A stretch of 64,000 nucleotides of DNA from a virus (IMGVR_UViG_3300034013_000240:3414-67413); one strand, 5' to 3'. Positions 1 through 64,000 are shown, counted from the first letter of the stretch. The notes: generated by a model from the sequence alone, not told the origin. Translations and numbers: made by a program.

Positions 1-14
1 TTTTGTCTCATATT

Positions 15-557
15 TTACAATTGACTTAATTGTTCTTTAGTTAATTCAAAAGCACCTATAAGAGCTTCTTTTGTGTACTTACCCTCTGATATAGATTTAA
101 CCGCTTTGTCGAATCTGTCTTTATTGATTGGCATTTTCTTGTGGTCATTAGTAGCATCTGCATCTTGAGTATCATCAATAAGTAATAGATTACCTAGCGC
201 ATACTTCTTAGCGTAAGAAGAAGCCGAACCATACTGCTGAGGAACAGCCATTCCTTTTTGCATTAAGTCAACACCAACTATGGCTGAAGAACTAATGTCA
301 GCACCGCTATCTACATCGTGCATTTTAGCTACACTTTCTATTATTGGAGGGTCGCTATTGATTAGCTTCTCTGATATTGTAAAGTACACGTTGTACTCTT
401 TGTTAAATGGTTTCAATCCCTCTAATATATCTTCTGCGCTTCTGAAGTTATACTTAGCAAAAGAATTAAACCTACTTTTGTTAGCTTTGAATCTAACTTG
501 AATTTCACTTAGTTTTTGAAATGCTGTTAAAGCACTCTGATTTTTTGCTGTCGCCAT
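15..557 (-). CDS. erf: ERF-family single-strand annealing protein (recombinase)
   Basis: ERF-like motifs 'FNSFAKYNFRSAEDILE' and 'QQYGSASSYAKKYAL...LLIDDTQDAD'. Confidence 0.85.
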   Translation of the reverse strand: MATAKNQSALTAFQKLSEIQVRFKANKSRFNSFAKYNFRSAEDILEGLKPFNKEYNVYFTISEKLINSDPPIIESVAKMHDVDSGADISSSAIVGVDLMQKGMAVPQQYGSASSYAKKYALGNLLLIDDTQDADATNDHKKMPINKDRFDKAVKSISEGKYTKEALIGAFELTKEQLSQL

Positions 558-559
558 AA

Positions 560-1147
560 TTAATTAATTAAATTACTCCCTTTTTTTAAATTATCACTAG
601 CCCATAAGGGTTGCAGGTTAGTGTAGTGATTAAGTTTAAATACATCCTCTTTTGTTTTAGCGGTTGCTAATGGTATTACATGGTCTATATGTATTTCGCT
701 CCCTATTTTGCTCCAACACATACCGTTTGTAAATTTGCTCTCTATATGATTGTATAATACATCGAAGTCGCATCCAAGTATTTCCTTAGTTTTATTGTTT
801 TTATTCCATTTTTTTACGGAAAAAGAAGCCCTTACTCTAGCCCTAACATTAGAAATAAGCCTCTTCATTGGCTCGTGCTTATATTTGTTATATGTTTTTC
901 TCTGAGACTCGTTTACTTTATCTCTGTTGTTTAAAACATACTCTCTTCTGTAGTGTAAATCATATTTACGCTTTTTTTCTTTATCTATTTTTGATAATAT
1001 AACCTCCTTATTTTTGTTGTAATGAATTTTACTTTTGCCTGACCTACATTTTTTACATTCGTTTCTATATCCAGAAGTCGAATCTTTTCTAACTCCGAAA
1101 GAATTAATATCTTTCGTTTCAAAGCAGGTTTTACAAAACTTATCCAT
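560..1147 (-). CDS. HNH homing endonuclease with N-terminal CxxC...CxxC zinc finger
   Basis: 'IHIDHVIPLA...LNHYTNLQPLWASDNLKKG' HNH signature; paralogue of 33844..34659; has its own TATATTTG promoter. Confidence 0.85.
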   Translation of the reverse strand: MDKFCKTCFETKDINSFGVRKDSTSGYRNECKKCRSGKSKIHYNKNKEVILSKIDKEKKRKYDLHYRREYVLNNRDKVNESQRKTYNKYKHEPMKRLISNVRARVRASFSVKKWNKNNKTKEILGCDFDVLYNHIESKFTNGMCWSKIGSEIHIDHVIPLATAKTKEDVFKLNHYTNLQPLWASDNLKKGSNLIN

Positions 1148-1166
1148 AACATTAATTTAAGTTATA

Positions 1167-1174
1167 CAAATATA
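1167..1174 (-). promoter_or_regulatory. Bacteroidota-type -7 promoter element TATATTTG upstream of the HNH gene
   Basis: Matches TAnnTTTG about 20 nt upstream of ATG 1147. Confidence 0.6.
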
Positions 1175-1189
1175 CTAAATACCAATCAC

Positions 1190-1600
1190 TTAAACAAACA
1201 TTTCTTTATTTTTGTTGTGTATGACTAATATTTGTTTACACTTATCTCTATAGAACTCTATAGTTTTATGTGTTTTTTCTATCATTTTATACCCCATTCT
1301 ACTAGATGTTAGTAACCTAGTGTACCTACCAATGATTCCGTTATACAATCCGTAACTCATAAGGTCTGATGCCATTATAATACCAAATCTCAATATAATA
1401 TCCATCTCTTCATCAGTTAGTTTTTTATAATGCAATGGTCTTATATTGTAAGCTCTAAAAATTTTAAAGCCATCATCTAGCTCTTCTTTCTCGAACTTAT
1501 ACCCCTTGTAGAACATACATTTTTTATTCCCAAAGGTATGTACCGGCAATCTCATGTTAAAAGCCTTATCGAAGACCTTCTCTTGAATACTTACTTCCAT
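1190..1600 (-). CDS. hypothetical protein
   Basis: 136-aa ORF, co-oriented and tightly packed. Confidence 0.7.
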   Translation of the reverse strand: MEVSIQEKVFDKAFNMRLPVHTFGNKKCMFYKGYKFEKEELDDGFKIFRAYNIRPLHYKKLTDEEMDIILRFGIIMASDLMSYGLYNGIIGRYTRLLTSSRMGYKMIEKTHKTIEFYRDKCKQILVIHNKNKEMFV

Positions 1601-1602
1601 GT

Positions 1603-1743
1603 TTAATTATTTAATGCGTTACTATAAATTTTCTCGTAAGCAATACTCATTCTTTTGCTATCCGCTAGATGTATGCTTTTTAGCTTTAACATCCATTCGT
1701 AAAAGTTGGACATTTCTCTTTCTGCAATTTGTTCTTTACTCAT
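1603..1743 (-). CDS. small hypothetical protein (MSKEQIAEREMSNFYEW..., 46 aa; not in the ORF track)
   Basis: Manual translation, ATG 1743 to TAA 1603, A-rich leader, fills the gap between genes. Confidence 0.6.
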   Translation of the reverse strand: MSKEQIAEREMSNFYEWMLKLKSIHLADSKRMSIAYEKIYSNALNN

Positions 1744-1771
1744 CTTTATTTTATTTTTAAATTATTACTTT

Positions 1772-1996
1772 TTAAACAAAACCTAAATCTATAGACAAAC
1801 TTATTGTCATCACCATATTTCTATGCTCTATGTAGTATTTAGGGTGGTATTTCTTGATAAACACTTTTAAACTACCATCACTCTCACATCTTGATAGTAC
1901 ATCTAACTTTTCTTTTTTAGAGTATTTCTCTGTAAATAGGTTTTTAAAAACGTCTGAAACAAACTCTAAATTCTCATGATTGTGAACACTACACAT
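1772..1996 (-). CDS. hypothetical protein
   Basis: 74-aa ORF in a minus-strand operon. Confidence 0.55.
   Translation of the reverse strand: MCSVHNHENLEFVSDVFKNLFTEKYSKKEKLDVLSRCESDGSLKVFIKKYHPKYYIEHRNMVMTISLSIDLGFV
1976..1987 (+). repeat. 12-mer motif ATGATTGTGAAC, copy 1
   Basis: Exact match; see findings. Confidence 0.9.
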
Positions 1997-2015
1997 TGTA
2001 AAACTTATTACTCAG

Positions 2016-2243
2016 TCAATACTCTACTTCCTCTATTATCATTTCTTTTAACCTCTCGTTATCTTCTAGCAACCAAGTAAGGTCAATATCATTCCAAAGA
2101 ACCTCTGTTATTTTTACAGAGGACCTACTTCCTGGATAACCAGAGCCATCTCCATTGTGCATAACTTGGTTTTCTCCTTGAGTGTACTTAAATTCTATGT
2201 TTAACCACTCACCTCTATAGTTTAACCTAATTGAACTTTTCAT
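2016..2243 (-). CDS. hypothetical protein
   Basis: 75-aa ORF with ATGA-type coupling to the upstream gene; GDGSGYPG motif. Confidence 0.7.
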   Translation of the reverse strand: MKSSIRLNYRGEWLNIEFKYTQGENQVMHNGDGSGYPGSRSSVKITEVLWNDIDLTWLLEDNERLKEMIIEEVEY

Positions 2244-2512
2244 AATCCTTTTTCTTTTTTAAACATTTCTAATAGTTCTTCCAATACGTAGTATATAGTA
2301 GGCTTTTCTCTGCCTACATGCTTCATTACATCAAAATACAAAGACGATGTTTTACTATAATAAGTCTTGTCGCCATACATTAGAAAATTATCATCTTTCC
2401 ACTCTGCAAACTCAATAGCATAATCGTCCGATATAACTTCAAGTTGCTCCTCTCTTATCTGCAATCTAGGATTAGTATCTAGCCACTGTTTAAACTTTTC
2501 TTTTAGCTTCAT
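2240..2512 (-). CDS. hypothetical phage protein (…YAIEFAEW…LLEMFKKEKGL)
   Basis: 90-aa ORF, tightly packed. Confidence 0.7.
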   Translation of the reverse strand: MKLKEKFKQWLDTNPRLQIREEQLEVISDDYAIEFAEWKDDNFLMYGDKTYYSKTSSLYFDVMKHVGREKPTIYYVLEELLEMFKKEKGL

Positions 2513-2523
2513 CTTATTTCTTT

Positions 2524-2799
2524 TTAAATTGTTTTACAATTCCAATGAACCAATCCACCACTTTTAACAGCCATAAACAAATGACTATTAATATGTTCAA
2601 CTGAAATTACTTTCTTACAATTTTTACATATAACTTCTTCGCTATACAATTTCTTGTCTTGTTGTTGTTGCCATTTAGCGCCTTTTATAAAATTTCTTTT
2701 ACAAGCTAACTTAAAACTTTCTTTTGTTGGTTTATAGTTGTTTTCTAATTCATAGATTGCGTGTGATTTAGAAACTTCTTCAAGTGTTTCTTGTTCCAT
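2524..2799 (-). CDS. KQETLEE-family modular mini-protein (likely start MEQETLEEV at 2799)
   Basis: Shares QETLEEV, GAKWQQ and YSEEV blocks with its neighbours. Confidence 0.75.
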   Translation of the reverse strand: MEQETLEEVSKSHAIYELENNYKPTKESFKLACKRNFIKGAKWQQQQDKKLYSEEVICKNCKKVISVEHINSHLFMAVKSGGLVHWNCKTI

Positions 2800-2800
2800 A

Positions 2801-3043
2801 TTATTTCTTTTTATAGTTTTCAAACCATTTTTCTAAATATACAATATCGATTGGGTTAACTTCTATAATAGAATCCCTGTACATTTTTAAAATTTCTTTT
2901 ACTTCTTCCTCACTATACATCTGTTCTTGTTGCAGTTTAGTAAATAAAGTTACAATTTCAATAGAAGCAGTTTGAGCATCGGTAGAAGATATTATTCTTT
3001 GTATGTCTTTAGGTTTTACTTCTTCAAGTGTTTCTTGTTTCAT
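2801..3043 (-). CDS. KQETLEE-family modular mini-protein
   Basis: MKQETLEEV…QQEQMYSEEEV…WFENYKKK. Confidence 0.75.
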   Translation of the reverse strand: MKQETLEEVKPKDIQRIISSTDAQTASIEIVTLFTKLQQEQMYSEEEVKEILKMYRDSIIEVNPIDIVYLEKWFENYKKK

Positions 3044-3046
3044 ATC

Positions 3047-3313
3047 TTATTTCTTTTTAAATTGTTTAAACCAAATATCAATTACTGCCCAATTTGGTAT
3101 TTTATTATTTTGGACATCTCGATAAAAATTAACTAGAAACTCTAAAACTTCTTTGTTACTGTACTTATTCTTGTTTTGTTCTTGTTGCCATTTAGCACCT
3201 TCAACAAATCTTTCTCTTTCAAAATCAATTTCACAATTTCTATCAAACACACCATAACCTACTTCGTATGGATATAGTCTTTCAGCAACTTCCTCAAGTG
3301 TTTCTTGTTTCAT
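3047..3313 (-). CDS. KQETLEE-family modular mini-protein
   Basis: MKQETLEEV…GAKWQQEQ…YSNKEV…WFKQFKKK. Confidence 0.75.
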   Translation of the reverse strand: MKQETLEEVAERLYPYEVGYGVFDRNCEIDFERERFVEGAKWQQEQNKNKYSNKEVLEFLVNFYRDVQNNKIPNWAVIDIWFKQFKKK

Positions 3314-3316
3314 ATC

Positions 3317-4108
3317 TCACTTCTTTTTAAATTGTTCGAACCATTTATCAGTTTTAATGTCGCAAACTAAAGTTTCAAAATCATCATCTAATTCTGTTGA
3401 ATTGATAATATCTTTTTTAAATTTTTTCAACAACGTTATTACCTGCTCCTCACTATACATTCCTTCTTGCTTTTCAAAACCATACTTCTCAATTAATCTA
3501 ATTGCTTGAGATTCATTACCGCATTCAAGACAAAACTTAATGTGTTGCAATAAATCAAACTCAAGTGTTTCTTGTTTGGGTTCTTGTAGTTGTTTAGGTT
3601 TATCACTCCAAAATTGTTTATCATTTTTAGTCCCAAATACTCTTGTTTTAGGTTCTTCTTTTGGAATGATTTGACCTAATTCTAACATATCAATTTCTTT
3701 TGGAATGATTATTTCATAATCTTTAGTTGATTTTTCATTAACATACGAAATAAAATTAACAAACTCACAACTTGGATTCTTAACAAACCATTCTAAGAAC
3801 TCATCATCTATAGCTTGTACACCATCTTTGATTAAGTCTTGGTCTGTTGTTAGGATGATTTTTTTTGGTTCATGATTAAAAAATAATGCCATTGTATTTT
3901 TCCATAGGAAAACTCTTGTTCCTTGTATAACCCAAATGTCATTTTCAAACCCACTAATTTCTTCGTCAGAAGTGATGTAAATGTTTTGGTTTAAAGATTC
4001 TCCTTTCGATGTAGAATATTCTGGTTCAAAAAATAATTGACCTAAATTCATATAAATCCTACTTGGTTTGTCTGTTGGTGTTACCCATAAATTTCTTTTC
4101 TTTTCCAT
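3317..4108 (-). CDS. hypothetical protein with a C-terminal KQETLE module
   Basis: N-terminal domain (…QNIYITSDEEI…KKIILTTDQDLIKDGVQAIDDEFLEWFVKNPSCEFV) fused to PKQETLE…YSEEQV…WFEQFKKK. Confidence 0.8.
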   Translation of the reverse strand: MEKKRNLWVTPTDKPSRIYMNLGQLFFEPEYSTSKGESLNQNIYITSDEEISGFENDIWVIQGTRVFLWKNTMALFFNHEPKKIILTTDQDLIKDGVQAIDDEFLEWFVKNPSCEFVNFISYVNEKSTKDYEIIIPKEIDMLELGQIIPKEEPKTRVFGTKNDKQFWSDKPKQLQEPKQETLEFDLLQHIKFCLECGNESQAIRLIEKYGFEKQEGMYSEEQVITLLKKFKKDIINSTELDDDFETLVCDIKTDKWFEQFKKK

Positions 4109-4114
4109 ACAAAA

Positions 4115-4324
4115 TTAATTTATGATTGTGAACAATTCCCTCTCAATTAAATCAAGAGGGTTATTGATTGTATTGTAAATTTTCTCTGCTTGTTTAAAGG
4201 TTAAGTTGCTTTCCATTTGTATCTTTTTTATTTGATTGATACGTTCTTTGTACTCCATTTCTAAAGAGTGTGCAACATCAGCGATGCACACTCTGTTTGT
4301 ACGTGGTCTTTTTTGTTTAATCAT
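4115..4324 (-). CDS. hypothetical protein
   Basis: 69-aa ORF; weak similarity to 9130..9333 (R.R…E…N.T+.+A.K). Confidence 0.65.
   Translation of the reverse strand: MIKQKRPRTNRVCIADVAHSLEMEYKERINQIKKIQMESNLTFKQAEKIYNTINNPLDLIERELFTIIN
4122..4133 (+). repeat. 12-mer motif ATGATTGTGAAC, copy 2
   Basis: Exact match. Confidence 0.9.
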
Positions 4325-6065
4325 TAACTAATACCTCCTCTTCTTTCTTCTCATAAACTAATACACCTTCAATAGTTATACTCAATATCTCGTCAGTTAA
4401 CGTGTTTATTATTTGTTGCGCATCCATAGAACCTCTATCTATCTTTGTATCGAATTTGTACCCACCTACATATTCTATACTAACATCTACCAACTCATCA
4501 GTTATAAAGTAGTCTTCATTAGATATATCATTGTAATAAGACTCATCAACATGAACATCTTCCCCTATTGAGTTAATCCACACTGCATCATCACATAATA
4601 CATATTCCCCAACGTATCTTGATTTGCTGAAAGATATATAAGAAGTGTCTTCAAGAAGAACGTATCCAGAACCATCAATATGAACAACATCTGTTTTTAA
4701 ATACCATCTATCATCTCTATCGCTAAAAGCGCAATATCTCTCATTATAATAATCACCATCAATCAGAATGCAATCATCGTCGTCAGCATCCATTCTTTCA
4801 TCGCTTATCGCGCAAGTAACGTAATCACCATCAAATAACTCTGAGTTTCCATCCGTACAAGTTAACTCGTTGTCACCATAACTATTATTTAGCTCTATAT
4901 AATCATCATCTACATTATCTACATACTTAAATGTATCCATATATGGAGCTGTTCTTGCGTTTTTTAATGATATTTTTAATACTCTCTCGAACTCACTTAC
5001 TGAGTCAGTTTCCTTAATGTATTGACACCAAGTAATTGGGTCTGAATAACTTTGCTCTGCCTTCCATATAATGTCGTTTTCTTTAGCGTATTTTATGAAT
5101 TTATGAATCATTGAGTCACTACCATAAATCCTATCCATATACAATTGACCGCCTATCATCCATAACAAAGCTCTTCCAGTTACTTTGCCACTTTGATTTA
5201 AGTAAGTCAGCATAGAGATTACCTCTGGGTTGATTGAATAAAGACGTAGATAATCTTGGCAACTATCGTATCTCATACAGCTATTACCTAAACTACCAGT
5301 ACTAACCTCGCTTTCTACTTTATCCTCGTGATAATATTTTACTATATCATCCCCAGTAAATACAACAAACTCACCCTTATCAACATAATGAGCCACCAAC
5401 TTATTATTTAGTTCCTCGTAAAAACTATCAGAGTATTTGAATAGTGTTCTTACTTTCTTAATTACTCTTATTGGTTTAGCACTAGTTCTAGTTTCTTTCT
5501 TCCACGCATCGCCACTATCACTCATTATTGTATTCTTGTTTTTAGCTTGATAAGATACTAACAATTCTTGGTCTGTAGTTTTACAATGAAAATTTCTATC
5601 GTATGTTTTATTAAACACTTTATAGTCGTAAGCTATTAACTCAGCTCTAAACAACGACGACTGAATGTGTTTCATTTCACTAAGAATGTCAGTAATTGCA
5701 ACTTGAAACTTACGGCTAAACAATGAATATTTTATGTGTACGCCTCTATACTCTCTTGTTGTGCAAAAGTGTAATATATCGTTCAATGTTAATTCGTTTG
5801 GTAGGAAGCTGAGTTCTATTGTGTCAAGACCTATATTGTACCACTCTTTATCTTTAAGTTGATTATAAATATATTCATGTACTAAGGTTCTATCTGTACT
5901 TTCATTACTATAATCAACATAATACATTATTACCTCTCTAAAACCTCTAGGCGAAACTGCCATGACGTTATTCCTTAATAACTCCTTTAATGATTGTGAA
6001 ACCTCTTGTTCTCCAAAAGCATCTAGTATTCCTATCGCATCGAATATTGAAAATTTAATGTTCAT
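4317..6065 (-). CDS. conserved phage hypothetical protein (SCMR…GRALLW…YMDRIY…PYMDTF core plus acidic Cys/Asp-rich tail)
   Basis: 582-aa ORF; motif set recognised as recurring in phage proteins of unknown function. Confidence 0.75.
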   Translation of the reverse strand: MNIKFSIFDAIGILDAFGEQEVSQSLKELLRNNVMAVSPRGFREVIMYYVDYSNESTDRTLVHEYIYNQLKDKEWYNIGLDTIELSFLPNELTLNDILHFCTTREYRGVHIKYSLFSRKFQVAITDILSEMKHIQSSLFRAELIAYDYKVFNKTYDRNFHCKTTDQELLVSYQAKNKNTIMSDSGDAWKKETRTSAKPIRVIKKVRTLFKYSDSFYEELNNKLVAHYVDKGEFVVFTGDDIVKYYHEDKVESEVSTGSLGNSCMRYDSCQDYLRLYSINPEVISMLTYLNQSGKVTGRALLWMIGGQLYMDRIYGSDSMIHKFIKYAKENDIIWKAEQSYSDPITWCQYIKETDSVSEFERVLKISLKNARTAPYMDTFKYVDNVDDDYIELNNSYGDNELTCTDGNSELFDGDYVTCAISDERMDADDDDCILIDGDYYNERYCAFSDRDDRWYLKTDVVHIDGSGYVLLEDTSYISFSKSRYVGEYVLCDDAVWINSIGEDVHVDESYYNDISNEDYFITDELVDVSIEYVGGYKFDTKIDRGSMDAQQIINTLTDEILSITIEGVLVYEKKEEEVLVND

Positions 6066-6095
6066 CTTTTTTTTATTTTATTTGTTATTATTATT

Positions 6096-7163
6096 TTAAT
6101 GTTTCTCTCCGTAAGCTATATCTAGGTACTCATCCATAGTCATTGCGCTACCGCAATTAGAACACTCTATATCATTAGTAAATTCATCATGCACAGCTGA
6201 TGTATATCCGCAATTAAAGCACTCCATTTTACCCACAAAACTAATACCTAAATCTTCTAATTCGTCTCCAAAAACATCATCTACTTCAATAGATTGGTTT
6301 TCTTTTTTCCAATCATCAAAGGTTTTTATGTTTGTATTTGTTAAATACCCCCCAGTTCCATAGCTAGAATATCCATAACCATAACCACCGATATAACTCA
6401 TTCTGTCTTGCTCATTTATTCTCCACAACTTAGTTGATAACTCGTCAAAGAACTCCATGCACATCATGTAGGTATTATAAACATCTGAAATTGAAACCCA
6501 CTCGTTATCTGTGTGAGGCAAATAATAACCGCAAGACATATTTGCTACACATATCTCTGTACTCTCGGCAATCATCAACACATCAGTCATACCTCCATCT
6601 ACTTCTTGCCTTCCGTATTTAGTTAGTATTGGTTTTATAGCCTCACTAAATTCATCGCTATACAGTTTTGTCCAAGATATTTTACTAACAAAATCCTTAT
6701 TTCCTTTTCTATCGCACTCTAAAACAAAAGAGCAATCGTTAAAGAACGTAAAATCACATTGACTACTACCAACACAACCTATCTCTTCATCTACGAAAAA
6801 AGCAGCTTTAAAGTTATCGTAATGCTTAATCATTTGTAGGGTTATAAAGATACCTACTTTATCATCCCCACCAATACCAAGCCTATTGCAATCTTTTGTG
6901 TCTATTGCAAACAGTTTGTCTTTTGTTTGGTGTACCTCGTAGTTTGGGTTGTACATGTGAACCGTATCTATATGGCAAACCATAGATGGGTATATCTCTG
7001 CCTCTCCCTTGACTACATAAATATTCCCTACGTGGTCTCTATATGGACTTAAACCCATACTCTCTAGCTCTTTAAATATAAATCTAGACATGTGTCTAAA
7101 TCTACCGCTATACGATTGTATCTGCAATACTTTAATCAATTGTAACTCAAAATGTCTGTTCAT
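6096..7163 (-). CDS. Zn-dependent peptidase, M28/M20/M42-like, with C-terminal CxxC…CxxC zinc ribbon
   Basis: Metal-ligand pattern HIDTVH, GGDDKVG, DEEIG, DRKG, YYLPHTDNE. Confidence 0.8.
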   Translation of the reverse strand: MNRHFELQLIKVLQIQSYSGRFRHMSRFIFKELESMGLSPYRDHVGNIYVVKGEAEIYPSMVCHIDTVHMYNPNYEVHQTKDKLFAIDTKDCNRLGIGGDDKVGIFITLQMIKHYDNFKAAFFVDEEIGCVGSSQCDFTFFNDCSFVLECDRKGNKDFVSKISWTKLYSDEFSEAIKPILTKYGRQEVDGGMTDVLMIAESTEICVANMSCGYYLPHTDNEWVSISDVYNTYMMCMEFFDELSTKLWRINEQDRMSYIGGYGYGYSSYGTGGYLTNTNIKTFDDWKKENQSIEVDDVFGDELEDLGISFVGKMECFNCGYTSAVHDEFTNDIECSNCGSAMTMDEYLDIAYGEKH

Positions 7164-7198
7164 CTTTTTTTATTTTATTTGTTATTATTATTTTTAGC

Positions 7199-7345
7199 AC
7201 CCTATTTCTTACACTGGGAAGTGATAGCAGCCTCACTGTTCGTATTCACTGTTCTGAGATAAGAGTAGGGTCAAGCCGAGAACTCCCAATGGTTTGTAAT
7301 AGCGTATCTCGTACAGCTATATCCATTCTATATATTACTATATAG
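7199..7345 (-). ncRNA. putative structured leader/ncRNA (pseudoknot, GNRA hairpin) upstream of the peptidase
   Basis: GC-enriched intergenic region with several complementary segments (see findings). Confidence 0.45.
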
Positions 7346-7377
7346 TTTCTATCAGGGTTTAGTCTTTCTGATTTTGA

Positions 7378-7722
7378 TTACTTATCTAAAGAATCATATT
7401 CTCCTTGCAAGAAAGCTATTTTCTCTAAGTGAGAATTAAGAGCGTCTTGAGCATCGGTTAGTACGTTTTTAGCGTCTAAAAGACTTCTTACATACACATT
7501 TCTGTCTGTAATCAATTTACCGTTGTTTACCCTAGCTATTCTAAGGTTTTCTTGAGCGTACTCAACTGTATCTTCTAGTGTGATTGTATCACCATTTAAA
7601 GATGCAATTTGTGTCTTCAAAGCACTGTCTGCTTGTCTTAGGATTTTTTGACCTGTTGCTTCAGCGTTATCACCTGCGATAATTGCTACTACTTCTTTTA
7701 CGAAACTTTTCATTTTGTTCAT
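7378..7722 (-). CDS. hypothetical coiled-coil protein
   Basis: 114-aa helical, Ala/Leu-rich ORF. Confidence 0.75.
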   Translation of the reverse strand: MNKMKSFVKEVVAIIAGDNAEATGQKILRQADSALKTQIASLNGDTITLEDTVEYAQENLRIARVNNGKLITDRNVYVRSLLDAKNVLTDAQDALNSHLEKIAFLQGEYDSLDK

Positions 7723-7732
7723 GTTTTAAAGA

Positions 7733-8779
7733 TTAAAATTTAATTGATTTATTTTTAGTGCGTAGTTTTAAATTTACAGAGTGCACTGGCTCTATAAAAG
7801 TTTTATGATTGTGAACAATATCACTTTGCTGTTGAGTCTTTTCAAAGTTATAAACTTGTTCGTGTTTATTGTTCTCTGTTATAAATTGCTTCTCGTACTT
7901 ATCTTTAGTTGATTTAACCCAACTACTTCCCTCATATTCTTCAAGAACTTTTTTCCAAGTCCACGAACTATGAATATCGACTGAATTAAAATCAAAATCT
8001 GACGTTTTAAATATTGGATAACCATTGTTTGCTTTAATGGTTTTTGACCATCCACTAAGGTTTAAACACTCTACATATTCATAAACACTATCATCTGTTG
8101 ATTCAGGATGATAATCTATAGGCATTAATTCATATCTTATATTTAGATATTTTTCACTTAAAGCACATGTGCAAGTGTATGATTTTTGACTAGGGAAATC
8201 AACGGTACGACTAGACTTGATAATACCTATCTCTCCAGCCCTTACTGAGCCGTAATTTGGATAATTAATTAAAGCTTTTAAGTATCTACCTATATGTTGT
8301 GATAAGTCATCAAAATACTCTACAACATCGCTAGTCTTAGATACTTGGTCTTCGGGTAGTTTAATTATTGAAGCTCCTTGACGATTAACCATATCTATAG
8401 AGTAATTATTAAATCTTCCATTTATAACTCCGTAGAATACGTGTATATTATTCGGACTATAAAAATTACCTATATGTCTTCTAGTATCAATACCAAGTGA
8501 TTGAAAATATTTTATTATTCTTTCTCCGTGTTCTTCAGATGTGTTTTCTATAACAATATTATCTACCACCACTTCTTTTTTAACATATTCGTTTGCTTTA
8601 AACCACCATCCAGACATTCCAAAACCTCTATTCTTATCGCAATGTTCATTATATTCATCAGGTATGTCCGCCCCCATATAAAAACTCATGTCAAGAGTCC
8701 ATGATACAGGTATGCCACGAGAAGTATTTATTTCACTTGCGTCATACTCGTCTAACCTTTTAAATCTATATTTAGCCAT
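7733..8779 (-). CDS. hypothetical multi-module protein
   Basis: 348-aa ORF in the operon. Confidence 0.75.
   Translation of the reverse strand: MAKYRFKRLDEYDASEINTSRGIPVSWTLDMSFYMGADIPDEYNEHCDKNRGFGMSGWWFKANEYVKKEVVVDNIVIENTSEEHGERIIKYFQSLGIDTRRHIGNFYSPNNIHVFYGVINGRFNNYSIDMVNRQGASIIKLPEDQVSKTSDVVEYFDDLSQHIGRYLKALINYPNYGSVRAGEIGIIKSSRTVDFPSQKSYTCTCALSEKYLNIRYELMPIDYHPESTDDSVYEYVECLNLSGWSKTIKANNGYPIFKTSDFDFNSVDIHSSWTWKKVLEEYEGSSWVKSTKDKYEKQFITENNKHEQVYNFEKTQQQSDIVHNHKTFIEPVHSVNLKLRTKNKSIKF
7805..7816 (+). repeat. 12-mer motif ATGATTGTGAAC, copy 3
   Basis: Exact match. Confidence 0.9.
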
Positions 8780-8781
8780 AT

Positions 8782-8991
8782 CTAAAAGTTTTTAGTTTTA
8801 TGATTGTGAACGTCGTCCAATACTAAAATTAGAGGTATCCACCCAATAAATAGATTTAATCCAATTACAGCATTACAAGTCATTGCTTCTTTATACGTCA
8901 TATCAGATAATAGATATACCATAAGACCAAAGAACATCCACGTTATAAGAAGCGTAGATACTCCAACTATTAAAAGTTTAGTATTTTTCAT
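8782..8991 (-). CDS. small membrane protein (2 TM helices)
   Basis: Two hydrophobic stretches. Confidence 0.7.
   Translation of the reverse strand: MKNTKLLIVGVSTLLITWMFFGLMVYLLSDMTYKEAMTCNAVIGLNLFIGWIPLILVLDDVHNHKTKNF
8800..8811 (+). repeat. 12-mer motif ATGATTGTGAAC, copy 4
   Basis: Exact match. Confidence 0.9.
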
Positions 8992-9019
8992 GTTTATTAT
9001 TTGGTTTTTAAATTAACAT

Positions 9020-9106
9020 ACACATAGATATATATATTTATATATATTGTATTAATATCCTTTAACTTTTCTTATATACCCCCTTTAACTTTTCTTATAG
9101 GGGGTA
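9020..9106. repeat. AT tract + 2x TTTAACTTTTCTTATA + TACCCCC/GGGGGTA hairpin (element A)
   Basis: 16-mer at 9061-9076 and 9084-9099; stem arms 9077-9083 and 9100-9106; inverted sister element at 42528-42618. Confidence 0.85.
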
Positions 9107-9129
9107 CACGACATTTTAAAAGCAATACA

Positions 9130-9333
9130 CTAAACCATTCGCATCTCTCTAGCCATACAACTCCATTTAAGGTTGTTTTTAAGGACTTTCTTTGCTTCTT
9201 GGTATGTAATATTGTTTTCTGAAATAATCTCTCTTAAACGCTCCGTAATCAACTCACGTCTTCTAACTTCTTTTTTGTGTAGTTCAAGACCAATAGCCTC
9301 AACATCTACCTTTACTTTTATTCTTGCTCTCAT
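9130..9333 (-). CDS. hypothetical basic protein
   Basis: 67-aa ORF in the operon. Confidence 0.65.
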   Translation of the reverse strand: MRARIKVKVDVEAIGLELHKKEVRRRELITERLREIISENNITYQEAKKVLKNNLKWSCMAREMRMV

Positions 9334-9336
9334 AAC

Positions 9337-9525
9337 TTATTCTTTTGAGGTTGCACCAACTACTATACAAGCCAGTAGATTAATCATTACTAACAACATG
9401 TATATATGCCAGTTTGGGTAGTTTTCCCTACTATTTTCTAAAGTTCCTATGAACATCAAGCATATAAAAGCAATTAGGCTCAAATATAGCCACTTCTCCC
9501 AAGCATTATAATTAAATTTAAACAT
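9337..9525 (-). CDS. small membrane protein (2 TM helices)
   Basis: Two hydrophobic segments. Confidence 0.65.
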   Translation of the reverse strand: MFKFNYNAWEKWLYLSLIAFICLMFIGTLENSRENYPNWHIYMLLVMINLLACIVVGATSKE

Positions 9526-9528
9526 AGC

Positions 9529-9726
9529 TTAATCTTTTAGTATGAACATTTTTAATATTTCCAAATCGTGTTGAGTTGCCAACACCTCATGCGTTAAGTC
9601 TGATAATTGTTTTCTAATTCTTTGGTTTTCAGCCACTAGTTTAGTAGTCAATTCAACCAATAGTCCAATAGCTTCTGAACTTAATAAAACTGCATCTGTT
9701 AATTGTTTCTTACTTAATTTATCCAT
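9529..9726 (-). CDS. small coiled-coil hypothetical protein
   Basis: 65-aa Leu-rich ORF with A-rich leader. Confidence 0.65.
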   Translation of the reverse strand: MDKLSKKQLTDAVLLSSEAIGLLVELTTKLVAENQRIRKQLSDLTHEVLATQHDLEILKMFILKD

Positions 9727-9762
9727 CTTTATATTATTTTAAGTTAATGCAATATTGCATAG

Positions 9763-9811
9763 TCAATAGAAACGGAATTGAACCGCTTATGATTGTGAAC
9801 CTACCTATTGA
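9763..9811 (-). ncRNA. tRNA-like minihelix (acceptor-like stem + T-arm) containing 12-mer motif copy 5 (9789-9800)
   Basis: Minus strand: TCAATAGG-TAGGTTCACAATCATA-AGCGG-TTCAATT-CCGTT-TCTATTGA. Confidence 0.55.
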
Positions 9812-9819
9812 AATATAAA

Positions 9820-9851
9820 AGTCCTTTGCTAAAATTAATTAACAAAGGACT
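9820..9851. terminator. hairpin AGTCCTTTG…CAAAGGACT, probable intrinsic terminator or processing site
   Basis: 9-bp perfect inverted repeat followed by TTTTAT on the minus strand. Confidence 0.6.
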
Positions 9852-10292
9852 GTATATTTTTATTTATGAATTGAACATTTTTTGCCCTTACTTTTTTGGT
9901 TTTGATAAACCGCATTTATGTAGGTATTGACTAAAACTATACTTAACAATAGTATATAAAAAGCCCTGTAATTTATATGCGTTCCGTACTTATATCACTA
10001 AGGAGGCTTAACGCTTTACAGCCAATGGACTATGGACGCAAATAACCATGTAATTTTTTCAAATTGCGTCTTTTTTGTACGGTTTAAAATTATCATATTT
10101 TTATAATATTCGTACCAATAAAATCATCATCACTTTATTAAAAAACTTGTGCAATTGCACGAAGTTACATTTATGCGTTTATACTATTGTAATAAACAAA
10201 TGTTAATAAGAGGTAAAAATTAAGAACGTGCCGAACTCTTCAGGTATAATTTAACGGCTATTATACGACGGCTAAAAATATAGCCGTTTCGA

Positions 10293-10838
10293 TTATTTTT
10301 TTGTTTTTAAGGCTTTTTTTGTTTCGTTTACTGTATTTTCAGCTATTACTAAATTAATCGCCGTATTGTAGTCTATATTCTTTTTTATAGCCTTACCTAC
10401 AATTTTTTGCACCAATTGAGAAAATGAATATTCACTATATAAACCCGATTTTGACAATTTTACATTTTTAATAAGGAGCTTCAATAGTTCCTCGTTTATA
10501 AACTCACCTTTTCTAGTTTGCTTCGTAACAAAATTTATAAAGTTCTTACATTTCTCAATTAAATTGATATTTTCAGCGAGAGAATAATTTTTATCATTTA
10601 ACTCTTCTACATACTTCTTGGTATTTAATAGAACTTTTAAACCGTCTTTTTTAAATTCTAAAATAGAACGTTTCTTTTGTTGACTAACTAAGTGAGAAAA
10701 TTGAGGGTTTAACAATCTTTTTTGCTTTGCCTTTTCTTTTGATAGAATAGCTTTGTTAACTTGTTCGGTTGTTAATTCTACTACATTAGTAGTCATTTCG
10801 ATTTGATTTTTTGCGATTTGTTTTTTTGTTGTTGCCAT
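10293..10838 (-). CDS. highly basic hypothetical protein (first gene of the leftward arm)
   Basis: 181-aa Lys-rich ORF downstream of a TATATTTG promoter. Confidence 0.75.
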   Translation of the reverse strand: MATTKKQIAKNQIEMTTNVVELTTEQVNKAILSKEKAKQKRLLNPQFSHLVSQQKKRSILEFKKDGLKVLLNTKKYVEELNDKNYSLAENINLIEKCKNFINFVTKQTRKGEFINEELLKLLIKNVKLSKSGLYSEYSFSQLVQKIVGKAIKKNIDYNTAINLVIAENTVNETKKALKTKK

Positions 10839-10924
10839 TTTTATATTATTTATATTATTAAGTCAAAAATAACTATATATATTTCCATTATATATATTTC
10901 CGTTTTTTTGATGGTGTAAACGTA

Positions 10925-10932
10925 CAAATATA
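10925..10932 (-). promoter_or_regulatory. -7 promoter element TATATTTG driving the leftward arm
   Basis: TAnnTTTG match; direct repeat TATATATATTTCC x2 (10874-10901) in the leader. Confidence 0.55.
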
Positions 10933-11724
10933 GTTTTGATTGACAATGCACTTTTTTAAACTTTAACATATTACTAAGAATAATTCAAAGAAAATCTTAA
11001 TTTATTGCATTATTATCAATTTATTTGTTAAATTATTGAAGCGATTTTTATGTATATTTTTATTTTTATATATATCAATTTAGCATGTAATCCAGTATTT
11101 GCACTATTTTTAAGGTTTAAAAACTATAAAAACACAAACTATTTTAATAATGTATTTGTATAAATTGTATTGTATTTATTAAGTTGGTTAACGCATTGGT
11201 ATTGAATTTATAAACTATAAAAACACAATAGTATAAAAGTGCAAAAGTTTAATTAATTACTTTGTAGTTAGTTTGCGGATGTAACTTCAACTATAAACCT
11301 ATTCAAAAAAAATAGTCAACATAAAAATAATTTTATAACCAAAGTACAACCCAACAAAACAAATTTTTTTATCTGAAGACGCATTTTTAAAAATAGTTGT
11401 TTTAAACCTTGAAAAAATAATAGTTATAAAAAGGTAAAATGTTTTTTTGATTTTATCAATTTTTTTAGGGTGGAGGGATAAAAGGATTGGGTTTCTGTGG
11501 GGAGATCTGATCGTAGAATGGGGGGATAACCCAAAATATCCACATATCTCATATCTTTAAAAATAACTGTAGGGGTAAAGTATGTGTTTATATTGGTTTT
11601 AAAAAAAAAACATACAACATCGGTATCAACCATTCTATAAGATTATCTTTATATGATGAGTGACACCAGTCTTGTAGGTTTTAAAAAAGAATATATTTAT
11701 ATATACAATATGTAAAATATGTTG

Positions 11725-11732
11725 TATATTTG
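11725..11732 (+). promoter_or_regulatory. -7 promoter element TATATTTG (near-leaderless)
   Basis: 5 nt upstream of ATG 11738. Confidence 0.6.
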
Positions 11733-11737
11733 CACTT

Positions 11738-12649
11738 ATGAAAACAGATGATTTAAAAACCAGTGGTGATTACCTATCTAAGTATAAACTCGTATTAAGA
11801 TGGGATGGTATTGATTTAGACGAGGCAAAGAGAATAGGGAAAGAAGTGATCCATAATGGTGGATTGGTCTCTTATTATGTAGAGGACGGATACGATTCTT
11901 TCTCAGCACATACATCAACATCTAGGGGAAACTTTTCAAACGCGTTTAGAATAGCTGGGGTTATATCTTTATTGAATCCTGATGTTGAGGAAAGCATTCT
12001 TTTTAAATACATGAATTTATTATGCCTTGAGTTCTTTGATACAAAAGAATTAATGGCTGATAGAGGTATCATACTTGATAACATCAATAATGTAAGGGGT
12101 GGTCTTTATAGTGTACACCCAGTTAAGAAAAAGTTCTTCTGGGTTAAGCCTTATGACAAAATAGGAAAGAAGGATAGGGAAATTGAAGGAAAGATATACG
12201 ATGGAAAATCAAAGGTTGTCATGTCTCACTATAATAAATCAAAAAGAATAGAATCAATACACAACATAGAGCGCGCGATTGACTTATTAATAGAGCTTGG
12301 AAATGATGATAATACGTTTATAACGATAAAAGATATATCTAAAACTAGTGGTGTTTCTGAATCAACAATAAAAAGACTATACTTTATGTTTAAAGAAGAT
12401 ATAGATAGCTACAATCTCTCTATGTTCTCAACATCATCTTACCAGGAGTTTATAAAGGGATGTAATGTAATGAAGATAACTCACGCTATCTCATCATTTA
12501 AAGAGACGCTAGAAAGTAAGATAACTAAAAGAAGCGTATCTGAAAAGTCCGAATTACACATAAACACGGTTTACAATTTATGGGACGAAGATAGCGTTCA
12601 GGATGCTTTAAATGAATACAACAAGTGGATGAAACTAACTAAAAAATAA
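11738..12649 (+). CDS. putative DNA-binding protein with two C-terminal HTH-like motifs
   Basis: 'ITIKDISKTSGVSESTIKR' and 'ITKRSVSEKSELHINTVYN'. Confidence 0.65.
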   Translation: MKTDDLKTSGDYLSKYKLVLRWDGIDLDEAKRIGKEVIHNGGLVSYYVEDGYDSFSAHTSTSRGNFSNAFRIAGVISLLNPDVEESILFKYMNLLCLEFFDTKELMADRGIILDNINNVRGGLYSVHPVKKKFFWVKPYDKIGKKDREIEGKIYDGKSKVVMSHYNKSKRIESIHNIERAIDLLIELGNDDNTFITIKDISKTSGVSESTIKRLYFMFKEDIDSYNLSMFSTSSYQEFIKGCNVMKITHAISSFKETLESKITKRSVSEKSELHINTVYNLWDEDSVQDALNEYNKWMKLTKK

Positions 12650-12652
12650 ATA

Positions 12653-13255
12653 ATGGTATATTTTATAACAGACGGAACATTTACAAAGATAGGTAAGGCT
12701 GATGATGTAAATAAAAGATTAAGAGAATTACAAACTGGTAATCCTAAAAAATTATCTGTAAAATTATGTATTGAAGGTGATGAAGTAGAAGAAAAAAAAC
12801 TTCATAAAATATTTCACAGGAGAAGAATGGTTGGTGAGTGGTTTATAATAGACTTTGATTATGATAAAGAATTTATACAAGAAATAATAGATATTAAATT
12901 TTCAAATAAAATAAAACTAAATAATGAATATTTAAAAGACTTTATTCGTGAATTAGTAATAAATAAACAAAAACATTCTATATCAGAAATATCTAAATTA
13001 ACAGGAATATCGTATAATACAGTTAAAAAGTATTACAAAGAATATATTAAAGAATTTACTTTAGACGAGTATTACTTTATGATTAACAAAAACAATAGCC
13101 TTAAAGATGAGAAGCTATCTCTTATGAAAGACGCTATTGATAAACTAAATAATCTTGGTCTTAAAGTAAATAAACTTACAGTTAGCCAATATAGCGGTGT
13201 TTCTAGAAACACAGTAAATAAGAGATGGAAAGAACTAATTAAATATACATCATAA
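12653..13255 (+). CDS. GIY-YIG-like (T5orf172/MUG113) endonuclease with two HTH motifs
   Basis: 'VYFITDG…KIGKA..VNKRLRELQTGNP…EKKLH…RMVGEWF'; HTH motifs ISEISKLTGISYNTVKKY and VSQYSGVSRNTVNK. Confidence 0.85.
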   Translation: MVYFITDGTFTKIGKADDVNKRLRELQTGNPKKLSVKLCIEGDEVEEKKLHKIFHRRRMVGEWFIIDFDYDKEFIQEIIDIKFSNKIKLNNEYLKDFIRELVINKQKHSISEISKLTGISYNTVKKYYKEYIKEFTLDEYYFMINKNNSLKDEKLSLMKDAIDKLNNLGLKVNKLTVSQYSGVSRNTVNKRWKELIKYTS

Positions 13256-13260
13256 AAACA

Positions 13261-13503
13261 ATGAAAACACAAATTGAGCAGTACATAGAAATGAGAAACC
13301 AAAGGAGATATAATATCAATTGGTTTTACAACCACTACATTGAAAACTCAAAGCATAAAATTAGTATTCAAGACTTTGAACGCATATTTAAAATGTCAAA
13401 TTTAGATTCTATATTATCTCACTTAGACAACAAGTTTCGTCTTGATGTTCTATCTGATAAAAACGGAGTAGTCGTTAAAGTATTTGAAAACTCTAATCCT
13501 TAG
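13261..13503 (+). CDS. hypothetical protein
   Basis: 80-aa ORF, coupled to the upstream gene. Confidence 0.7.
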   Translation: MKTQIEQYIEMRNQRRYNINWFYNHYIENSKHKISIQDFERIFKMSNLDSILSHLDNKFRLDVLSDKNGVVVKVFENSNP

Positions 13504-13657
13504 ACTTATAATCATTAATCTCCTCTAATTCACACTCAATTATATCGTCAAGATATGATGATAAGCTATTAAATAATTCTATCAGGTACAATGAATTATT
13601 CGTGTTTTTGTAGTTTTCTAGTAGGTTTTCACTACTTTCTATAAAGTTTTTGCACAT
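13493..13657 (-). CDS. small acidic hypothetical protein (MCKNFIESSEN…, 54 aa; not in the ORF track)
   Basis: Manual translation; fills the gap and diverges from groEL. Confidence 0.45.
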   Translation of the reverse strand: MCKNFIESSENLLENYKNTNNSLYLIELFNSLSSYLDDIIECELEEINDYKSKD

Positions 13658-13696
13658 ATTCTTAATATTTAGGTGTAAATATATGAAAAAATATTA

Positions 13697-13704
13697 TATA
13701 TTTG
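13697..13704 (+). promoter_or_regulatory. -7 promoter element TATATTTG for groEL-groES
   Basis: TAnnTTTG followed by CA, 31 nt before the ATG. Confidence 0.65.
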
Positions 13705-13735
13705 CAAAATAATTAAAAAACATTAAAATTGAATT

Positions 13736-15304
13736 ATGATAGAAAAAGACATTTATTTTAAAGAACAAGCAAAACTCAAGCTTGTAAATGGAGTGAATAT
13801 TGTGGCTGATGCCGTAAAAGTTACTCTTGGTGCTGGTGGTAGGAATGTTGTAATTGAGGATGCTAGAGGTCTTCCTCATAGTACTAAAGATGGTGTTACC
13901 GTAGCTAACTCAATAACTTTATCAGATCCAGTAGAAAATCTTGGTGCAAGCATCATTAAGCAAGCATCAAACCAGTCTGCTGACAATGCTGGGGATGGCT
14001 CAACTACCGTTTGTGTATTAACTCAATCTATTATTAACGAGGCAATCGGAATAATCGACGAAAACACAAATATCACTCAATTCAAGAAAGGAATGGAGAG
14101 TGCTGCAAAAGAAATATCACTACAACTAAAAAGAGATAGTAAAAAGGTTAATGCCTCAGCGCTAAAAAGTGTTGCTCGTATTTCCGCTAATAACGACTAC
14201 GAGTTAGGTAATATCATTGCAGAGGCTTATAAAAAAGTTGGTGTTAATGGCGTTGTTACGATGGAGGAAAGTATGTCAAGTGAAACTTATGTAGATGTTA
14301 TTGATGGTACAAAAATCAATAAAGGATATGCTAGTCCGTACTTAATAACCAATGTAGAGAAGCAAGAATGCGTATTAGATAATCCATTAGTATTGGTTTC
14401 TGACCAAGAGATTAAGAATATGGAGGATATTTTAGATGTGGCTGAAGTAGCTATGAGAAATAAAAGAAGCCTCTTGATTATAGCTGATGTTGAGACTGGG
14501 GTTATGAATGCTTTAAATGTAAATAAAGCCAAAGGTAATATCAAAGTAAATGTTATTCAGCCAGAAGGTATAGGTGTTAAAAGATTTGAACTTCTTCAAG
14601 ACTTATGCGTTTTAACAGGTGCTAAACTAGCTTCTGATGAAACTGGGGATGACCTATCAATCTTAGACGCATCGTTTCTTGGTGAAGCTATAAAGTGCAT
14701 CTCTACTGACTCTAAGACAGTGTTGATTACGGATCGTTCAAAACACAAGGATAACATCTCCGATGTTGTTAAGACAGTTACTGACTCGATGAATAACAGT
14801 GAGAATAAAATGAATATGTGGCATTACAAAGATAGGCTTAGTCGTTTATGTGGTGGTGTGGCTGTGATTAAAGTAGGGGCTAATAGCGAGGTTGAAATGA
14901 AAGAGAAGAAAGATAGAGTAGATGACGCTATCAAATCAACTAGAGCTGCTTTAGAGGAAGGTATTCTTCCGGGTGGAGGAATTGCATTACTTAAACAATA
15001 TCTTTTAAATGATGCAGAGGGAAGCGCTTTTGAGCTAGGCTATAAATGTGTGTTCAATTCGTTATACTCTCCTTTCCATAACATCTTAAAAAATGCAGGT
15101 GTTAATTCTGGTGATGTTTATAAAAAGTTAATTGACGAGAAAGAGAATTTTGGATTTAACGTAGTAACTGAGGAGTTTGGTGACATGTATAAAATGGGTG
15201 TTATTGATGCTACTAAAGTAGTTAGAAACGCAATTGAAAATGCGGTATCTGTATCGTCTATTTTATTAACAACTGAAGCAACTATAACAAATAAAAGAGC
15301 ATAA
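13736..15304 (+). CDS. groEL: chaperonin GroEL (phage-encoded)
   Basis: AVKVTLGAGGRNV, TKDGVTVA, AGDGSTT, GGVAVIKVGA..EVEMKEKKDRVDDA, PGGG. Confidence 0.97.
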   Translation: MIEKDIYFKEQAKLKLVNGVNIVADAVKVTLGAGGRNVVIEDARGLPHSTKDGVTVANSITLSDPVENLGASIIKQASNQSADNAGDGSTTVCVLTQSIINEAIGIIDENTNITQFKKGMESAAKEISLQLKRDSKKVNASALKSVARISANNDYELGNIIAEAYKKVGVNGVVTMEESMSSETYVDVIDGTKINKGYASPYLITNVEKQECVLDNPLVLVSDQEIKNMEDILDVAEVAMRNKRSLLIIADVETGVMNALNVNKAKGNIKVNVIQPEGIGVKRFELLQDLCVLTGAKLASDETGDDLSILDASFLGEAIKCISTDSKTVLITDRSKHKDNISDVVKTVTDSMNNSENKMNMWHYKDRLSRLCGGVAVIKVGANSEVEMKEKKDRVDDAIKSTRAALEEGILPGGGIALLKQYLLNDAEGSAFELGYKCVFNSLYSPFHNILKNAGVNSGDVYKKLIDEKENFGFNVVTEEFGDMYKMGVIDATKVVRNAIENAVSVSSILLTTEATITNKRA

Positions 15305-15306
15305 TA

Positions 15307-15564
15307 ATGAAAGCACACGGAAGAACAATAGTTTTAAAACCAATTAAAGAAGAGGTTAAAAATAAAATCGGTTTGGTTGTAACAGAAGCTAACGATAGGG
15401 AAATTAGATTTAAGTTAGGTGAAGTTTTTGAGAGTGGTGACTTAGTTAAAGACATCAAGAAAGGAGATAAGCTTTACTATGACAAGCTAAACTCTAGCGA
15501 GATAAGAATAGAAGGTGAGAAATACCTTATAATACAAGAAAACGACGTACGAGTAATCCTTTAA
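15307..15564 (+). CDS. groES: co-chaperonin GroES-like
   Basis: 85 aa; 'IKKGDKLYY…IRIEGEKYLIIQENDV'; adjacent to groEL. Confidence 0.85.
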   Translation: MKAHGRTIVLKPIKEEVKNKIGLVVTEANDREIRFKLGEVFESGDLVKDIKKGDKLYYDKLNSSEIRIEGEKYLIIQENDVRVIL

Positions 15565-15574
15565 ATCAAATAAC

Positions 15575-15805
15575 ATGTTCACATTTAAAACAAATTCAGT
15601 AAAATTAAGTAGCAAAAAAAACGGAATCCTTAGTGTATTTAGTAATACATTAAAAGAATTAAATCAACTAAAAGAAGAGCAAGATAATTACAGAGTAAAA
15701 TTGCAATTAAAGGTTGACGAACTAAAGAATGAGTCTAAAGAAATTGATGCTCAATCGTTAGAGACAAAAAAGATAATCAGTAAAATATCTGAGTTCTTAA
15801 ACTAA
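15575..15805 (+). CDS. small coiled-coil hypothetical protein
   Basis: 76-aa ORF. Confidence 0.65.
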   Translation: MFTFKTNSVKLSSKKNGILSVFSNTLKELNQLKEEQDNYRVKLQLKVDELKNESKEIDAQSLETKKIISKISEFLN

Positions 15806-15808
15806 AAT

Positions 15809-15847
15809 AAAAAAGGGAGTGTAGAAATTAATCTACCTCCCTTTTTT
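15809..15847. terminator. bidirectional intrinsic terminator
   Basis: AAAAAAGGGAG-T-GTAGA…TCTAC-CTCCCTTTTTT between convergent genes. Confidence 0.7.
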
Positions 15848-16376
15848 CTTTATCTTCAAGTCTTTTCTCGTTCATCTTCTTGATAAGCTTTGCATACATT
15901 TTATCAGAGAATGATGCTGATGTACTAAATAATGGATTCTGAGCTACTCTTGTTGGAACTGGCTCTCCTTCTAAGTGCTTGTAGAACTTACTACAAGCCA
16001 TCTTGTATTTTTGAGTTAAAACATATAAAGACTTATATCCTCTCTCATCCTTCCATGATTTTATTATTTCTTTGTCTTTTAGTCTTTTTATCCAATCAAA
16101 TGAAGTAAAACCAAGAGTACAAGAATAAGCATCAAACGTATCTCTATCAAACACAACTTCATCATATAGAAATAATACCATTTCCAATTCAGACAAACTA
16201 AGCTCGTATTTTTTTTGTATATATTTCCTAACTACTCTAAAGTATTTTAGATAGGTACTAGCCTTGCTTTTAAAATAATAAGTAGGAGTGACCCCCAAGT
16301 CTTTTTTCTTCTCTTGAACTTTAAATCTCCTCTCACCTTTTCGGTGCATCTTTCTGTATTTTAGCTTCCTAGCCAT
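15828..16376 (-). CDS. putative winged-helix (MarR-like) protein
   Basis: 'YELSLSELEMVLFLYDE…IKRLKDKEII…LYVLTQK'; has its own TACATTTG promoter at 16400-16407. Confidence 0.6.
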   Translation of the reverse strand: MARKLKYRKMHRKGERRFKVQEKKKDLGVTPTYYFKSKASTYLKYFRVVRKYIQKKYELSLSELEMVLFLYDEVVFDRDTFDAYSCTLGFTSFDWIKRLKDKEIIKSWKDERGYKSLYVLTQKYKMACSKFYKHLEGEPVPTRVAQNPLFSTSASFSDKMYAKLIKKMNEKRLEDKEKREVD

Positions 16377-16422
16377 GTCTATTGTATTAAATTAAGATGC
16401 AAATGTAAAACAAAAAAATATG

Positions 16423-16430
16423 TAACTTTG
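16423..16430 (+). promoter_or_regulatory. -7 promoter element TAACTTTG (back-to-back with a minus-strand promoter at 16400-16407)
   Basis: TAnnTTTGCA. Confidence 0.6.
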
Positions 16431-16446
16431 CAGAAATTTAGTCGTT

Positions 16447-16713
16447 ATGGTTGATAAAAAAGAAATGAAATGCAATTCTCCAAAGAGAACTCCTGGACAT
16501 CCTAAGAAATCTCACATAGTTAAGGCTTGTTTTGATGGGAAGGAAAAAATCATTCGATTTGGAGAGCAAGGAGCTTCTACGGCAGGCAAACCTAAAGCTG
16601 GTGAGAGTGATAGAATGAAAGCAAAGAGAGCGTCTTTTAAGGCTAGACACGGAAAGAATATCGCTAAAGGGAAGTCAAGTGCTGCATTTTGGTCAGATAA
16701 AATTAAGTGGTAA
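16447..16713 (+). CDS. small basic phage protein (…KIIRFG…RASFKARH…SAAFWSDKIKW)
   Basis: Motif set typical of a widespread small basic phage protein family. Confidence 0.75.
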   Translation: MVDKKEMKCNSPKRTPGHPKKSHIVKACFDGKEKIIRFGEQGASTAGKPKAGESDRMKAKRASFKARHGKNIAKGKSSAAFWSDKIKW

Positions 16714-16717
16714 AGTT

Positions 16718-16891
16718 ATGAAAAGTAAAGGGTTAGGAGATACGATAGAAAAACTCACTAAGTTTACAGGTGTAAAACCATTAATGACTAAAATAAATAA
16801 TGGTAAGGAATGTTTACCTTGTCAACATAGAAAAAAAATATTAAACAACCCAGAGCTTTTATTTAATAAATTGCTCTATAAACAAAAATAA
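16718..16891 (+). CDS. small phage protein (MKSKGLGDTIEK…C.PC..RKK.LN)
   Basis: Likely start at 16718 rather than 16679. Confidence 0.65.
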   Translation: MKSKGLGDTIEKLTKFTGVKPLMTKINNGKECLPCQHRKKILNNPELLFNKLLYKQK

Positions 16892-16893
16892 TT

Positions 16894-17049
16894 ATGGCTA
16901 TTAAGAAAAAAATTACAGAGAAAGCTACTGGTGAGAAATACGCGTCAAAGAAAGCGATGATGAAACACGAGAAGTCTGAGGGAAAAAAAGTTCAAAGCAA
17001 AGAGCAAGCAGCTTTTTTAAAAATGATTGCATCTAAAAAGAAAAAATAA
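16894..17049 (+). CDS. small basic protein (MAIKKKITEKATGEKYASKKAMMKHEKSE…, 51 aa; not in the ORF track)
   Basis: Manual translation; TAATG coupling to the next gene. Confidence 0.65.
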   Translation: MAIKKKITEKATGEKYASKKAMMKHEKSEGKKVQSKEQAAFLKMIASKKKK

Positions 17050-17354
17050 TGGGAGAACTAGGTAGAACCGCTAAGTACTACAGAGAAAATCCAGAGGCTA
17101 GAAAGAAACACCAAATCACCTCTAAAAAATGGAATCAATCTGAGGACGGAAAAGCTTATAAGAAAAATAAGAATGCTACCCCTAGTGAAAAAGCAAAACA
17201 AAAAGCTAGAGTAGAGGCTAGATCTAAATTTAAAAACATTCCTGATGGATACGTTGTTGACCACAAAAAGCCATTAGCTAAAGGAGGGAGCAATCATAAG
17301 TCTAACCTTAGAGTTGTTTCAGCTAAAGTAAATAATACTAAAAACAAAAAATAA
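17049..17354 (+). CDS. small HNH endonuclease
   Basis: 'VDHKKPLAKGGSNHKSNLRVVSAKVNNTK'. Confidence 0.85.
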   Translation: MGELGRTAKYYRENPEARKKHQITSKKWNQSEDGKAYKKNKNATPSEKAKQKARVEARSKFKNIPDGYVVDHKKPLAKGGSNHKSNLRVVSAKVNNTKNKK

Positions 17355-17363
17355 AAAAAAATT

Positions 17364-17621
17364 ATGCCGAATCCAAAATTTCAAGCAGGTAAAGCTAAAG
17401 TAGTAACGCCTAGCAATACAGTTGACATAACAAAAAATGTATCAGATATTAATACTGGTTGCGTTTTGTATATAGGAACTGGTGGAGACTTAAAAGTAAA
17501 GACTATTGGTGGTGATGAAGTGACTTTCGTAAATATACAAGATGGTTCATTTTTGCCAGTTCAAGTATTGAGAGTCTTTGCTACAGGAACTAGCGCAACA
17601 AACATTTTAGCTCTTTGGTAG
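17364..17621 (+). CDS. head spike base-like virion protein
   Basis: 'LYIGTGGDLKV…VTFVNIQDGSFLPVQVLRVFATGTSATNILALW' resembles GTA spike-base (Rcc01079-like) proteins. Confidence 0.7.
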   Translation: MPNPKFQAGKAKVVTPSNTVDITKNVSDINTGCVLYIGTGGDLKVKTIGGDEVTFVNIQDGSFLPVQVLRVFATGTSATNILALW

Positions 17622-17622
17622 T

Positions 17623-19524
17623 ATGTTAAATAGTATAGGTATATTAATAGGTGGGACAAATAAACTTGGCTCGTACTTAAAGAAACTTATCTTAACCTTT
17701 CAGGCTAGAGTCGCTATTGATTCCGGAAGCTTTGAGGGGTATGATTGCATGGAGTCACTACTCAAACAAAATAATAAATCTATATTAGATAAAGCTTCTT
17801 TAGTGATAACACCAAATGCTTACAAAGAGGGTAAGATATATTCTGTCATTCCTACAGATGGAAGCGGTGATTTATCGGTTGTAAGAGCAACAACTGCTAC
17901 TCGAGTAAATGGTGCAGGATTGATTGAGGAAACTCCTTATAATTTAGTTAGTTATAGTGAATTATTTACAAACGCAGGTTGGGTTAAACAAAGTGCCACA
18001 GTTACTTTAGAATCAGGAACAAGTCCTTTAAATACTCCAATATTTAAAATGTTGGCTACAGGTGGTTTTTCTCAAATATATCAATCTAATAGAGCTACAG
18101 TTGGACTTACTTATAGTACAAATGCTTTAGTAAAAAAAGGTAATTGTAGATATATATTTTTTAGAGCGGCAGATATAAGTTATTATGACTTTAATACGAA
18201 TACATTCTTTGGTACTAATGCTTCAAAAATGTCTGCTCAAATACTTTCAGATGGATGGGTTTTAATAACGATATCTCAATATGTTAGTACTCAAACAGAA
18301 TTAAATATTTATCAATCAAATACAACTAATCCTTATGCGGCTGTAAGTGGTGATTTCACATTTGTATCTTATTATCAAACTAATTTAGGTTCTCCTAAAC
18401 CTTACTTCAAAACGACAGACAGAGCAAACGTACCTCGTTTAGACTACACAAATGCAACTTGTCCGAGTATTTTAGTTGAACCGCAAAGAACTAATTTATT
18501 ACAAAGAAGTGAGGAATTTGATAATGCTTATTGGACTAAAGCAGGTTCTACTATTTCTGCAAACGCTATTAATTCTCCTAATGGTACTTTAACTGCTGAT
18601 AGAATGGTTGACAACATAAGTACTGGAGGGCATTTTGTAGAAAAAGTAATTACAACATCGGCGGGAGTAAATACGTTTTCTGTTTTTTGTAAAAAAGATA
18701 ATAATAGATATATTGAATTATGCGCCGCATGGAATATATCAGATTCAGCAAGATTTATATTTGATTTTGATACTAAAACAATAACATCATTTGGAGCAAT
18801 AGGACCAACAATTACTTATGTAGGTTCTAATATTACAGAGTTACAAGACGGTTGGTTTAGATTATCTTTAACATTTTCTGTTGTTTCATTAACTAATATT
18901 TATTATATATTTGCTTTATCAAATTCTCCAAATGTTGGAACTTCAAATTTAGTTTCTTATTTAGGAGATGGCACAAAAGGTGTATTTATTTGGGGAGCAC
19001 AATTAGAAGTTGGCTCAAACGCTACATCATACATTCCAACAACTACTTCTATTGTTACGAGAAATGCAGATGTAATTTCTAAAACAGGAATAAGTAGTTT
19101 AATTGGTCAAACTGAAGGTGTTATTTATTACAATTTAACATTACTAGACAAACAAGACGATATATTATTTGTGAATTTGTATTCCGACAACTGTATATAT
19201 CTACTAATAAACTCAGCAGGAGTGATAAATCCTGTAATAAGAGCATCTGGAGTTAGCTATAGTATTTCAGGTATAAATGTAACTTCTTTTCCGGCAGATC
19301 TTAAATTAGCGATTAAATATAAATCAGGAGATAGTTCTTTTTTTATTAACGGAGTAAAAGTTGGATCTAATTCGTCTAACTTTTCTTTTAATGCAGGTTT
19401 GTCTTCTTTGAATTTAGTTTTTAATCCTGTTGTTTGGAATTTTAAACAAAAAAAAATAAAGGGAGTTTTATTATTTAAAACAGCATTAACAGATGCAGAG
19501 TGCATACAACTAACAACAATATAA
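17623..19524 (+). CDS. head spike/fibre protein with lectin (ConA-like) domains
   Basis: 'RATTATRVN..G', 'PRLDY…ILVEPQRTNLL', 'WGAQLEVGSNATSYIPT…TRNAD'. Confidence 0.75.
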   Translation: MLNSIGILIGGTNKLGSYLKKLILTFQARVAIDSGSFEGYDCMESLLKQNNKSILDKASLVITPNAYKEGKIYSVIPTDGSGDLSVVRATTATRVNGAGLIEETPYNLVSYSELFTNAGWVKQSATVTLESGTSPLNTPIFKMLATGGFSQIYQSNRATVGLTYSTNALVKKGNCRYIFFRAADISYYDFNTNTFFGTNASKMSAQILSDGWVLITISQYVSTQTELNIYQSNTTNPYAAVSGDFTFVSYYQTNLGSPKPYFKTTDRANVPRLDYTNATCPSILVEPQRTNLLQRSEEFDNAYWTKAGSTISANAINSPNGTLTADRMVDNISTGGHFVEKVITTSAGVNTFSVFCKKDNNRYIELCAAWNISDSARFIFDFDTKTITSFGAIGPTITYVGSNITELQDGWFRLSLTFSVVSLTNIYYIFALSNSPNVGTSNLVSYLGDGTKGVFIWGAQLEVGSNATSYIPTTTSIVTRNADVISKTGISSLIGQTEGVIYYNLTLLDKQDDILFVNLYSDNCIYLLINSAGVINPVIRASGVSYSISGINVTSFPADLKLAIKYKSGDSSFFINGVKVGSNSSNFSFNAGLSSLNLVFNPVVWNFKQKKIKGVLLFKTALTDAECIQLTTI

Positions 19525-19537
19525 TCATTCCCCACAA

Positions 19538-19810
19538 ATGAATATTTACAAATTAACATTTAAAGACCATGACGAAGCTGAATTAACACTTATGGCAAAA
19601 TACGTAATTGATATAGATTCTAATTACATAAACGGAACTCAATCAGTAGTTTATTTAGGAGTTATAGACGAATTAAATCCTAAATATTGTGTTGATATAA
19701 TGATAACTGAAGATGTTGACTTTGGAGATAATGAAATAAAACCACTTAATCCTAAACACAATTTTGCAGGACACTTAATAAATATAGAAACAAATGAAGA
19801 CATACGTTAA
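19538..19810 (+). CDS. fibre-associated small protein
   Basis: Ends 'P.NPKHNFAG'; follows the fibre gene. Confidence 0.6.
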   Translation: MNIYKLTFKDHDEAELTLMAKYVIDIDSNYINGTQSVVYLGVIDELNPKYCVDIMITEDVDFGDNEIKPLNPKHNFAGHLINIETNEDIR

Positions 19811-20231
19811 TTACATACTATCTGGTCTTATACTATTTTTTACACCAATACAAGGACTACTTATTGCTGTTGGAATAGGAATTATACTAGATACGTTTAC
19901 AGGTATTTTTAAATCAGTAAAATTAAATGGATGGTCTTCTATTCGTTCACGAAAACTGTCGAATGTAGTTTCTAAAATGTTGCTTTATCAAGTTTGTATC
20001 GCCTTACTATTTGTTATTGATTATTACGCTTTGAATGAGTTTGTGATACATAGCTTTGGAATAAAATTTATGTTTACAAAGTTAGTATCAATCCTCTTGA
20101 TTTTTATAGAGTTAGTTAGTATTAAAGAAAATATTGAGGAAGCATTAAAGATTAAGGTTTGGACCTTATTAAAAACATTGTTCAATAGAGCAAAAGAAAT
20201 TAAAACAGATATAGATGAAATCACTAAATAG
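19794..20231 (+). CDS. holin
   Basis: 3 TM segments, 'DTFTGIFKS…SRKL…ELVSIKEN'; directly upstream of the lysozyme. Confidence 0.85.
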   Translation: MKTYVNYILSGLILFFTPIQGLLIAVGIGIILDTFTGIFKSVKLNGWSSIRSRKLSNVVSKMLLYQVCIALLFVIDYYALNEFVIHSFGIKFMFTKLVSILLIFIELVSIKENIEEALKIKVWTLLKTLFNRAKEIKTDIDEITK

Positions 20232-20667
20232 TCAAGGATATAAATTAATAACTGGTTTTGAAGGATTCTCTTCAACACCGTATCTATGCAGCGCTAAAGT
20301 CCCTACAATTGGGTACGGAAGTACTTATTATACAAACGGAAAAAGCGTTACAATGAAAGACAAACCTATAACGAGAGCTGTAGGTTTTTGGATGTTTCAA
20401 AAAATAGCTGACGACTTTGCCAAACATGTAAACAAGTTATTGACTTCAGAGGTTAATCAAGAACAATTCAACTCTCTTGTGTCTATATGTTACAACATAG
20501 GTAAAACCAACTTCAGCAAATCAACTTTATTAAAGTTAGTCAATATAAATCCGAAAGACCAAAATATTTATAAGGAGTTTTTAAAGTGGAATAAAGCTAA
20601 TAAAAAAGTAGTTGATGGATTAACTAAAAGAAGAGAAATTGAGGCTAAATTATATTTTAACAAATGA
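20215..20667 (+). CDS. endolysin, GH24 lysozyme
   Basis: 'FEG…PYLCSAKVPTIGYGST…GLTKRREIEAKLY'. Confidence 0.92.
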   Translation: MKSLNSQGYKLITGFEGFSSTPYLCSAKVPTIGYGSTYYTNGKSVTMKDKPITRAVGFWMFQKIADDFAKHVNKLLTSEVNQEQFNSLVSICYNIGKTNFSKSTLLKLVNINPKDQNIYKEFLKWNKANKKVVDGLTKRREIEAKLYFNK

Positions 20668-21140
20668 AAAAACTAATATTAATACTTTTACTATTATTAA
20701 CTTCTTGTGGGGCTAGAAAAGTATCTAAGATTGAAATAAAAACAATCAAGGATAGTACTTTTACTAAAGTATCCGTAGATACATCTTTAAGAAGCACAAA
20801 TGTAATTGATACATCTTACATTGTTAAAGACTTAACTATAGACGAGATAGAAGTTTGTCCTATATCTGATACTATACCTATAATTGTAAATGGAGTTGTT
20901 TATAAAAACGCTCGTTTAAAGATTAAAAAAACAAAAGACAATACTTTATACTCAAATAAAAAGATAGTGTCTGAAATAGAAGATAAATCATCTAAAGAAG
21001 AGGTTTCTGTTACTAAATCAGAGAAGATAGATGAGTCTATAAAAGATATTGATAGAGATAACACAAAAGGGTTTTTTATAATGATTATATTTGTAGTCAT
21101 TATTATATACTTAATAGACAGATATGGGAAAAATAAATAA
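20664..21140 (+). CDS. lipoprotein, probable unimolecular spanin
   Basis: Lipobox LTSC plus C-terminal TM helix, third gene of the lysis cassette. Confidence 0.7.
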   Translation: MKKLILILLLLLTSCGARKVSKIEIKTIKDSTFTKVSVDTSLRSTNVIDTSYIVKDLTIDEIEVCPISDTIPIIVNGVVYKNARLKIKKTKDNTLYSNKKIVSEIEDKSSKEEVSVTKSEKIDESIKDIDRDNTKGFFIMIIFVVIIIYLIDRYGKNK

Positions 21141-23706
21141 TTACTCTAAAGATGCAGCAGTAACCGCTAGCGATAAGTGGGTTGGCTCTGACTTTGAGAA
21201 TAATGGATCTACTAAAAACTTTACGCCAACATCTATTGCTAAGTATCTTAACGATAACAATGTGATAAATATTGGTTCTGATTTAAGGTATAGATACCAG
21301 ACATTAAATCCTGGAGAAGTTAGAGGTGTAGGAACAATATCTTTTGAATCTGAAAGAGGAGCTTCAGTTGCGTTTTCAGGTATAACAACATTCTTGCTTT
21401 CTAAAAGAACATTAAAGCAAAATGATGTATCTCAGTATCTTCAATTTTTAAATGGAGGAAGCATTATAATAAATAGTGCTGAAAATCAAAATCTATTTGG
21501 ATTTTATAATGTAGTTAATTTATCAGAGTACGCTTTAAATAATGATTTTTACTCTGTTGAATTACAGTATATTGCTGGTAATGGAGGCATATTAGAAGAT
21601 ACTGATTATATATTTTCTTTAATAAAAGATAAGTATTCAAGTACTGGTAAAGAGCAAGTTAATTCGGACTGGAACTCTACAGAGGGAGTTTCTGAAATAT
21701 TAAATAAACCAACTTCGTTGTCTGAGTTTACAAATGATGAAGGGTTTATAACTATTGATGATGTTCCAGAAGTTAATGGTATTCCAGTTGGCGGAACTAC
21801 TGGTCAGATACTTACTAAAGCTAGTAGTGAAGATTACGATGCTGTTTGGCAAGAAAACTATGCTGATTGGACATCTGTTGTTAAGCACACGGTAAAAAAC
21901 AATGGGGTAGAGGTTTTATTAAAAGGACGACCTGTTTATTGTACTGGTTCTAATGGAACAAATAAACTTGTTGGATATGCAGGAAATCAATCAGAAGCTA
22001 CATCTAGTAAGACTATGGGATTGCTTCAATCTCAATTAAACATTAATGGCTCTCAATCTACTGGATTTGTTATAACCGAAGGGCTTCTTGGAGGGTTAAA
22101 CACTTCGTCAGCATCAGCTGGAGATCCTGTTTGGTTAGGACCTACAGGTACTCTTATTTATGGGTTAACTAATAAACCATACGCTCCAGCTCACCTGGTA
22201 TTCATAGGTATAGTTACTAAGGTTAGTAGTGGTAACGGAGAGATATTTGTTAATATTCAAAATGGATTTGAGCTCAATGAAATTCACGATGTAGATTTAA
22301 AGACTACAGTACCTATAAATGGAGATTTATTAGGATTCGATGGTACATTATGGGTAAATAAAACTATTGCTGGATGGTTAGGATATACTCCTTTTCAATT
22401 ACCAGCTTTAACAAATGGTTCAGTATTATTTTCAAACGGCACTACAATTGCTCAAGATAATGCAAACTTCTTTTGGGATAATACAAACAAGAGATTAGGT
22501 ATTGGAACTAATACTCCATCACAATTACTCAGTGTCGCAGGTAATATGAATCTATCAACAGGTGGTTTTATTTACGGAAATACTTTAGATGCTTCACTTA
22601 GGTTAACCAATGGAGGAGGTTCTATTTTAAAATTCGCAAGCTCAAACATAGGATTGTATAGCACCTTAACTGAAATAGTAGCAAGCAATAGAGTTACTAC
22701 TTTAATTGGTGCATCAGAAATAACAAGAGTTACTTCGGCAGGATTAGGTATTGGAACAACAGTGGTAGGCGCTAGACTTGACGTAAGAGCTCAAGGTGCA
22801 TTAAGTACTGATATAGCGTTTAGAGTTAGAAATAGTGCGGATACATTAGATACAGTTCAAGTAAGAGGAGATGGGGTTACAAACTTTAACTTAGCAACAG
22901 GGCAAAGTATTTCGTTCACTCATGCAGGTGGAACAAGACTAAACCTAGACGGCACTTCAGTAGCGTACAGAACTGGAAATAGAATTATATTAGGTGGAGG
23001 AAATGATTTTCTTGATTTTTCAACAGCCAATTCCACTAAAATGACGGTAAATAATTTAGGGAATGTTTCAATAGGTTCAACCACAGCTGGTGCAAGACTA
23101 GACGTAAGAGCACAAGGAGCGTTATCAACAGACATATCTTTTAGGGTTAGAAATAGTGCTGATACTTTTGATACGATTAATGTAAATGGAGTACAAGCAA
23201 CTATAAGAAATAATTCAAGTACATCAAGTACTTTAAGATTACAGAATAGTGGTGGAGGTAGAGTTTTAGAATTTTTAGATATTAACGGAAATGCTTTTCA
23301 ATGGATTGACCAATCAGGTACTCGTTTTACCGATGTTTCAGGAAATTATTTCATAGCTAGAACTCAAGGTACAGCAGCTTCACCTTCATATACTATAAGT
23401 GGACTAGGAGGAATAGGAGGTGTAAACGGAATGATGATGTTTGCAATGGGTGGTAATAGGAGAATGTTCCTTACATCGGATGGGTGTCTAAGGCTACCAG
23501 CATCAAATGATTACGGTGCGGACTTGCCACACGCATCCGCAAAACTTCAATTAGACGCTACAACTCAAGGGTTCCTTCCTCCAAGAATGACAAATGCACA
23601 ACGTTTAGCAATAGCAAGTCCTGCTATTGGATTAATAGTGTATTGTACTGATATGGTAGAGGGATTGTATGTAAACAAGTCCACAGGGTGGCAATTCATA
23701 ATTTAA
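21124..23706 (+). CDS. tail fibre / receptor-binding protein
   Basis: 860 aa, Gly/Thr/Asn-rich; RLGIGT and duplicated GARLDVRAQGALSTDI.FRVRNSADT; C-terminal GFLPPRMT…GLIVY. Confidence 0.8.
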   Translation: MGKINNYSKDAAVTASDKWVGSDFENNGSTKNFTPTSIAKYLNDNNVINIGSDLRYRYQTLNPGEVRGVGTISFESERGASVAFSGITTFLLSKRTLKQNDVSQYLQFLNGGSIIINSAENQNLFGFYNVVNLSEYALNNDFYSVELQYIAGNGGILEDTDYIFSLIKDKYSSTGKEQVNSDWNSTEGVSEILNKPTSLSEFTNDEGFITIDDVPEVNGIPVGGTTGQILTKASSEDYDAVWQENYADWTSVVKHTVKNNGVEVLLKGRPVYCTGSNGTNKLVGYAGNQSEATSSKTMGLLQSQLNINGSQSTGFVITEGLLGGLNTSSASAGDPVWLGPTGTLIYGLTNKPYAPAHLVFIGIVTKVSSGNGEIFVNIQNGFELNEIHDVDLKTTVPINGDLLGFDGTLWVNKTIAGWLGYTPFQLPALTNGSVLFSNGTTIAQDNANFFWDNTNKRLGIGTNTPSQLLSVAGNMNLSTGGFIYGNTLDASLRLTNGGGSILKFASSNIGLYSTLTEIVASNRVTTLIGASEITRVTSAGLGIGTTVVGARLDVRAQGALSTDIAFRVRNSADTLDTVQVRGDGVTNFNLATGQSISFTHAGGTRLNLDGTSVAYRTGNRIILGGGNDFLDFSTANSTKMTVNNLGNVSIGSTTAGARLDVRAQGALSTDISFRVRNSADTFDTINVNGVQATIRNNSSTSSTLRLQNSGGGRVLEFLDINGNAFQWIDQSGTRFTDVSGNYFIARTQGTAASPSYTISGLGGIGGVNGMMMFAMGGNRRMFLTSDGCLRLPASNDYGADLPHASAKLQLDATTQGFLPPRMTNAQRLAIASPAIGLIVYCTDMVEGLYVNKSTGWQFII

Positions 23707-23719
23707 AAACAAATACAAA

Positions 23720-24028
23720 ATGGGATTATTAGTAAAATCAACAAAAGAATCAAAGATTATTATTACTGGCACAACAATTGAAATGCCAGAGGTTTATTGT
23801 AGAATTGAATTTGCTGGTAGAGCAAATGGAACTACTTTAGAAATCGCTTCTTCAAACTATGCAAGCGAGTTGGCTTTTAAAGAAGGAGCTACTCCTATAA
23901 CAACAAACGTTCCAAATGGAAACTTAACTGTTGAGTTAAAAAAAGAAGAGATGCAAACAATTGAGACTGCATTGAATTATATAAAATCAGCTCTTGAATT
24001 ATCTGGTTATGAAGTCGAATATATTTAA
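23720..24028 (+). CDS. hypothetical protein (possible fibre chaperone)
   Basis: 102-aa ORF after the fibre gene. Confidence 0.6.
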   Translation: MGLLVKSTKESKIIITGTTIEMPEVYCRIEFAGRANGTTLEIASSNYASELAFKEGATPITTNVPNGNLTVELKKEEMQTIETALNYIKSALELSGYEVEYI

Positions 24029-24071
24029 CGACTTTTTAAAATTATTATCTTTGTAAAAAAAATAAACTAAA

Positions 24072-25412
24072 ATGGGAAGAATACAAGATTATCCAATAGA
24101 TGCAACTCCTGAAAATGGTGACATACTATTAGGAACAAATGTTTTAGATGCTAAAAAGTCAAAGAATTACTCTATTCAATCAATAGTGTCTCTAGTTCCT
24201 GTAGGTCCTACTGGCTCTCAAGGCATAGCTGGTCCATCAGGTCCAATAGGTCCAGTAGGTCCGTCTGGTCTTAATTGGAAAGGGGTTTGGAACACCAATA
24301 CATCTTATGTTAAAGATGATGTTGTTAGTTTTGGAGGGTCTTCATGGTTTTGCATATCTCCAATATCTACATCAGGAAACAACAATCCTACAATTGATAT
24401 TTCTACTTGGTCTCTATTAGCTTCTCAAGGAGCGCAAGGTGTTCAAGGTCCTCAAGGTCCTACTGGAGCTCAAGGTATTCAAGGTAATGTAGGTCCTGAA
24501 GGAGGCATTGGTCCAGTTGGTCCTGCTGGTCTTAACTGGAGAGGCTCTTGGAGTTCAGAAGGAATTTATATTGAGGATGATGCCGTTGCTTTTGAGGGAG
24601 CTTCTTGGTTTTGCATTAACAACGTGTCGGAGAATGATACTCCTCCTCCGGCAGATACTTCTAATTGGGCATTATTAGCTTCTCAAGGAGCGCAAGGTCC
24701 TGCCGGTAGTAATGGTTCTCAAGGAATACAAGGAGTTCAAGGAATACAAGGAATTCAAGGAGTTCCAGGTCCAATAGGTCCTCAAGGAGTTCCAGGTCCT
24801 GCCGGAACAATCACTTTCACTAACGGCTCTGTTTCCGCTACAACTAGTCAATCTTCAGCATCGAATGTATTGTTGTTTGATTTTGTAACTGTAACTGGTA
24901 ATGGAAACCAAAATGTCAGACTTCCTGAAAACCAACCAATAGGTAAGGTCATACAAGTAACTTATAATTCAGTAGGTGTTCAAAAGGTTCAGATAAACGT
25001 TAGAACATTTGACTTACAATCTAAAATATCAATAAATAGTTCTAATTCAAATTCAGCTATTTATTATTTAAGTAATTACGATACCGTAAAGTTTATTTCA
25101 AGAGGTAGTAATTTTTGGACGGCAGAGTATGTTTCTGGAACTAATTTATCATTCAATGATATGCCTATTGTAAATTCAAACAACTACAATATAGTTGAAA
25201 CAATATATAACGGAACAACTTCTGAACTGTCTTTGTCTCAGTTAAATACTACTTATCCTAGTGTTTCGACAATTGTTGATACGCCAGTCGGACTAAAGGT
25301 TTATTGCCCAAATATATCAACTGGAGGTCTTGTTTACGTTAGAGTTGTAAACAACGAACCGCCATTATTGAATGATGTTTGGGTGTCTATGCCTATAGAA
25401 ATTGTAGCTTAA
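24072..25412 (+). CDS. collagen-like (Gly-X-Y) fibre protein with two CBM-like W-rich repeats
   Basis: GPxGxQ runs; GLNW.G.W…DD.V.F.GSSWFCI…W.LLASQG x2; TATCTTTG promoter at 24046. Confidence 0.85.
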   Translation: MGRIQDYPIDATPENGDILLGTNVLDAKKSKNYSIQSIVSLVPVGPTGSQGIAGPSGPIGPVGPSGLNWKGVWNTNTSYVKDDVVSFGGSSWFCISPISTSGNNNPTIDISTWSLLASQGAQGVQGPQGPTGAQGIQGNVGPEGGIGPVGPAGLNWRGSWSSEGIYIEDDAVAFEGASWFCINNVSENDTPPPADTSNWALLASQGAQGPAGSNGSQGIQGVQGIQGIQGVPGPIGPQGVPGPAGTITFTNGSVSATTSQSSASNVLLFDFVTVTGNGNQNVRLPENQPIGKVIQVTYNSVGVQKVQINVRTFDLQSKISINSSNSNSAIYYLSNYDTVKFISRGSNFWTAEYVSGTNLSFNDMPIVNSNNYNIVETIYNGTTSELSLSQLNTTYPSVSTIVDTPVGLKVYCPNISTGGLVYVRVVNNEPPLLNDVWVSMPIEIVA

Positions 25413-25433
25413 TACATAGTATGTGTTTAAATG

Positions 25434-25465
25434 AAAAATGCCATTGTTAATCTTTGGCATTTTTT
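25434..25465 (+). terminator. intrinsic terminator
   Basis: AAAAATGCCA…TGGCATTTTTT. Confidence 0.6.
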
Positions 25466-25498
25466 GTATAAATTTGCCAATAATTAAATTTAATAAAT

Positions 25499-25717
25499 AT
25501 GAATGAAATAAGAAAAATAACAATAGGCGTTGATTACAAAAATTCAATGCACTACGTAGTTGGACAGACGGTACTTACGTCTTATGTTTTACATGCAATT
25601 ACAATAAATGAGATTGGTAGTTATTTGGTTTGGATAGAAAAAGACCAAGAAATTGTTCTTTGGAAAGAAATAAACAAGAACCTTCCTATAGTAATTGAGT
25701 TTAATATAAACTACTAA
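25499..25717 (+). CDS. conserved small phage protein
   Basis: 'IRKITIGVDYKNSMHYVVGQ…WKE.NKN.PI.IEFN'; TAAATTTG promoter at 25469. Confidence 0.7.
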   Translation: MNEIRKITIGVDYKNSMHYVVGQTVLTSYVLHAITINEIGSYLVWIEKDQEIVLWKEINKNLPIVIEFNINY

Positions 25718-26283
25718 TGAAGAGTCCATATAATTTTATTGTATCTCCATCCGGAGAGCAATATAACAACACAAAGAAGATTGGTGGCGTTGAGTTAATT
25801 GTAAATACATCAATGGAGATGGCTAAGTATGTAAATAGAGAGGCTATTGTTATTGAGCTTCCTATATACTATGAAGGAGATATTAAAGTTGGTGATAAGG
25901 TAGTAATACATCATAATATCTTTAGGACCTACTACGATATGAAGGGAAGACAAACAAGGTCTCCTGAGTACTTTAGAGATGATATTTACATCGTAAATCC
26001 AGAGAGAATATATCTATACAAAAGAGATGGAGTTTGGAAATCTCACCTAAACTATTGCTTTGTAAAACCAATTGGTACAATACAAGATTCAAATATGTTT
26101 AATACCGAGAAAGAACAAAAACACACTGGGGAATTAGTTTATTTAAGTAAGAAGCAAGAGGAAGAAGGTTTTAATGTTGGCGACATAATTGCGTTTACTA
26201 AAAATAGTGAATATAGCTTTGAGATAGACGATGAAAAACTTTATAGAATGTACGATAGAGATATTGTAATAAAATTAAATTAA
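25717..26283 (+). CDS. GroES-like (tandem-domain) protein
   Basis: Two 'VGD.V/I' GroES-like repeats, ending 'YSFEIDDEKLYRM'. Confidence 0.6.
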   Translation: MKSPYNFIVSPSGEQYNNTKKIGGVELIVNTSMEMAKYVNREAIVIELPIYYEGDIKVGDKVVIHHNIFRTYYDMKGRQTRSPEYFRDDIYIVNPERIYLYKRDGVWKSHLNYCFVKPIGTIQDSNMFNTEKEQKHTGELVYLSKKQEEEGFNVGDIIAFTKNSEYSFEIDDEKLYRMYDRDIVIKLN

Positions 26284-26285
26284 AT

Positions 26286-26582
26286 ATGCAAGATAATAAA
26301 CAATTAAAGCAAATGATTATAAGTGCTGCTTATAAATCAGTTACGGAACTTATAAAGGTTTTAGCCGATGAAATCATAACAGACGACCCAAATGTTGATA
26401 TATCGGCAGATAAAATGAGGAATGCTGTTTTAGCAAAAAAGACAGCGTTAGATGATGCTTTCTATATTTTAAATAAAATAGAGAGCGAACAAGAGATATT
26501 AGATGGAACAGAAAAAACAAAGGAAGATGAGCCAAAATTTAAAACATTTGCAGAAGGAAGAAGCAGAGGCAGTAAATCTTAG
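26286..26582 (+). CDS. hypothetical protein, candidate terminase small subunit
   Basis: 98-aa helical ORF immediately upstream of and overlapping TerL. Confidence 0.45.
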   Translation: MQDNKQLKQMIISAAYKSVTELIKVLADEIITDDPNVDISADKMRNAVLAKKTALDDAFYILNKIESEQEILDGTEKTKEDEPKFKTFAEGRSRGSKS

Positions 26583-28797
26583 TATATACAAAGTAATTGA
26601 TTGTATTCCTCAAAAAGATTTAGATCGTTTAAACCGAAAGAAAGAGTGGAAGTATGGGTATAATCCAGAGTTTGACGTAATAGTAATATCTAAAGATGGA
26701 ACTGTTGGTGAGGTTTATGATATACAAAATTTAAAAGTAGCTCTTCCATTAGCCCCTAAAGTAATTAAAAAAAGAGATAAGAATACATCTGAACAGTACT
26801 GGGAGGCTGACGAATATCCGAAAGAATTATCTAAAATAAAGACGATATTTCAATGGAATCAAATGCCATCAGACTTTATAAATAAATGGACTCCTTACAT
26901 TGATAAAGAATTTGACAAAAGAGAGGAGGGTACTTTTTTTATGAACAATGGAAAACCTTCTTATATAACTGGTTCTCATTATATGTATTTGCAATGGACA
27001 AAAATAGATATTGGTCTTCCTGAGTTTCGTGAGAGTAATAGAATATTTTGGATATTTTGGGAGGCTTGTAAAGCTGACTCAAGATGTTTTGGTATGTGTT
27101 ATTTAAAAAATAGACGTTCTGGTTTTTCTTTTATGGGGTCATCTGAATTAGTAAACACAGCTACAATATCAAAAGATAGTCGTCTTGGTATTTTATCCAA
27201 AACTGGTCCAGATGCCAAGAAAATGTTTACAGATAAAGTTGTTCCTATATCAAATAATTACCCTTTCTTTTTTAAACCAATTATGGATGGTATGGATAAA
27301 CCAAAGACTGAATTGTCTTATAGAGTTCCTGCATCTAAAATTACAAAGAACAACATGGGGAATGAAGTTGATGAGATGGAAGGACTTGATACATCTATTG
27401 ACTGGAAAAACACTGGGGATAACTCTTATGATGGGGAAAAACTAAAGTTGCTTATTCATGATGAAAGCGGTAAATGGACAAGACCAGATAGTATTATAAA
27501 CAACTGGAGGGTTACGCAAACTTGTTTGAGGGTAGGTAGAAGATTGATAGGTAAATGTATGATGGGAAGTACATGTAACTCACAAGCAAATGGAGGAGCA
27601 AACTTTAAAAAATTATACAGTGATTCTGATGTGGTTAAAAGAGATAAAAACGGTAGGACGGTAAGTGGATTATATTCTTTATTTATACCTATGGAATGGA
27701 ATTTCGAGGGTTACATTGATTTGTATGGTTTCCCGGTATTTAGAACTCCTGAAAAACCAATTAGAGACATTCAAAGTGGTTATATTTACGATGGGGTTTT
27801 GGATTTTTGGGAAAATACAGTTGAGTCATTAAAGAAAGATTCAGACGCTCTTAATGAGTTTTATAGACAAAATCCAAGAACAGAAGGGCATGCTTTTAGA
27901 GATGAAGCAAAAAACTCTTTATTCGATTTATCTAAAATATACGAGCAAATAGATTTTAATGATGGTTTAGACCACAATAGAATAATCAATACTGGTAAGT
28001 TTTCTTGGAAAAATGGAGTAAAAGATTCTGAAGTTGTGTGGATACCTAGTAGAGATGGTAATTTTAAAATTTCCTGGTTTCCAAATAAATCATTAACCAA
28101 TGGAATAGAGATTCGTAATGGTAAAAAATACCCAACAAATTCACACATAGGTGCGTTTGGTTGTGATACGTATGATATATCTGGAGTTGTTGGTGGCGGA
28201 GGCTCAAAAGGTTCTCTACACGGACTAACTAAATTCAATCTTGATGACGCTCCTAGTAATCATTTCTTTTTAGAGTACATTGCTAGACCTAGAACGGCAG
28301 AGGAGTTTTATGAAGATTGCTTGATGGCTTGTGTTTTTTATGGTATGCCTATACTTATAGAGAATAATAAAGTAGGTCAATTAAAGTATTTTTTAAATAG
28401 AGGATACTCAGGATTTTCAATGAGGAGACCAGATAAGCACAAGAACGATTTAAACTCCTCAGAAAAAGAATTAGGAGGTATTCCGTCTTCAATACAGACA
28501 ATAGAGTTACATTCAAACGGAATAGAAGCTTACATTAATCAGCACGTTGGTATTGACTACAGTGGAGAATATAGAGAGGAGGGTTCAATGGGTAATATGT
28601 ATTTCAATAGAACTCTTCTTGATTGGGCAAATTATGATGTAAATAACAGAACAAAGTTTGATGCAACTATCAGTAGTGGATTAGCTATCATGGCTAACCA
28701 AACGATAGTTAAAAAGCCTATTAAGAATGATAGTAAAATAATGTTTAATTTTGCAAGATATTCAAATAAAGGAATGCACAGCGAATTAATAAAGTAA
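26503..28797 (+). CDS. terL: terminase large subunit
   Basis: Walker A-like KNRRSGFS, Walker B LLIHDESGK, MGST coupling motif, nuclease GCD…ENN…FD; exact start uncertain. Confidence 0.9.
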   Translation: MEQKKQRKMSQNLKHLQKEEAEAVNLSIYKVIDCIPQKDLDRLNRKKEWKYGYNPEFDVIVISKDGTVGEVYDIQNLKVALPLAPKVIKKRDKNTSEQYWEADEYPKELSKIKTIFQWNQMPSDFINKWTPYIDKEFDKREEGTFFMNNGKPSYITGSHYMYLQWTKIDIGLPEFRESNRIFWIFWEACKADSRCFGMCYLKNRRSGFSFMGSSELVNTATISKDSRLGILSKTGPDAKKMFTDKVVPISNNYPFFFKPIMDGMDKPKTELSYRVPASKITKNNMGNEVDEMEGLDTSIDWKNTGDNSYDGEKLKLLIHDESGKWTRPDSIINNWRVTQTCLRVGRRLIGKCMMGSTCNSQANGGANFKKLYSDSDVVKRDKNGRTVSGLYSLFIPMEWNFEGYIDLYGFPVFRTPEKPIRDIQSGYIYDGVLDFWENTVESLKKDSDALNEFYRQNPRTEGHAFRDEAKNSLFDLSKIYEQIDFNDGLDHNRIINTGKFSWKNGVKDSEVVWIPSRDGNFKISWFPNKSLTNGIEIRNGKKYPTNSHIGAFGCDTYDISGVVGGGGSKGSLHGLTKFNLDDAPSNHFFLEYIARPRTAEEFYEDCLMACVFYGMPILIENNKVGQLKYFLNRGYSGFSMRRPDKHKNDLNSSEKELGGIPSSIQTIELHSNGIEAYINQHVGIDYSGEYREEGSMGNMYFNRTLLDWANYDVNNRTKFDATISSGLAIMANQTIVKKPIKNDSKIMFNFARYSNKGMHSELIK

Positions 28798-28798
28798 T

Positions 28799-31222
28799 AT
28801 GGATAAAGATTTTTCAATACCTAATGTATATTTTCCAGACCAATTAGCCTCTGACGAAGTAAAAAGGAGCGAGCAATATGGATTGAGTGTGGGTCATAGC
28901 ATACAAGGAGAATGGTTTCGCAAGACATCATTGAATGGCTCTAGGTTTTACACCAATAGAGACCATTTTCATAAGTTAAGATTATATGCTCGTGGAGAAC
29001 AATCTGTTCAAAAGTACAAGAAAGAAATGTCAACTAATGGCGATATATCTTATTTGAACTTAGACTGGACACCATTACCTATTATACCTAAATTTGTTGA
29101 CGTAGTTGTTAATGGTATGTCTGGAAGACAGTACGAAGTAAAAGCTGATGCTATAGATAGTATTTCTTCAGATAAAAAAAACAGATACAAAGTAGAGATA
29201 GAGAAGGCTATGGTTTCCGCCCCTTTATTGAAAGATGCGAAAGAACTTTTAGGAGTTGATATGTATCCAATACCAGAAGAAGAGATGCCTCAGAACAAGC
29301 CTGAGTTAGACCTTCACATGGAGTTTTATAAAGACGAGATTGAGGTAGCTGAAGAAAAAGCTATTGACAACGTGTTAAAAATGAATAATTATGATTTAAT
29401 CAAGAGAAGAATAGATGAGGATGCTACCGTATTAGGTGTGTCTGCCGCTAAACATGCTTTTGATACGCATAATGGAATTAAATTAGAGTATTGCGATCCA
29501 GCAAATATGATATGGAGTCCTACTGAAGACCCTACATTTCAAGATTGTTATTACTTTGGTGAGGTTAAAAATGTAAACATAACAGAATTAAAAAAGATTA
29601 ACCCTAATTTATCTCAAGAAGACATTAAGGAGATAGCTAAAATGGCTTCTAAGTGGGATGCTTATCAAAACATTCAAGGCGGAAATTCTTTAGGTGGGAA
29701 TATAAATAATAATAGCGCAACGCTTCTTTATTTTGCTTATAAAACAGATATGAATATTGTTTATAAGAAAAAAAAGAATCAAAATGGCGGTGATAGAGTT
29801 ATCAAAAGAGATGATTCATTTGAAGGTCCAAAAACAAATGATGCTCAATTTGATAAATTATCTAAAAGAATAGATGTATGGTATGAAGGTGTATTGGTTT
29901 TAGGAACTAATCACTTACTTAAATGGGATTTAATGAAGAATATGGTTAGACCAAAATCTTCTATCTCTAAGGTTTACCCTCCATACGTTATGTCAGCACC
30001 TAGAATGTATAGAGGAGCTATTGATTCATTAGTTAAAAGAATGATTCCTTTTGCTGACCAAATCCAATTAACTCATTTAAAACTGCAACAAGTTATATCC
30101 GGGATGAAACCTGATGGTGTTTATTTGGATATAGATGGATTAAACTCTATTAATCTTGGTAATGGAATGGAATACACTCCAGAGCAAGCTCTTAATTTGT
30201 ATTTTCAAACTGGTAGTGTTATCGGTAGAAGTTATACTGAAGATGGAGAATATAATCAAGGTAAAATTCCTGTTCAAGAATTAACGTCTTCAGGAGCTAA
30301 TGCTAAGATACAATCTATGGTCAGCATGTATAATCATTATTTAGATATGATTAGGTCTGTAACTGGCTTAAATGAAGCGAGAGATGGTAGTATGCCGGAT
30401 GAGAATAGTTTGGTTGGTCTTCAAAAATTAGCTGCATTAAACTCAAATACAGCAACAAAGCATATCCTTCAAAGTGGTTTATTCATGACGAGAAGATTAG
30501 CTGAGTGCATTTGCTATAGAATGTCTGATGTATTGGAGTATTCTGATATGAAAGATGATTTCGCTACAATGATTGGTAGTGGTTCTGTAGATATGATTGA
30601 AAAGATAAAAGAACTTCACTTGTATAACTTTGGTATTTATATTGATTTAATGCCGGATGAAGAAGAAACTCAATTACTTAATCAAAACATACAAGCTGCT
30701 TTGGCATCTGGTAAAATAGATATTGATGATGCTATTGATATTAGAAACGTTAAGAACGTAAAGATTGCATCTCAATTATTAAAGGTTAAAAAGAAAAGAA
30801 AAGAGGAGAGAGACCAGGAAATGCAAAGTAAGACAATGCAAAGTCAAGCTCAAAGCCAGGCTCAATTAGCTCAAGCTACTTCTCAATCTAAAATGCAATT
30901 AATCGAGGCAGAGAGTAATGGAGATATTCAATTAGAGCAAATTAAACATCAAAACGAGATGGAGAAAATGCAGATTGAATTTCAAATGAAGTCTGAATTA
31001 ATTAAGTTGCAACAAGGTTTTCAAGGTCAAATGAAACAAAGTGAGATTGAATTAAAAAACCAAAAGGAAGAGGAGAAAGAAGATAGGAAAGATAAAAGAA
31101 CAAAAATACAAGCTACTCAACAATCTAAGATGATTAATCAAAGACAACAAGACTTAGATCCTATTGATTTTGACGAAGATGATAATCTTGGAGAGTTTGA
31201 TAATTTATTCAAAATTGAATAA
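28799..31222 (+). CDS. portal protein
   Basis: 807 aa directly after TerL; 'IIPKFVDVVVNG', 'TGLNEARDG'; Gln-rich coiled-coil C-terminus. Confidence 0.85.
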   Translation: MDKDFSIPNVYFPDQLASDEVKRSEQYGLSVGHSIQGEWFRKTSLNGSRFYTNRDHFHKLRLYARGEQSVQKYKKEMSTNGDISYLNLDWTPLPIIPKFVDVVVNGMSGRQYEVKADAIDSISSDKKNRYKVEIEKAMVSAPLLKDAKELLGVDMYPIPEEEMPQNKPELDLHMEFYKDEIEVAEEKAIDNVLKMNNYDLIKRRIDEDATVLGVSAAKHAFDTHNGIKLEYCDPANMIWSPTEDPTFQDCYYFGEVKNVNITELKKINPNLSQEDIKEIAKMASKWDAYQNIQGGNSLGGNINNNSATLLYFAYKTDMNIVYKKKKNQNGGDRVIKRDDSFEGPKTNDAQFDKLSKRIDVWYEGVLVLGTNHLLKWDLMKNMVRPKSSISKVYPPYVMSAPRMYRGAIDSLVKRMIPFADQIQLTHLKLQQVISGMKPDGVYLDIDGLNSINLGNGMEYTPEQALNLYFQTGSVIGRSYTEDGEYNQGKIPVQELTSSGANAKIQSMVSMYNHYLDMIRSVTGLNEARDGSMPDENSLVGLQKLAALNSNTATKHILQSGLFMTRRLAECICYRMSDVLEYSDMKDDFATMIGSGSVDMIEKIKELHLYNFGIYIDLMPDEEETQLLNQNIQAALASGKIDIDDAIDIRNVKNVKIASQLLKVKKKRKEERDQEMQSKTMQSQAQSQAQLAQATSQSKMQLIEAESNGDIQLEQIKHQNEMEKMQIEFQMKSELIKLQQGFQGQMKQSEIELKNQKEEEKEDRKDKRTKIQATQQSKMINQRQQDLDPIDFDEDDNLGEFDNLFKIE

Positions 31223-31270
31223 ATTTTATTCATAACTTTGCAAAAATTTAATTCAATAAACAAATAGATT

Positions 31271-32329
31271 ATGAGTGTTACGTTTAAAGCGGTTGGTTCT
31301 GACGAACAACCATCTATTCAAGAACAAGAAATTCAAATTCAACAAGAGTTTGATGAGCAAAGTTCAGGTGATAGTTTAGAGATTGAGTCTCAAGATTTAG
31401 AGGTTCAAGATAATAGTTCTGATATTGATGATGCAAGAGTTTTAAATTATTTAAAAGATAGGTATCAAAAAGAATATAGCTCGTTAGACGAGGTTTTAAC
31501 AAGTAAAGAAAAAGCCGAGCTACCGGAAGATGTAAAAAAACTAATGGAGTTTGGTGTTGATAATTATATTAAAATCAACAAGGATTGGGATGCTGCTAAA
31601 GATGCTGATGTATTAAAAGAGTATTACAAACAAACAAAGCCGCATCTTGATGACGAAGACGTTAATTATTTATTAGAGGAAGAGTATTCTTTTGATGAGG
31701 ATATTGATGACGAAAGGGATATTAAGAAAAAAAGAGTGGCTTTAAAAGAAGAATTGTTTAGAGCAAAAACTTATCTAAATAATTTAAAGGAACAATACAA
31801 GGTAGATTTAGGGGCTAACTCTGCTGGTGTTACTGAGGATTATAAGAAGGCTTTTGATTTCTATCAAGAATACGAACAACGTTCAAATAAAGAGTCTGAA
31901 ACTGCTCAACAAAAAGCGAGTGTGTTCAACGAAAAAACTGAGAAATTATTTTCTAACGACTTTAAAGGTTTTGAGTTTAATTTAGGAGATAAAAAACAAG
32001 TTTACAAACCAAAAGATGTAAATGAAACCAAAAGGGTTCAATCAGATATATCTAGCGTTATCGGAAAACACATTAGCGAGGATGGAACATTGAAAGATGC
32101 TCACCAGTATCACAAAGCATTAGCCATGTTTAGAGACCCTGATGGGGTTGCAAAGTTCTTTTACGAACAAGGCAAAGCCGATGCTACTGATGGAGTTATT
32201 AAAAATGTAAAGAATATCGACATGTCTGTTAGAGATAGAAAAGATGTTTCTGATACAGGTTCTGGTCCTAGAATAAGAGTTGTCAATGATGACGATTTTA
32301 GCGGAGGTTTAAAGATTAAAAAACGATAA
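31271..32329 (+). CDS. capsid scaffolding protein
   Basis: Acidic, helical, lies between portal and MCP; TAACTTTG promoter at 31233. Confidence 0.7.
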   Translation: MSVTFKAVGSDEQPSIQEQEIQIQQEFDEQSSGDSLEIESQDLEVQDNSSDIDDARVLNYLKDRYQKEYSSLDEVLTSKEKAELPEDVKKLMEFGVDNYIKINKDWDAAKDADVLKEYYKQTKPHLDDEDVNYLLEEEYSFDEDIDDERDIKKKRVALKEELFRAKTYLNNLKEQYKVDLGANSAGVTEDYKKAFDFYQEYEQRSNKESETAQQKASVFNEKTEKLFSNDFKGFEFNLGDKKQVYKPKDVNETKRVQSDISSVIGKHISEDGTLKDAHQYHKALAMFRDPDGVAKFFYEQGKADATDGVIKNVKNIDMSVRDRKDVSDTGSGPRIRVVNDDDFSGGLKIKKR

Positions 32330-32361
32330 ACACAAAAATTAACAATTAAAACAATTAAAAA

Positions 32362-33732
32362 ATGGCATTAGAAACCGTTTCATTTGCAGGTAATTCAATC
32401 TCTGGAGCACCTCAATTAACACCAACGCCTGTTAAGGCTACATTATCTACTAACTATGTAGGTACATTTGACTTTTTGTCACACGAACTTCCTGATTTGT
32501 ACGAAAAAGAATTTGAAAGATTCGGTAATCGTTCTATCGCTTCATTCTTGCGTATGGTAGGAGCAGAAATGCCATCTACATCTGACTTGATTAAATGGAG
32601 TGAGCAAGGTCGTTTACATATTTTTGGTACAGCTACAAAAGCTTCATCTACAACTATCGAGTTCGATGCTGCTCACGGAGTTAGATTAAACCAAACTATC
32701 ATCATCCAAGATTCATCAAATTCTGCCGTTGTTAAAGCGTTAGTAACTGGAATCAATGTTGACGGTGTAACTATTACTGTAGCTCCTTACTCTGCTGCTG
32801 ACCTAACTGCGTTAACCACAACTGCATCTGCATTGAAAGTTTTCGTTTATGGTTCTGAGTTCAAAAAAGGAACTGCCGGAATGCAAGGTTCATTAGAGGC
32901 TAAATCTGAAATTTTTGACACTAACCCAATTATCATTAAAGATAAATATGAGGTTAATGGTTCAGATATGGCTCAAGTAGGCTGGATTGAAGTAACGACT
33001 GAAAATGGTGCAACTGGATACCTTTGGTATTTAAAATCAGAGCACGAAACTCGTTTACGTTTTGAGGATTACTTAGAAATGTCTATGGTTGAAGGAGAGC
33101 CTGCTGTTGCTGGATCTGCTGCTACAACTGCTGGATACAAAGGTACTAAAGGTTTGTTCTACGAAGTAGCAAACAGAGGTAATGTAGGTACTGGTAATAT
33201 TACTGAGAGAGAAGATTTAGAAAACATTATCAAAGTGTTGGATAAAGAAGGTAGTATTCAAGAAAACGTATTATTCGTTAATAGAAAAACATCTTTTGAA
33301 ATTGACAAAGTATTGGCTTCTATTTCTAATGCAAACACGTCTTTAGCATCTTATGGTTTATTCGATAATGATACTGACATGGCATTGAATTTAGGTTTTA
33401 AAGGTTTTAACTTAGGTTATGATTTCTATAAAACTGACTGGAAATACTTAAACGATGCTACAACTCGTGGTCTTGTTTCTGATATTGATGGTGTATTAGT
33501 TCCTGCTGGTACAATGACTGTTTACGACCAAGTAATGGGTAAAAACGCAAAACGACCTTTCTTACACGTAAGATATAGAAAATCTGAGACAGAAGATAGA
33601 AAATACAAATCATGGATTGTAGGTTCTGCTGGTGGAGCTTCTAACACTGACGTAGATAGTATGTCTGTAAACTTTTTATCGGAAAGATGTTTAGTTGTTT
33701 TAGGTGCGAACAACTTTATGTTGCTAAAATAA
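32362..33732 (+). CDS. major capsid protein
   Basis: 456 aa, strongly biased codons, followed by a strong terminator; 'W.EQGRLH', 'RFEDYLEMSM', 'FYKTDWKYLND'. Confidence 0.85.
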   Translation: MALETVSFAGNSISGAPQLTPTPVKATLSTNYVGTFDFLSHELPDLYEKEFERFGNRSIASFLRMVGAEMPSTSDLIKWSEQGRLHIFGTATKASSTTIEFDAAHGVRLNQTIIIQDSSNSAVVKALVTGINVDGVTITVAPYSAADLTALTTTASALKVFVYGSEFKKGTAGMQGSLEAKSEIFDTNPIIIKDKYEVNGSDMAQVGWIEVTTENGATGYLWYLKSEHETRLRFEDYLEMSMVEGEPAVAGSAATTAGYKGTKGLFYEVANRGNVGTGNITEREDLENIIKVLDKEGSIQENVLFVNRKTSFEIDKVLASISNANTSLASYGLFDNDTDMALNLGFKGFNLGYDFYKTDWKYLNDATTRGLVSDIDGVLVPAGTMTVYDQVMGKNAKRPFLHVRYRKSETEDRKYKSWIVGSAGGASNTDVDSMSVNFLSERCLVVLGANNFMLLK

Positions 33733-33752
33733 AAAATAACACACGCATTTAT

Positions 33753-33786
33753 AAAAGGAGTAGATTAATTTCTACTCCTTTTTTTT
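33753..33786 (+). terminator. intrinsic terminator after MCP
   Basis: AAAAGGAGTAGA-ttaatt-TCTACTCCTTTTTTTT. Confidence 0.85.
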
Positions 33787-33843
33787 GTTTATATAAAAAT
33801 ATTAATTATCTTTGCGGAAGAACTTTTATTAAATAAAAATTAT

Positions 33844-34659
33844 ATGAAAAAATGCAATGCATGCAGAGAAGAAAAAGAAGTCTCTGAATTTAATTCAAAC
33901 AAGAGCAATAAGGATGGTTTGTCTAGGCAATGTAAAGACTGTAAAAAAAAGATAGATAGAGAATATCGATCTAAAAAGAGAGAATATAATAGCCTTAATG
34001 ACGTGAGCTATGAGGGCGTTATTACTTGTCACGTTTGTAAAAATGAAAAGAAAAAAACAGAATTCAATAAAAACAAAAATACATCTACTGGATTATCTTA
34101 CGAATGTAAAAAATGTCAGTCAGAAAGAAGTAATAATTACTACAAAAAAAATAAAGACGAGCAGTTGTTTAAGCAAAAAGAGAGGTATTTAAACGTTAGA
34201 GAAGAAAAGTTGTTATACCAAAAAATATATCAAAGAAATAATAAAGAAAAAATAAAAAAATATCTCACTGAGTATAATTTAAAAAACAAAGATAGAAAAA
34301 ATGAGAGATCAAGAGTTTATAATGCAAAGAGAAAATCAGAGGATCCAGTGTATAAGTTTAAAGTAAATACTAGAAGTATGATATATTGTTCTTTTAAAAG
34401 ATATAATAGTAAAAACTATGTAAAGTCTCAAAAAACAGAAGAGATATTAGGTTGCAGTATGGACTTTTTTGCTGAATACATCTCCTCTTTATTTCAAGAA
34501 GGCATGTCTTTAAGCAATCACGGAGAGTGGCATTTAGACCATATCACTCCTTTAGCGTCTGCAAATACAGAAGAAGAAATAATAAAACTAAATCATTATA
34601 CAAATATACAACCGTTATGGGCAGTTGATAACATGTCTAAAGGTAAAAAAATACTATAA
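33844..34659 (+). CDS. HNH homing endonuclease with two zinc fingers
   Basis: CxxC pairs; 'WHLDHITPLASA…LNHYTNIQPLWAVDNMSKG'; TATCTTTG promoter at 33807. Confidence 0.85.
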   Translation: MKKCNACREEKEVSEFNSNKSNKDGLSRQCKDCKKKIDREYRSKKREYNSLNDVSYEGVITCHVCKNEKKKTEFNKNKNTSTGLSYECKKCQSERSNNYYKKNKDEQLFKQKERYLNVREEKLLYQKIYQRNNKEKIKKYLTEYNLKNKDRKNERSRVYNAKRKSEDPVYKFKVNTRSMIYCSFKRYNSKNYVKSQKTEEILGCSMDFFAEYISSLFQEGMSLSNHGEWHLDHITPLASANTEEEIIKLNHYTNIQPLWAVDNMSKGKKIL

Positions 34660-34703
34660 AATTAATTTGTACTTTTGCAAAACAATTTTAATAAAATTTA
34701 ATC

Positions 34704-35471
34704 ATGGCAAGACCAACTACAAAAGTTGTACAGACAACTAAAGAATTTGAATCAAAAAATAGAGTTTATCTATTAAAAGGAAACACAACACCTATTACGT
34801 TAATGCTGCGTTCAAAGCATTCTTCTGGAAAACCACTTTTATATTATGATGGAAAAAGCAATAGAGCTTTAAGATGGAGCGACAATCAATCATCTCCTTT
34901 TGTTGATGAGCAAGATGGATTCGCTGTTTGCCCACCAATTGTTTTTGAGAACGGACAACTATCTGTTCCAAAAGAAAGTATTGAGTTGCAAAGATTCTTA
35001 TCTATTTATCACCCAGATAGAGATGTGGTTTATTATGAATTTGATGCTGAAGAAAGAGCTGCTGAAGAATATGACAAACTTAATGAAGAGCTAGAGGCTC
35101 AAATTTTAGTAAAAGAAATGTCTATCGAAGATTTAGAAGCTATTGCGAGAGTGGTTTTAAAATCAAAAGTCGATAGAATGGCTTCGTCTGAAATCAGAAG
35201 AGATATGTTATTATTCGCTAAGAACAATCCAAGAGAGTTGAAAGATTTAATTGATGATGATTCTTTGAAATTCAGAAATATTGCGATTAGAGCTGTTGAT
35301 ATGGGAATTATTAAAATCAGTAACGATGGTAGAAATATTTCTTGGGGAGGAGCAAAAGGAGAGAAAATTGTAACTATTCCTTTTGGTGAAAATGCTTATT
35401 CTGCATTAGCCTCTTACTTCTTGACCGATGAAGGAATGGATGTGCTTACGGCAATCTCTAATAAACTATAG
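34704..35471 (+). CDS. virion-module protein
   Basis: 255 aa in the head/tail cluster; TACTTTTG promoter at 34670. Confidence 0.65.
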   Translation: MARPTTKVVQTTKEFESKNRVYLLKGNTTPITLMLRSKHSSGKPLLYYDGKSNRALRWSDNQSSPFVDEQDGFAVCPPIVFENGQLSVPKESIELQRFLSIYHPDRDVVYYEFDAEERAAEEYDKLNEELEAQILVKEMSIEDLEAIARVVLKSKVDRMASSEIRRDMLLFAKNNPRELKDLIDDDSLKFRNIAIRAVDMGIIKISNDGRNISWGGAKGEKIVTIPFGENAYSALASYFLTDEGMDVLTAISNKL

Positions 35472-35541
35472 GTCTTAGGACAGAACGAAATCTGGACAGC
35501 CTGAAGAGGGCAGGGTTTAGTTTAGACAGTCTTACATTAAA

Positions 35542-35571
35542 AGCACTCTCGAAAGGGGGTGCTATTTTTTT
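35542..35571 (+). terminator. intrinsic terminator
   Basis: AGCACTCTC-GAAA-GGGGGTGCT-ATTTTTTT. Confidence 0.8.
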
Positions 35572-35597
35572 ATTAACTTTGCACAAAACAATAATTC

Positions 35598-36287
35598 ATG
35601 ATAAACGACATTTATAACATTGTGCACTTTATAATAAATAAAGAGAGCAGGGGTTACATAACTCCATTTCAATTTAATTCTTTTGCTAAACAAGCTCAAC
35701 AAGAGATAGTTGATGGTTATTTCTATGAATATAATAAGTCTATTGCAAACAGAAACTCAAGGGTTGATTATAGGGAGGTTCTTAAAAAGATAAAAGAAAG
35801 TATGGATGTATTTGTAATGCCTCCTACTACATTAATTTACAATACTGTTAGCGGTCTTTTTTCTTCACCCCCTGACTTTTACACTACAATTACATTAATG
35901 TATAATGGTAAAGAAATAGATGAGGTTTCTAGAGAGAAATTAACTTATCACATGCAAGATGATTTCTCTGGAAATAACATATTCTATCCTACGTATGTTA
36001 AATATGGTAATGAATATCAAGTAATGCCATCTACAATTACCAGTGAGGTTAAATTGATTTATTTTAGAAATCCTAAAGACCCTAATTGGACATATCAATT
36101 ACTTGGAGATGATGCTATATTTAATCCATCAGCACCTGGATACCAAGATTTAGAGGTTGGTGTTGATGATAAATTTAAAATGATAACTAAGATATTAAAA
36201 TACGCTGGACTAAATATAAGAGAGGCTGACGTTGTTCAAGCCGCAGTTACTTTAGATCAACTAAATAATGCAGAACAAAAACAATAA
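35598..36287 (+). CDS. tail ring/adaptor protein
   Basis: 'NKE.RGYITP.QFN.FAKQAQ…Y.R.P..P.W.Y' resembles crAss-like ring proteins; TAACTTTG promoter at 35574. Confidence 0.7.
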   Translation: MINDIYNIVHFIINKESRGYITPFQFNSFAKQAQQEIVDGYFYEYNKSIANRNSRVDYREVLKKIKESMDVFVMPPTTLIYNTVSGLFSSPPDFYTTITLMYNGKEIDEVSREKLTYHMQDDFSGNNIFYPTYVKYGNEYQVMPSTITSEVKLIYFRNPKDPNWTYQLLGDDAIFNPSAPGYQDLEVGVDDKFKMITKILKYAGLNIREADVVQAAVTLDQLNNAEQKQ

Positions 36288-36297
36288 TTAACAAGAT

Positions 36298-37170
36298 ATG
36301 GCTCAATTAACTGATTACGAATACTACGAAAACGAAGGTAACTCTCCTCAAGACGCTAATTTCGGTATCTATCAATACATACACCTTAAAGATATTATAA
36401 ATAAATTCTATTTAATGTATGTTGGAGAAGATAAAGTAATAAATGATTGTAAAAGATACGAGATTGTATTTCATGCAAAAAGAGGATTACAAGAATTAAA
36501 TTATGATGTTGCTAGAGAAGTTCAGGCGTTAGAGTTAGATATTCCAGAAAATTTACAATTGCCTTTACCAAAAGACTACGTGAATTACGTTAGAATTAGT
36601 TGGGTTGATGAAGACGGTAAATTAAGACCTTTAGTCAGAAACAATCAAAGCGCAATAGCTGTTGGATATTTACAAGATAATAATTATAATATACTATTCG
36701 ACAATAACGGAGACGCTTTAGAAGGGACTACAAAGATAGAGACAAACTCATTAAAACCAAAGTCAAACAACATAAATGAGGGGGTTACATCTTATTTGTA
36801 CGGTCAAAGATTTGGTCTTGACGGTAAATCAGCTAATCAAAACGGAATGTTTATGATAGAGAAAAATCTTGGAATTATTAGATTTAGTTCAGAGCTTCAA
36901 GGAAAAACCATCGTTATAGAGTATATTTCTGATGGATTATCTGATATGTCAGAAGATGAGATAAAAGTTAATAAATTAGCTGAAAAATTCATATATCATT
37001 ACATTAAATACGAAATTTTAACAAATAAATACGGTGTTCAAGAATATATAGTGCAAAGAGCTAGAAACGAGTTTAGAGCAATCAGAAATAATACTAAAAT
37101 AAGAATGATGAATTTGAGGTACGATGAAATAATTCAATCTTTAAGAGGTCAAAATAACTGGGTAAAATAA
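36298..37170 (+). CDS. tail ring/structural protein
   Basis: 'FHAKRGLQELNYD…LPKDYVNYVRIS…IEYISDG'. Confidence 0.7.
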   Translation: MAQLTDYEYYENEGNSPQDANFGIYQYIHLKDIINKFYLMYVGEDKVINDCKRYEIVFHAKRGLQELNYDVAREVQALELDIPENLQLPLPKDYVNYVRISWVDEDGKLRPLVRNNQSAIAVGYLQDNNYNILFDNNGDALEGTTKIETNSLKPKSNNINEGVTSYLYGQRFGLDGKSANQNGMFMIEKNLGIIRFSSELQGKTIVIEYISDGLSDMSEDEIKVNKLAEKFIYHYIKYEILTNKYGVQEYIVQRARNEFRAIRNNTKIRMMNLRYDEIIQSLRGQNNWVK

Positions 37171-40100
37171 TGGGAGAAATTAAAAAAAACTTTACGCAAG
37201 GAAAAATGAACAAAGATTATGATGTTCGTTTAATTCCCGAAGGAGAATATGTTGACGCAGAAAATCTAATGGTCTTTAATTCTGAAGGCTCTACTGTTGG
37301 TAGTGCTCAAAATTCTTATGGAGTAGATAAAATAACTAATCTAGATATAGACAATAACACGTCGGAAACCATAGGAAGTGTTTCGGACGAAGGAAATGAA
37401 TGTTTATATTGGTTTGTTGCTTCTGAATCTGGAAACTATATATTTGAATACGACCAAAAAAATAACGGATTAATAACTACGGTACTTGAGGACACTAGAG
37501 TTGGAGTAAGTAATGTATTGAACTTTAGTAAACAACACAAGATTACAGGAGTAAATATTGTGTATAATTCTTTTACAAAAAAGAAATTATTAGTATGGAC
37601 TGATGATTTAAACCCTATTAGATGTATTGATATTCAAAGAGCTAAAGGGTATTTACCAAACTCTTTTGACAAGAAAGATATAGGTTTGTATAAAAGACAA
37701 CCAACTAATGCTCCAGATTGTAATCCAGTAAATTCTGGAGATGGTTTAGAAAACAATATGAAGGAAAGATTTCTTTCTTTTGGCTACAGATATAAGTACT
37801 TAGATGGAGAATATAGTGCAATATCTACATTTAGTAATCCTCAATTCTATCCATCTGGATTTAGACTTAACTATGTTACTCATGAAAATGAAGGCATGGT
37901 TAATACTTTCAATGCTGTAGAAATAAATTTCAATACCGGAGATAAAAACGTAACGGATGTACAGTTAGTTTTCAAGGAAAGTAATAGTAGTAATATTTGG
38001 ATAATTGATACATTTAACAAAAACAAACAATACTGGAACTCTAACGAGAGCAGGTCTTTTGTTTTTTTAAATAATAAAATATACTCTGTATTGCCAGACG
38101 ACGAGGTTAATAGATTATTTGACAATGTGCCTTTAAGGTCAAAGTCGCAAGAATTTATAGGTAATAGGCTTATATTTGGTAATTATGTAGAAGGAATGGA
38201 TATTGTTGATAATAACGGTAATGATATAAATATAAATTATGATTTATCTTTCACGTCAAAATCCATTGAAGAATATTCTTTAAGTTCAAACATAATAGAT
38301 ATAAATGATAGCGGAGATGGTATTGAAGTGTCTTTTTTAGATGTTGAAATCAAAAAAGGTAATTTATTTTCTTTATTTTTCAAAAGCAGTAGTGACCATT
38401 CAGGTGTTTATTATTGTTCTTTAAATTACTACATACCTCAAGATTTTCCAGACGCTTATTCGTTAAGTTTATCTCCAGGATTTATTGACTTCATAGATAA
38501 TGTAGCCTCAAATAATTTTAAAAATTACGACACAAATAGCACCCCTCCATCAGGAGGTATTCCTACTTCTATTTGTTTTGAAATTATTCCTAATGTAAAC
38601 AATAACGTTATTAAAATAAAAATACCTTACACATCATACGCAATACCTGGACCAGCAACTGAGCTTGAGTTATTTGCAATAGATCCTGACTATAATTTTG
38701 GAGCTACACTTAGCGATGATAGTGCTTTTTTTACATGTAAATCAAATAGAAGTTATGAATCCGGATTGGTTTATTTAGATGATGATGGAAGATATTCTAC
38801 TGTTATTACAAATACATTTTTAGATTCAAACAACACTACATTTATACCAATATCAAAATCAATAACTCAAAACAAATTAAAGTTAGAGATAAAACATAAA
38901 GCTCCGTATTGGGCTACAAAATACAAAGTATTTATAAAGGACAATAAGCTTGAATACCAAAACATATTCGGAATATTGGCTTATGATGATGGTAACTACA
39001 TGTGGTTTAAACTAGAGGGTCAAGATAAAAACAAGGTTAAGGACGGAGATTTCTTAATAGTAAAAAAAGATATTTACGGTAGCAAATCTGATTTATTAAA
39101 AGTACAAGTTTTAGATGTTAAAACTCAATCGGGTAATTTTATAGATGGTAACTTGATAGAGAACTCTACTGATGAGTTAATTGAGAAGCCTGGTGTATAT
39201 ATGAAAATCAAATCAATGTCTGGATTAGATGTTGTATCTATAGACGATAATGTTATTAACGTTCATAACGAAACGGATAGTAAAGGAAGTAATTTCTTCA
39301 TATATCATGGTCCTTTTGGAAGTTTAAATTCTGGCACTTGGTCTGATTATAAAATAACTGGCGGAAGTAAAATAGACTTCAATATTATAAATGATAAAAG
39401 AGGTAGCAATGGAGGGTTTTTTCAATTTAAAAAGAGCTTCGTAGCTGCTAATGATTATGATAATATAGAAGATTTTTTTGAATCAGAAGTTGGCAACATG
39501 TTTCCATTTACAGAATATAGTTTTGTGAGAGGATTTTCTGGTAGCGGTGGTTTTGTTGTTAATCCAAATGGAGTATTATATTTAAAAATAAAGAATATTT
39601 TAAATGGTAATGGTCAACATCCATCTTATTTGAACGCAACAACTGAAATATTTACGTCAAAAGGAATGATTGTTTTTGAAACAGACCCAAAAGATAAATC
39701 GTCTGAAGTATATTTTGAAACTGCCGACACTTACGATATATTGAATGGAAATCACCTATCAAATCAATTAACTATTCAAGATGATAAAGACCAAACCACT
39801 GGAGACTCGGCTATTTTAAACTTGTCCTTTTTTAATTGTTATTCTTACGGAAATGGAGTGGAAAGTTATATTGTTAAAGATTTGTTTAACGGTAATAACT
39901 TGTCAACAAACACAAGACCAAATGCTGTTGAGTTAGATGGATACAAACAAAGAAGAAACATTGCTTCATTGACTTATAGTGGAGCTTTTGAAGAAAGCAC
40001 TAGTTATAATTCTCTTAATGAATTTAATTTATCAAGAGCAAACTACAAGGATTTAGACGATAAGTATGGTAGTATTCAAAAACTATTCTCAAGAGATACT

Positions 40101-41696
40101 GATTTAATTGTTTTTCAAGAGGATAAAGTTCATAAGGTATTGTACAATAAAAACGTATTAAATGATGCTGTTGGAGGTAGTCAAATTATGTCAGTAGAAC
40201 AAGTTCTTGGTCAAGAAGTACCTTACTCTGGAGAGTGGGGTATAGGCAAAGACCCAGAGAGTTTTTCTAGTTATGCAAATAGTTTGTACTTTACGGACAA
40301 ACCTAAAGGAGTAGTTTTGAGATTGGGCGGAGATGGAATAGAACCTATTTCTAGATATGGCATGAAAGACTGGTTTAGGGATTCATTTAATAATGATAAA
40401 AATAAATTTTTAGTCGGAGGGTACGATCCGTCTTATGATAATTACATTATATCTTTTACTGATGATGTAAAAACTATTGATGAATTAGATATTAAATGTA
40501 ATCAGATAATAAATCAATTATCAATACCATCTAATGATTCGTTTTTATATAAAATGAATATTGGAGATAAGATAGGTGATTTCGTTATAGAAACTGAAAA
40601 TTTCTCATCAGTAACTCTTGATGCGTATATAAACATAAACGATAGGGATGAATTTATTAAAATATATCCCGGAATACATACAAATACATTGACTAAGGAC
40701 ACTAGAGTAAATGATGTTACTATAAATATAGTTAACAATAACGAAAGCGAAGCTACATTATCTATAAGAGGTAATTGCCCAGAAACTCCAGAACTAGATG
40801 TTGTTGTATTAGTTGTAAATGATAAGTATGACGATGGAACAAATATGGTTAATAGATACGTATGGAATGATTCTGTTTATGGTTTTGATGGTTTTTATTC
40901 AAATGTGGATTCTTTTAATTCTTCTGGATTGACTAGATTTCAAACGTTTACTGGGAATGAGACAGATGGTCCAATACCATTAAACGGTTCTACAATAAGA
41001 ATGTCCTCTGTTCCTGGAAATGGCAAATTCACCAACTGTAACAGGCTTGGATATTTAGTTAGTTCAAGTGATTACGACGCTCAAGAGATACTAGATAACG
41101 CAACTTATCTGCCAGTTATTGAGGATGCTGGAGAAAATTACATTGAATTTACATTTTCTAGAACATTAAATCAAAAATTATATCTTGTGTGGGATTATAT
41201 TGATAGCATACAATTAGTGTCTGATGGTGAAGTTATAGGGAATATTAATAGTGGCGGATCTTTTACTTTTAGTATTCTTGACTATATACAAACAACCTCT
41301 CTAAGCGGTAGTGATGTAGATATTTTTCCAAATTCAGACCCTTCTCATGGAGATTTACTTATAGATGGGTATAATATTACCTACGATAACGACATATCAA
41401 GCACTAGTACTTTTGATGATTTCTCTATTACAATAAACAGAGATGGTTGTCAAATAGAGTTATCTATATCTATAGTAATAACTCAACTGGTATTTGGTAA
41501 TTGTGTTGAATATTTATTTACAAACTCAAACGACCCTCTTGTTAGTGGTAATGAAATAACTATAGAATATTCAAACTGCGATGGTTTATCTGATTTTATT
41601 GAATTATCTGGTGGTAGCGGTGGATATGTTTGCGCAATAGAAGGTTCTTATACGTTGCCTAGCGGAGGAGCTGTTAGTTTAATTGGTGATTGTTAA
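37170..41696 (+). CDS. tail nozzle/muzzle (stabilisation) protein, N-terminal part with C-terminal extension
   Basis: 'F.QGKMNKD.D.RL.P.GEY.DA.N', 'FGYRYKYLDGEYS', 'NRLIFGNYVEG', 'GNGVES', 'YGSIQKL…FQEDK', 'GGYDP'. Confidence 0.8.
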   Translation: MGEIKKNFTQGKMNKDYDVRLIPEGEYVDAENLMVFNSEGSTVGSAQNSYGVDKITNLDIDNNTSETIGSVSDEGNECLYWFVASESGNYIFEYDQKNNGLITTVLEDTRVGVSNVLNFSKQHKITGVNIVYNSFTKKKLLVWTDDLNPIRCIDIQRAKGYLPNSFDKKDIGLYKRQPTNAPDCNPVNSGDGLENNMKERFLSFGYRYKYLDGEYSAISTFSNPQFYPSGFRLNYVTHENEGMVNTFNAVEINFNTGDKNVTDVQLVFKESNSSNIWIIDTFNKNKQYWNSNESRSFVFLNNKIYSVLPDDEVNRLFDNVPLRSKSQEFIGNRLIFGNYVEGMDIVDNNGNDININYDLSFTSKSIEEYSLSSNIIDINDSGDGIEVSFLDVEIKKGNLFSLFFKSSSDHSGVYYCSLNYYIPQDFPDAYSLSLSPGFIDFIDNVASNNFKNYDTNSTPPSGGIPTSICFEIIPNVNNNVIKIKIPYTSYAIPGPATELELFAIDPDYNFGATLSDDSAFFTCKSNRSYESGLVYLDDDGRYSTVITNTFLDSNNTTFIPISKSITQNKLKLEIKHKAPYWATKYKVFIKDNKLEYQNIFGILAYDDGNYMWFKLEGQDKNKVKDGDFLIVKKDIYGSKSDLLKVQVLDVKTQSGNFIDGNLIENSTDELIEKPGVYMKIKSMSGLDVVSIDDNVINVHNETDSKGSNFFIYHGPFGSLNSGTWSDYKITGGSKIDFNIINDKRGSNGGFFQFKKSFVAANDYDNIEDFFESEVGNMFPFTEYSFVRGFSGSGGFVVNPNGVLYLKIKNILNGNGQHPSYLNATTEIFTSKGMIVFETDPKDKSSEVYFETADTYDILNGNHLSNQLTIQDDKDQTTGDSAILNLSFFNCYSYGNGVESYIVKDLFNGNNLSTNTRPNAVELDGYKQRRNIASLTYSGAFEESTSYNSLNEFNLSRANYKDLDDKYGSIQKLFSRDTDLIVFQEDKVHKVLYNKNVLNDAVGGSQIMSVEQVLGQEVPYSGEWGIGKDPESFSSYANSLYFTDKPKGVVLRLGGDGIEPISRYGMKDWFRDSFNNDKNKFLVGGYDPSYDNYIISFTDDVKTIDELDIKCNQIINQLSIPSNDSFLYKMNIGDKIGDFVIETENFSSVTLDAYININDRDEFIKIYPGIHTNTLTKDTRVNDVTINIVNNNESEATLSIRGNCPETPELDVVVLVVNDKYDDGTNMVNRYVWNDSVYGFDGFYSNVDSFNSSGLTRFQTFTGNETDGPIPLNGSTIRMSSVPGNGKFTNCNRLGYLVSSSDYDAQEILDNATYLPVIEDAGENYIEFTFSRTLNQKLYLVWDYIDSIQLVSDGEVIGNINSGGSFTFSILDYIQTTSLSGSDVDIFPNSDPSHGDLLIDGYNITYDNDISSTSTFDDFSITINRDGCQIELSISIVITQLVFGNCVEYLFTNSNDPLVSGNEITIEYSNCDGLSDFIELSGGSGGYVCAIEGSYTLPSGGAVSLIGDC

Positions 41697-41717
41697 AAAA
41701 AATAAAAACAAATAAAA

Positions 41718-42473
41718 ATGAGTAAAACAATATCGTTTGACGAAAAAAATAACGGTTGGACATCATTCTGGAGTTACAAGCCAGAATGTATGTCTCGATT
41801 AAATAATGGGTTCTTTTCTTTTAAGAACGGTCAGCTGTATAAACACCATTCAGAAACATCTCCTAGAAATAGGTTTTACAATGAGAATGGAGATTTAGTA
41901 ATCTATCCATCAACATTGACTTTTGTGTTCAATCAAGAGCCAAGCGATATAAAGCATTTTAAGACACTATCTTTAGAAAGTAATACAAAGTATTGGAATG
42001 CTGATTTAGTTACGAATTTGGACAGCGGACACGTCTTAAACGCTAGCTTTGATAGTAGAGAGGGTGAGCATTATGCTTTTATAAGAAGAAATTCAAACTC
42101 TTTGCTTGATTTAAACCATTTATCGGTTCAAGGAATAGGTGTTAATACGAATGTAGTTTCGTACACTTACACATTTGTAAATGTTCCTAGTTCAATATCT
42201 ACAGAAGATACTTTGTGTTTCATAAATAGTGGTGGTCAAATTGTCGTTATACAAAAAGTAATTTCTTACACATCAACAACAATAACTACCGCAACACCGA
42301 TAACTCCAGTTGTAGTTCCTATTGGTGCTTTTATGTTTATAGCTCAAAGCCCAATAGCTGAGAGTAATGGAATAAAAGGAAATCATGCGCAAATTAAATT
42401 AACAACCACAGATAGCTCTAACGAACAAGTACTGTTTGCGGTTAATTCCGAAGTATTTAAGTCATACCAGTAG
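41718..42473 (+). CDS. muzzle-like C-terminal segment encoded as a separate ORF
   Basis: 'KTISFDEKNNGWTSFWSYKPE…F.FKNGQLY.H…N.FY…FN..PS..K.FKT..LE…G.KG…LFAVNSEVFKS'. Confidence 0.65.
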   Translation: MSKTISFDEKNNGWTSFWSYKPECMSRLNNGFFSFKNGQLYKHHSETSPRNRFYNENGDLVIYPSTLTFVFNQEPSDIKHFKTLSLESNTKYWNADLVTNLDSGHVLNASFDSREGEHYAFIRRNSNSLLDLNHLSVQGIGVNTNVVSYTYTFVNVPSSISTEDTLCFINSGGQIVVIQKVISYTSTTITTATPITPVVVPIGAFMFIAQSPIAESNGIKGNHAQIKLTTTDSSNEQVLFAVNSEVFKSYQ

Positions 42474-42527
42474 TTTTATTATTTCTCAAATAATCAAAGT
42501 ATCATTTTAGCGTATCATAGAAGGGGG

Positions 42528-42618
42528 GGGGGTATATAAGAAAAGTTAAATACCCCCTATAAGAAAAGTTAAAGGATATTATTACAATATATAATATATA
42601 TATATAATAATATATGTG
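42528..42618. repeat. element B: inverted sister of 9020-9106
   Basis: GGGGGTA-TATAAGAAAAGTTAAA-TACCCCC-TATAAGAAAAGTTAAA-GGATATTATTACAATAT + (AT)n. Confidence 0.85.
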
Positions 42619-42657
42619 GTTTTGAATTAAATTACTATCTTTGCAAAAACATTTTTA

Positions 42658-43050
42658 ATGGATTCTAGATATTTCGAGAGTAACAATTACGAACAATTGG
42701 TTGAATGGTGGTCTTTTTGGAGATTTACACCTCCGTCAATAACTAATCTACCTAAGACTGGTGTGATTGTGAACAATGACGGAATAGACGTAGCCTCTGG
42801 TTTTTTATATTTAACAAATAGCGATATGTGTTGGATTGAGTTCATTGTTTCAAATCCAAATGTAAAAGATAAAAAAGTTAGAGAGATGTGTATTAACGAA
42901 TGTATTAATCAATTATGCTACATAGCAAAAGAGATGGGCTATAGAGTTGCTTATACATCATTAAAGAATGAAAATTTACAAAAGAAATATTTATCTTGCG
43001 GTTTCATAGAGGGAAGCAAGAATTGTAACGAATATATAAAATTATTATAA
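42658..43050 (+). CDS. GNAT-like hypothetical protein preceding the ejection proteins
   Basis: 'ASGFLYLTNSDMCWIEFIVSNP…GYRVAYT…YLSCGF'; TATCTTTG promoter at 42636; contains a near-copy of the 12-mer at 42763-42774. Confidence 0.55.
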   Translation: MDSRYFESNNYEQLVEWWSFWRFTPPSITNLPKTGVIVNNDGIDVASGFLYLTNSDMCWIEFIVSNPNVKDKKVREMCINECINQLCYIAKEMGYRVAYTSLKNENLQKKYLSCGFIEGSKNCNEYIKLL

Positions 43051-43052
43051 GT

Positions 43053-43616
43053 ATGGCGGCAGTAACGGCAATGGCAGTAGCTGGAGGAATCTCCGCATTA
43101 GGAGGGGCTTACCAAGCAATACAAGGAGCTAAACAAGCAAGAGATGCTAAGTTAGAGTTAGAGAGATTACAAACACCTGAATTGATGAATGTAGCTGATA
43201 ATTTAACAGTTAGCACATTGGGTTCTAATCTACAGAGAGAAGAAGCCTCAAGAAATTACGCTACATCTGTAGATGCTTTAAGAAGCGCAGGTGCTAGAGG
43301 TATTATCGGTGGTCTTGGTGTTTTAAATCAAAACCAAAATACGGTTAACAGACAGATAGCGGCTGATTTAGATACTCAACAAAAAGCTATAGATATGGCT
43401 AGAGCAGAAGATGAGGCTAGAATTAGAGCTATTAAAGAACAAAGATACGCAAATGATGTTGCGGCATTAAGTTCACAAATAAACGCAGGAGAAGCTTCTA
43501 AAATGCAAGGATTAATGGGTATAGGTCAAGGAATATCGAGTGGTGTTCAAGGAGCTGTTTCTCAAAGAAATTTAGAGGGTGGGTTGTACGGAAATAATGC
43601 TGGTTCAACGATTTAA
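43053..43616 (+). CDS. ejection/cargo protein (small, Ala/Gly/Gln-rich)
   Basis: Hydrophobic Gly/Ala N-terminus, coiled-coil body; typical position for podovirus internal virion proteins. Confidence 0.7.
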   Translation: MAAVTAMAVAGGISALGGAYQAIQGAKQARDAKLELERLQTPELMNVADNLTVSTLGSNLQREEASRNYATSVDALRSAGARGIIGGLGVLNQNQNTVNRQIAADLDTQQKAIDMARAEDEARIRAIKEQRYANDVAALSSQINAGEASKMQGLMGIGQGISSGVQGAVSQRNLEGGLYGNNAGSTI

Positions 43617-43626
43617 AAAATAAAAT

Positions 43627-45255
43627 ATGGCGATAGGACATTCAGGAGGAGCGTTTGCATCAGTTGAAGCACCAAAAGTTGATTTTGGAGAGATAGCTTT
43701 AAATGCTCAGAAATTTAATGAAGCTGATATAGAGAGACAGGAAGCAAAAAAAGCGGCAGTAGCAAAAGCTAAGGCTGAGTCTGCTAAAGACGCAAAGGAG
43801 GTTTTGTTAGACCCAACAACACTAGTTGTAGGAACTCTTAATAAAGCTTCAAATGATTTTATATTAAAAAATCAAGAAAAACTGAACTACTACTATCAAG
43901 TAGAGAAATCTGGTCAAGAACTTACGTCAGAACAGAGGATGGATAAAAATCAAGCTGTACAGTCGGCTAAGTCTTTAAAAGGGATGCAAGATCTTTTTAA
44001 TAACGCGGCTAAGGAAGTTCCTGGAGTTATTCAAGGCAGTAGTATTATATCTGACCCTTATATAAAAGCTTGGGAGAATGCTAGTAAAGGAGTTGGAGTA
44101 GCCTCTATAGATAGAACAGAAAGCGGAGATATCGAGGTTTCTTTTTTCGATACTAAGGATGGTAAATATATACTTGGAGAAGATGGAAGACCAAAAAAAT
44201 TAACTGATATTGATGAATATGGAAACGAAGTTCCTGTAAAAATTAGCTTAAACAATATAGCTAGCGGAGATTTTAAAAGTAAGTTTTATAAATCAAACGA
44301 CTTTCCTACAATCATAGGAAAATATGCTAAAACTGTAGGGGCTTATGAAACAAAAATAGAGAATGGAACTGTTACTGAAGGTAAAAAGTTATTTACTGAT
44401 GAAAACATATCTTCTCTAAATGAAACTATTAGAACCGATTTAAGAAAAGACAGAAAATATACTGCTGATATTTTATCTCAAATAGCTGGAGACCCAAAAA
44501 ACGCAAAGAAGTACGGTCTTGAAGGAGATTATAATCGTATAAAAAAAGAATATACAGATAAAGAATATGAAGCGGCTGAAAAATACACTTCAGATAAAGT
44601 TAGAGCATCTTTAGATACTGGATACAGCAGGTCTGTTGATGAGCCAACTAAGATTAACATATATACTGGAGACGATAAAAAGAATGAGGGAGCAATAATA
44701 TCAAGTACAGCCGCTATTAAACAATACGATGTGAAAGATAAAAGCGGAAATGTTATAGGTAAAAAGACTGACGGATATTTTATTCCGTTTTTAAGAGCCA
44801 ACACTATCACAACATTTAAAGGAATACCTACTACGCTAGGGGGAGTTGGAGTTGATAGGAATAAAAACGTGTACGTAGAATTTTCTTTTGCCGGAGATGA
44901 TTCTGCGTTTTCTAAATTATCTTCTGAAGACAGAGAACTTCTTGAAAGAAAAAAGATATATTTAGATGGTCCTAAAGCTGATGCTCCTTCTTTTACTAGC
45001 ATAATATCAACAGTAAAGCGTTTAAATGGTAAAGGCGCTAAATATGAAAACCCAGCTCAAATGAGAGAAGACATTGCTTCTATATTAAGAGAATCAGGTC
45101 TTGATATAAATAAAATAGGTGGTGTTTCTAATAAAAAAACAACAAGCAGTAGTACTATAAAAAGGAGTGATTTAGCATCTAAAGCGGCTGCCTCTGGATA
45201 TACCACTAAAGAATACGAGAAATTATTAAAACAAAAAGGAATTAAAATAGAGTAG
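43627..45255 (+). CDS. ejection/cargo protein
   Basis: 542 aa, between the small and giant cargo genes. Confidence 0.6.
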   Translation: MAIGHSGGAFASVEAPKVDFGEIALNAQKFNEADIERQEAKKAAVAKAKAESAKDAKEVLLDPTTLVVGTLNKASNDFILKNQEKLNYYYQVEKSGQELTSEQRMDKNQAVQSAKSLKGMQDLFNNAAKEVPGVIQGSSIISDPYIKAWENASKGVGVASIDRTESGDIEVSFFDTKDGKYILGEDGRPKKLTDIDEYGNEVPVKISLNNIASGDFKSKFYKSNDFPTIIGKYAKTVGAYETKIENGTVTEGKKLFTDENISSLNETIRTDLRKDRKYTADILSQIAGDPKNAKKYGLEGDYNRIKKEYTDKEYEAAEKYTSDKVRASLDTGYSRSVDEPTKINIYTGDDKKNEGAIISSTAAIKQYDVKDKSGNVIGKKTDGYFIPFLRANTITTFKGIPTTLGGVGVDRNKNVYVEFSFAGDDSAFSKLSSEDRELLERKKIYLDGPKADAPSFTSIISTVKRLNGKGAKYENPAQMREDIASILRESGLDINKIGGVSNKKTTSSSTIKRSDLASKAAASGYTTKEYEKLLKQKGIKIE

Positions 45256-45257
45256 CA

Positions 45258-48200
45258 ATGGAAGAGTTAGATGAATTTGGTATCCCAATAAAAAAAATAG
45301 GAGTAGATGAATTTGGTATTCCTTTAAAAAAAAAAGACGTTTCTCAACAAGTTGGTCCAAAAACTGCAAAGGTTTCTACTACTTCGGTAGGAAAAAAATC
45401 TTTATTGGATACCGTAGGTCAAAAGAGGGATGCGGCATCGGTTTCTTCCAATGGAAAATCTAAAATACCAGAGGGTAAACTTTCTAAATTAAAAGGAGAG
45501 TTTGACGAATCTGTTAGAAACAAACCAAAGACTATAAAACAAAAAATACAAGGAGAGGAGATGGGTTTATTAACTAAACCTAAATCCTCTATTGGTGTTA
45601 CTAAGGTTCAAGACCAAAATAGATTTGTAGCTACTAAGAAAAAAGAAGAGGAGCATGATTTCAACTTCTTTGGTGTAGATTCGTTGAAAAAAATGGATGA
45701 AACTGGCAAGATAAAATATGCGAATGACGAAGTAGAGTATGACGTTGATAAAAATAAATTTTATTTCTTTTTAAACGAGAACTTAGGTAATGCTAAGATG
45801 AAAAAGAGAAATGATTATATAAACAACTTTGAACTTCAAGAGATAGAGGATGAGTATAATGAATTAAAAAATGGTGGAGGTTTCTGGGATAAAACAAAGA
45901 AAGTTATAGAGAGTGGTATTGTAAATATGTTTGACGAAGCTTATTCTGACAAATCTAGTTACGAAGAAGCTATAGCTAAGTCTAAGGATTTATTCTATGA
46001 TGAAAGACAAGAGGTGGTGAGTGAGGCTAAAGCAAAAGGAGAGTCTTTAACTCAAGCTCAAATAAATGCTAGAATTGAAAAAACCTTTAAGGATAGAAGG
46101 ATTAATGAGATATTATCTAAGAAAAGACAAGATACTGGTAGGAATTTAACTGATGCAGAACAATACGCATTATCTAAAGATGTAATATCTAATTCAAGTA
46201 AATTATCTGAAAAACATAAAGAGAAGTCTGAAAATGTAAACTCTGTATATGTAACAACAAAAGGTCTTCTTGATGAGAAAAAAAGTATAGAGGACATTTA
46301 TAATTCAGACCCTACACTTATAACAAAAGAACAAGAAGATAGGTATAAGGATATTTCAGAAAAAATACAATTAAACAATGCGTATATAAAAGCCACAATG
46401 TTAGAATTGAATGATGCTGAGAAAAAAATAAAGACAGCTCAAGAAGAGGTTGCTGATTATACAATAGAAAACAGTAGATTAAACGAGTTCTTCAAAAGAG
46501 TTACTGCTTCTGGTGTTTCATTTCTTGGCTCTACAGCTGAATTTGCTGGAAAATATGGAGGAACAGGATTGTCAATAATGCCTGGAGGTAAGAATTTAGG
46601 AGAGGGTGTTAAGATGCTGTCTGAAAAAGTAAGCGATAAACTATCTGGCTACGCTTCAGACATAAGAACTGGTAAAGATTATGATGGATTTAAAATTGGG
46701 GGACTACCTGAAACTAAAGAAGTAAATAGTGTTGGTGATTTTGTTAATCAGATTACAGAGGTGGTTGGAGATAATACATTTTTAGTAGCTGGATTAACGG
46801 CAACTGGTCCTACTGGAATTGGTCTTATGGCTGTAGAGATGGCTGGTGATAAATCAAGAGAAATTAGAAATGAAAAACAAGAGTTTAATAAGCTATCTGA
46901 AGAAGCAAAAGTAAAAGGAGAAAAATCTTTTGATTATAACGGTGAAAAATATAAAGTAGGAGATGAACTGTATGGAGACTTTTCTTCTTACGCTCTTCCT
47001 CTAGCTTGGGGAGCTACATCAGTACTTCCTATGGCTAAACAATTAAAGTATTTAAAAGGAGCTAAATCAGCTATTCAAGCCGTAGAGAGAGAATCTCCAG
47101 AGTTAATAAAAAAATCTCTAATGACCAAAGTAAAAGATGGGACTAAAGATTATATTGGGCACTCTTTATCTTTAGCTAAAGATTTAAAAATAATGTCTTT
47201 ATCTCAAGCGGCTTTAGACGATATTGTAGGTAAGGATGTTGATTACTTTAAAGTAGCTTCAGATATGGCTACTATTAGAGATTCTTTTGTTTTACACGGA
47301 ATGAATAAGGCTGCGGCTATGTCTGTCTCAAAAGCTGCTAAACCATATATGACTACTGAAGAAGTAAATACCATAGATGGTAACGCTAACTTGATATTTG
47401 ATTTGACAAATAGATTAAGAGATCCTTCAATAGAGTCTAGTGATAAAGCTATCATAAAGTCTCAATTAGATAGATTAGTAAAAGAGAGCGATGGATTCAT
47501 AGGTGGTGTTTTAGATAGAATGTCTGAAATGAGTGATGTAGATTATAGTAAAGTAATAAGTTTAGCTAAGGAGTCTTCTAATTTAAGAAAAGAAGCTAGT
47601 GATATACAAGCATCTTCATTTACCAAAACAGAAAAAGCTTATGCTTTAGAAAAAGTTAAAAAAGAATATATAGAGAACGAGAAAAAGTTAAGAGATTTAA
47701 GAGTAAACTACACGAAAAGAACTGATGGATTTTATGGTCTTTCTGACCAAGAAAAAATAAAGTTAAAAGAAAGAGCCGCTACTGAATTAAAAGAAAAGAG
47801 AGGTGATGAAGAAAACTTCACTATCAACGATAGAGAGATAACTATTAAAGCCACAGAGATTTACGATAGAGAAAACAATGTAGAGGAAAACAAAACAACA
47901 GAGGAAGACGATATAGTGAATAATAACATAAATACTGGTCTAGGAATAGCTAAATCTTATTCTAGCTTAGATTCTGTACCTGAATTCATGAGACCGTTAG
48001 CTAATAAAAGTTCTTTTGGAGAACAAAAAATTGGTATGTTTGGTAAAAAAGAAAAAATACAAATGTATAACGTAACAGCTACTGCTGAAGAACTTCAAGT
48101 AGCTTACGATAATTTTTACGGAAAAAAAGAAATCAATAAAAAGGATAATCCATACTACTATAATACTGACCCAGAGAGAGGAGAATTAGAATTAAGACCT

Positions 48201-51200
48201 CTTTCAATACCAGAAGGATACACGTCAATAAAAGAGATTCAGAATGGATTTGAATTAGATGCTTGGAAAAAACAGAAAACTAAACCTACAGAAACTACTA
48301 TCAATGAAAAAGAAAATGAAGTAGAGAGATTGAGAGATGAGGAGCAAAAAGAATACGAAAGTGTTGACCTAAATGATAAAGTTAAACTTGGTGAAATATA
48401 TAGTAGATACGATAAATTAATATCGCCATTATTAAAAGAAATAGAAGCCTCTAAAGCAAAGGAAGAAACTTCTGTAGAATTACCTGAAAAAACCACAGAG
48501 GAAAAAATAGCGGAACTAGAGACTGAACTTGAGACAATAAAAGACGATAACGACCCAAGAATTACCGAAATAGATAAAGAGATAAGTGATTTAGAGGAAG
48601 TTAAAAACATAGAGGCAAATAAGCCTGAAACTGTAGTTGCTAAAGAAGAACCACTTACCACTCCTGAAGGTATTGATATTGCAACTGAGAAGTCTAATGA
48701 AATAGAATCAACAGAAGCTATCGAATCAACTTCTACTGAAGAGAATATTAATGATTCAAAAGAAGATGTGAAAGAAAGAAAACCTAAGCAAACAGTAGAG
48801 GGTTTAAAAGAAGAAAATATTGATTTAAAAAACCAATTAACCGACTTATTCAAAGGAGCTGTAGATGCTTTAAAAATAACTGAGAGAAGTTTTAAGGACA
48901 AAATAAGAGATGTTAATAATGCTGTGTCAAAAGCTACAGAATTATTTAATGCAGAGCTTAAAAACAAGAAACTAACTCCAGCTCAACATAGAAATATATT
49001 GAACAAATTATCTAAGCTATCTAAAAGTAGCAACAGTAAAACATTAGAGAGTAATTTGAATGACGTTGTTAATTCTATAGAAAAAGCTTCTTATAAGGCT
49101 AATAAAGTAGAGTTATTATCTGGAATTAATAGATCCATTAAAAAAGCCATAAGCAACCTGTCTAATACTAGGCTAGGTGGTAATAGTGGTAATATAGAGA
49201 TATTTAAAAAATTACTATCTATAGACCCTAAAAACATTAGCGACAGATATGTTCAAGAATACAAAGATGTTGTTGATTTACTTGCTGACCCTTTAAAAAT
49301 AAAGCAATCAGGTATTTCGCTATTAGATATTGAGAGAAGAGCTAGAGAGGTATTGTATGAATATGGTTTTGATAAGACAAATCTTGAGAACGCTTCTAGC
49401 AAGTACTCTGATTACATACATGAGAATGATTTAGAAATGACTAGCGAAGGTTTTGAAGAAGTTATTGGTAAAATGAAGACTAAAGACTTGCTGTCTGAAG
49501 AAGAATACCAATCTTTATTAGATAATAAGTCAAAAATAATTCCTAGAAAATCCACAGAAAGAACATCAAAAGAACCATATACCTCTGAAGAAAGAACTGA
49601 GATAAAGAAATCAGTTAAGAGCAGTATTAAAGAATACAAGGACGGAGCTGTAAAGGATGTTGATTTTATAAACAACGAAGAAAAAGAGGTTGTTGATTCT
49701 GTATTTAACGCAATGGACAGAATAGGAGATGAGTTCATGGATTCGTTATCAGATAAAGACTTAGCTAGAGTAGAAAACACTATAGCTCTTTTGAATCAAG
49801 GAATTGTTCAAGGCGACTTAAATTTCTTCGTTAATAATAAGATAAAATCTTACGAGAAGTCTCAGAAGGTAAAACCAAAAATAAAAGAGATAGATACTAA
49901 ATGGAGGTCTTTAATCATAATCCCAAAAATTAAAAAGACACTATTTGATGTTGTTGATTTTTTAAAGACAGATTACAGAAAAGATAAAAACCTATCAAAA
50001 ATAGAGCAAGCTGATAGGGTTTTACAAACGGCTGTTGATAAAGCTTTTGGTATTACTGGAGATGTACTTTATAATAATTTACTAGCAGAACAAGCTTCAA
50101 ACGCGGGTAAGGACCAAAACTATAGGCTCGCAATGAAGAATAAGTATGTTAACCCAATAATTAAATTCTTAGACAAGACGTATAGAGGAGATAAAATCAA
50201 ACAAGTAGAGTCGATGATGAGAATAGATATGTTTGCTTACCAAAGAATGTTTGAGAATGGTAGTCCTGGAGAAAACCATAGAAAAATATCAGATATAGTT
50301 AAATCAATAAAGAGCAAGAGTAATAATCTATACTCTAAAAAAGAGGTTGATTTTATAACGAAAGAATTAGAGAAGTTTGCAGAACTTGATTTTGATAGCG
50401 ATAGATACTACGAAACATTAACTGACGCAGAGAAAACTATAATTAGAAAGATGGATGAATTTTATGAGTCAGATATTACAAATAAAGCTGTAGCAACCAG
50501 TAAGTTTGGTTCTGGAAAAACATTAAATCTAGCAAAATTTTATAGACCAGTATCTATGGTTTTTGATGGTGAAACTCAGGTTAGTTTAGAGGAGGTTATT
50601 AAGAATAGTAATGATGAGTTCTTTAAGCCTAGTTTTAAAGCTGGGAACTTGGAGAAGAAAGAGGGAGGTCTTGAAACAGAGGGTATGATTATTAACATAA
50701 AAGACCCATTATTTGCTATGGAGAAATACATAGACGATATTTCATTAAGATACCATAATTTAGATTCAGTAAGAGTTGTAAATGATGCTTTAAAGACCAT
50801 AAGAGAAAGTTCCGACATAAAAGGAGATTCAAAGTCTGAGAGAATTGTAAAGTATTTTCAAGATATTGTAAATAAAGATGTTGAGAATTTAGTTGCTGGA
50901 AGTGTTGGTGCGCAAATATTCTCTGGTAATTCAGAAGTTGCTATTGCTTCCAATAAGATACTTAGTAACGCTTCTGTTAATAAATTGATAGGTATCTCAA
51001 AAGTAGTATCTGAGTCTTATTCAAATATAGTTAGAACATCAGCTAGTTTATCAACTTACGTTAAAGGAATTGGCGTATATACTGAACTAATTAAAGGTAA
51101 TTTAGATATAGATAAGATTTTCTATAACATTGGTTTTTCACAAACCGGTAGAACATTTGGAGATATTTTTGATTTTAAAATAAAAAAAGATAGTGCTAAC

Positions 51201-52724
51201 GTAGATGTTCCTAAAGATTCTGGAAACAAAGCTCCAAATAGAATACCTTCTGAGATTGTCAATGAAATATATAAAATGTTAAACAAGACTGGTATAGAGG
51301 ATGCTAAGTTGTTATCTGAGGAGATAGCTAAAGCTATGATTGAAACTCCAGACAAGACTATCGCAAAACCACTTTCGTTAGGTATATTTGATAGAGTGTT
51401 TGAGAAGTTAACTGGAGAAGAGCCAGAATACAGAAAGATAGAGAATGGTGATGTTGATTATTTAGACAAACATAAGGAAAATATTAAAGAAGCCGTATTC
51501 TCTGCTAATAAAACAGTAGCTATGATGATTGGTAGTAAAAATCCATTTGAAATGGTTTCTAATAATATGGTTAATATTAAAGACCCTACATATAAAAAAC
51601 TTTATACTCAATTTAATTCGTTCTTTACAAATCACTCAAAATCACAAGCTACAGCTAATTATGTAGAGATACAAAAACTTTTTAGAACGAACGAGTATGA
51701 GACTGCGGCAGATAAACTTCAGGCTTATAAAACAATAGCATCTGTTATAGCTTCTCAGTATGCTTATAAGTCAGCAATGAGGGCTCTTCAAGGATATGTT
51801 GGGACTGCTGCTGCTAGAGCATTAGGGTACACTATATTTGAAGACGAGGAAGATAAGGAAGGTATTTTTGCTAGAGAGTTGACAGGATCTGTTTTAGATG
51901 TGATGAACGCCTCTTCAGGAAATATAAGTAAAATACCTTCTAATATGGCTATTGGTTATTTAGATACAAAGTACGGTAGAGATATTGGATTAAGACAAGG
52001 GTTAAGAGGTTATGGAACTTCAGTAGGTTTTGGGTACGACCCTAAGAAATCTATAGATGATAACGTTAAAAACTCTTTGTTATCCGCTTCTGGTAGTTAT
52101 GGTGTGGCTAATAAAGATATTAACTCTTTAGTTGATAGTTTTATGGATGGAGATGTTGCTAATATTTTACTAAAAGGAGCTTCTTTAGCTTCTCCGATAC
52201 CGTTATTGAAAGATGTAAACTCAGCTAAATCTTACATAAAGTATAACACAATACCTAGTATTGAAGACCAAAGAGAAATATATAAGAGTGGTAGCTCTAA
52301 AGATATTAAAGAGTTAGAAAACAGTATATCGAATTATGTAAATACAATTGTTTACAATAAATACCTTAAAGCATACAAAGAGCGTGGAAGATTTAACTCA
52401 AGTGAAATGTCTAGTATAAGAAAAGAGTTAGTGGATAATATACACGTATTAACAAAAGGAGATTATGACAAACTATTGAATGATGCTGGTGAAAAAGCAT
52501 TAATTAGAATAAAAGTAAGAACTGGGAAAGTAAGTAAAGATGCTGAATCTTATTTACAGATGAAAGACTCGGAAATAAAATCAGATTTAGTCATTAGATA
52601 TAGAGATGCTAATGATGAAGAAAAGAAAAAATTAGTTAAGGTTATGAATGAGCTAGCCGACTTGAATAAAATAAGTCAAAGCATAGTAAATGAAATAAAA
52701 AGGATTGAGATAAAATCTAAGTAA
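45258..52724 (+). CDS. giant internal virion (cargo/ejection) protein
   Basis: 2488 aa, largely helical, last gene of the structural arm; N-terminal DEFGIP repeat x2. Confidence 0.7.
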   Translation: MEELDEFGIPIKKIGVDEFGIPLKKKDVSQQVGPKTAKVSTTSVGKKSLLDTVGQKRDAASVSSNGKSKIPEGKLSKLKGEFDESVRNKPKTIKQKIQGEEMGLLTKPKSSIGVTKVQDQNRFVATKKKEEEHDFNFFGVDSLKKMDETGKIKYANDEVEYDVDKNKFYFFLNENLGNAKMKKRNDYINNFELQEIEDEYNELKNGGGFWDKTKKVIESGIVNMFDEAYSDKSSYEEAIAKSKDLFYDERQEVVSEAKAKGESLTQAQINARIEKTFKDRRINEILSKKRQDTGRNLTDAEQYALSKDVISNSSKLSEKHKEKSENVNSVYVTTKGLLDEKKSIEDIYNSDPTLITKEQEDRYKDISEKIQLNNAYIKATMLELNDAEKKIKTAQEEVADYTIENSRLNEFFKRVTASGVSFLGSTAEFAGKYGGTGLSIMPGGKNLGEGVKMLSEKVSDKLSGYASDIRTGKDYDGFKIGGLPETKEVNSVGDFVNQITEVVGDNTFLVAGLTATGPTGIGLMAVEMAGDKSREIRNEKQEFNKLSEEAKVKGEKSFDYNGEKYKVGDELYGDFSSYALPLAWGATSVLPMAKQLKYLKGAKSAIQAVERESPELIKKSLMTKVKDGTKDYIGHSLSLAKDLKIMSLSQAALDDIVGKDVDYFKVASDMATIRDSFVLHGMNKAAAMSVSKAAKPYMTTEEVNTIDGNANLIFDLTNRLRDPSIESSDKAIIKSQLDRLVKESDGFIGGVLDRMSEMSDVDYSKVISLAKESSNLRKEASDIQASSFTKTEKAYALEKVKKEYIENEKKLRDLRVNYTKRTDGFYGLSDQEKIKLKERAATELKEKRGDEENFTINDREITIKATEIYDRENNVEENKTTEEDDIVNNNINTGLGIAKSYSSLDSVPEFMRPLANKSSFGEQKIGMFGKKEKIQMYNVTATAEELQVAYDNFYGKKEINKKDNPYYYNTDPERGELELRPLSIPEGYTSIKEIQNGFELDAWKKQKTKPTETTINEKENEVERLRDEEQKEYESVDLNDKVKLGEIYSRYDKLISPLLKEIEASKAKEETSVELPEKTTEEKIAELETELETIKDDNDPRITEIDKEISDLEEVKNIEANKPETVVAKEEPLTTPEGIDIATEKSNEIESTEAIESTSTEENINDSKEDVKERKPKQTVEGLKEENIDLKNQLTDLFKGAVDALKITERSFKDKIRDVNNAVSKATELFNAELKNKKLTPAQHRNILNKLSKLSKSSNSKTLESNLNDVVNSIEKASYKANKVELLSGINRSIKKAISNLSNTRLGGNSGNIEIFKKLLSIDPKNISDRYVQEYKDVVDLLADPLKIKQSGISLLDIERRAREVLYEYGFDKTNLENASSKYSDYIHENDLEMTSEGFEEVIGKMKTKDLLSEEEYQSLLDNKSKIIPRKSTERTSKEPYTSEERTEIKKSVKSSIKEYKDGAVKDVDFINNEEKEVVDSVFNAMDRIGDEFMDSLSDKDLARVENTIALLNQGIVQGDLNFFVNNKIKSYEKSQKVKPKIKEIDTKWRSLIIIPKIKKTLFDVVDFLKTDYRKDKNLSKIEQADRVLQTAVDKAFGITGDVLYNNLLAEQASNAGKDQNYRLAMKNKYVNPIIKFLDKTYRGDKIKQVESMMRIDMFAYQRMFENGSPGENHRKISDIVKSIKSKSNNLYSKKEVDFITKELEKFAELDFDSDRYYETLTDAEKTIIRKMDEFYESDITNKAVATSKFGSGKTLNLAKFYRPVSMVFDGETQVSLEEVIKNSNDEFFKPSFKAGNLEKKEGGLETEGMIINIKDPLFAMEKYIDDISLRYHNLDSVRVVNDALKTIRESSDIKGDSKSERIVKYFQDIVNKDVENLVAGSVGAQIFSGNSEVAIASNKILSNASVNKLIGISKVVSESYSNIVRTSASLSTYVKGIGVYTELIKGNLDIDKIFYNIGFSQTGRTFGDIFDFKIKKDSANVDVPKDSGNKAPNRIPSEIVNEIYKMLNKTGIEDAKLLSEEIAKAMIETPDKTIAKPLSLGIFDRVFEKLTGEEPEYRKIENGDVDYLDKHKENIKEAVFSANKTVAMMIGSKNPFEMVSNNMVNIKDPTYKKLYTQFNSFFTNHSKSQATANYVEIQKLFRTNEYETAADKLQAYKTIASVIASQYAYKSAMRALQGYVGTAAARALGYTIFEDEEDKEGIFARELTGSVLDVMNASSGNISKIPSNMAIGYLDTKYGRDIGLRQGLRGYGTSVGFGYDPKKSIDDNVKNSLLSASGSYGVANKDINSLVDSFMDGDVANILLKGASLASPIPLLKDVNSAKSYIKYNTIPSIEDQREIYKSGSSKDIKELENSISNYVNTIVYNKYLKAYKERGRFNSSEMSSIRKELVDNIHVLTKGDYDKLLNDAGEKALIRIKVRTGKVSKDAESYLQMKDSEIKSDLVIRYRDANDEEKKKLVKVMNELADLNKISQSIVNEIKRIEIKSK

Positions 52725-52727
52725 AGA

Positions 52728-52752
52728 AAAACCCCTCTATATTGAGGGGTTT
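52728..52752. terminator. bidirectional terminator at the convergence of the two arms
   Basis: AAACCCCTC-tatatt-GAGGGGTTT. Confidence 0.75.
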
Positions 52753-53186
52753 AATATTTTAATTACTTCACTTAAAACGAAATCGCATTGACCTTGATTT
52801 CTAGGTGTGAATAATATGTAATCTAAATTGTTATCAGCTATCCATTTCTTAAATAACTTAAATCTCATTTGAAAAACATCTGTAGCTAAACCTTTACACT
52901 CTATAATTATTCTTTGATTTCCATTCTCAATAATAAAGTCTGGTTTGTAAGTTACGGCTAAATGGTTTTTACCTCCCTTATTAGTAAGAGATGTTTTACT
53001 ACTCATAGTTTTTTCGTAAGATGGATTTGGAAAATAAAATTTATCTATGATTGTGAACGATTCTTCTTCATATTTAGCTTTTATACCATAATCATCTAAT
53101 ACTTTAAACATGTACATCTCTAGGCGACTTTGAAAGTTCTTGCCTTTGTAGGTTGTTTTTTTTGCGTTTATTAATTTTCTACCCAT
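52737..53186 (-). CDS. PD-(D/E)XK endonuclease (DUF1064 / T7 endo I-like)
   Basis: 'FQSRLE…YEEESF…YKPDFII…IIECKG'; 12-mer copy at 53047-53058; TACCTTTG 4 nt before the ATG. Confidence 0.8.
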   Translation of the reverse strand: MGRKLINAKKTTYKGKNFQSRLEMYMFKVLDDYGIKAKYEEESFTIIDKFYFPNPSYEKTMSSKTSLTNKGGKNHLAVTYKPDFIIENGNQRIIIECKGLATDVFQMRFKLFKKWIADNNLDYILFTPRNQGQCDFVLSEVIKILNPSI

Positions 53187-53215
53187 AAGGCAAAGGTAAA
53201 CATATTTATTATTAT

Positions 53216-54334
53216 TTAATGAGAATCTCCAATATTATTCTTCTCTCCGTATATTAAATAATCTGGATTAATTACTTTAGCTACTTTTTTACGTTCACCT
53301 GAAATATGTTTAATTACAATTCCTTCATGTGGCACTTTTGTTCCCGGAATGAAATTGTTGAATACAAATCCGTCTTGAATTTCTTGATTCCATAATCCTT
53401 CGTAAAGAACTTCTACATGAGGAAGGTCTAATGCTGCTAGAGTAATAACTTCTGCTACTTCTGTCGCACAATATTCTCCATTTGTTTTAATATCGAATGC
53501 TGCAAATTGAATATCAGTTAAACCATACTCGTAGTTCTTTTGAATACCTGCTCCATAAATTTCTCCGTAAAGAATTAATCCTTCACCCAATTCAGAACCT
53601 TGACGTTTTGCTTCTTGCCAAAGTTTTTCTTTAATACCATACTTATCAGCAACTGTTCTCCAAACATCAGTAGAATAAAATCCTTGAGAATCACTTCCTT
53701 TTTCTACGTTGTGTGAACCATAAATATATTCATAGTCAACTAAAGCATCAGCTATTCTAAAGAATTTTTTTAATTTATCTAAAAACGACAATTTACTTTT
53801 CTTTACAATACCATACCTAGCATTTGTACCGTGAATCTTTCTAGTAATCTGAACTGTATCTTCTTCTGTAAACATTCCCGCTACGTTTTTAAGGTTTGGG
53901 AATTTATAGTAAACATGGAAGTTTGGATTATCTTTATATTTAATTTTTCTTCCTGAAGAAAGTTGGACTTGTCTAACTGGCGGTTCGTATTTTGTAATAC
54001 CTAATTCACTCATTAAATCATCTCCGTCTCTGTGAACAATAGAGCTAAACTTATAAGGAATCAATAAGCATTCAGAGTAAACTCCACGTAGTTTTACCGT
54101 ACGAACTCTTTGTCCTTTACGAAGATAACTAGTTACACCCATTTTATCTGATAATTCTTGAGGAATTACAGCATCAGTAGTAGCTACTATTATCAAATCA
54201 CCATCTTTATATTCTCCTTTTTTAGTGATTGCACTCCATCCACCAACGATTGCTAATTCAATATTATCAGCACCATCAATTGGTTTTATTTCTTTAATTG
54301 TTGCTGTGTAGCAAACTGAATTTTGATTTTCCAT
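53216..54334 (-). CDS. ATP-dependent RNA ligase, DRB0094-like
   Basis: N-terminal OB-like 'I.PI.GADNIELA.V.GW…RVRTVKLRG.YSE'; motif I KIHGTN, YGEIYG, FDI, EGIVIK, AKVINPDYL. Confidence 0.9.
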   Translation of the reverse strand: MENQNSVCYTATIKEIKPIDGADNIELAIVGGWSAITKKGEYKDGDLIIVATTDAVIPQELSDKMGVTSYLRKGQRVRTVKLRGVYSECLLIPYKFSSIVHRDGDDLMSELGITKYEPPVRQVQLSSGRKIKYKDNPNFHVYYKFPNLKNVAGMFTEEDTVQITRKIHGTNARYGIVKKSKLSFLDKLKKFFRIADALVDYEYIYGSHNVEKGSDSQGFYSTDVWRTVADKYGIKEKLWQEAKRQGSELGEGLILYGEIYGAGIQKNYEYGLTDIQFAAFDIKTNGEYCATEVAEVITLAALDLPHVEVLYEGLWNQEIQDGFVFNNFIPGTKVPHEGIVIKHISGERKKVAKVINPDYLIYGEKNNIGDSH

Positions 54335-54337
54335 TTA

Positions 54338-54727
54338 TTATAAAATTTTTACGTTAAACCTTCTCGCCATTTCTTCTATTTTTTCTTTAGGAACATTATG
54401 AATATTCTCTCCACCATGTCTATTTTCTACTACTAATGAGTACGCTCTATATCCATGTTCTTTAGCTAATTCAAAGTAATAATCCATTTCCCAAGTCTGA
54501 GTAAATGTGTTTGATACTACAACTTTAGGCACTTGATTTATCATCCAAATCCTTACAGCATTTTGACACCAAGCATGCGCTTCTTTTAATTTAGACGCAT
54601 CAAATTCATATTCACCAACTAAATCAGTAAAATACATATCAGCTTCAATATGATTCTCTCCTATTGATTTTGCTAATGTTGATTTACCAGCTCCAGGTAA
54701 TCCTCTTAATAAAAACAACTCCTTCAT
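54338..54727 (-). CDS. P-loop kinase (AAA_33 / polynucleotide kinase-like)
   Basis: 'LLRGLPGAGKSTLA…EADMYF…AH.WCQ…VSNTFT…N.HNVP'. Confidence 0.85.
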   Translation of the reverse strand: MKELFLLRGLPGAGKSTLAKSIGENHIEADMYFTDLVGEYEFDASKLKEAHAWCQNAVRIWMINQVPKVVVSNTFTQTWEMDYYFELAKEHGYRAYSLVVENRHGGENIHNVPKEKIEEMARRFNVKIL

Positions 54728-54728
54728 T

Positions 54729-55376
54729 TTAAATTCTTTTTTCGTGGTGGTCTTTTGGTAGAGCTAATTTTTTAATTGGGCGACTATCCATTATCTTAAA
54801 CACTTCATCTAAAGATATAGGCTGTAGTTTGTTTCCATCAACACCAACATCCATCGCTTTACCCTCTGATATTCTTAAATGCAACGGTAAATGAACATGA
54901 CCGTGTAAGTGAATAACGCCTTTACTCATATCGTGCCACGAAGCTATTGGATAGTGCATGCACACAAAACTAAACTTCTCAACATTTTTACCATTTGGTC
55001 TCCTTACGTCTAATCTTAAATATTGATTTACAGATGAAAATAATGCTTGAACACCATCTTTATCTTTTTCAATGTGATGGTCGTGATTACCTAAAACTAA
55101 ATGAATGTTTTTACATATTAATTGATTTCTAAATTCCTCAATCTTATCAAAGCCTCCAAACGACCAGTCTCCCAAGTGAATAAGAATATCATTCTCCATA
55201 ACCACATTGTTTATATTACCTATTAACGATTGATTCATCTCATGAAGAGAATTGAAATCTCTAGCATACCCATTATTTACGGACCATGCTGTAGTTGCTC
55301 TGCAAATATTTGAGTGTGAATAATGTGTATCACTAGTAAAAAACAATCTTTGTCCTTTCTCTAATACTATCTTCAT
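54729..55376 (-). CDS. calcineurin-like metallophosphoesterase
   Basis: SDTH, HLGD, GNHD, HGHVH, DVGVD. Confidence 0.9.
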   Translation of the reverse strand: MKIVLEKGQRLFFTSDTHYSHSNICRATTAWSVNNGYARDFNSLHEMNQSLIGNINNVVMENDILIHLGDWSFGGFDKIEEFRNQLICKNIHLVLGNHDHHIEKDKDGVQALFSSVNQYLRLDVRRPNGKNVEKFSFVCMHYPIASWHDMSKGVIHLHGHVHLPLHLRISEGKAMDVGVDGNKLQPISLDEVFKIMDSRPIKKLALPKDHHEKRI

Positions 55377-55792
55377 GACCTATCTATTAATGTGTCTAAT
55401 GTATTTGTTGGTGGAAAAAACCTATCGCTTTTTAGAATTTTTCCTATAGGTCTTCTAGGGTCATAAATATTATCTCCATTTATAATTGGTTTTCCATTCT
55501 CATCCAGTTTGCTCATATTTGAAGAGTGTATTGCTCTAAAAGCTTCTTCAATTATGTTGTGCATTCCGTGTTGAACAGCTGTACCTAGTATTATGTAAAG
55601 ACAATCTCCAATAGCGTCTAATACCTCAACTATATTCCCAGAGGAATTAGCTTCTTTATATTCATTTATCTCTTCCAATAACAAGTCAACTCTTAGTTCT
55701 TGAGTTTTGGCATCAACTAAAGTTGGTTTTTTATAGTAATCAATACCAAACGCTTCATTAAACTCGATTAAATTATTTATCTGTGTCTTCAT
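55373..55792 (-). CDS. MazG-like/PRA-PH NTP pyrophosphohydrolase
   Basis: 'LLLEEINEY…EVLDAIGD.LY…IHSSNMSKL…GK.LK'. Confidence 0.85.
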   Translation of the reverse strand: MKTQINNLIEFNEAFGIDYYKKPTLVDAKTQELRVDLLLEEINEYKEANSSGNIVEVLDAIGDCLYIILGTAVQHGMHNIIEEAFRAIHSSNMSKLDENGKPIINGDNIYDPRRPIGKILKSDRFFPPTNTLDTLIDRS

Positions 55793-55922
55793 TTTTTTTC
55801 TCTCTTATTTGTTTTTGAACCTCCCTTAATTTGTCAACAATTTTTTCGTCGTTGCTGCCCTTATCCATAAGCCTATCTAGCTTCTTTAATAGATACTCTT
55901 CTTTTTCTTTTAAATTATTCAT
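55773..55922 (-). CDS. small coiled-coil protein (MNNLKEKEEYLLKK…, 49 aa; not in the ORF track)
   Basis: Manual translation; overlaps the start of the MazG-like gene. Confidence 0.55.
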   Translation of the reverse strand: MNNLKEKEEYLLKKLDRLMDKGSNDEKIVDKLREVQKQIREKKNEDTDK

Positions 55923-56264
55923 GTTTATTGAATTTAAAGGCTTGACTAACTCACACTTAGCTTATATCCAAATACTACTGATTTCCAGTAGCGATAAGCA
56001 CCTATTAATAATTACGCTGGACAACCATCAAACCAATCGTCGTCGTCTCTTGACACCAGTACCGTAAGTGCTATGCAAAAACAAACGGTTAAAATTAGTA
56101 AATCCATTTTAATTTAATTTAATTTGTTAATAATTTTTTTAAAGGGTATAAACATTGGAATTACTATAAGCGCCAACCCAATCCATGCGCTTATATGATT
56201 AAATATTGCTGATATTAAAAATAGATATACAATAACAATAAATAAAACCAGTAATAATAATATT

Positions 56265-56579
56265 TTAGAATGGTAGTTCATGTTTTTTCTTTTTTAGTTG
56301 ATGGTTTATAATCATTAAATTACAAGCGGCAGCTTCTATGTGACCATTAGCTCTTCCGTCGTCCTCGTAATCTCCTTTCATTATGTTAATAACATGCCTA
56401 AATAGAGATTGTTTAATTAATTCTATATCTATAGGCTTAGTCCAATTAAAAGGCTCGTATTTACCTTTATTTGAGCTCATTCTTTCAGCTATTTGAGTTA
56501 TAAACTCAAAGTCTAATTCATAACTTAGTTTGCCAACGACTTCTTTGTGTCCATTGACATTTATTTCATTTACATTCAT
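56265..56579 (-). CDS. dATP/dGTP diphosphohydrolase-like (DUF5664-like) protein
   Basis: 'GK..YEL…KYEPFNW.K…SLFRH…H+.AAACN.M'. Confidence 0.7.
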   Translation of the reverse strand: MNVNEINVNGHKEVVGKLSYELDFEFITQIAERMSSNKGKYEPFNWTKPIDIELIKQSLFRHVINIMKGDYEDDGRANGHIEAAACNLMIINHQLKKKKHELPF

Positions 56580-56580
56580 T

Positions 56581-56970
56581 TTATGAAAATTCTTGACTTA
56601 CAGTATTTAAGTAATCTTTACTGAAGCCAGTTAATACTCCTTTATTTATAAAAAGATTTAGCTTTTTATTTTGTATTTTACTTACCATTGACTTATAATT
56701 ATCAATAATTGAGTCACTGAAATGAAATTCAATTATTTTGTCCTCCTTCATTTTTTTCTGACCAAGTATTATGTCAAGATATAAATCAGTAGGTAATCCG
56801 CAATTAGTTATAAAAACATTGTTTGGCTCTAAGTATTTAAAAACCTCGCAAACCATAACGGTTGTTCCGTGAGATATTTGGTCGATTGGTTTTTTAGATA
56901 AATCAATAGATATAACTATGTTTTCTTTTTTATTTTTACTGTTTTCCTCAGCACTAGTGTTGCTTACCAT
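56581..56970 (-). CDS. hypothetical protein
   Basis: 129-aa ORF in the operon. Confidence 0.65.
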   Translation of the reverse strand: MVSNTSAEENSKNKKENIVISIDLSKKPIDQISHGTTVMVCEVFKYLEPNNVFITNCGLPTDLYLDIILGQKKMKEDKIIEFHFSDSIIDNYKSMVSKIQNKKLNLFINKGVLTGFSKDYLNTVSQEFS

Positions 56971-57239
56971 ACTGTTTTGTCTTGTATATCAACAACTAAA
57001 TCAACGAGTTGCCTATCTGATATTGTTACATAATCATCGTCCTTGTGTACGATTAAATCATATACATCAATCTTTAGTAATTCATACCCTTCTTTTTTAT
57101 GGTTACAAACAACATTAACAACTACATTGAAGTCGCACTTCATTCCGTTTTTTAATGGAAAGTTAACTACTTTCTCGTCACAATGTCCAGCTATGCCGTT
57201 CCATTTTAAATTTACGTGTAAATCTTTTTTTAATTTCAT
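56964..57239 (-). CDS. hypothetical protein
   Basis: 91-aa ORF in the operon. Confidence 0.65.
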   Translation of the reverse strand: MKLKKDLHVNLKWNGIAGHCDEKVVNFPLKNGMKCDFNVVVNVVCNHKKEGYELLKIDVYDLIVHKDDDYVTISDRQLVDLVVDIQDKTVW

Positions 57240-57240
57240 G

Positions 57241-57600
57241 TTATTTTTTTTTATTTATTTTTGATTCTACAATTATACAATTATTGTTATTCAAGTACTC
57301 ATTTAATGTTGTGTTTACTCTACTTAAACTCAAATCTAAAGAATGTGCAATATCTATAGATGTATTTGTTTTGTGAGTTAGGAAGAAATCTATTATATGT
57401 ATCTTTTGTTTATTGTATTTAGAGTTTTTGTTGTTATAGGACCTTTTAAAGTTCTCTAATTCAGTAACCTCTTCCTCGTTAAACCAAAACTTTTTACGTA
57501 CTAACGTTCCAACACCTAATCTTCTAGCTCTTGACACAATAACTTGCGGACTTGTTTTAAGCATATTGCTTATAGCTCTAGTATCTACTAACTCTCGCAT
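57241..57600 (-). CDS. HTH DNA-binding protein
   Basis: 'TSIDIAHSLDLSLSRVNTTLNEYL' and an N-terminal HTH-like segment. Confidence 0.65.
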   Translation of the reverse strand: MRELVDTRAISNMLKTSPQVIVSRARRLGVGTLVRKKFWFNEEEVTELENFKRSYNNKNSKYNKQKIHIIDFFLTHKTNTSIDIAHSLDLSLSRVNTTLNEYLNNNNCIIVESKINKKK

Positions 57601-57603
57601 TCT

Positions 57604-59199
57604 TTAAGATTTGAATTTGTTTTTAATTATGTGAACATGTTGAGCTTTACCATTTGGATATATAACTACATTAGAATGCAACCAAGAACTAGCTCCTTTA
57701 TTATAACCCACCCTAAGATGAGTTAGTGTTCCTACGGATAAATGACCGTCCTCTCTGCATGGTTGATGTGTATGCCCAGTAATATTCTTGGTATTTAAGT
57801 TTTTAAACTGGATAACACCACCTCTACTTCCGTTAGACCCGATATGTCCATGTATAGCACATTCAAAACCAGAGATAGTAAGGCTATCATTTATACCTAG
57901 ACAATGAACATTTTTTACCATCCTGGCATTAAGGTATGCCGGTATAACACCTCTCTTGTCTTTTGATTCAATCATTAGATTAACTAACTTTATATAAGCC
58001 TCTCTATTTGGTGATTTTCTCCAATCAACATCATTCATCCATCTATCTAAAAACTCGTCGTGATTACTTCTTACCATAACGAAGTTGTAATCATTATACT
58101 CGTTAAAGAAATCAACCATCTGAGATAACTCTTTTATTAAGTTATCAGAACCATCTTTCTCTCTCTCTAAAAGTATCAATGGATTTGCTCTCTCGTGATG
58201 AGAAATACTGTGACCATTGAAAACATCATGCACTATAATCTCCTTTGTTTTCACTAAATCAGCTAATTCAAAAGATACCTTTAACACATCTTCGTTTGTC
58301 TCTCCAAGATGTAAATCTCCAAATACAATAGCTTCAGCTCCGTTATGATTGTGAACACTACCTTCATCAACAAATAAATTCAAGTCGTAAAACGATCCAT
58401 TGTTATCAGCTTGAACTTGTCTAACGTGAAACACATCACCATCTAACTCTACTAAAACAAATCCTAGTGTATGATGAAACTCTCCTTTTTTACCAGCTTT
58501 CGTGTCTGTATAGTTATTGACTGTTACTGCTCCAGTTGTTAATAGTAATTTGTTTGGATAACCATCTAATACCGGTAGGGATTTTAAATGTACTCTAGGA
58601 TGTCCTATAATACAGCTCTCAAGACCAGTTAACCCATTGAACCCTGATAACGGAGTCGAAGCTGTTGGTTGAATCCTAACGTCTGAAACCACACATAAAT
58701 ATTCGTGAATATTGTGTCTGTTTGCATCTAAGTAAGGAATCACTCTTTTGTGCCAAGATAATGTTTTATTATCCTCTTTATCTTTCATGCTTCTACTAGA
58801 ATGCAATGATGTTGGATTTCTATACCTACCTGCCGTTATTAATATTTCGGCATCAAGGTATTTTGAATAAGCCTCTATATTATTTAAAAACCCATGATGA
58901 ACCTCAGTTTCTGATTGAGCCCAAGAGATGATAAATCTTTTCTTGGTTTTATCGAACTGCTTAATCATAGCGTTTTTAAATTCATCAGACTCTTCTAAAT
59001 TACATCCAGCTACATTGTTAGTTATAGCTCTCTTGTGTAACATCTTAGATACTGTTCTTCTTGATGTGTCAGAGTATGTATATCCAAACTCTTCACATAT
59101 TTTTTTAGTGCTTGATGTGATATTCTCACCTTCATCAAGCAAAGTTTTTACTTTAAGTATAAAATCTTTATTATACTTCTTGTCTTTTTTAAATTTCAT
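57604..59199 (-). CDS. large phage metallophosphoesterase-domain protein
   Basis: GDLH, HD, SNHDEF, HGH.G, GHTH motifs; 12-mer copy at 58345-58356. Confidence 0.75.
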   Translation of the reverse strand: MKFKKDKKYNKDFILKVKTLLDEGENITSSTKKICEEFGYTYSDTSRRTVSKMLHKRAITNNVAGCNLEESDEFKNAMIKQFDKTKKRFIISWAQSETEVHHGFLNNIEAYSKYLDAEILITAGRYRNPTSLHSSRSMKDKEDNKTLSWHKRVIPYLDANRHNIHEYLCVVSDVRIQPTASTPLSGFNGLTGLESCIIGHPRVHLKSLPVLDGYPNKLLLTTGAVTVNNYTDTKAGKKGEFHHTLGFVLVELDGDVFHVRQVQADNNGSFYDLNLFVDEGSVHNHNGAEAIVFGDLHLGETNEDVLKVSFELADLVKTKEIIVHDVFNGHSISHHERANPLILLEREKDGSDNLIKELSQMVDFFNEYNDYNFVMVRSNHDEFLDRWMNDVDWRKSPNREAYIKLVNLMIESKDKRGVIPAYLNARMVKNVHCLGINDSLTISGFECAIHGHIGSNGSRGGVIQFKNLNTKNITGHTHQPCREDGHLSVGTLTHLRVGYNKGASSWLHSNVVIYPNGKAQHVHIIKNKFKS

Positions 59200-59353
59200 A
59201 GTCTTTAGCTATTGAACTTAATAATTGAATTAGTTCGTTTATAGACGATACTAATTCCTCACTACTCTCCTCGAAGAAACCTTCGTAAATCTTGTCCGTT
59301 AAGTCATTGATTTGTTTTATTGTGTGATTAATAAATTGATTTTTGGTACTCAT
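59189..59353 (-). CDS. small hypothetical protein (MSTKNQFINHTIKQ…, 54 aa; not in the ORF track)
   Basis: Manual translation; TACATTTG promoter at 59370-59377. Confidence 0.6.
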   Translation of the reverse strand: MSTKNQFINHTIKQINDLTDKIYEGFFEESSEELVSSINELIQLLSSIAKDYEI

Positions 59354-59408
59354 GTCTTAATTTTTTTTACAAATGTATAAACATTTATGTTAAAAACATG
59401 TTTTTTTA

Positions 59409-60266
59409 TTATTTATTTTTCATTTTTGAGAATATATATGTTATTACAGATACTGTCCATCCATTTCCAAGAGCTTTATATCTCTGAGTATCACTCACTC
59501 CTTCGGTGTAATTATCAGGGAAAGTTTGCAGTCTCTCACATTCTATTGGTGTTAATTTTCTTGATAACTCTTTTACAACGCCATAAGGAACTCCTTTATA
59601 CATATTGGCAGTTAAACAAGCTGCCTTTCCATTTAATGGGTTTTTGTGATATTCCCATCTAGGTTTTCCGTTACGAAGCCTACCCATATAATCTACACCT
59701 TTTTTTGTTAGATAATATTTATTTTTGACTTCATTCTCTTCTATTATATCAGAAAGTAAAATATTTTCATCACTAGGTAAATCTAATTTTTCTATATTAG
59801 TCCAATAAAGTCTAGGTCTATTTTGTGCCGAAACCAAAGATGAATTAATAAGCATTGGAGGCACACTTAGAAACTTAGATATTACGTCTTGGTATTCTTG
59901 TTTCATTCTAACGTTCTCTAGTACAAATTTAACATTAGGGTTTAATACTTTTATGTGATTTAATATATTTACATAATCAAAGAACAACTTACTTCTAGGG
60001 TCATCAAAGTTTAATTGTTTTCCTGCAAAGCTAAATCCCTGACAAGGACTTCCTCCTATAACCAAATCTATAGTAGAGAAATCTATATCCCACTTATTCC
60101 AATCAGTAATACTTCCTAGTTGATTTGTATTTGGAAAGTTTTTATTTGTAATATGTATAGCATACCTATCTATCTCACTAGCATAATAATTATTCACATT
60201 AATTCCAGATCGTTCTAGAGCTAATTGACCTGCTGATATTCCATCAAACAAACTTAATACATTCAT
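59409..60266 (-). CDS. DNA (cytosine-5)-methyltransferase, orphan
   Basis: LSLFDG, GGSPCQGFS, ENV, QNRPRLYW, ECERLQTFP…YKALGNGW. Confidence 0.92.
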   Translation of the reverse strand: MNVLSLFDGISAGQLALERSGINVNNYYASEIDRYAIHITNKNFPNTNQLGSITDWNKWDIDFSTIDLVIGGSPCQGFSFAGKQLNFDDPRSKLFFDYVNILNHIKVLNPNVKFVLENVRMKQEYQDVISKFLSVPPMLINSSLVSAQNRPRLYWTNIEKLDLPSDENILLSDIIEENEVKNKYYLTKKGVDYMGRLRNGKPRWEYHKNPLNGKAACLTANMYKGVPYGVVKELSRKLTPIECERLQTFPDNYTEGVSDTQRYKALGNGWTVSVITYIFSKMKNK

Positions 60267-60550
60267 ATTTTATTTTTATTAACTGTTAATTTATAATACT
60301 CAAAACACTTTTTCATAGCATCATATTCATTTAATACCACTCTGTTTTTAGGAGTATCTTTTTCCTCTAAATCTATCCTCATATAATTTATTGACTTATA
60401 ATTTGACGGTTTGTATCTTACAACCCAAAAATATCCAATCATATTAGTTACTTGCTGAATGTAATAAACAATGTCTTTTTCTAGACATTTCTTATAAGCA
60501 TCTAACTCTTCTTGGTTGGGGGTATAGCTTTTTGATTTTGCTTTAGCCAT
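60263..60550 (-). CDS. hypothetical protein
   Basis: 95-aa coupled ORF. Confidence 0.65.
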   Translation of the reverse strand: MAKAKSKSYTPNQEELDAYKKCLEKDIVYYIQQVTNMIGYFWVVRYKPSNYKSINYMRIDLEEKDTPKNRVVLNEYDAMKKCFEYYKLTVNKNKI

Positions 60551-60777
60551 TAACTCATAGATGTTTCTTCAAATTCAACTTCGTAACCAAGTTTTTTTAA
60601 TACAGCGTGTAAGCCTGTTTCTAAATCTTCTCCTAAATATCCATTATCGTGTATTTCAGGATTTGGGTGTTCTAATATTTCACCGTTAAGATATAAATTT
60701 GTGCCATAAAGATCACAACATTTGTCACCACACTGATAGTGCCAGCTCTCTAGTTTTATCTTTAATTTTTTACTCAT
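60550..60777 (-). CDS. hypothetical protein (CGDKCC motif)
   Basis: 75-aa coupled ORF. Confidence 0.65.
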   Translation of the reverse strand: MSKKLKIKLESWHYQCGDKCCDLYGTNLYLNGEILEHPNPEIHDNGYLGEDLETGLHAVLKKLGYEVEFEETSMS

Positions 60778-61043
60778 AGTTTTTCGATTTCTTGTTTAAC
60801 TTCTTGCAAATATTTATTATAACCATCTGTATTTAATGGATTTTCTTTAGCAAACTCAATCGCTATTAATGCACATCGTTTAGCATTGTAAAGTATAGAA
60901 AATCTCATCATAGCTACAAATCTTGAACCTGTGTATTCTATTTTTCTAATGTCAAATTCATTTATTGTATTTTGGTCAAGGGATTGTTGTGAGTGTTCTT
61001 TAAATTCATCAACTAACTCTTTTGCTTTTTCTTTTGCTGTCAT
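60774..61043 (-). CDS. hypothetical phage protein (MTAKEKAKELV…AK.CALIA…EVKQEIEKL)
   Basis: 89-aa coupled ORF. Confidence 0.7.
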   Translation of the reverse strand: MTAKEKAKELVDEFKEHSQQSLDQNTINEFDIRKIEYTGSRFVAMMRFSILYNAKRCALIAIEFAKENPLNTDGYNKYLQEVKQEIEKL

Positions 61044-61065
61044 AACTTAGTATTTAAAATTCTCT

Positions 61066-61425
61066 CTATTTATTTAAACCACCACTATTAAAGTGAACTT
61101 CTTTATCTATTTGCTCATGGTATTTTTGAATTTTTTTATCTACATACCCATCTTTTAGTCTCATGTAGTTCCTGGCTCTTTCTTTAGCTTCACTAGAAAT
61201 ATCTACTTGTATTTTCATTTTCGGGCAACTCATTTTATGAACCCCCTTACTTTGTTTACAGTACTTACATACTCCATTATCCCAAAACATGTCACAATTC
61301 TGAGCATCATCTTCTCTGTTAGACGCCCCATAGGATTGATAAAACCTTGAGGGTGTTGCTGTAAATCTGTAACACAATTCTTTTGACGGACATTTATCGT
61401 CCTTGCACATGCTTATATCTGCCAT
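61066..61425 (-). CDS. Cys-rich hypothetical protein
   Basis: DISMC…CP….CYRF…C; CKYC…HKMSCP. Confidence 0.7.
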   Translation of the reverse strand: MADISMCKDDKCPSKELCYRFTATPSRFYQSYGASNREDDAQNCDMFWDNGVCKYCKQSKGVHKMSCPKMKIQVDISSEAKERARNYMRLKDGYVDKKIQKYHEQIDKEVHFNSGGLNK

Positions 61426-61427
61426 AA

Positions 61428-63194
61428 TTAAAAAGGAATATTATCGAACGCATCCGACGGATTAATAGTTATAATTGGTTTTTCAAACTCTACGAACTCT
61501 TTATCTAATTTTATTGACAAAGAATTGCTCCCTACTATAAAAGGTAAACCAGTTTCTTTATCTACATCGTAATCAAAACTCTCTATTGGAAACCCTCTAG
61601 TTTGAGTAAAGTTTGCCGTTATTGTATCGTCATTATTTACTATAGAACAAACACTCTCTGCTTTTTTATATACAGAAGAACCCATGTGACCTACAGCTTT
61701 CATTGTTCCGTAATTAGAGTGAAGAATAGTGGTCAAGTGAAATTGCTTATCATCTGTCCACTTCATTATCTTTTGTACCACTTTCTGACTTTCCTTTAAA
61801 TCATTAAAGTCGTCAACTAAATCAGCCATACCATCTATACTAACGAAACCAATGTTATCCCTCATATCGCTTTCGTATATAAGCCACTCTATAAACTCTA
61901 ATCTTTGCTTAGGCTCATACGGTCTTAAAGCAAATGGTCTATAAAACTCGTGGTTTTCAACACCAACCATTCTAACCACCCTTTTAAATACGTTCTGAGC
62001 ATGGTAGGTACTCTGCTCGGTATCTATATCTATAACAAAGCAATCCCTCTCTCTGTGGCTTCTTATATTACCTGCATATTGATTAGCATTGCCTCCAATA
62101 TATGATGCTATCATCATTGATTTAAGAAACGTCTTCTTTGATTTAGATGGACCAACTATACAAGAAAAATTACCGTATGTTGCAAATGGTATCTTATGAA
62201 CCTTGCTACCCATAGTGTATTCCCCTATACTTAAAGCTATTGGAGGTCTCTCTATTTTCTTTGTTACATCAACAAAAGAGCTATCGTATATATTTTGAAA
62301 GTTTATATTTACTTTTTTCTCGGTAGCAACTGATGAAGGGGCGTACCCATCAAACTGCATGTCCTCTTTGAATTGCTTAGTGTTGAATAAGTGAGATTTT
62401 CTATACGCACTCTCTACGCAATTCCTTATCTCTTCTTCATCAAATCCATGATGAGCAAATTGAGACATATACCCTTTAGCTTCTATTTCAGGAATACCAA
62501 ATTCATTGAACGCCATAGATAAGATGTAAACATTTCTGTTTCTCTCTCCCTCTACTAATCCGTATCTCTCACTCCACCATTTAGTAAGACCAGTTATTAT
62601 CCTAGAGCTATCAAATACATCCACTTTGAACTCTTTTACTACGGATTCTTTTGGTTTGGCTTTATCTTTAAACTCTACACTTTGTTCGTTAATGAATATA
62701 TTAGGGTCAGAACTCATGTAGCATATCCTACTTTCATTCACGCAACTCTCGTCGAAGTATGGTGAATTATAGTACTCTTTAATGCCATTGAAGTGTGCTC
62801 TATGGTTTTCTTTATCTTTTGGTATCTTAACTATAACCTTTAATCCATCTCCACTAGGAGAGGTAAATACTGAATACGTGTATTTATCCTTCGTTAAGTA
62901 ATCCTTTGAAAACATAAGAACTTCATCGTTCTCAAATCCATCAAAGTCAAGACAGATGAAACCACTATGATTAACCATAGACGCATCACTTCTCTCTGTA
63001 AACTCACCTGAGAACAATACACAAGGAAGTCTTTTCTTTATCTGATTTCTAGCTGACTTGTCTTTCTCTGAACGAACAAGACTTACTAGATTAGATATGC
63101 TTTCCTCTTTAATCTTCTGCAATACGTAAGATATATCTACGTATTTAGGTTGCTTGAGGTGATACAAGTCTTTAAATATGGTTACATTACTCAT
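61428..63194 (-). CDS. primase-helicase (BT4734/VirE-N-like AEP domain + PriCT + P-loop helicase)
   Basis: 'KKRLP…SG.F…SGFICLDFD…F.SPSGDGLK'; 'GERN' PriCT; Walker A GPSKSKKT; IDIDTEQ; IDG.AD; H.N. Confidence 0.85.
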   Translation of the reverse strand: MSNVTIFKDLYHLKQPKYVDISYVLQKIKEESISNLVSLVRSEKDKSARNQIKKRLPCVLFSGEFTERSDASMVNHSGFICLDFDGFENDEVLMFSKDYLTKDKYTYSVFTSPSGDGLKVIVKIPKDKENHRAHFNGIKEYYNSPYFDESCVNESRICYMSSDPNIFINEQSVEFKDKAKPKESVVKEFKVDVFDSSRIITGLTKWWSERYGLVEGERNRNVYILSMAFNEFGIPEIEAKGYMSQFAHHGFDEEEIRNCVESAYRKSHLFNTKQFKEDMQFDGYAPSSVATEKKVNINFQNIYDSSFVDVTKKIERPPIALSIGEYTMGSKVHKIPFATYGNFSCIVGPSKSKKTFLKSMMIASYIGGNANQYAGNIRSHRERDCFVIDIDTEQSTYHAQNVFKRVVRMVGVENHEFYRPFALRPYEPKQRLEFIEWLIYESDMRDNIGFVSIDGMADLVDDFNDLKESQKVVQKIMKWTDDKQFHLTTILHSNYGTMKAVGHMGSSVYKKAESVCSIVNNDDTITANFTQTRGFPIESFDYDVDKETGLPFIVGSNSLSIKLDKEFVEFEKPIITINPSDAFDNIPF

Positions 63195-63195
63195 T

Positions 63196-63426
63196 TTATA
63201 CTACTTTATGATATATAGGGTATCTGTTTTTTGATTTTAAATTATCTTTATATCTTTTTATTGAATTATTAGCATCTTCCATTGATGAGTGGTGTGAAAA
63301 AGAGTTTTCACCAATCCAAGTATAAATGTCTGATGTACGATCAATAGAATACCAAGAACTAAAAAAATTAGCCTTGCATTGTGGTATGAAGATATTATTT
63401 TTTATTTGTTTTATTCTGAATCTCAT
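63196..63426 (-). CDS. hypothetical protein
   Basis: 76-aa ORF in the operon. Confidence 0.65.
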   Translation of the reverse strand: MRFRIKQIKNNIFIPQCKANFFSSWYSIDRTSDIYTWIGENSFSHHSSMEDANNSIKRYKDNLKSKNRYPIYHKVV

Positions 63427-63436
63427 GTATGATTTT

Positions 63437-64000
63437 TTAAAGGTTGAAAGATTCTATAGTGTGTTTAAAAGGATTTCCCTCTATATTTTTTACGAGGTCT
63501 AGCATGTTTCTCGCAATTTCTCGAACCTCAACTTGACTATGCTCAGAATTTCTTAGTCCCTGAAAGTGAGCGAAGCTTCTCCAATTGAATGATACATCCA
63601 TAGTAATCTGACTATTCATTGTCTTGAAAAACCTAGCTGACTCTTTAGCTCTTTTTCTACCAAGAATAGGGGTGAGTTCTTCTAGACATTTATGATATAA
63701 CCCATTAGAAGCTGTTGAATGTGCTTTTATCACATCTGTCCAATATGTTAATATTCCATTTTCTGTAGAAGATTCATGACCCATTTCCCAATCTTCTGGA
63801 ATATATGTCTTATCTTCTTTCAGTTCTTTATATCTAGCACTCTCTCCATTTATACTTACACCGATACGATGTTTAAGTAGATGAATATGTGTAGCTTGGT
63901 CAACAGTCACTAAGAAATGTAACTGACTTTTCTCGAAAGGTGTGTGATGACCATCTGAAGCAAGCATTTTTAATAGCTTAGGTATCCTCTCGATTTTTTC
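63437..64000 (-). CDS. thyX: flavin-dependent thymidylate synthase (5' end probably outside the window)
   Basis: 'H.TPFE', 'HLLKHRIGVSINGESARY' (RHRx7S variant), 'KESARF', 'NWRSF.HF..LR….SQ.E.R'. Confidence 0.9.
   Translation of the reverse strand, partial: EKIERIPKLLKMLASDGHHTPFEKSQLHFLVTVDQATHIHLLKHRIGVSINGESARYKELKEDKTYIPEDWEMGHESSTENGILTYWTDVIKAHSTASNGLYHKCLEELTPILGRKRAKESARFFKTMNSQITMDVSFNWRSFAHFQGLRNSEHSQVEVREIARNMLDLVKNIEGNPFKHTIESFNL

Follow-up and report, generated by a model that had tools for sequence, protein, structure and literature searches.

To our knowledge, the programmed nicks of phage DNA have gone without explanation for 50 years. Phage tf carries 14 of them, all in the top strand and all within the 9-mer TACTRTGMC; by our count from its position table, the early half of the genome holds 11 of the 14 and the late half 3 (available text of PMC3517423). 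In a cluster of 61 phages, one strand carries, per genome, a net 9.0 copies of a tf-like motif, a one-sided concentration mostly on the coding strand; non-coding sequence holds 12% of the copies, close to its share of the host genome, and the available text describes no enrichment there (PMC11780129). Localized nicks, as cited in the available parts of PMC3517423 and bioRxiv 10.1101/619015, are also found in T5 and in the phiKMV-like phages, the latter with the consensus CGACNNNNNCCTACTCCGG. In T4-type phages, the elements known as PeSLs combine sigma-70-like promoters with terminator stem-loops (available text of PMC2839356).

The locus described here shares with the tf/LUZ24-like Pseudomonas phages (TACT/RTGMC, WACTRTGAC), as the available descriptions present them, a short, exact, asymmetric word with ∼9 to 14 copies per genome on one strand. 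The genome record comprises 67,413 bp, including a 475-bp terminal direct repeat, and the window (the whole stretch of 64,000 nucleotides that was analyzed) corresponds to its bases 3414-67413. The phage is of the lake Flavobacterium type.

An oriented 11-base word in the early gene block

A preliminary description of the window reported a 12-mer, ATGATTGTGAAC, in seven exact plus-strand copies (1976, 4122, 7805, 8800, 9789, 53047, and 58345) and two copies with one mismatch (5990, ending in GAAA, and 42763, beginning with GTG). All these positions were confirmed, as were the T preceding six of the seven exact copies and the lack of any exact copy on the other strand, both in the window and in the full record (7:0). 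The Markov background that had been proposed as a check (orders 1 to 4, both strands) predicts 0.005 to 0.008 copies of the 12-mer per strand and 0.03 to 0.05 copies of the 11-mer ATGATTGTGAA, which is found at 9:0 in the full record, the ninth copy lying beyond the window at genome positions 1808-1818. None of 100 dinucleotide shuffles of the window contained any match to the 12-mer, and 9 matches with at most one mismatch were found in the window versus 0.58 expected. On the gene-sense (minus) strand, the core reads TTCACAATCAT and never varies. The copies and matches in the window are as follows.

9789..9800, minus strand, read as GTTCACAATCAT: intergenic, 62 nt upstream of the ATG at 9726
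8800..8811, minus strand: gene junction; the ATG of a 348-aa ORF (7733-8779) follows after 20 nt
7805..7816, minus strand: within the 348-aa ORF, whose stop follows 72 nt later; next ATG (7722) 82 nt downstream
5990..6001, minus strand: variant TTTCACAATCAT, core intact
4122..4133, minus strand: gene junction; a 263-aa ORF (3317-4108) has its ATG 13 nt downstream
1976..1987, minus strand: 28 nt beyond the stop codon of ORF 2016-2243 and, in the listed 74-aa ORF (1772-1996), at 10 nt from the start
58345..58356, minus strand: intragenic, gene for an A1-like DNA transfer protein (57604-59199)
53047..53058, minus strand: intragenic (FTII), gene for a DUF1064/endonuclease-I-like resolvase (52737-53186)
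42763..42774, minus strand: one-mismatch match GTTCACAATCAC, antisense within a plus-strand late gene (42658-43050)

The 11-base word is a real, oriented, nucleotide-level signal. The minus-strand gene block (leftward early and DNA-metabolism genes, 25.9 of 66.9 kb) holds all 9 core copies, an outcome with a probability of 2e-4 under an even spread. Given that all copies lie within one unidirectional block, strand and gene direction are inseparable; the oriented signal proposed earlier stands, but a polarity independent of gene direction is not shown by it. As had also been suggested, the signal is not a peptide motif: copies are read in three frames (VHNH, FTII, and SQS on the minus strand, with one copy intergenic), and the word is preserved at synonymous sites. 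Copy 4122, which has a hairpin directly upstream, reads FTIIN* at the end of a 69-aa ORF (4115-4324), whereas in the motif-sharing genome G003 the homologous junction reads SQS* and leads into a different gene. In the resolvase, the codons TTC ACA ATC underlying FTII are invariant in five lineages, while most other conserved codons vary synonymously. In the listed 582-aa ORF, copy 5990 lies 65 nt from the start; relative to an in-frame ATG at 5963, it lies 26 nt upstream. Copy 8800 overlaps the last codons of a 69-aa ORF (8782-8991). At copy 1976, the only change in a strain from run X4 is G>A at the variable first base, which leaves the core intact. The G003 homologue of the gene at 42763 has the same variant, but as part of a stretch conserved in its entirety, and this match is probably not a functional copy.

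Across 18 stretches from the phage and members of its clade, 56 copies were counted, every one of them forward and in the direction of the genes, against none in reverse; the forward:reverse counts are 9:0, 9:0, and 5:0 in the complete genomes G000, G003, and G018 and 6:0 and 7:0 in the fragments G001 and G007. Core-protein amino acid identity between motif-sharing genomes is only about 66 to 73%, yet the 11-mer is identical in all 56 copies, within an extended consensus 5'-R-TTCACAATCAT-N-A-3' (R before the core in 54 of 56, A at +2 in 49 of 56). No copy is present in the 41-kb late block of any of the three complete genomes, or anywhere in the complete relatives G008 to G010. Conserved intragenic sites are those in the SSB linker, resolvase, primase, and A1 genes; such copies occupy tolerant positions, use all three frames, and lie at synonymous sites. 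The SSB-like linker copy is found in the phage itself and in 8 clade sequences (G001, G003, L126/L153 (G002, G007), L308, L311, L312, L313, and L315). The arm at 1.7 to 10.8 kb has almost no homologues even in G003. The A1-like protein (PHROG phrog_1745, E value 1e-150) has homologues in motif-free relatives, too. Copy 58345 encodes part of a variable loop before its metallophosphatase domain, which reads VHNH here, IHNH in G001, and VMLH, IHLH, or IDDH in motif-free relatives, so that HNH is seen in motif carriers only.

Contig ends and a putative nick

The bond TTCACAATC|AT coincides exactly with five contig ends, which come from no fewer than four data sets. Three belong to Logan contigs that end at this C|AT bond, namely, X2 at 5991 (copy 5990) and 8802 (copy 8800) and X3 at 7806 (copy 7805). 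The other two are assembled contigs that start with AT, G006 at the primase copy and the JGI contig L316 at a junction copy, neither of which contains the upstream half of the motif, deduced here from the homologous sites of relatives. Further Logan ends at copy 8800 are those of X2 at 8812 and X3 at 8811. Among the pieces listed, near-identical pieces have 22 internal ends (12 with no mismatch, one with 2), of which 6 lie within the motif ±1 nt (P = 8e-9) and 3 on the bond itself (P = 2e-7). Other copies are spanned by contigs (1976, 7805, and 9789 in X2; 1976 and 9789 in X3). The X2 contig depths differ across the 8800 break (13.1 versus 26.7), and therefore strain mosaicism contributes there. 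Homology also breaks at the word: L308 and L309 are 97% identical until 2 to 3 nt past the motif and unrelated thereafter, at two junctions, and 12 of 218 internal blastn high-scoring segment ends fall within −20 to +30 nt of a copy versus 1.25% expected (P = 2e-5, with reciprocal pairs counted twice).

The contig ends lend indirect support to the nick among the options listed in the preliminary description, and the tentative reading adopted here, a serious possibility though not a probable one, is that the word marks site-specific nicks, of the kind known from T5, tf, and phiKMV, and doubles as a joint for cassette exchange. The word would be the recognition site of the clade's own sequence- and strand-specific DNA enzyme, which would leave packaged DNA with a programmed single-strand nick at the bond joining C to A (TTCACAATC^AT); in the hypervariable arm, such sites could have turned into joints for the exchange of gene cassettes because a nick is recombinogenic and every copy offers the same short homology. 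Such exchange would explain why many copies lie exactly between genes. The physical nick behind the contig ends, the choice of the strand that would be cut, and the role of nicks in driving cassette exchange are inferred. As expected of nick sites, every site has the same short asymmetric consensus and all are on one strand; furthermore, mosaic joints alone would put contig ends outside the 11-mer shared by all haplotypes. Against the nick, an interruption of one strand should only halve the crossing coverage in most library types, a pure DNA-strand signal does not predict a 41-kb late block devoid of copies, and the published tf-like nick motif lacks the enrichment just upstream of gene starts that is seen here. 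Candidate nucleases include a weak HNH match (560-1147), the DUF1064/endonuclease-I-like resolvase (52737-53186), and a T5orf172-HTH protein (12653-13255). No nickase could be linked to the motif among these, and neither the T5orf172-HTH protein nor the 181-aa product of the first gene has a match in the motif-bearing G003.

Promoter and other readings

The position of the copies relative to genes brings in a second possible, though rather doubtful, reading, also among the options raised earlier and still standing: the 11-mer as a phage-specific single-block promoter that replaces the −10/−7 element and is read by host RNA polymerase redirected by an unrecognized phage factor or by an unrecognized phage polymerase. 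It would launch transcripts of the delayed-early or middle class along the leftward arm, a portion of them leaderless, and, as the sole conserved stretch between variable cassettes, would double as a PeSL-like recombination linker. An ORF start lies at most 25 nt downstream of 19 of the 56 copies versus 5.6% for random places (P = 8e-11, homologous copies not being independent). The spacing from the motif end to the ATG, measured by eye (5, 5, 5, 5, 6, 6, 6, 7, 7, 8, 8, 8, 9, 13, and so on), is never below 5, with one additional distance of 2 given by the ORF script; host-type boxes in this genome reach the same minimum, with 4 nt at 53198 and 5 nt at 11725. The motif is unlike the host promoter (TTG/TAnnTTTG), as previously stated for TAnnTTTG, and the late block, devoid of copies, has host-type TAnnTTTG(ca) boxes upstream of its genes. 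Copy 9789 lies 20 nt downstream of the arm's only strong intrinsic terminator (9851-9820), with no host-type box between that terminator and the next ATG. A hairpin directly precedes only four copies (4122 and 9789 in the window, G001 6356, and L306).

The PeSLs offer a precedent (available text of PMC2839356): like these small conserved elements, which separate non-essential ORFs in hyperplastic regions and recombine with one another to shuffle gene modules, the word lies between ORFs of a hyperplastic arm, with homology breaking at the motif. Unlike them, as far as the available description goes, it differs from the host promoter and only rarely follows a hairpin directly. Another parallel is provided by the T4 late promoters (TATAAATA), which are read by gp55, consist of a single, nearly invariant block a few bases upstream of the transcript start, and often lie within the end of the preceding gene. 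The present word is likewise a single near-invariant block often placed in the end of the preceding gene, but no gp55-like factor was recognized here, and the sequencing runs listed as containing this DNA include no RNA run. A search of 40 proteins against Pfam and/or PHROGs, covering part of the small ORFs, turned up neither a phage RNA polymerase nor a sigma-like factor; the giant 2488-aa protein contains one DFDSD, and its homologue is undetectable by tblastn in the motif-sharing G003. The core is unvarying, unlike most sigma-dependent elements, about two-thirds of the copies lie more than 25 nt from any start, and in G003 a terminator-like hairpin follows the first copy at a distance of 12 nt. 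The copy with the widest conservation is in the resolvase, the last gene of the leftward block, with nothing downstream to transcribe, so a gene-start signal does not explain it. Finally, a promoter leaves the five contig ends on one intra-motif bond unexplained.

The same contig ends, together with the homology breaks and the organization of the arm as an array of co-oriented small cassettes with the site between them, would also suit a crossover site for site-specific cassette exchange, resembling integron core sites, in which C|AT is cleaved during recombination only and virion DNA carries no standing nick. This is improbable: recombinant joints would restore the full 11-mer and leave no contig ends inside it, conserved copies inside essential genes are no cassette borders, and no recombinase or integrase was found, the recognized recombination genes being those for ERF, a YqaJ-like exonuclease, the weak HNH match, and the resolvase.

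There is little to recommend an RNA-level signal in an early polycistronic mRNA, whether an endoribonuclease site, a translational-regulator site, or a termination-reinitiation signal. Every copy is on the sense strand, many are 5 to 25 nt upstream of an AUG, the core lacks G, and at least six unrelated upstream ORFs stop at a TAA made of the motif plus AA. Several upstream ORFs end in SQS*, with the TAA of the motif as their stop codon. However, copy 9789 lies directly behind a terminator, and neither the DNA contig ends nor the deep intragenic copies are explained. Complementarity to Flavobacterium 16S rRNA is lacking as well, with no match within two mismatches in one such 16S sequence (L221) and a duplex energy of −9.1 kcal/mol versus −9.6 ± 1.4 for shuffled sequences, 119 of 200 shuffles being equal or better. 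The idea that the word is the target of a small RNA at 9763-9811 fails, as the copy there has the same sense as the others and the reverse strand holds no complementary copy; this copy sits in the unpaired linker of a tRNA-like minihelix, and the same minihelix in G003 is free of the motif.

That the phage took over a polar sequence of host type (a Chi-like word, as suggested earlier, a KOPS-like word, or a DnaA box) is extremely improbable. The word is short and oriented and contains TTCACA, which resembles the end of the DnaA box consensus, but its conserved part extends 3', away from the DnaA-box part, the complete relatives G008 to G010 lack it, and a 3.0-Mb Flavobacterium metagenome-assembled genome, which may not be the true host, has only 4+4 copies (1+1 for the reversed control word), at least four of them on phage-like contigs (C14, with 3 copies, and C38).

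Comparison with known nick systems

Under the nick reading, the sites of the tf/LUZ24-like phages are among the closest parallels to the word. By the available descriptions of the latter, both cluster in the early genome half, with most copies on the coding strand, and both are conserved among relatives with little DNA identity. In contrast, the present word is different (11 to 14 nt) and belongs to another phage group and host phylum; about one-third of its copies are just upstream of starts and none are in the late block, which sets it apart from the tf-like motif as described. The T5 and phiKMV-like phages likewise have site-specific interruptions in one strand, and an A1-like DNA transfer protein is shared with T5. 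According to the same sources, however, T5 has few major nicks, genome-wide, and the phiKMV group has four, and their consensus sequences are unrelated to the present word.

A bolder and rather improbable extension is that standing nicks in the non-template strand, just upstream of cassettes, would serve both as transcription entry points and as hot spots for cassette swaps between co-infecting phages. In T4, a nick in the non-transcribed strand loads, in vitro, the sliding clamp that activates the late promoters. A nick used as a transcription entry point would be comparable to this clamp loading and, if true, nicks that switch on transcription and swap cassettes would represent a concrete function of such nicks in a group of Bacteroidota phages.

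Distribution of the motif and layout of the phage genome

The 12-mer ATGATTGTGAAC is found seven times in the window, every time on the plus strand, and the single-strand orientation of its exact copies, noted in the preliminary description, holds for the whole 67,413-bp record, of which the window is bases 3414-67413, as well (7:0). Two additional copies, at 5990 and 42763, carry one mismatch each. The 11-mer that forms the invariant core of the motif, which reads TTCACAATCAT on the sense (minus) strand, has nine copies in the record, again all on one strand (9:0). The comparison with a Markov background that had been suggested at the outset confirmed the enrichment, as models of order 1-4 predict only 0.005-0.05 copies per strand versus the observed 7 (12-mer) and 9 (11-mer). 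All nine core copies fall within the minus-strand gene block, an outcome with a chance probability of 2e-4; the copies are separated by intervals of ~1.0, 1.0, 1.8, 1.9, 2.1, 3.6, 7.0, and 5.3 kb. The respective features are as follows:

Genome positions 1808-1818: ninth copy of the 11-mer, outside the window.
Window 1-11.7 kb, the 3.4 kb preceding the window, and window 52.7-63.5 kb, minus strand: leftward early block, contiguous on the circle, 39% of the genome.
Leftward block past its hypervariable arm: ERF, YqaJ-like exonuclease, SSB-like ORF, replication protein, ThyX, primase, C5 methylase, the T5 A1-like DNA transfer protein (A1), RNA-repair genes, and a DUF1064/endonuclease-I-like resolvase.

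The leftward block opens with the hypervariable small-ORF arm, and the rightward block consists of structural genes with host-type TAnnTTTG boxes upstream. The first 475 bp of the record recur at its end (genome 1-475 is identical to 66939-67413, window 63526-64000), inside the ThyX-like ORF; this direct terminal repeat probably reflects overlapping assembly of a genome that is circular or permuted, although the IMG/VR entry is linear. Among cultured phages, the vB_FspP_elemo phages of Flavobacterium are closest (57% identity in A1); a contig assigned to the bin of a Flavobacterium metagenome-assembled genome (MAG) carries a GroEL with 69% identity, and near-identical DNA occurs in lake and freshwater metagenomes. 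Two lake-water runs, X1 and X2, contain 0.97-0.99 of the sampled words of this phage. A megablast search of the phage collection with window 1-12000 returned no match. No tRNAs or Rfam families were detected in the window, nor any tRNAs in five loci of relatives.

In natural populations, the arm is strongly mosaic. Lake strains compared over window 1-12000 have many arm deletions or replacements, such as those joining 1761 to 10838, 2907 to 10642, and 561 to 1152, and contig depth in the arm shifts segment by segment. The arm also contains a 16-mer, TCAAGTGTTTCTTGTT, in four copies on one strand (2780, 3024, 3294, and 3561), spaced by ~250-270 nt within a tandem array of small genes.

Conservation in relatives and position relative to genes

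The same core, co-oriented with the genes throughout, is present in the closest IMG/VR relatives, including the complete genomes G003 (9:0) and G018 (5:0), as well as G001 (6:0), G007 (7:0), and G002 (2:0). Metagenome contigs retrieved by alignment of the 136-aa protein contain 25 further copies, all forward, and still others come from phage-like contigs of the Flavobacterium MAG. Over 18 stretches, the count is 56:0. These 56 copies give an extended consensus of R-TTCACAATCAT-N-A. One-mismatch variants are distributed as 2 reverse and 1 forward in this phage and 4 reverse and 0 forward in G003. The variant TTCACAATCAC, found in a late gene of both this phage (42763) and G003, is uninformative, as the whole stretch is conserved there. 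The same variant is seen ~260 nt into the primase ORF of L323, a locus of the relative G005, where G003, G007, and G011 carry the motif.

No copy was found in the complete relatives G008-G010 (60-65% identity in A1), and the Elemo phage genome NC_062743 lacks the word altogether, its commonest 10-mer being the host-type TATCTTTGCA. A scan of viral_contigs with the 14-mer yielded one match apiece in the 80 listed of 116 stretches, which is uninformative, and single-protein scans of the same collection with the peptidase and with the 136-aa protein found nothing. The 80 loci listed by a scan with the ERF alignment belong to other phages and together contain a single exact copy. Repeats in distant A1 relatives were rejected as analogues of the motif, being tandem iterons (L154), coding repeats (L200), or host-like promoters (L156).

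Copies are concentrated at gene borders: 19 of the 56 precede an ORF start by no more than 25 nt (ORFs of 30 aa or longer), compared to 5.6% of random places in the same regions, a count that includes homologous, and hence not independent, copies. The spacing from the motif end to the ATG, as read by eye, ranges from 5 nt up; the script also gave a single distance of 2. At least six unrelated upstream ORFs finish in ...SQS*, their TAA stop arising from the motif's final T together with AA. Behind the 69-aa ORF, the junction copy is read as FTIIN* in this phage and as SQS* in G003, and the genes downstream of it differ. Other copies are intragenic:

SSB-like ORF: in the linker, in this genome and 8 clade sequences.
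Resolvase gene: read as FTII.
Primase gene: read as SQS.
A1 gene: read as V/IHNH.
ERF gene: at the N terminus.

In the resolvase, the three motif codons are invariant in five lineages, whereas most other conserved codons vary synonymously, which bears out the nucleotide-level conservation anticipated for the coding copies. The HNH residues of A1 are restricted to motif carriers.

Mosaic joints, contig ends, and possible functions

The related contigs L308 and L309 share ~97% identity until 2-3 nt beyond the motif and are unrelated thereafter; two junctions of this kind were seen. Across the clade stretches, 12 of the 218 internal blastn HSP ends fall within -20 to +30 nt of a copy, with an expected share of 1.25% (p 2e-5). 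Logan contigs, the assembled pieces of four lake sequencing runs, were compared with window 1-12000, and uncovered parts were not counted as evidence. The listed near-identical pieces from two of these runs, X2 and X3 (12 with no mismatch and one with 2), have 22 internal ends, 6 of them within the motif ±1 nt and 3 on one and the same bond, at 5991, 7806, and 8802. This bond lies between AT and GATTGTGAAC on the plus strand, i.e., between TTCACAATC and AT when read in the sense direction. Exactly the same AT begins two contigs assembled from other data sets, G006 (primase copy) and L316 (junction copy), for which the upstream half of the motif is inferred from homologous sites in relatives. 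Contig ends inside the 11-mer point to a physical discontinuity, as joints between haplotypes that carry it would fall outside. The unequal X2 depth across one break (13.1 versus 26.7) cautions against relying on contig ends alone.

The reading ranked first, tentatively and with somewhat less than even confidence, is that the motif is a single-strand nick site that would also act as a joint for cassette exchange. Such a site would account for the exact word, its confinement to one strand, its conservation where no gene follows, and the contig ends. A phage-specific promoter, ranked second and on balance unlikely, would explain the junction bias, the 5-nt lower limit of spacing (common to the host-type boxes of this genome), the lack of copies in the late block, and the copy that follows the sole strong terminator, but leaves the resolvase copy and the contig ends unexplained. 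Among the 40 proteins scanned, none was recognized as a polymerase or sigma factor. Sigma-70-type sites are fewer in window 1-12000 than in shuffles, and the listed sequencing runs with near-identical DNA include no RNA run. Host-type -7 boxes lie 5 and 4 nt from an ATG at 11725-11740 (TATATTTGcacttATG) and 53186-53198 (TACCTTTGccttATG), a placement that suggests leaderless mRNAs in this phage.

A tRNA-like minihelix, with an acceptor-like stem and a T-arm with a TTCRATT loop and without D or anticodon arms, is found ahead of the arm's first small gene both in this phage (9763-9811, minus strand) and in G003 (L204 10500-10548, minus strand); ARAGORN called neither. The earlier suggestion that the motif is the target of the small RNA at 9763-9811 was rejected, and so was the reading of the motif as a part of that RNA, as the motif sits in the minihelix linker in this phage only and the G003 minihelix lacks it. 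Nearby, a perfect 12-bp palindrome, TGCAATATTGCA, at 9748-9759, between the motif copy at 9789 and the ATG at 9726, is a possible operator. A host-wide polar word was rejected on the counts in the Flavobacterium MAG, where the copies include those on phage-like contigs, and pairing with Flavobacterium 16S rRNA was likewise rejected.

Candidate reader proteins and known systems

A protein acting on the motif was sought by presence and absence in G003 versus G005 and G008-G010. Genes of interest in this phage are as follows:

12653-13255, plus strand: T5orf172/MUG113 plus HTH, free-standing nuclease-type gene.
560-1147, minus strand: HNH, free-standing nuclease-type gene, weak match.
15828-16376, minus strand: 182-aa protein, a single reverse-oriented gene within the late block, with a host-type box of its own (TACATTTGca, 16407).
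45258-52724, plus strand: giant 2488-aa ORF with a single DFDSD at aa 1711.

Neither the T5orf172-HTH protein nor a 181-aa protein has a match in the motif-bearing G003, and a 303-aa protein was found nowhere; all three were rejected. Of the 5 records searched for the 182-aa protein, 4 contain it, and the incomplete G005 gave no match. Its PDB profile matches (E 0.0065), structural model (pLDDT 89.8), and top Foldseek matches, all from the MarR family at E 3e-3 or worse, point to a predicted MarR-like winged-helix regulator. Such proteins usually bind palindromes, which makes it a poor candidate, and it was rejected as well. An Atlas search returned only viral hypothetical proteins. The 2488-aa ORF has no PHROG family, PDB sequence match, or tblastn similarity in the G003 loci; its DFDSD fits the DFDxD pattern of gp66, the virion RNA polymerase of crAss-like phages.

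On either reading, the 14-nt word provides a ready clade marker in lake metagenomes and a precise handle for bench tests. Should the sites prove to be promoters, they would represent a transcription class in Bacteroidota phages that has no recognizable polymerase or sigma factor. If they are nicks, the range of programmed single-strand interruptions would grow to include uncultured phages, a clade related to Flavobacterium podophages (relatives of Elemovirus); the literature found with general phage-nick terms, rather than with terms specific for Flavobacterium or Bacteroidota, describes nick sites in Proteobacteria phages only. The link of such sites to gene borders and module exchange would offer a testable function for phage nicks, whose purpose is still termed unknown in PMC11780129. 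For a conserved motif of the KP34-like phages, the same ambiguity was noted by authors (PMC4411677), and the tf-like phages are close precedents for the nick reading.
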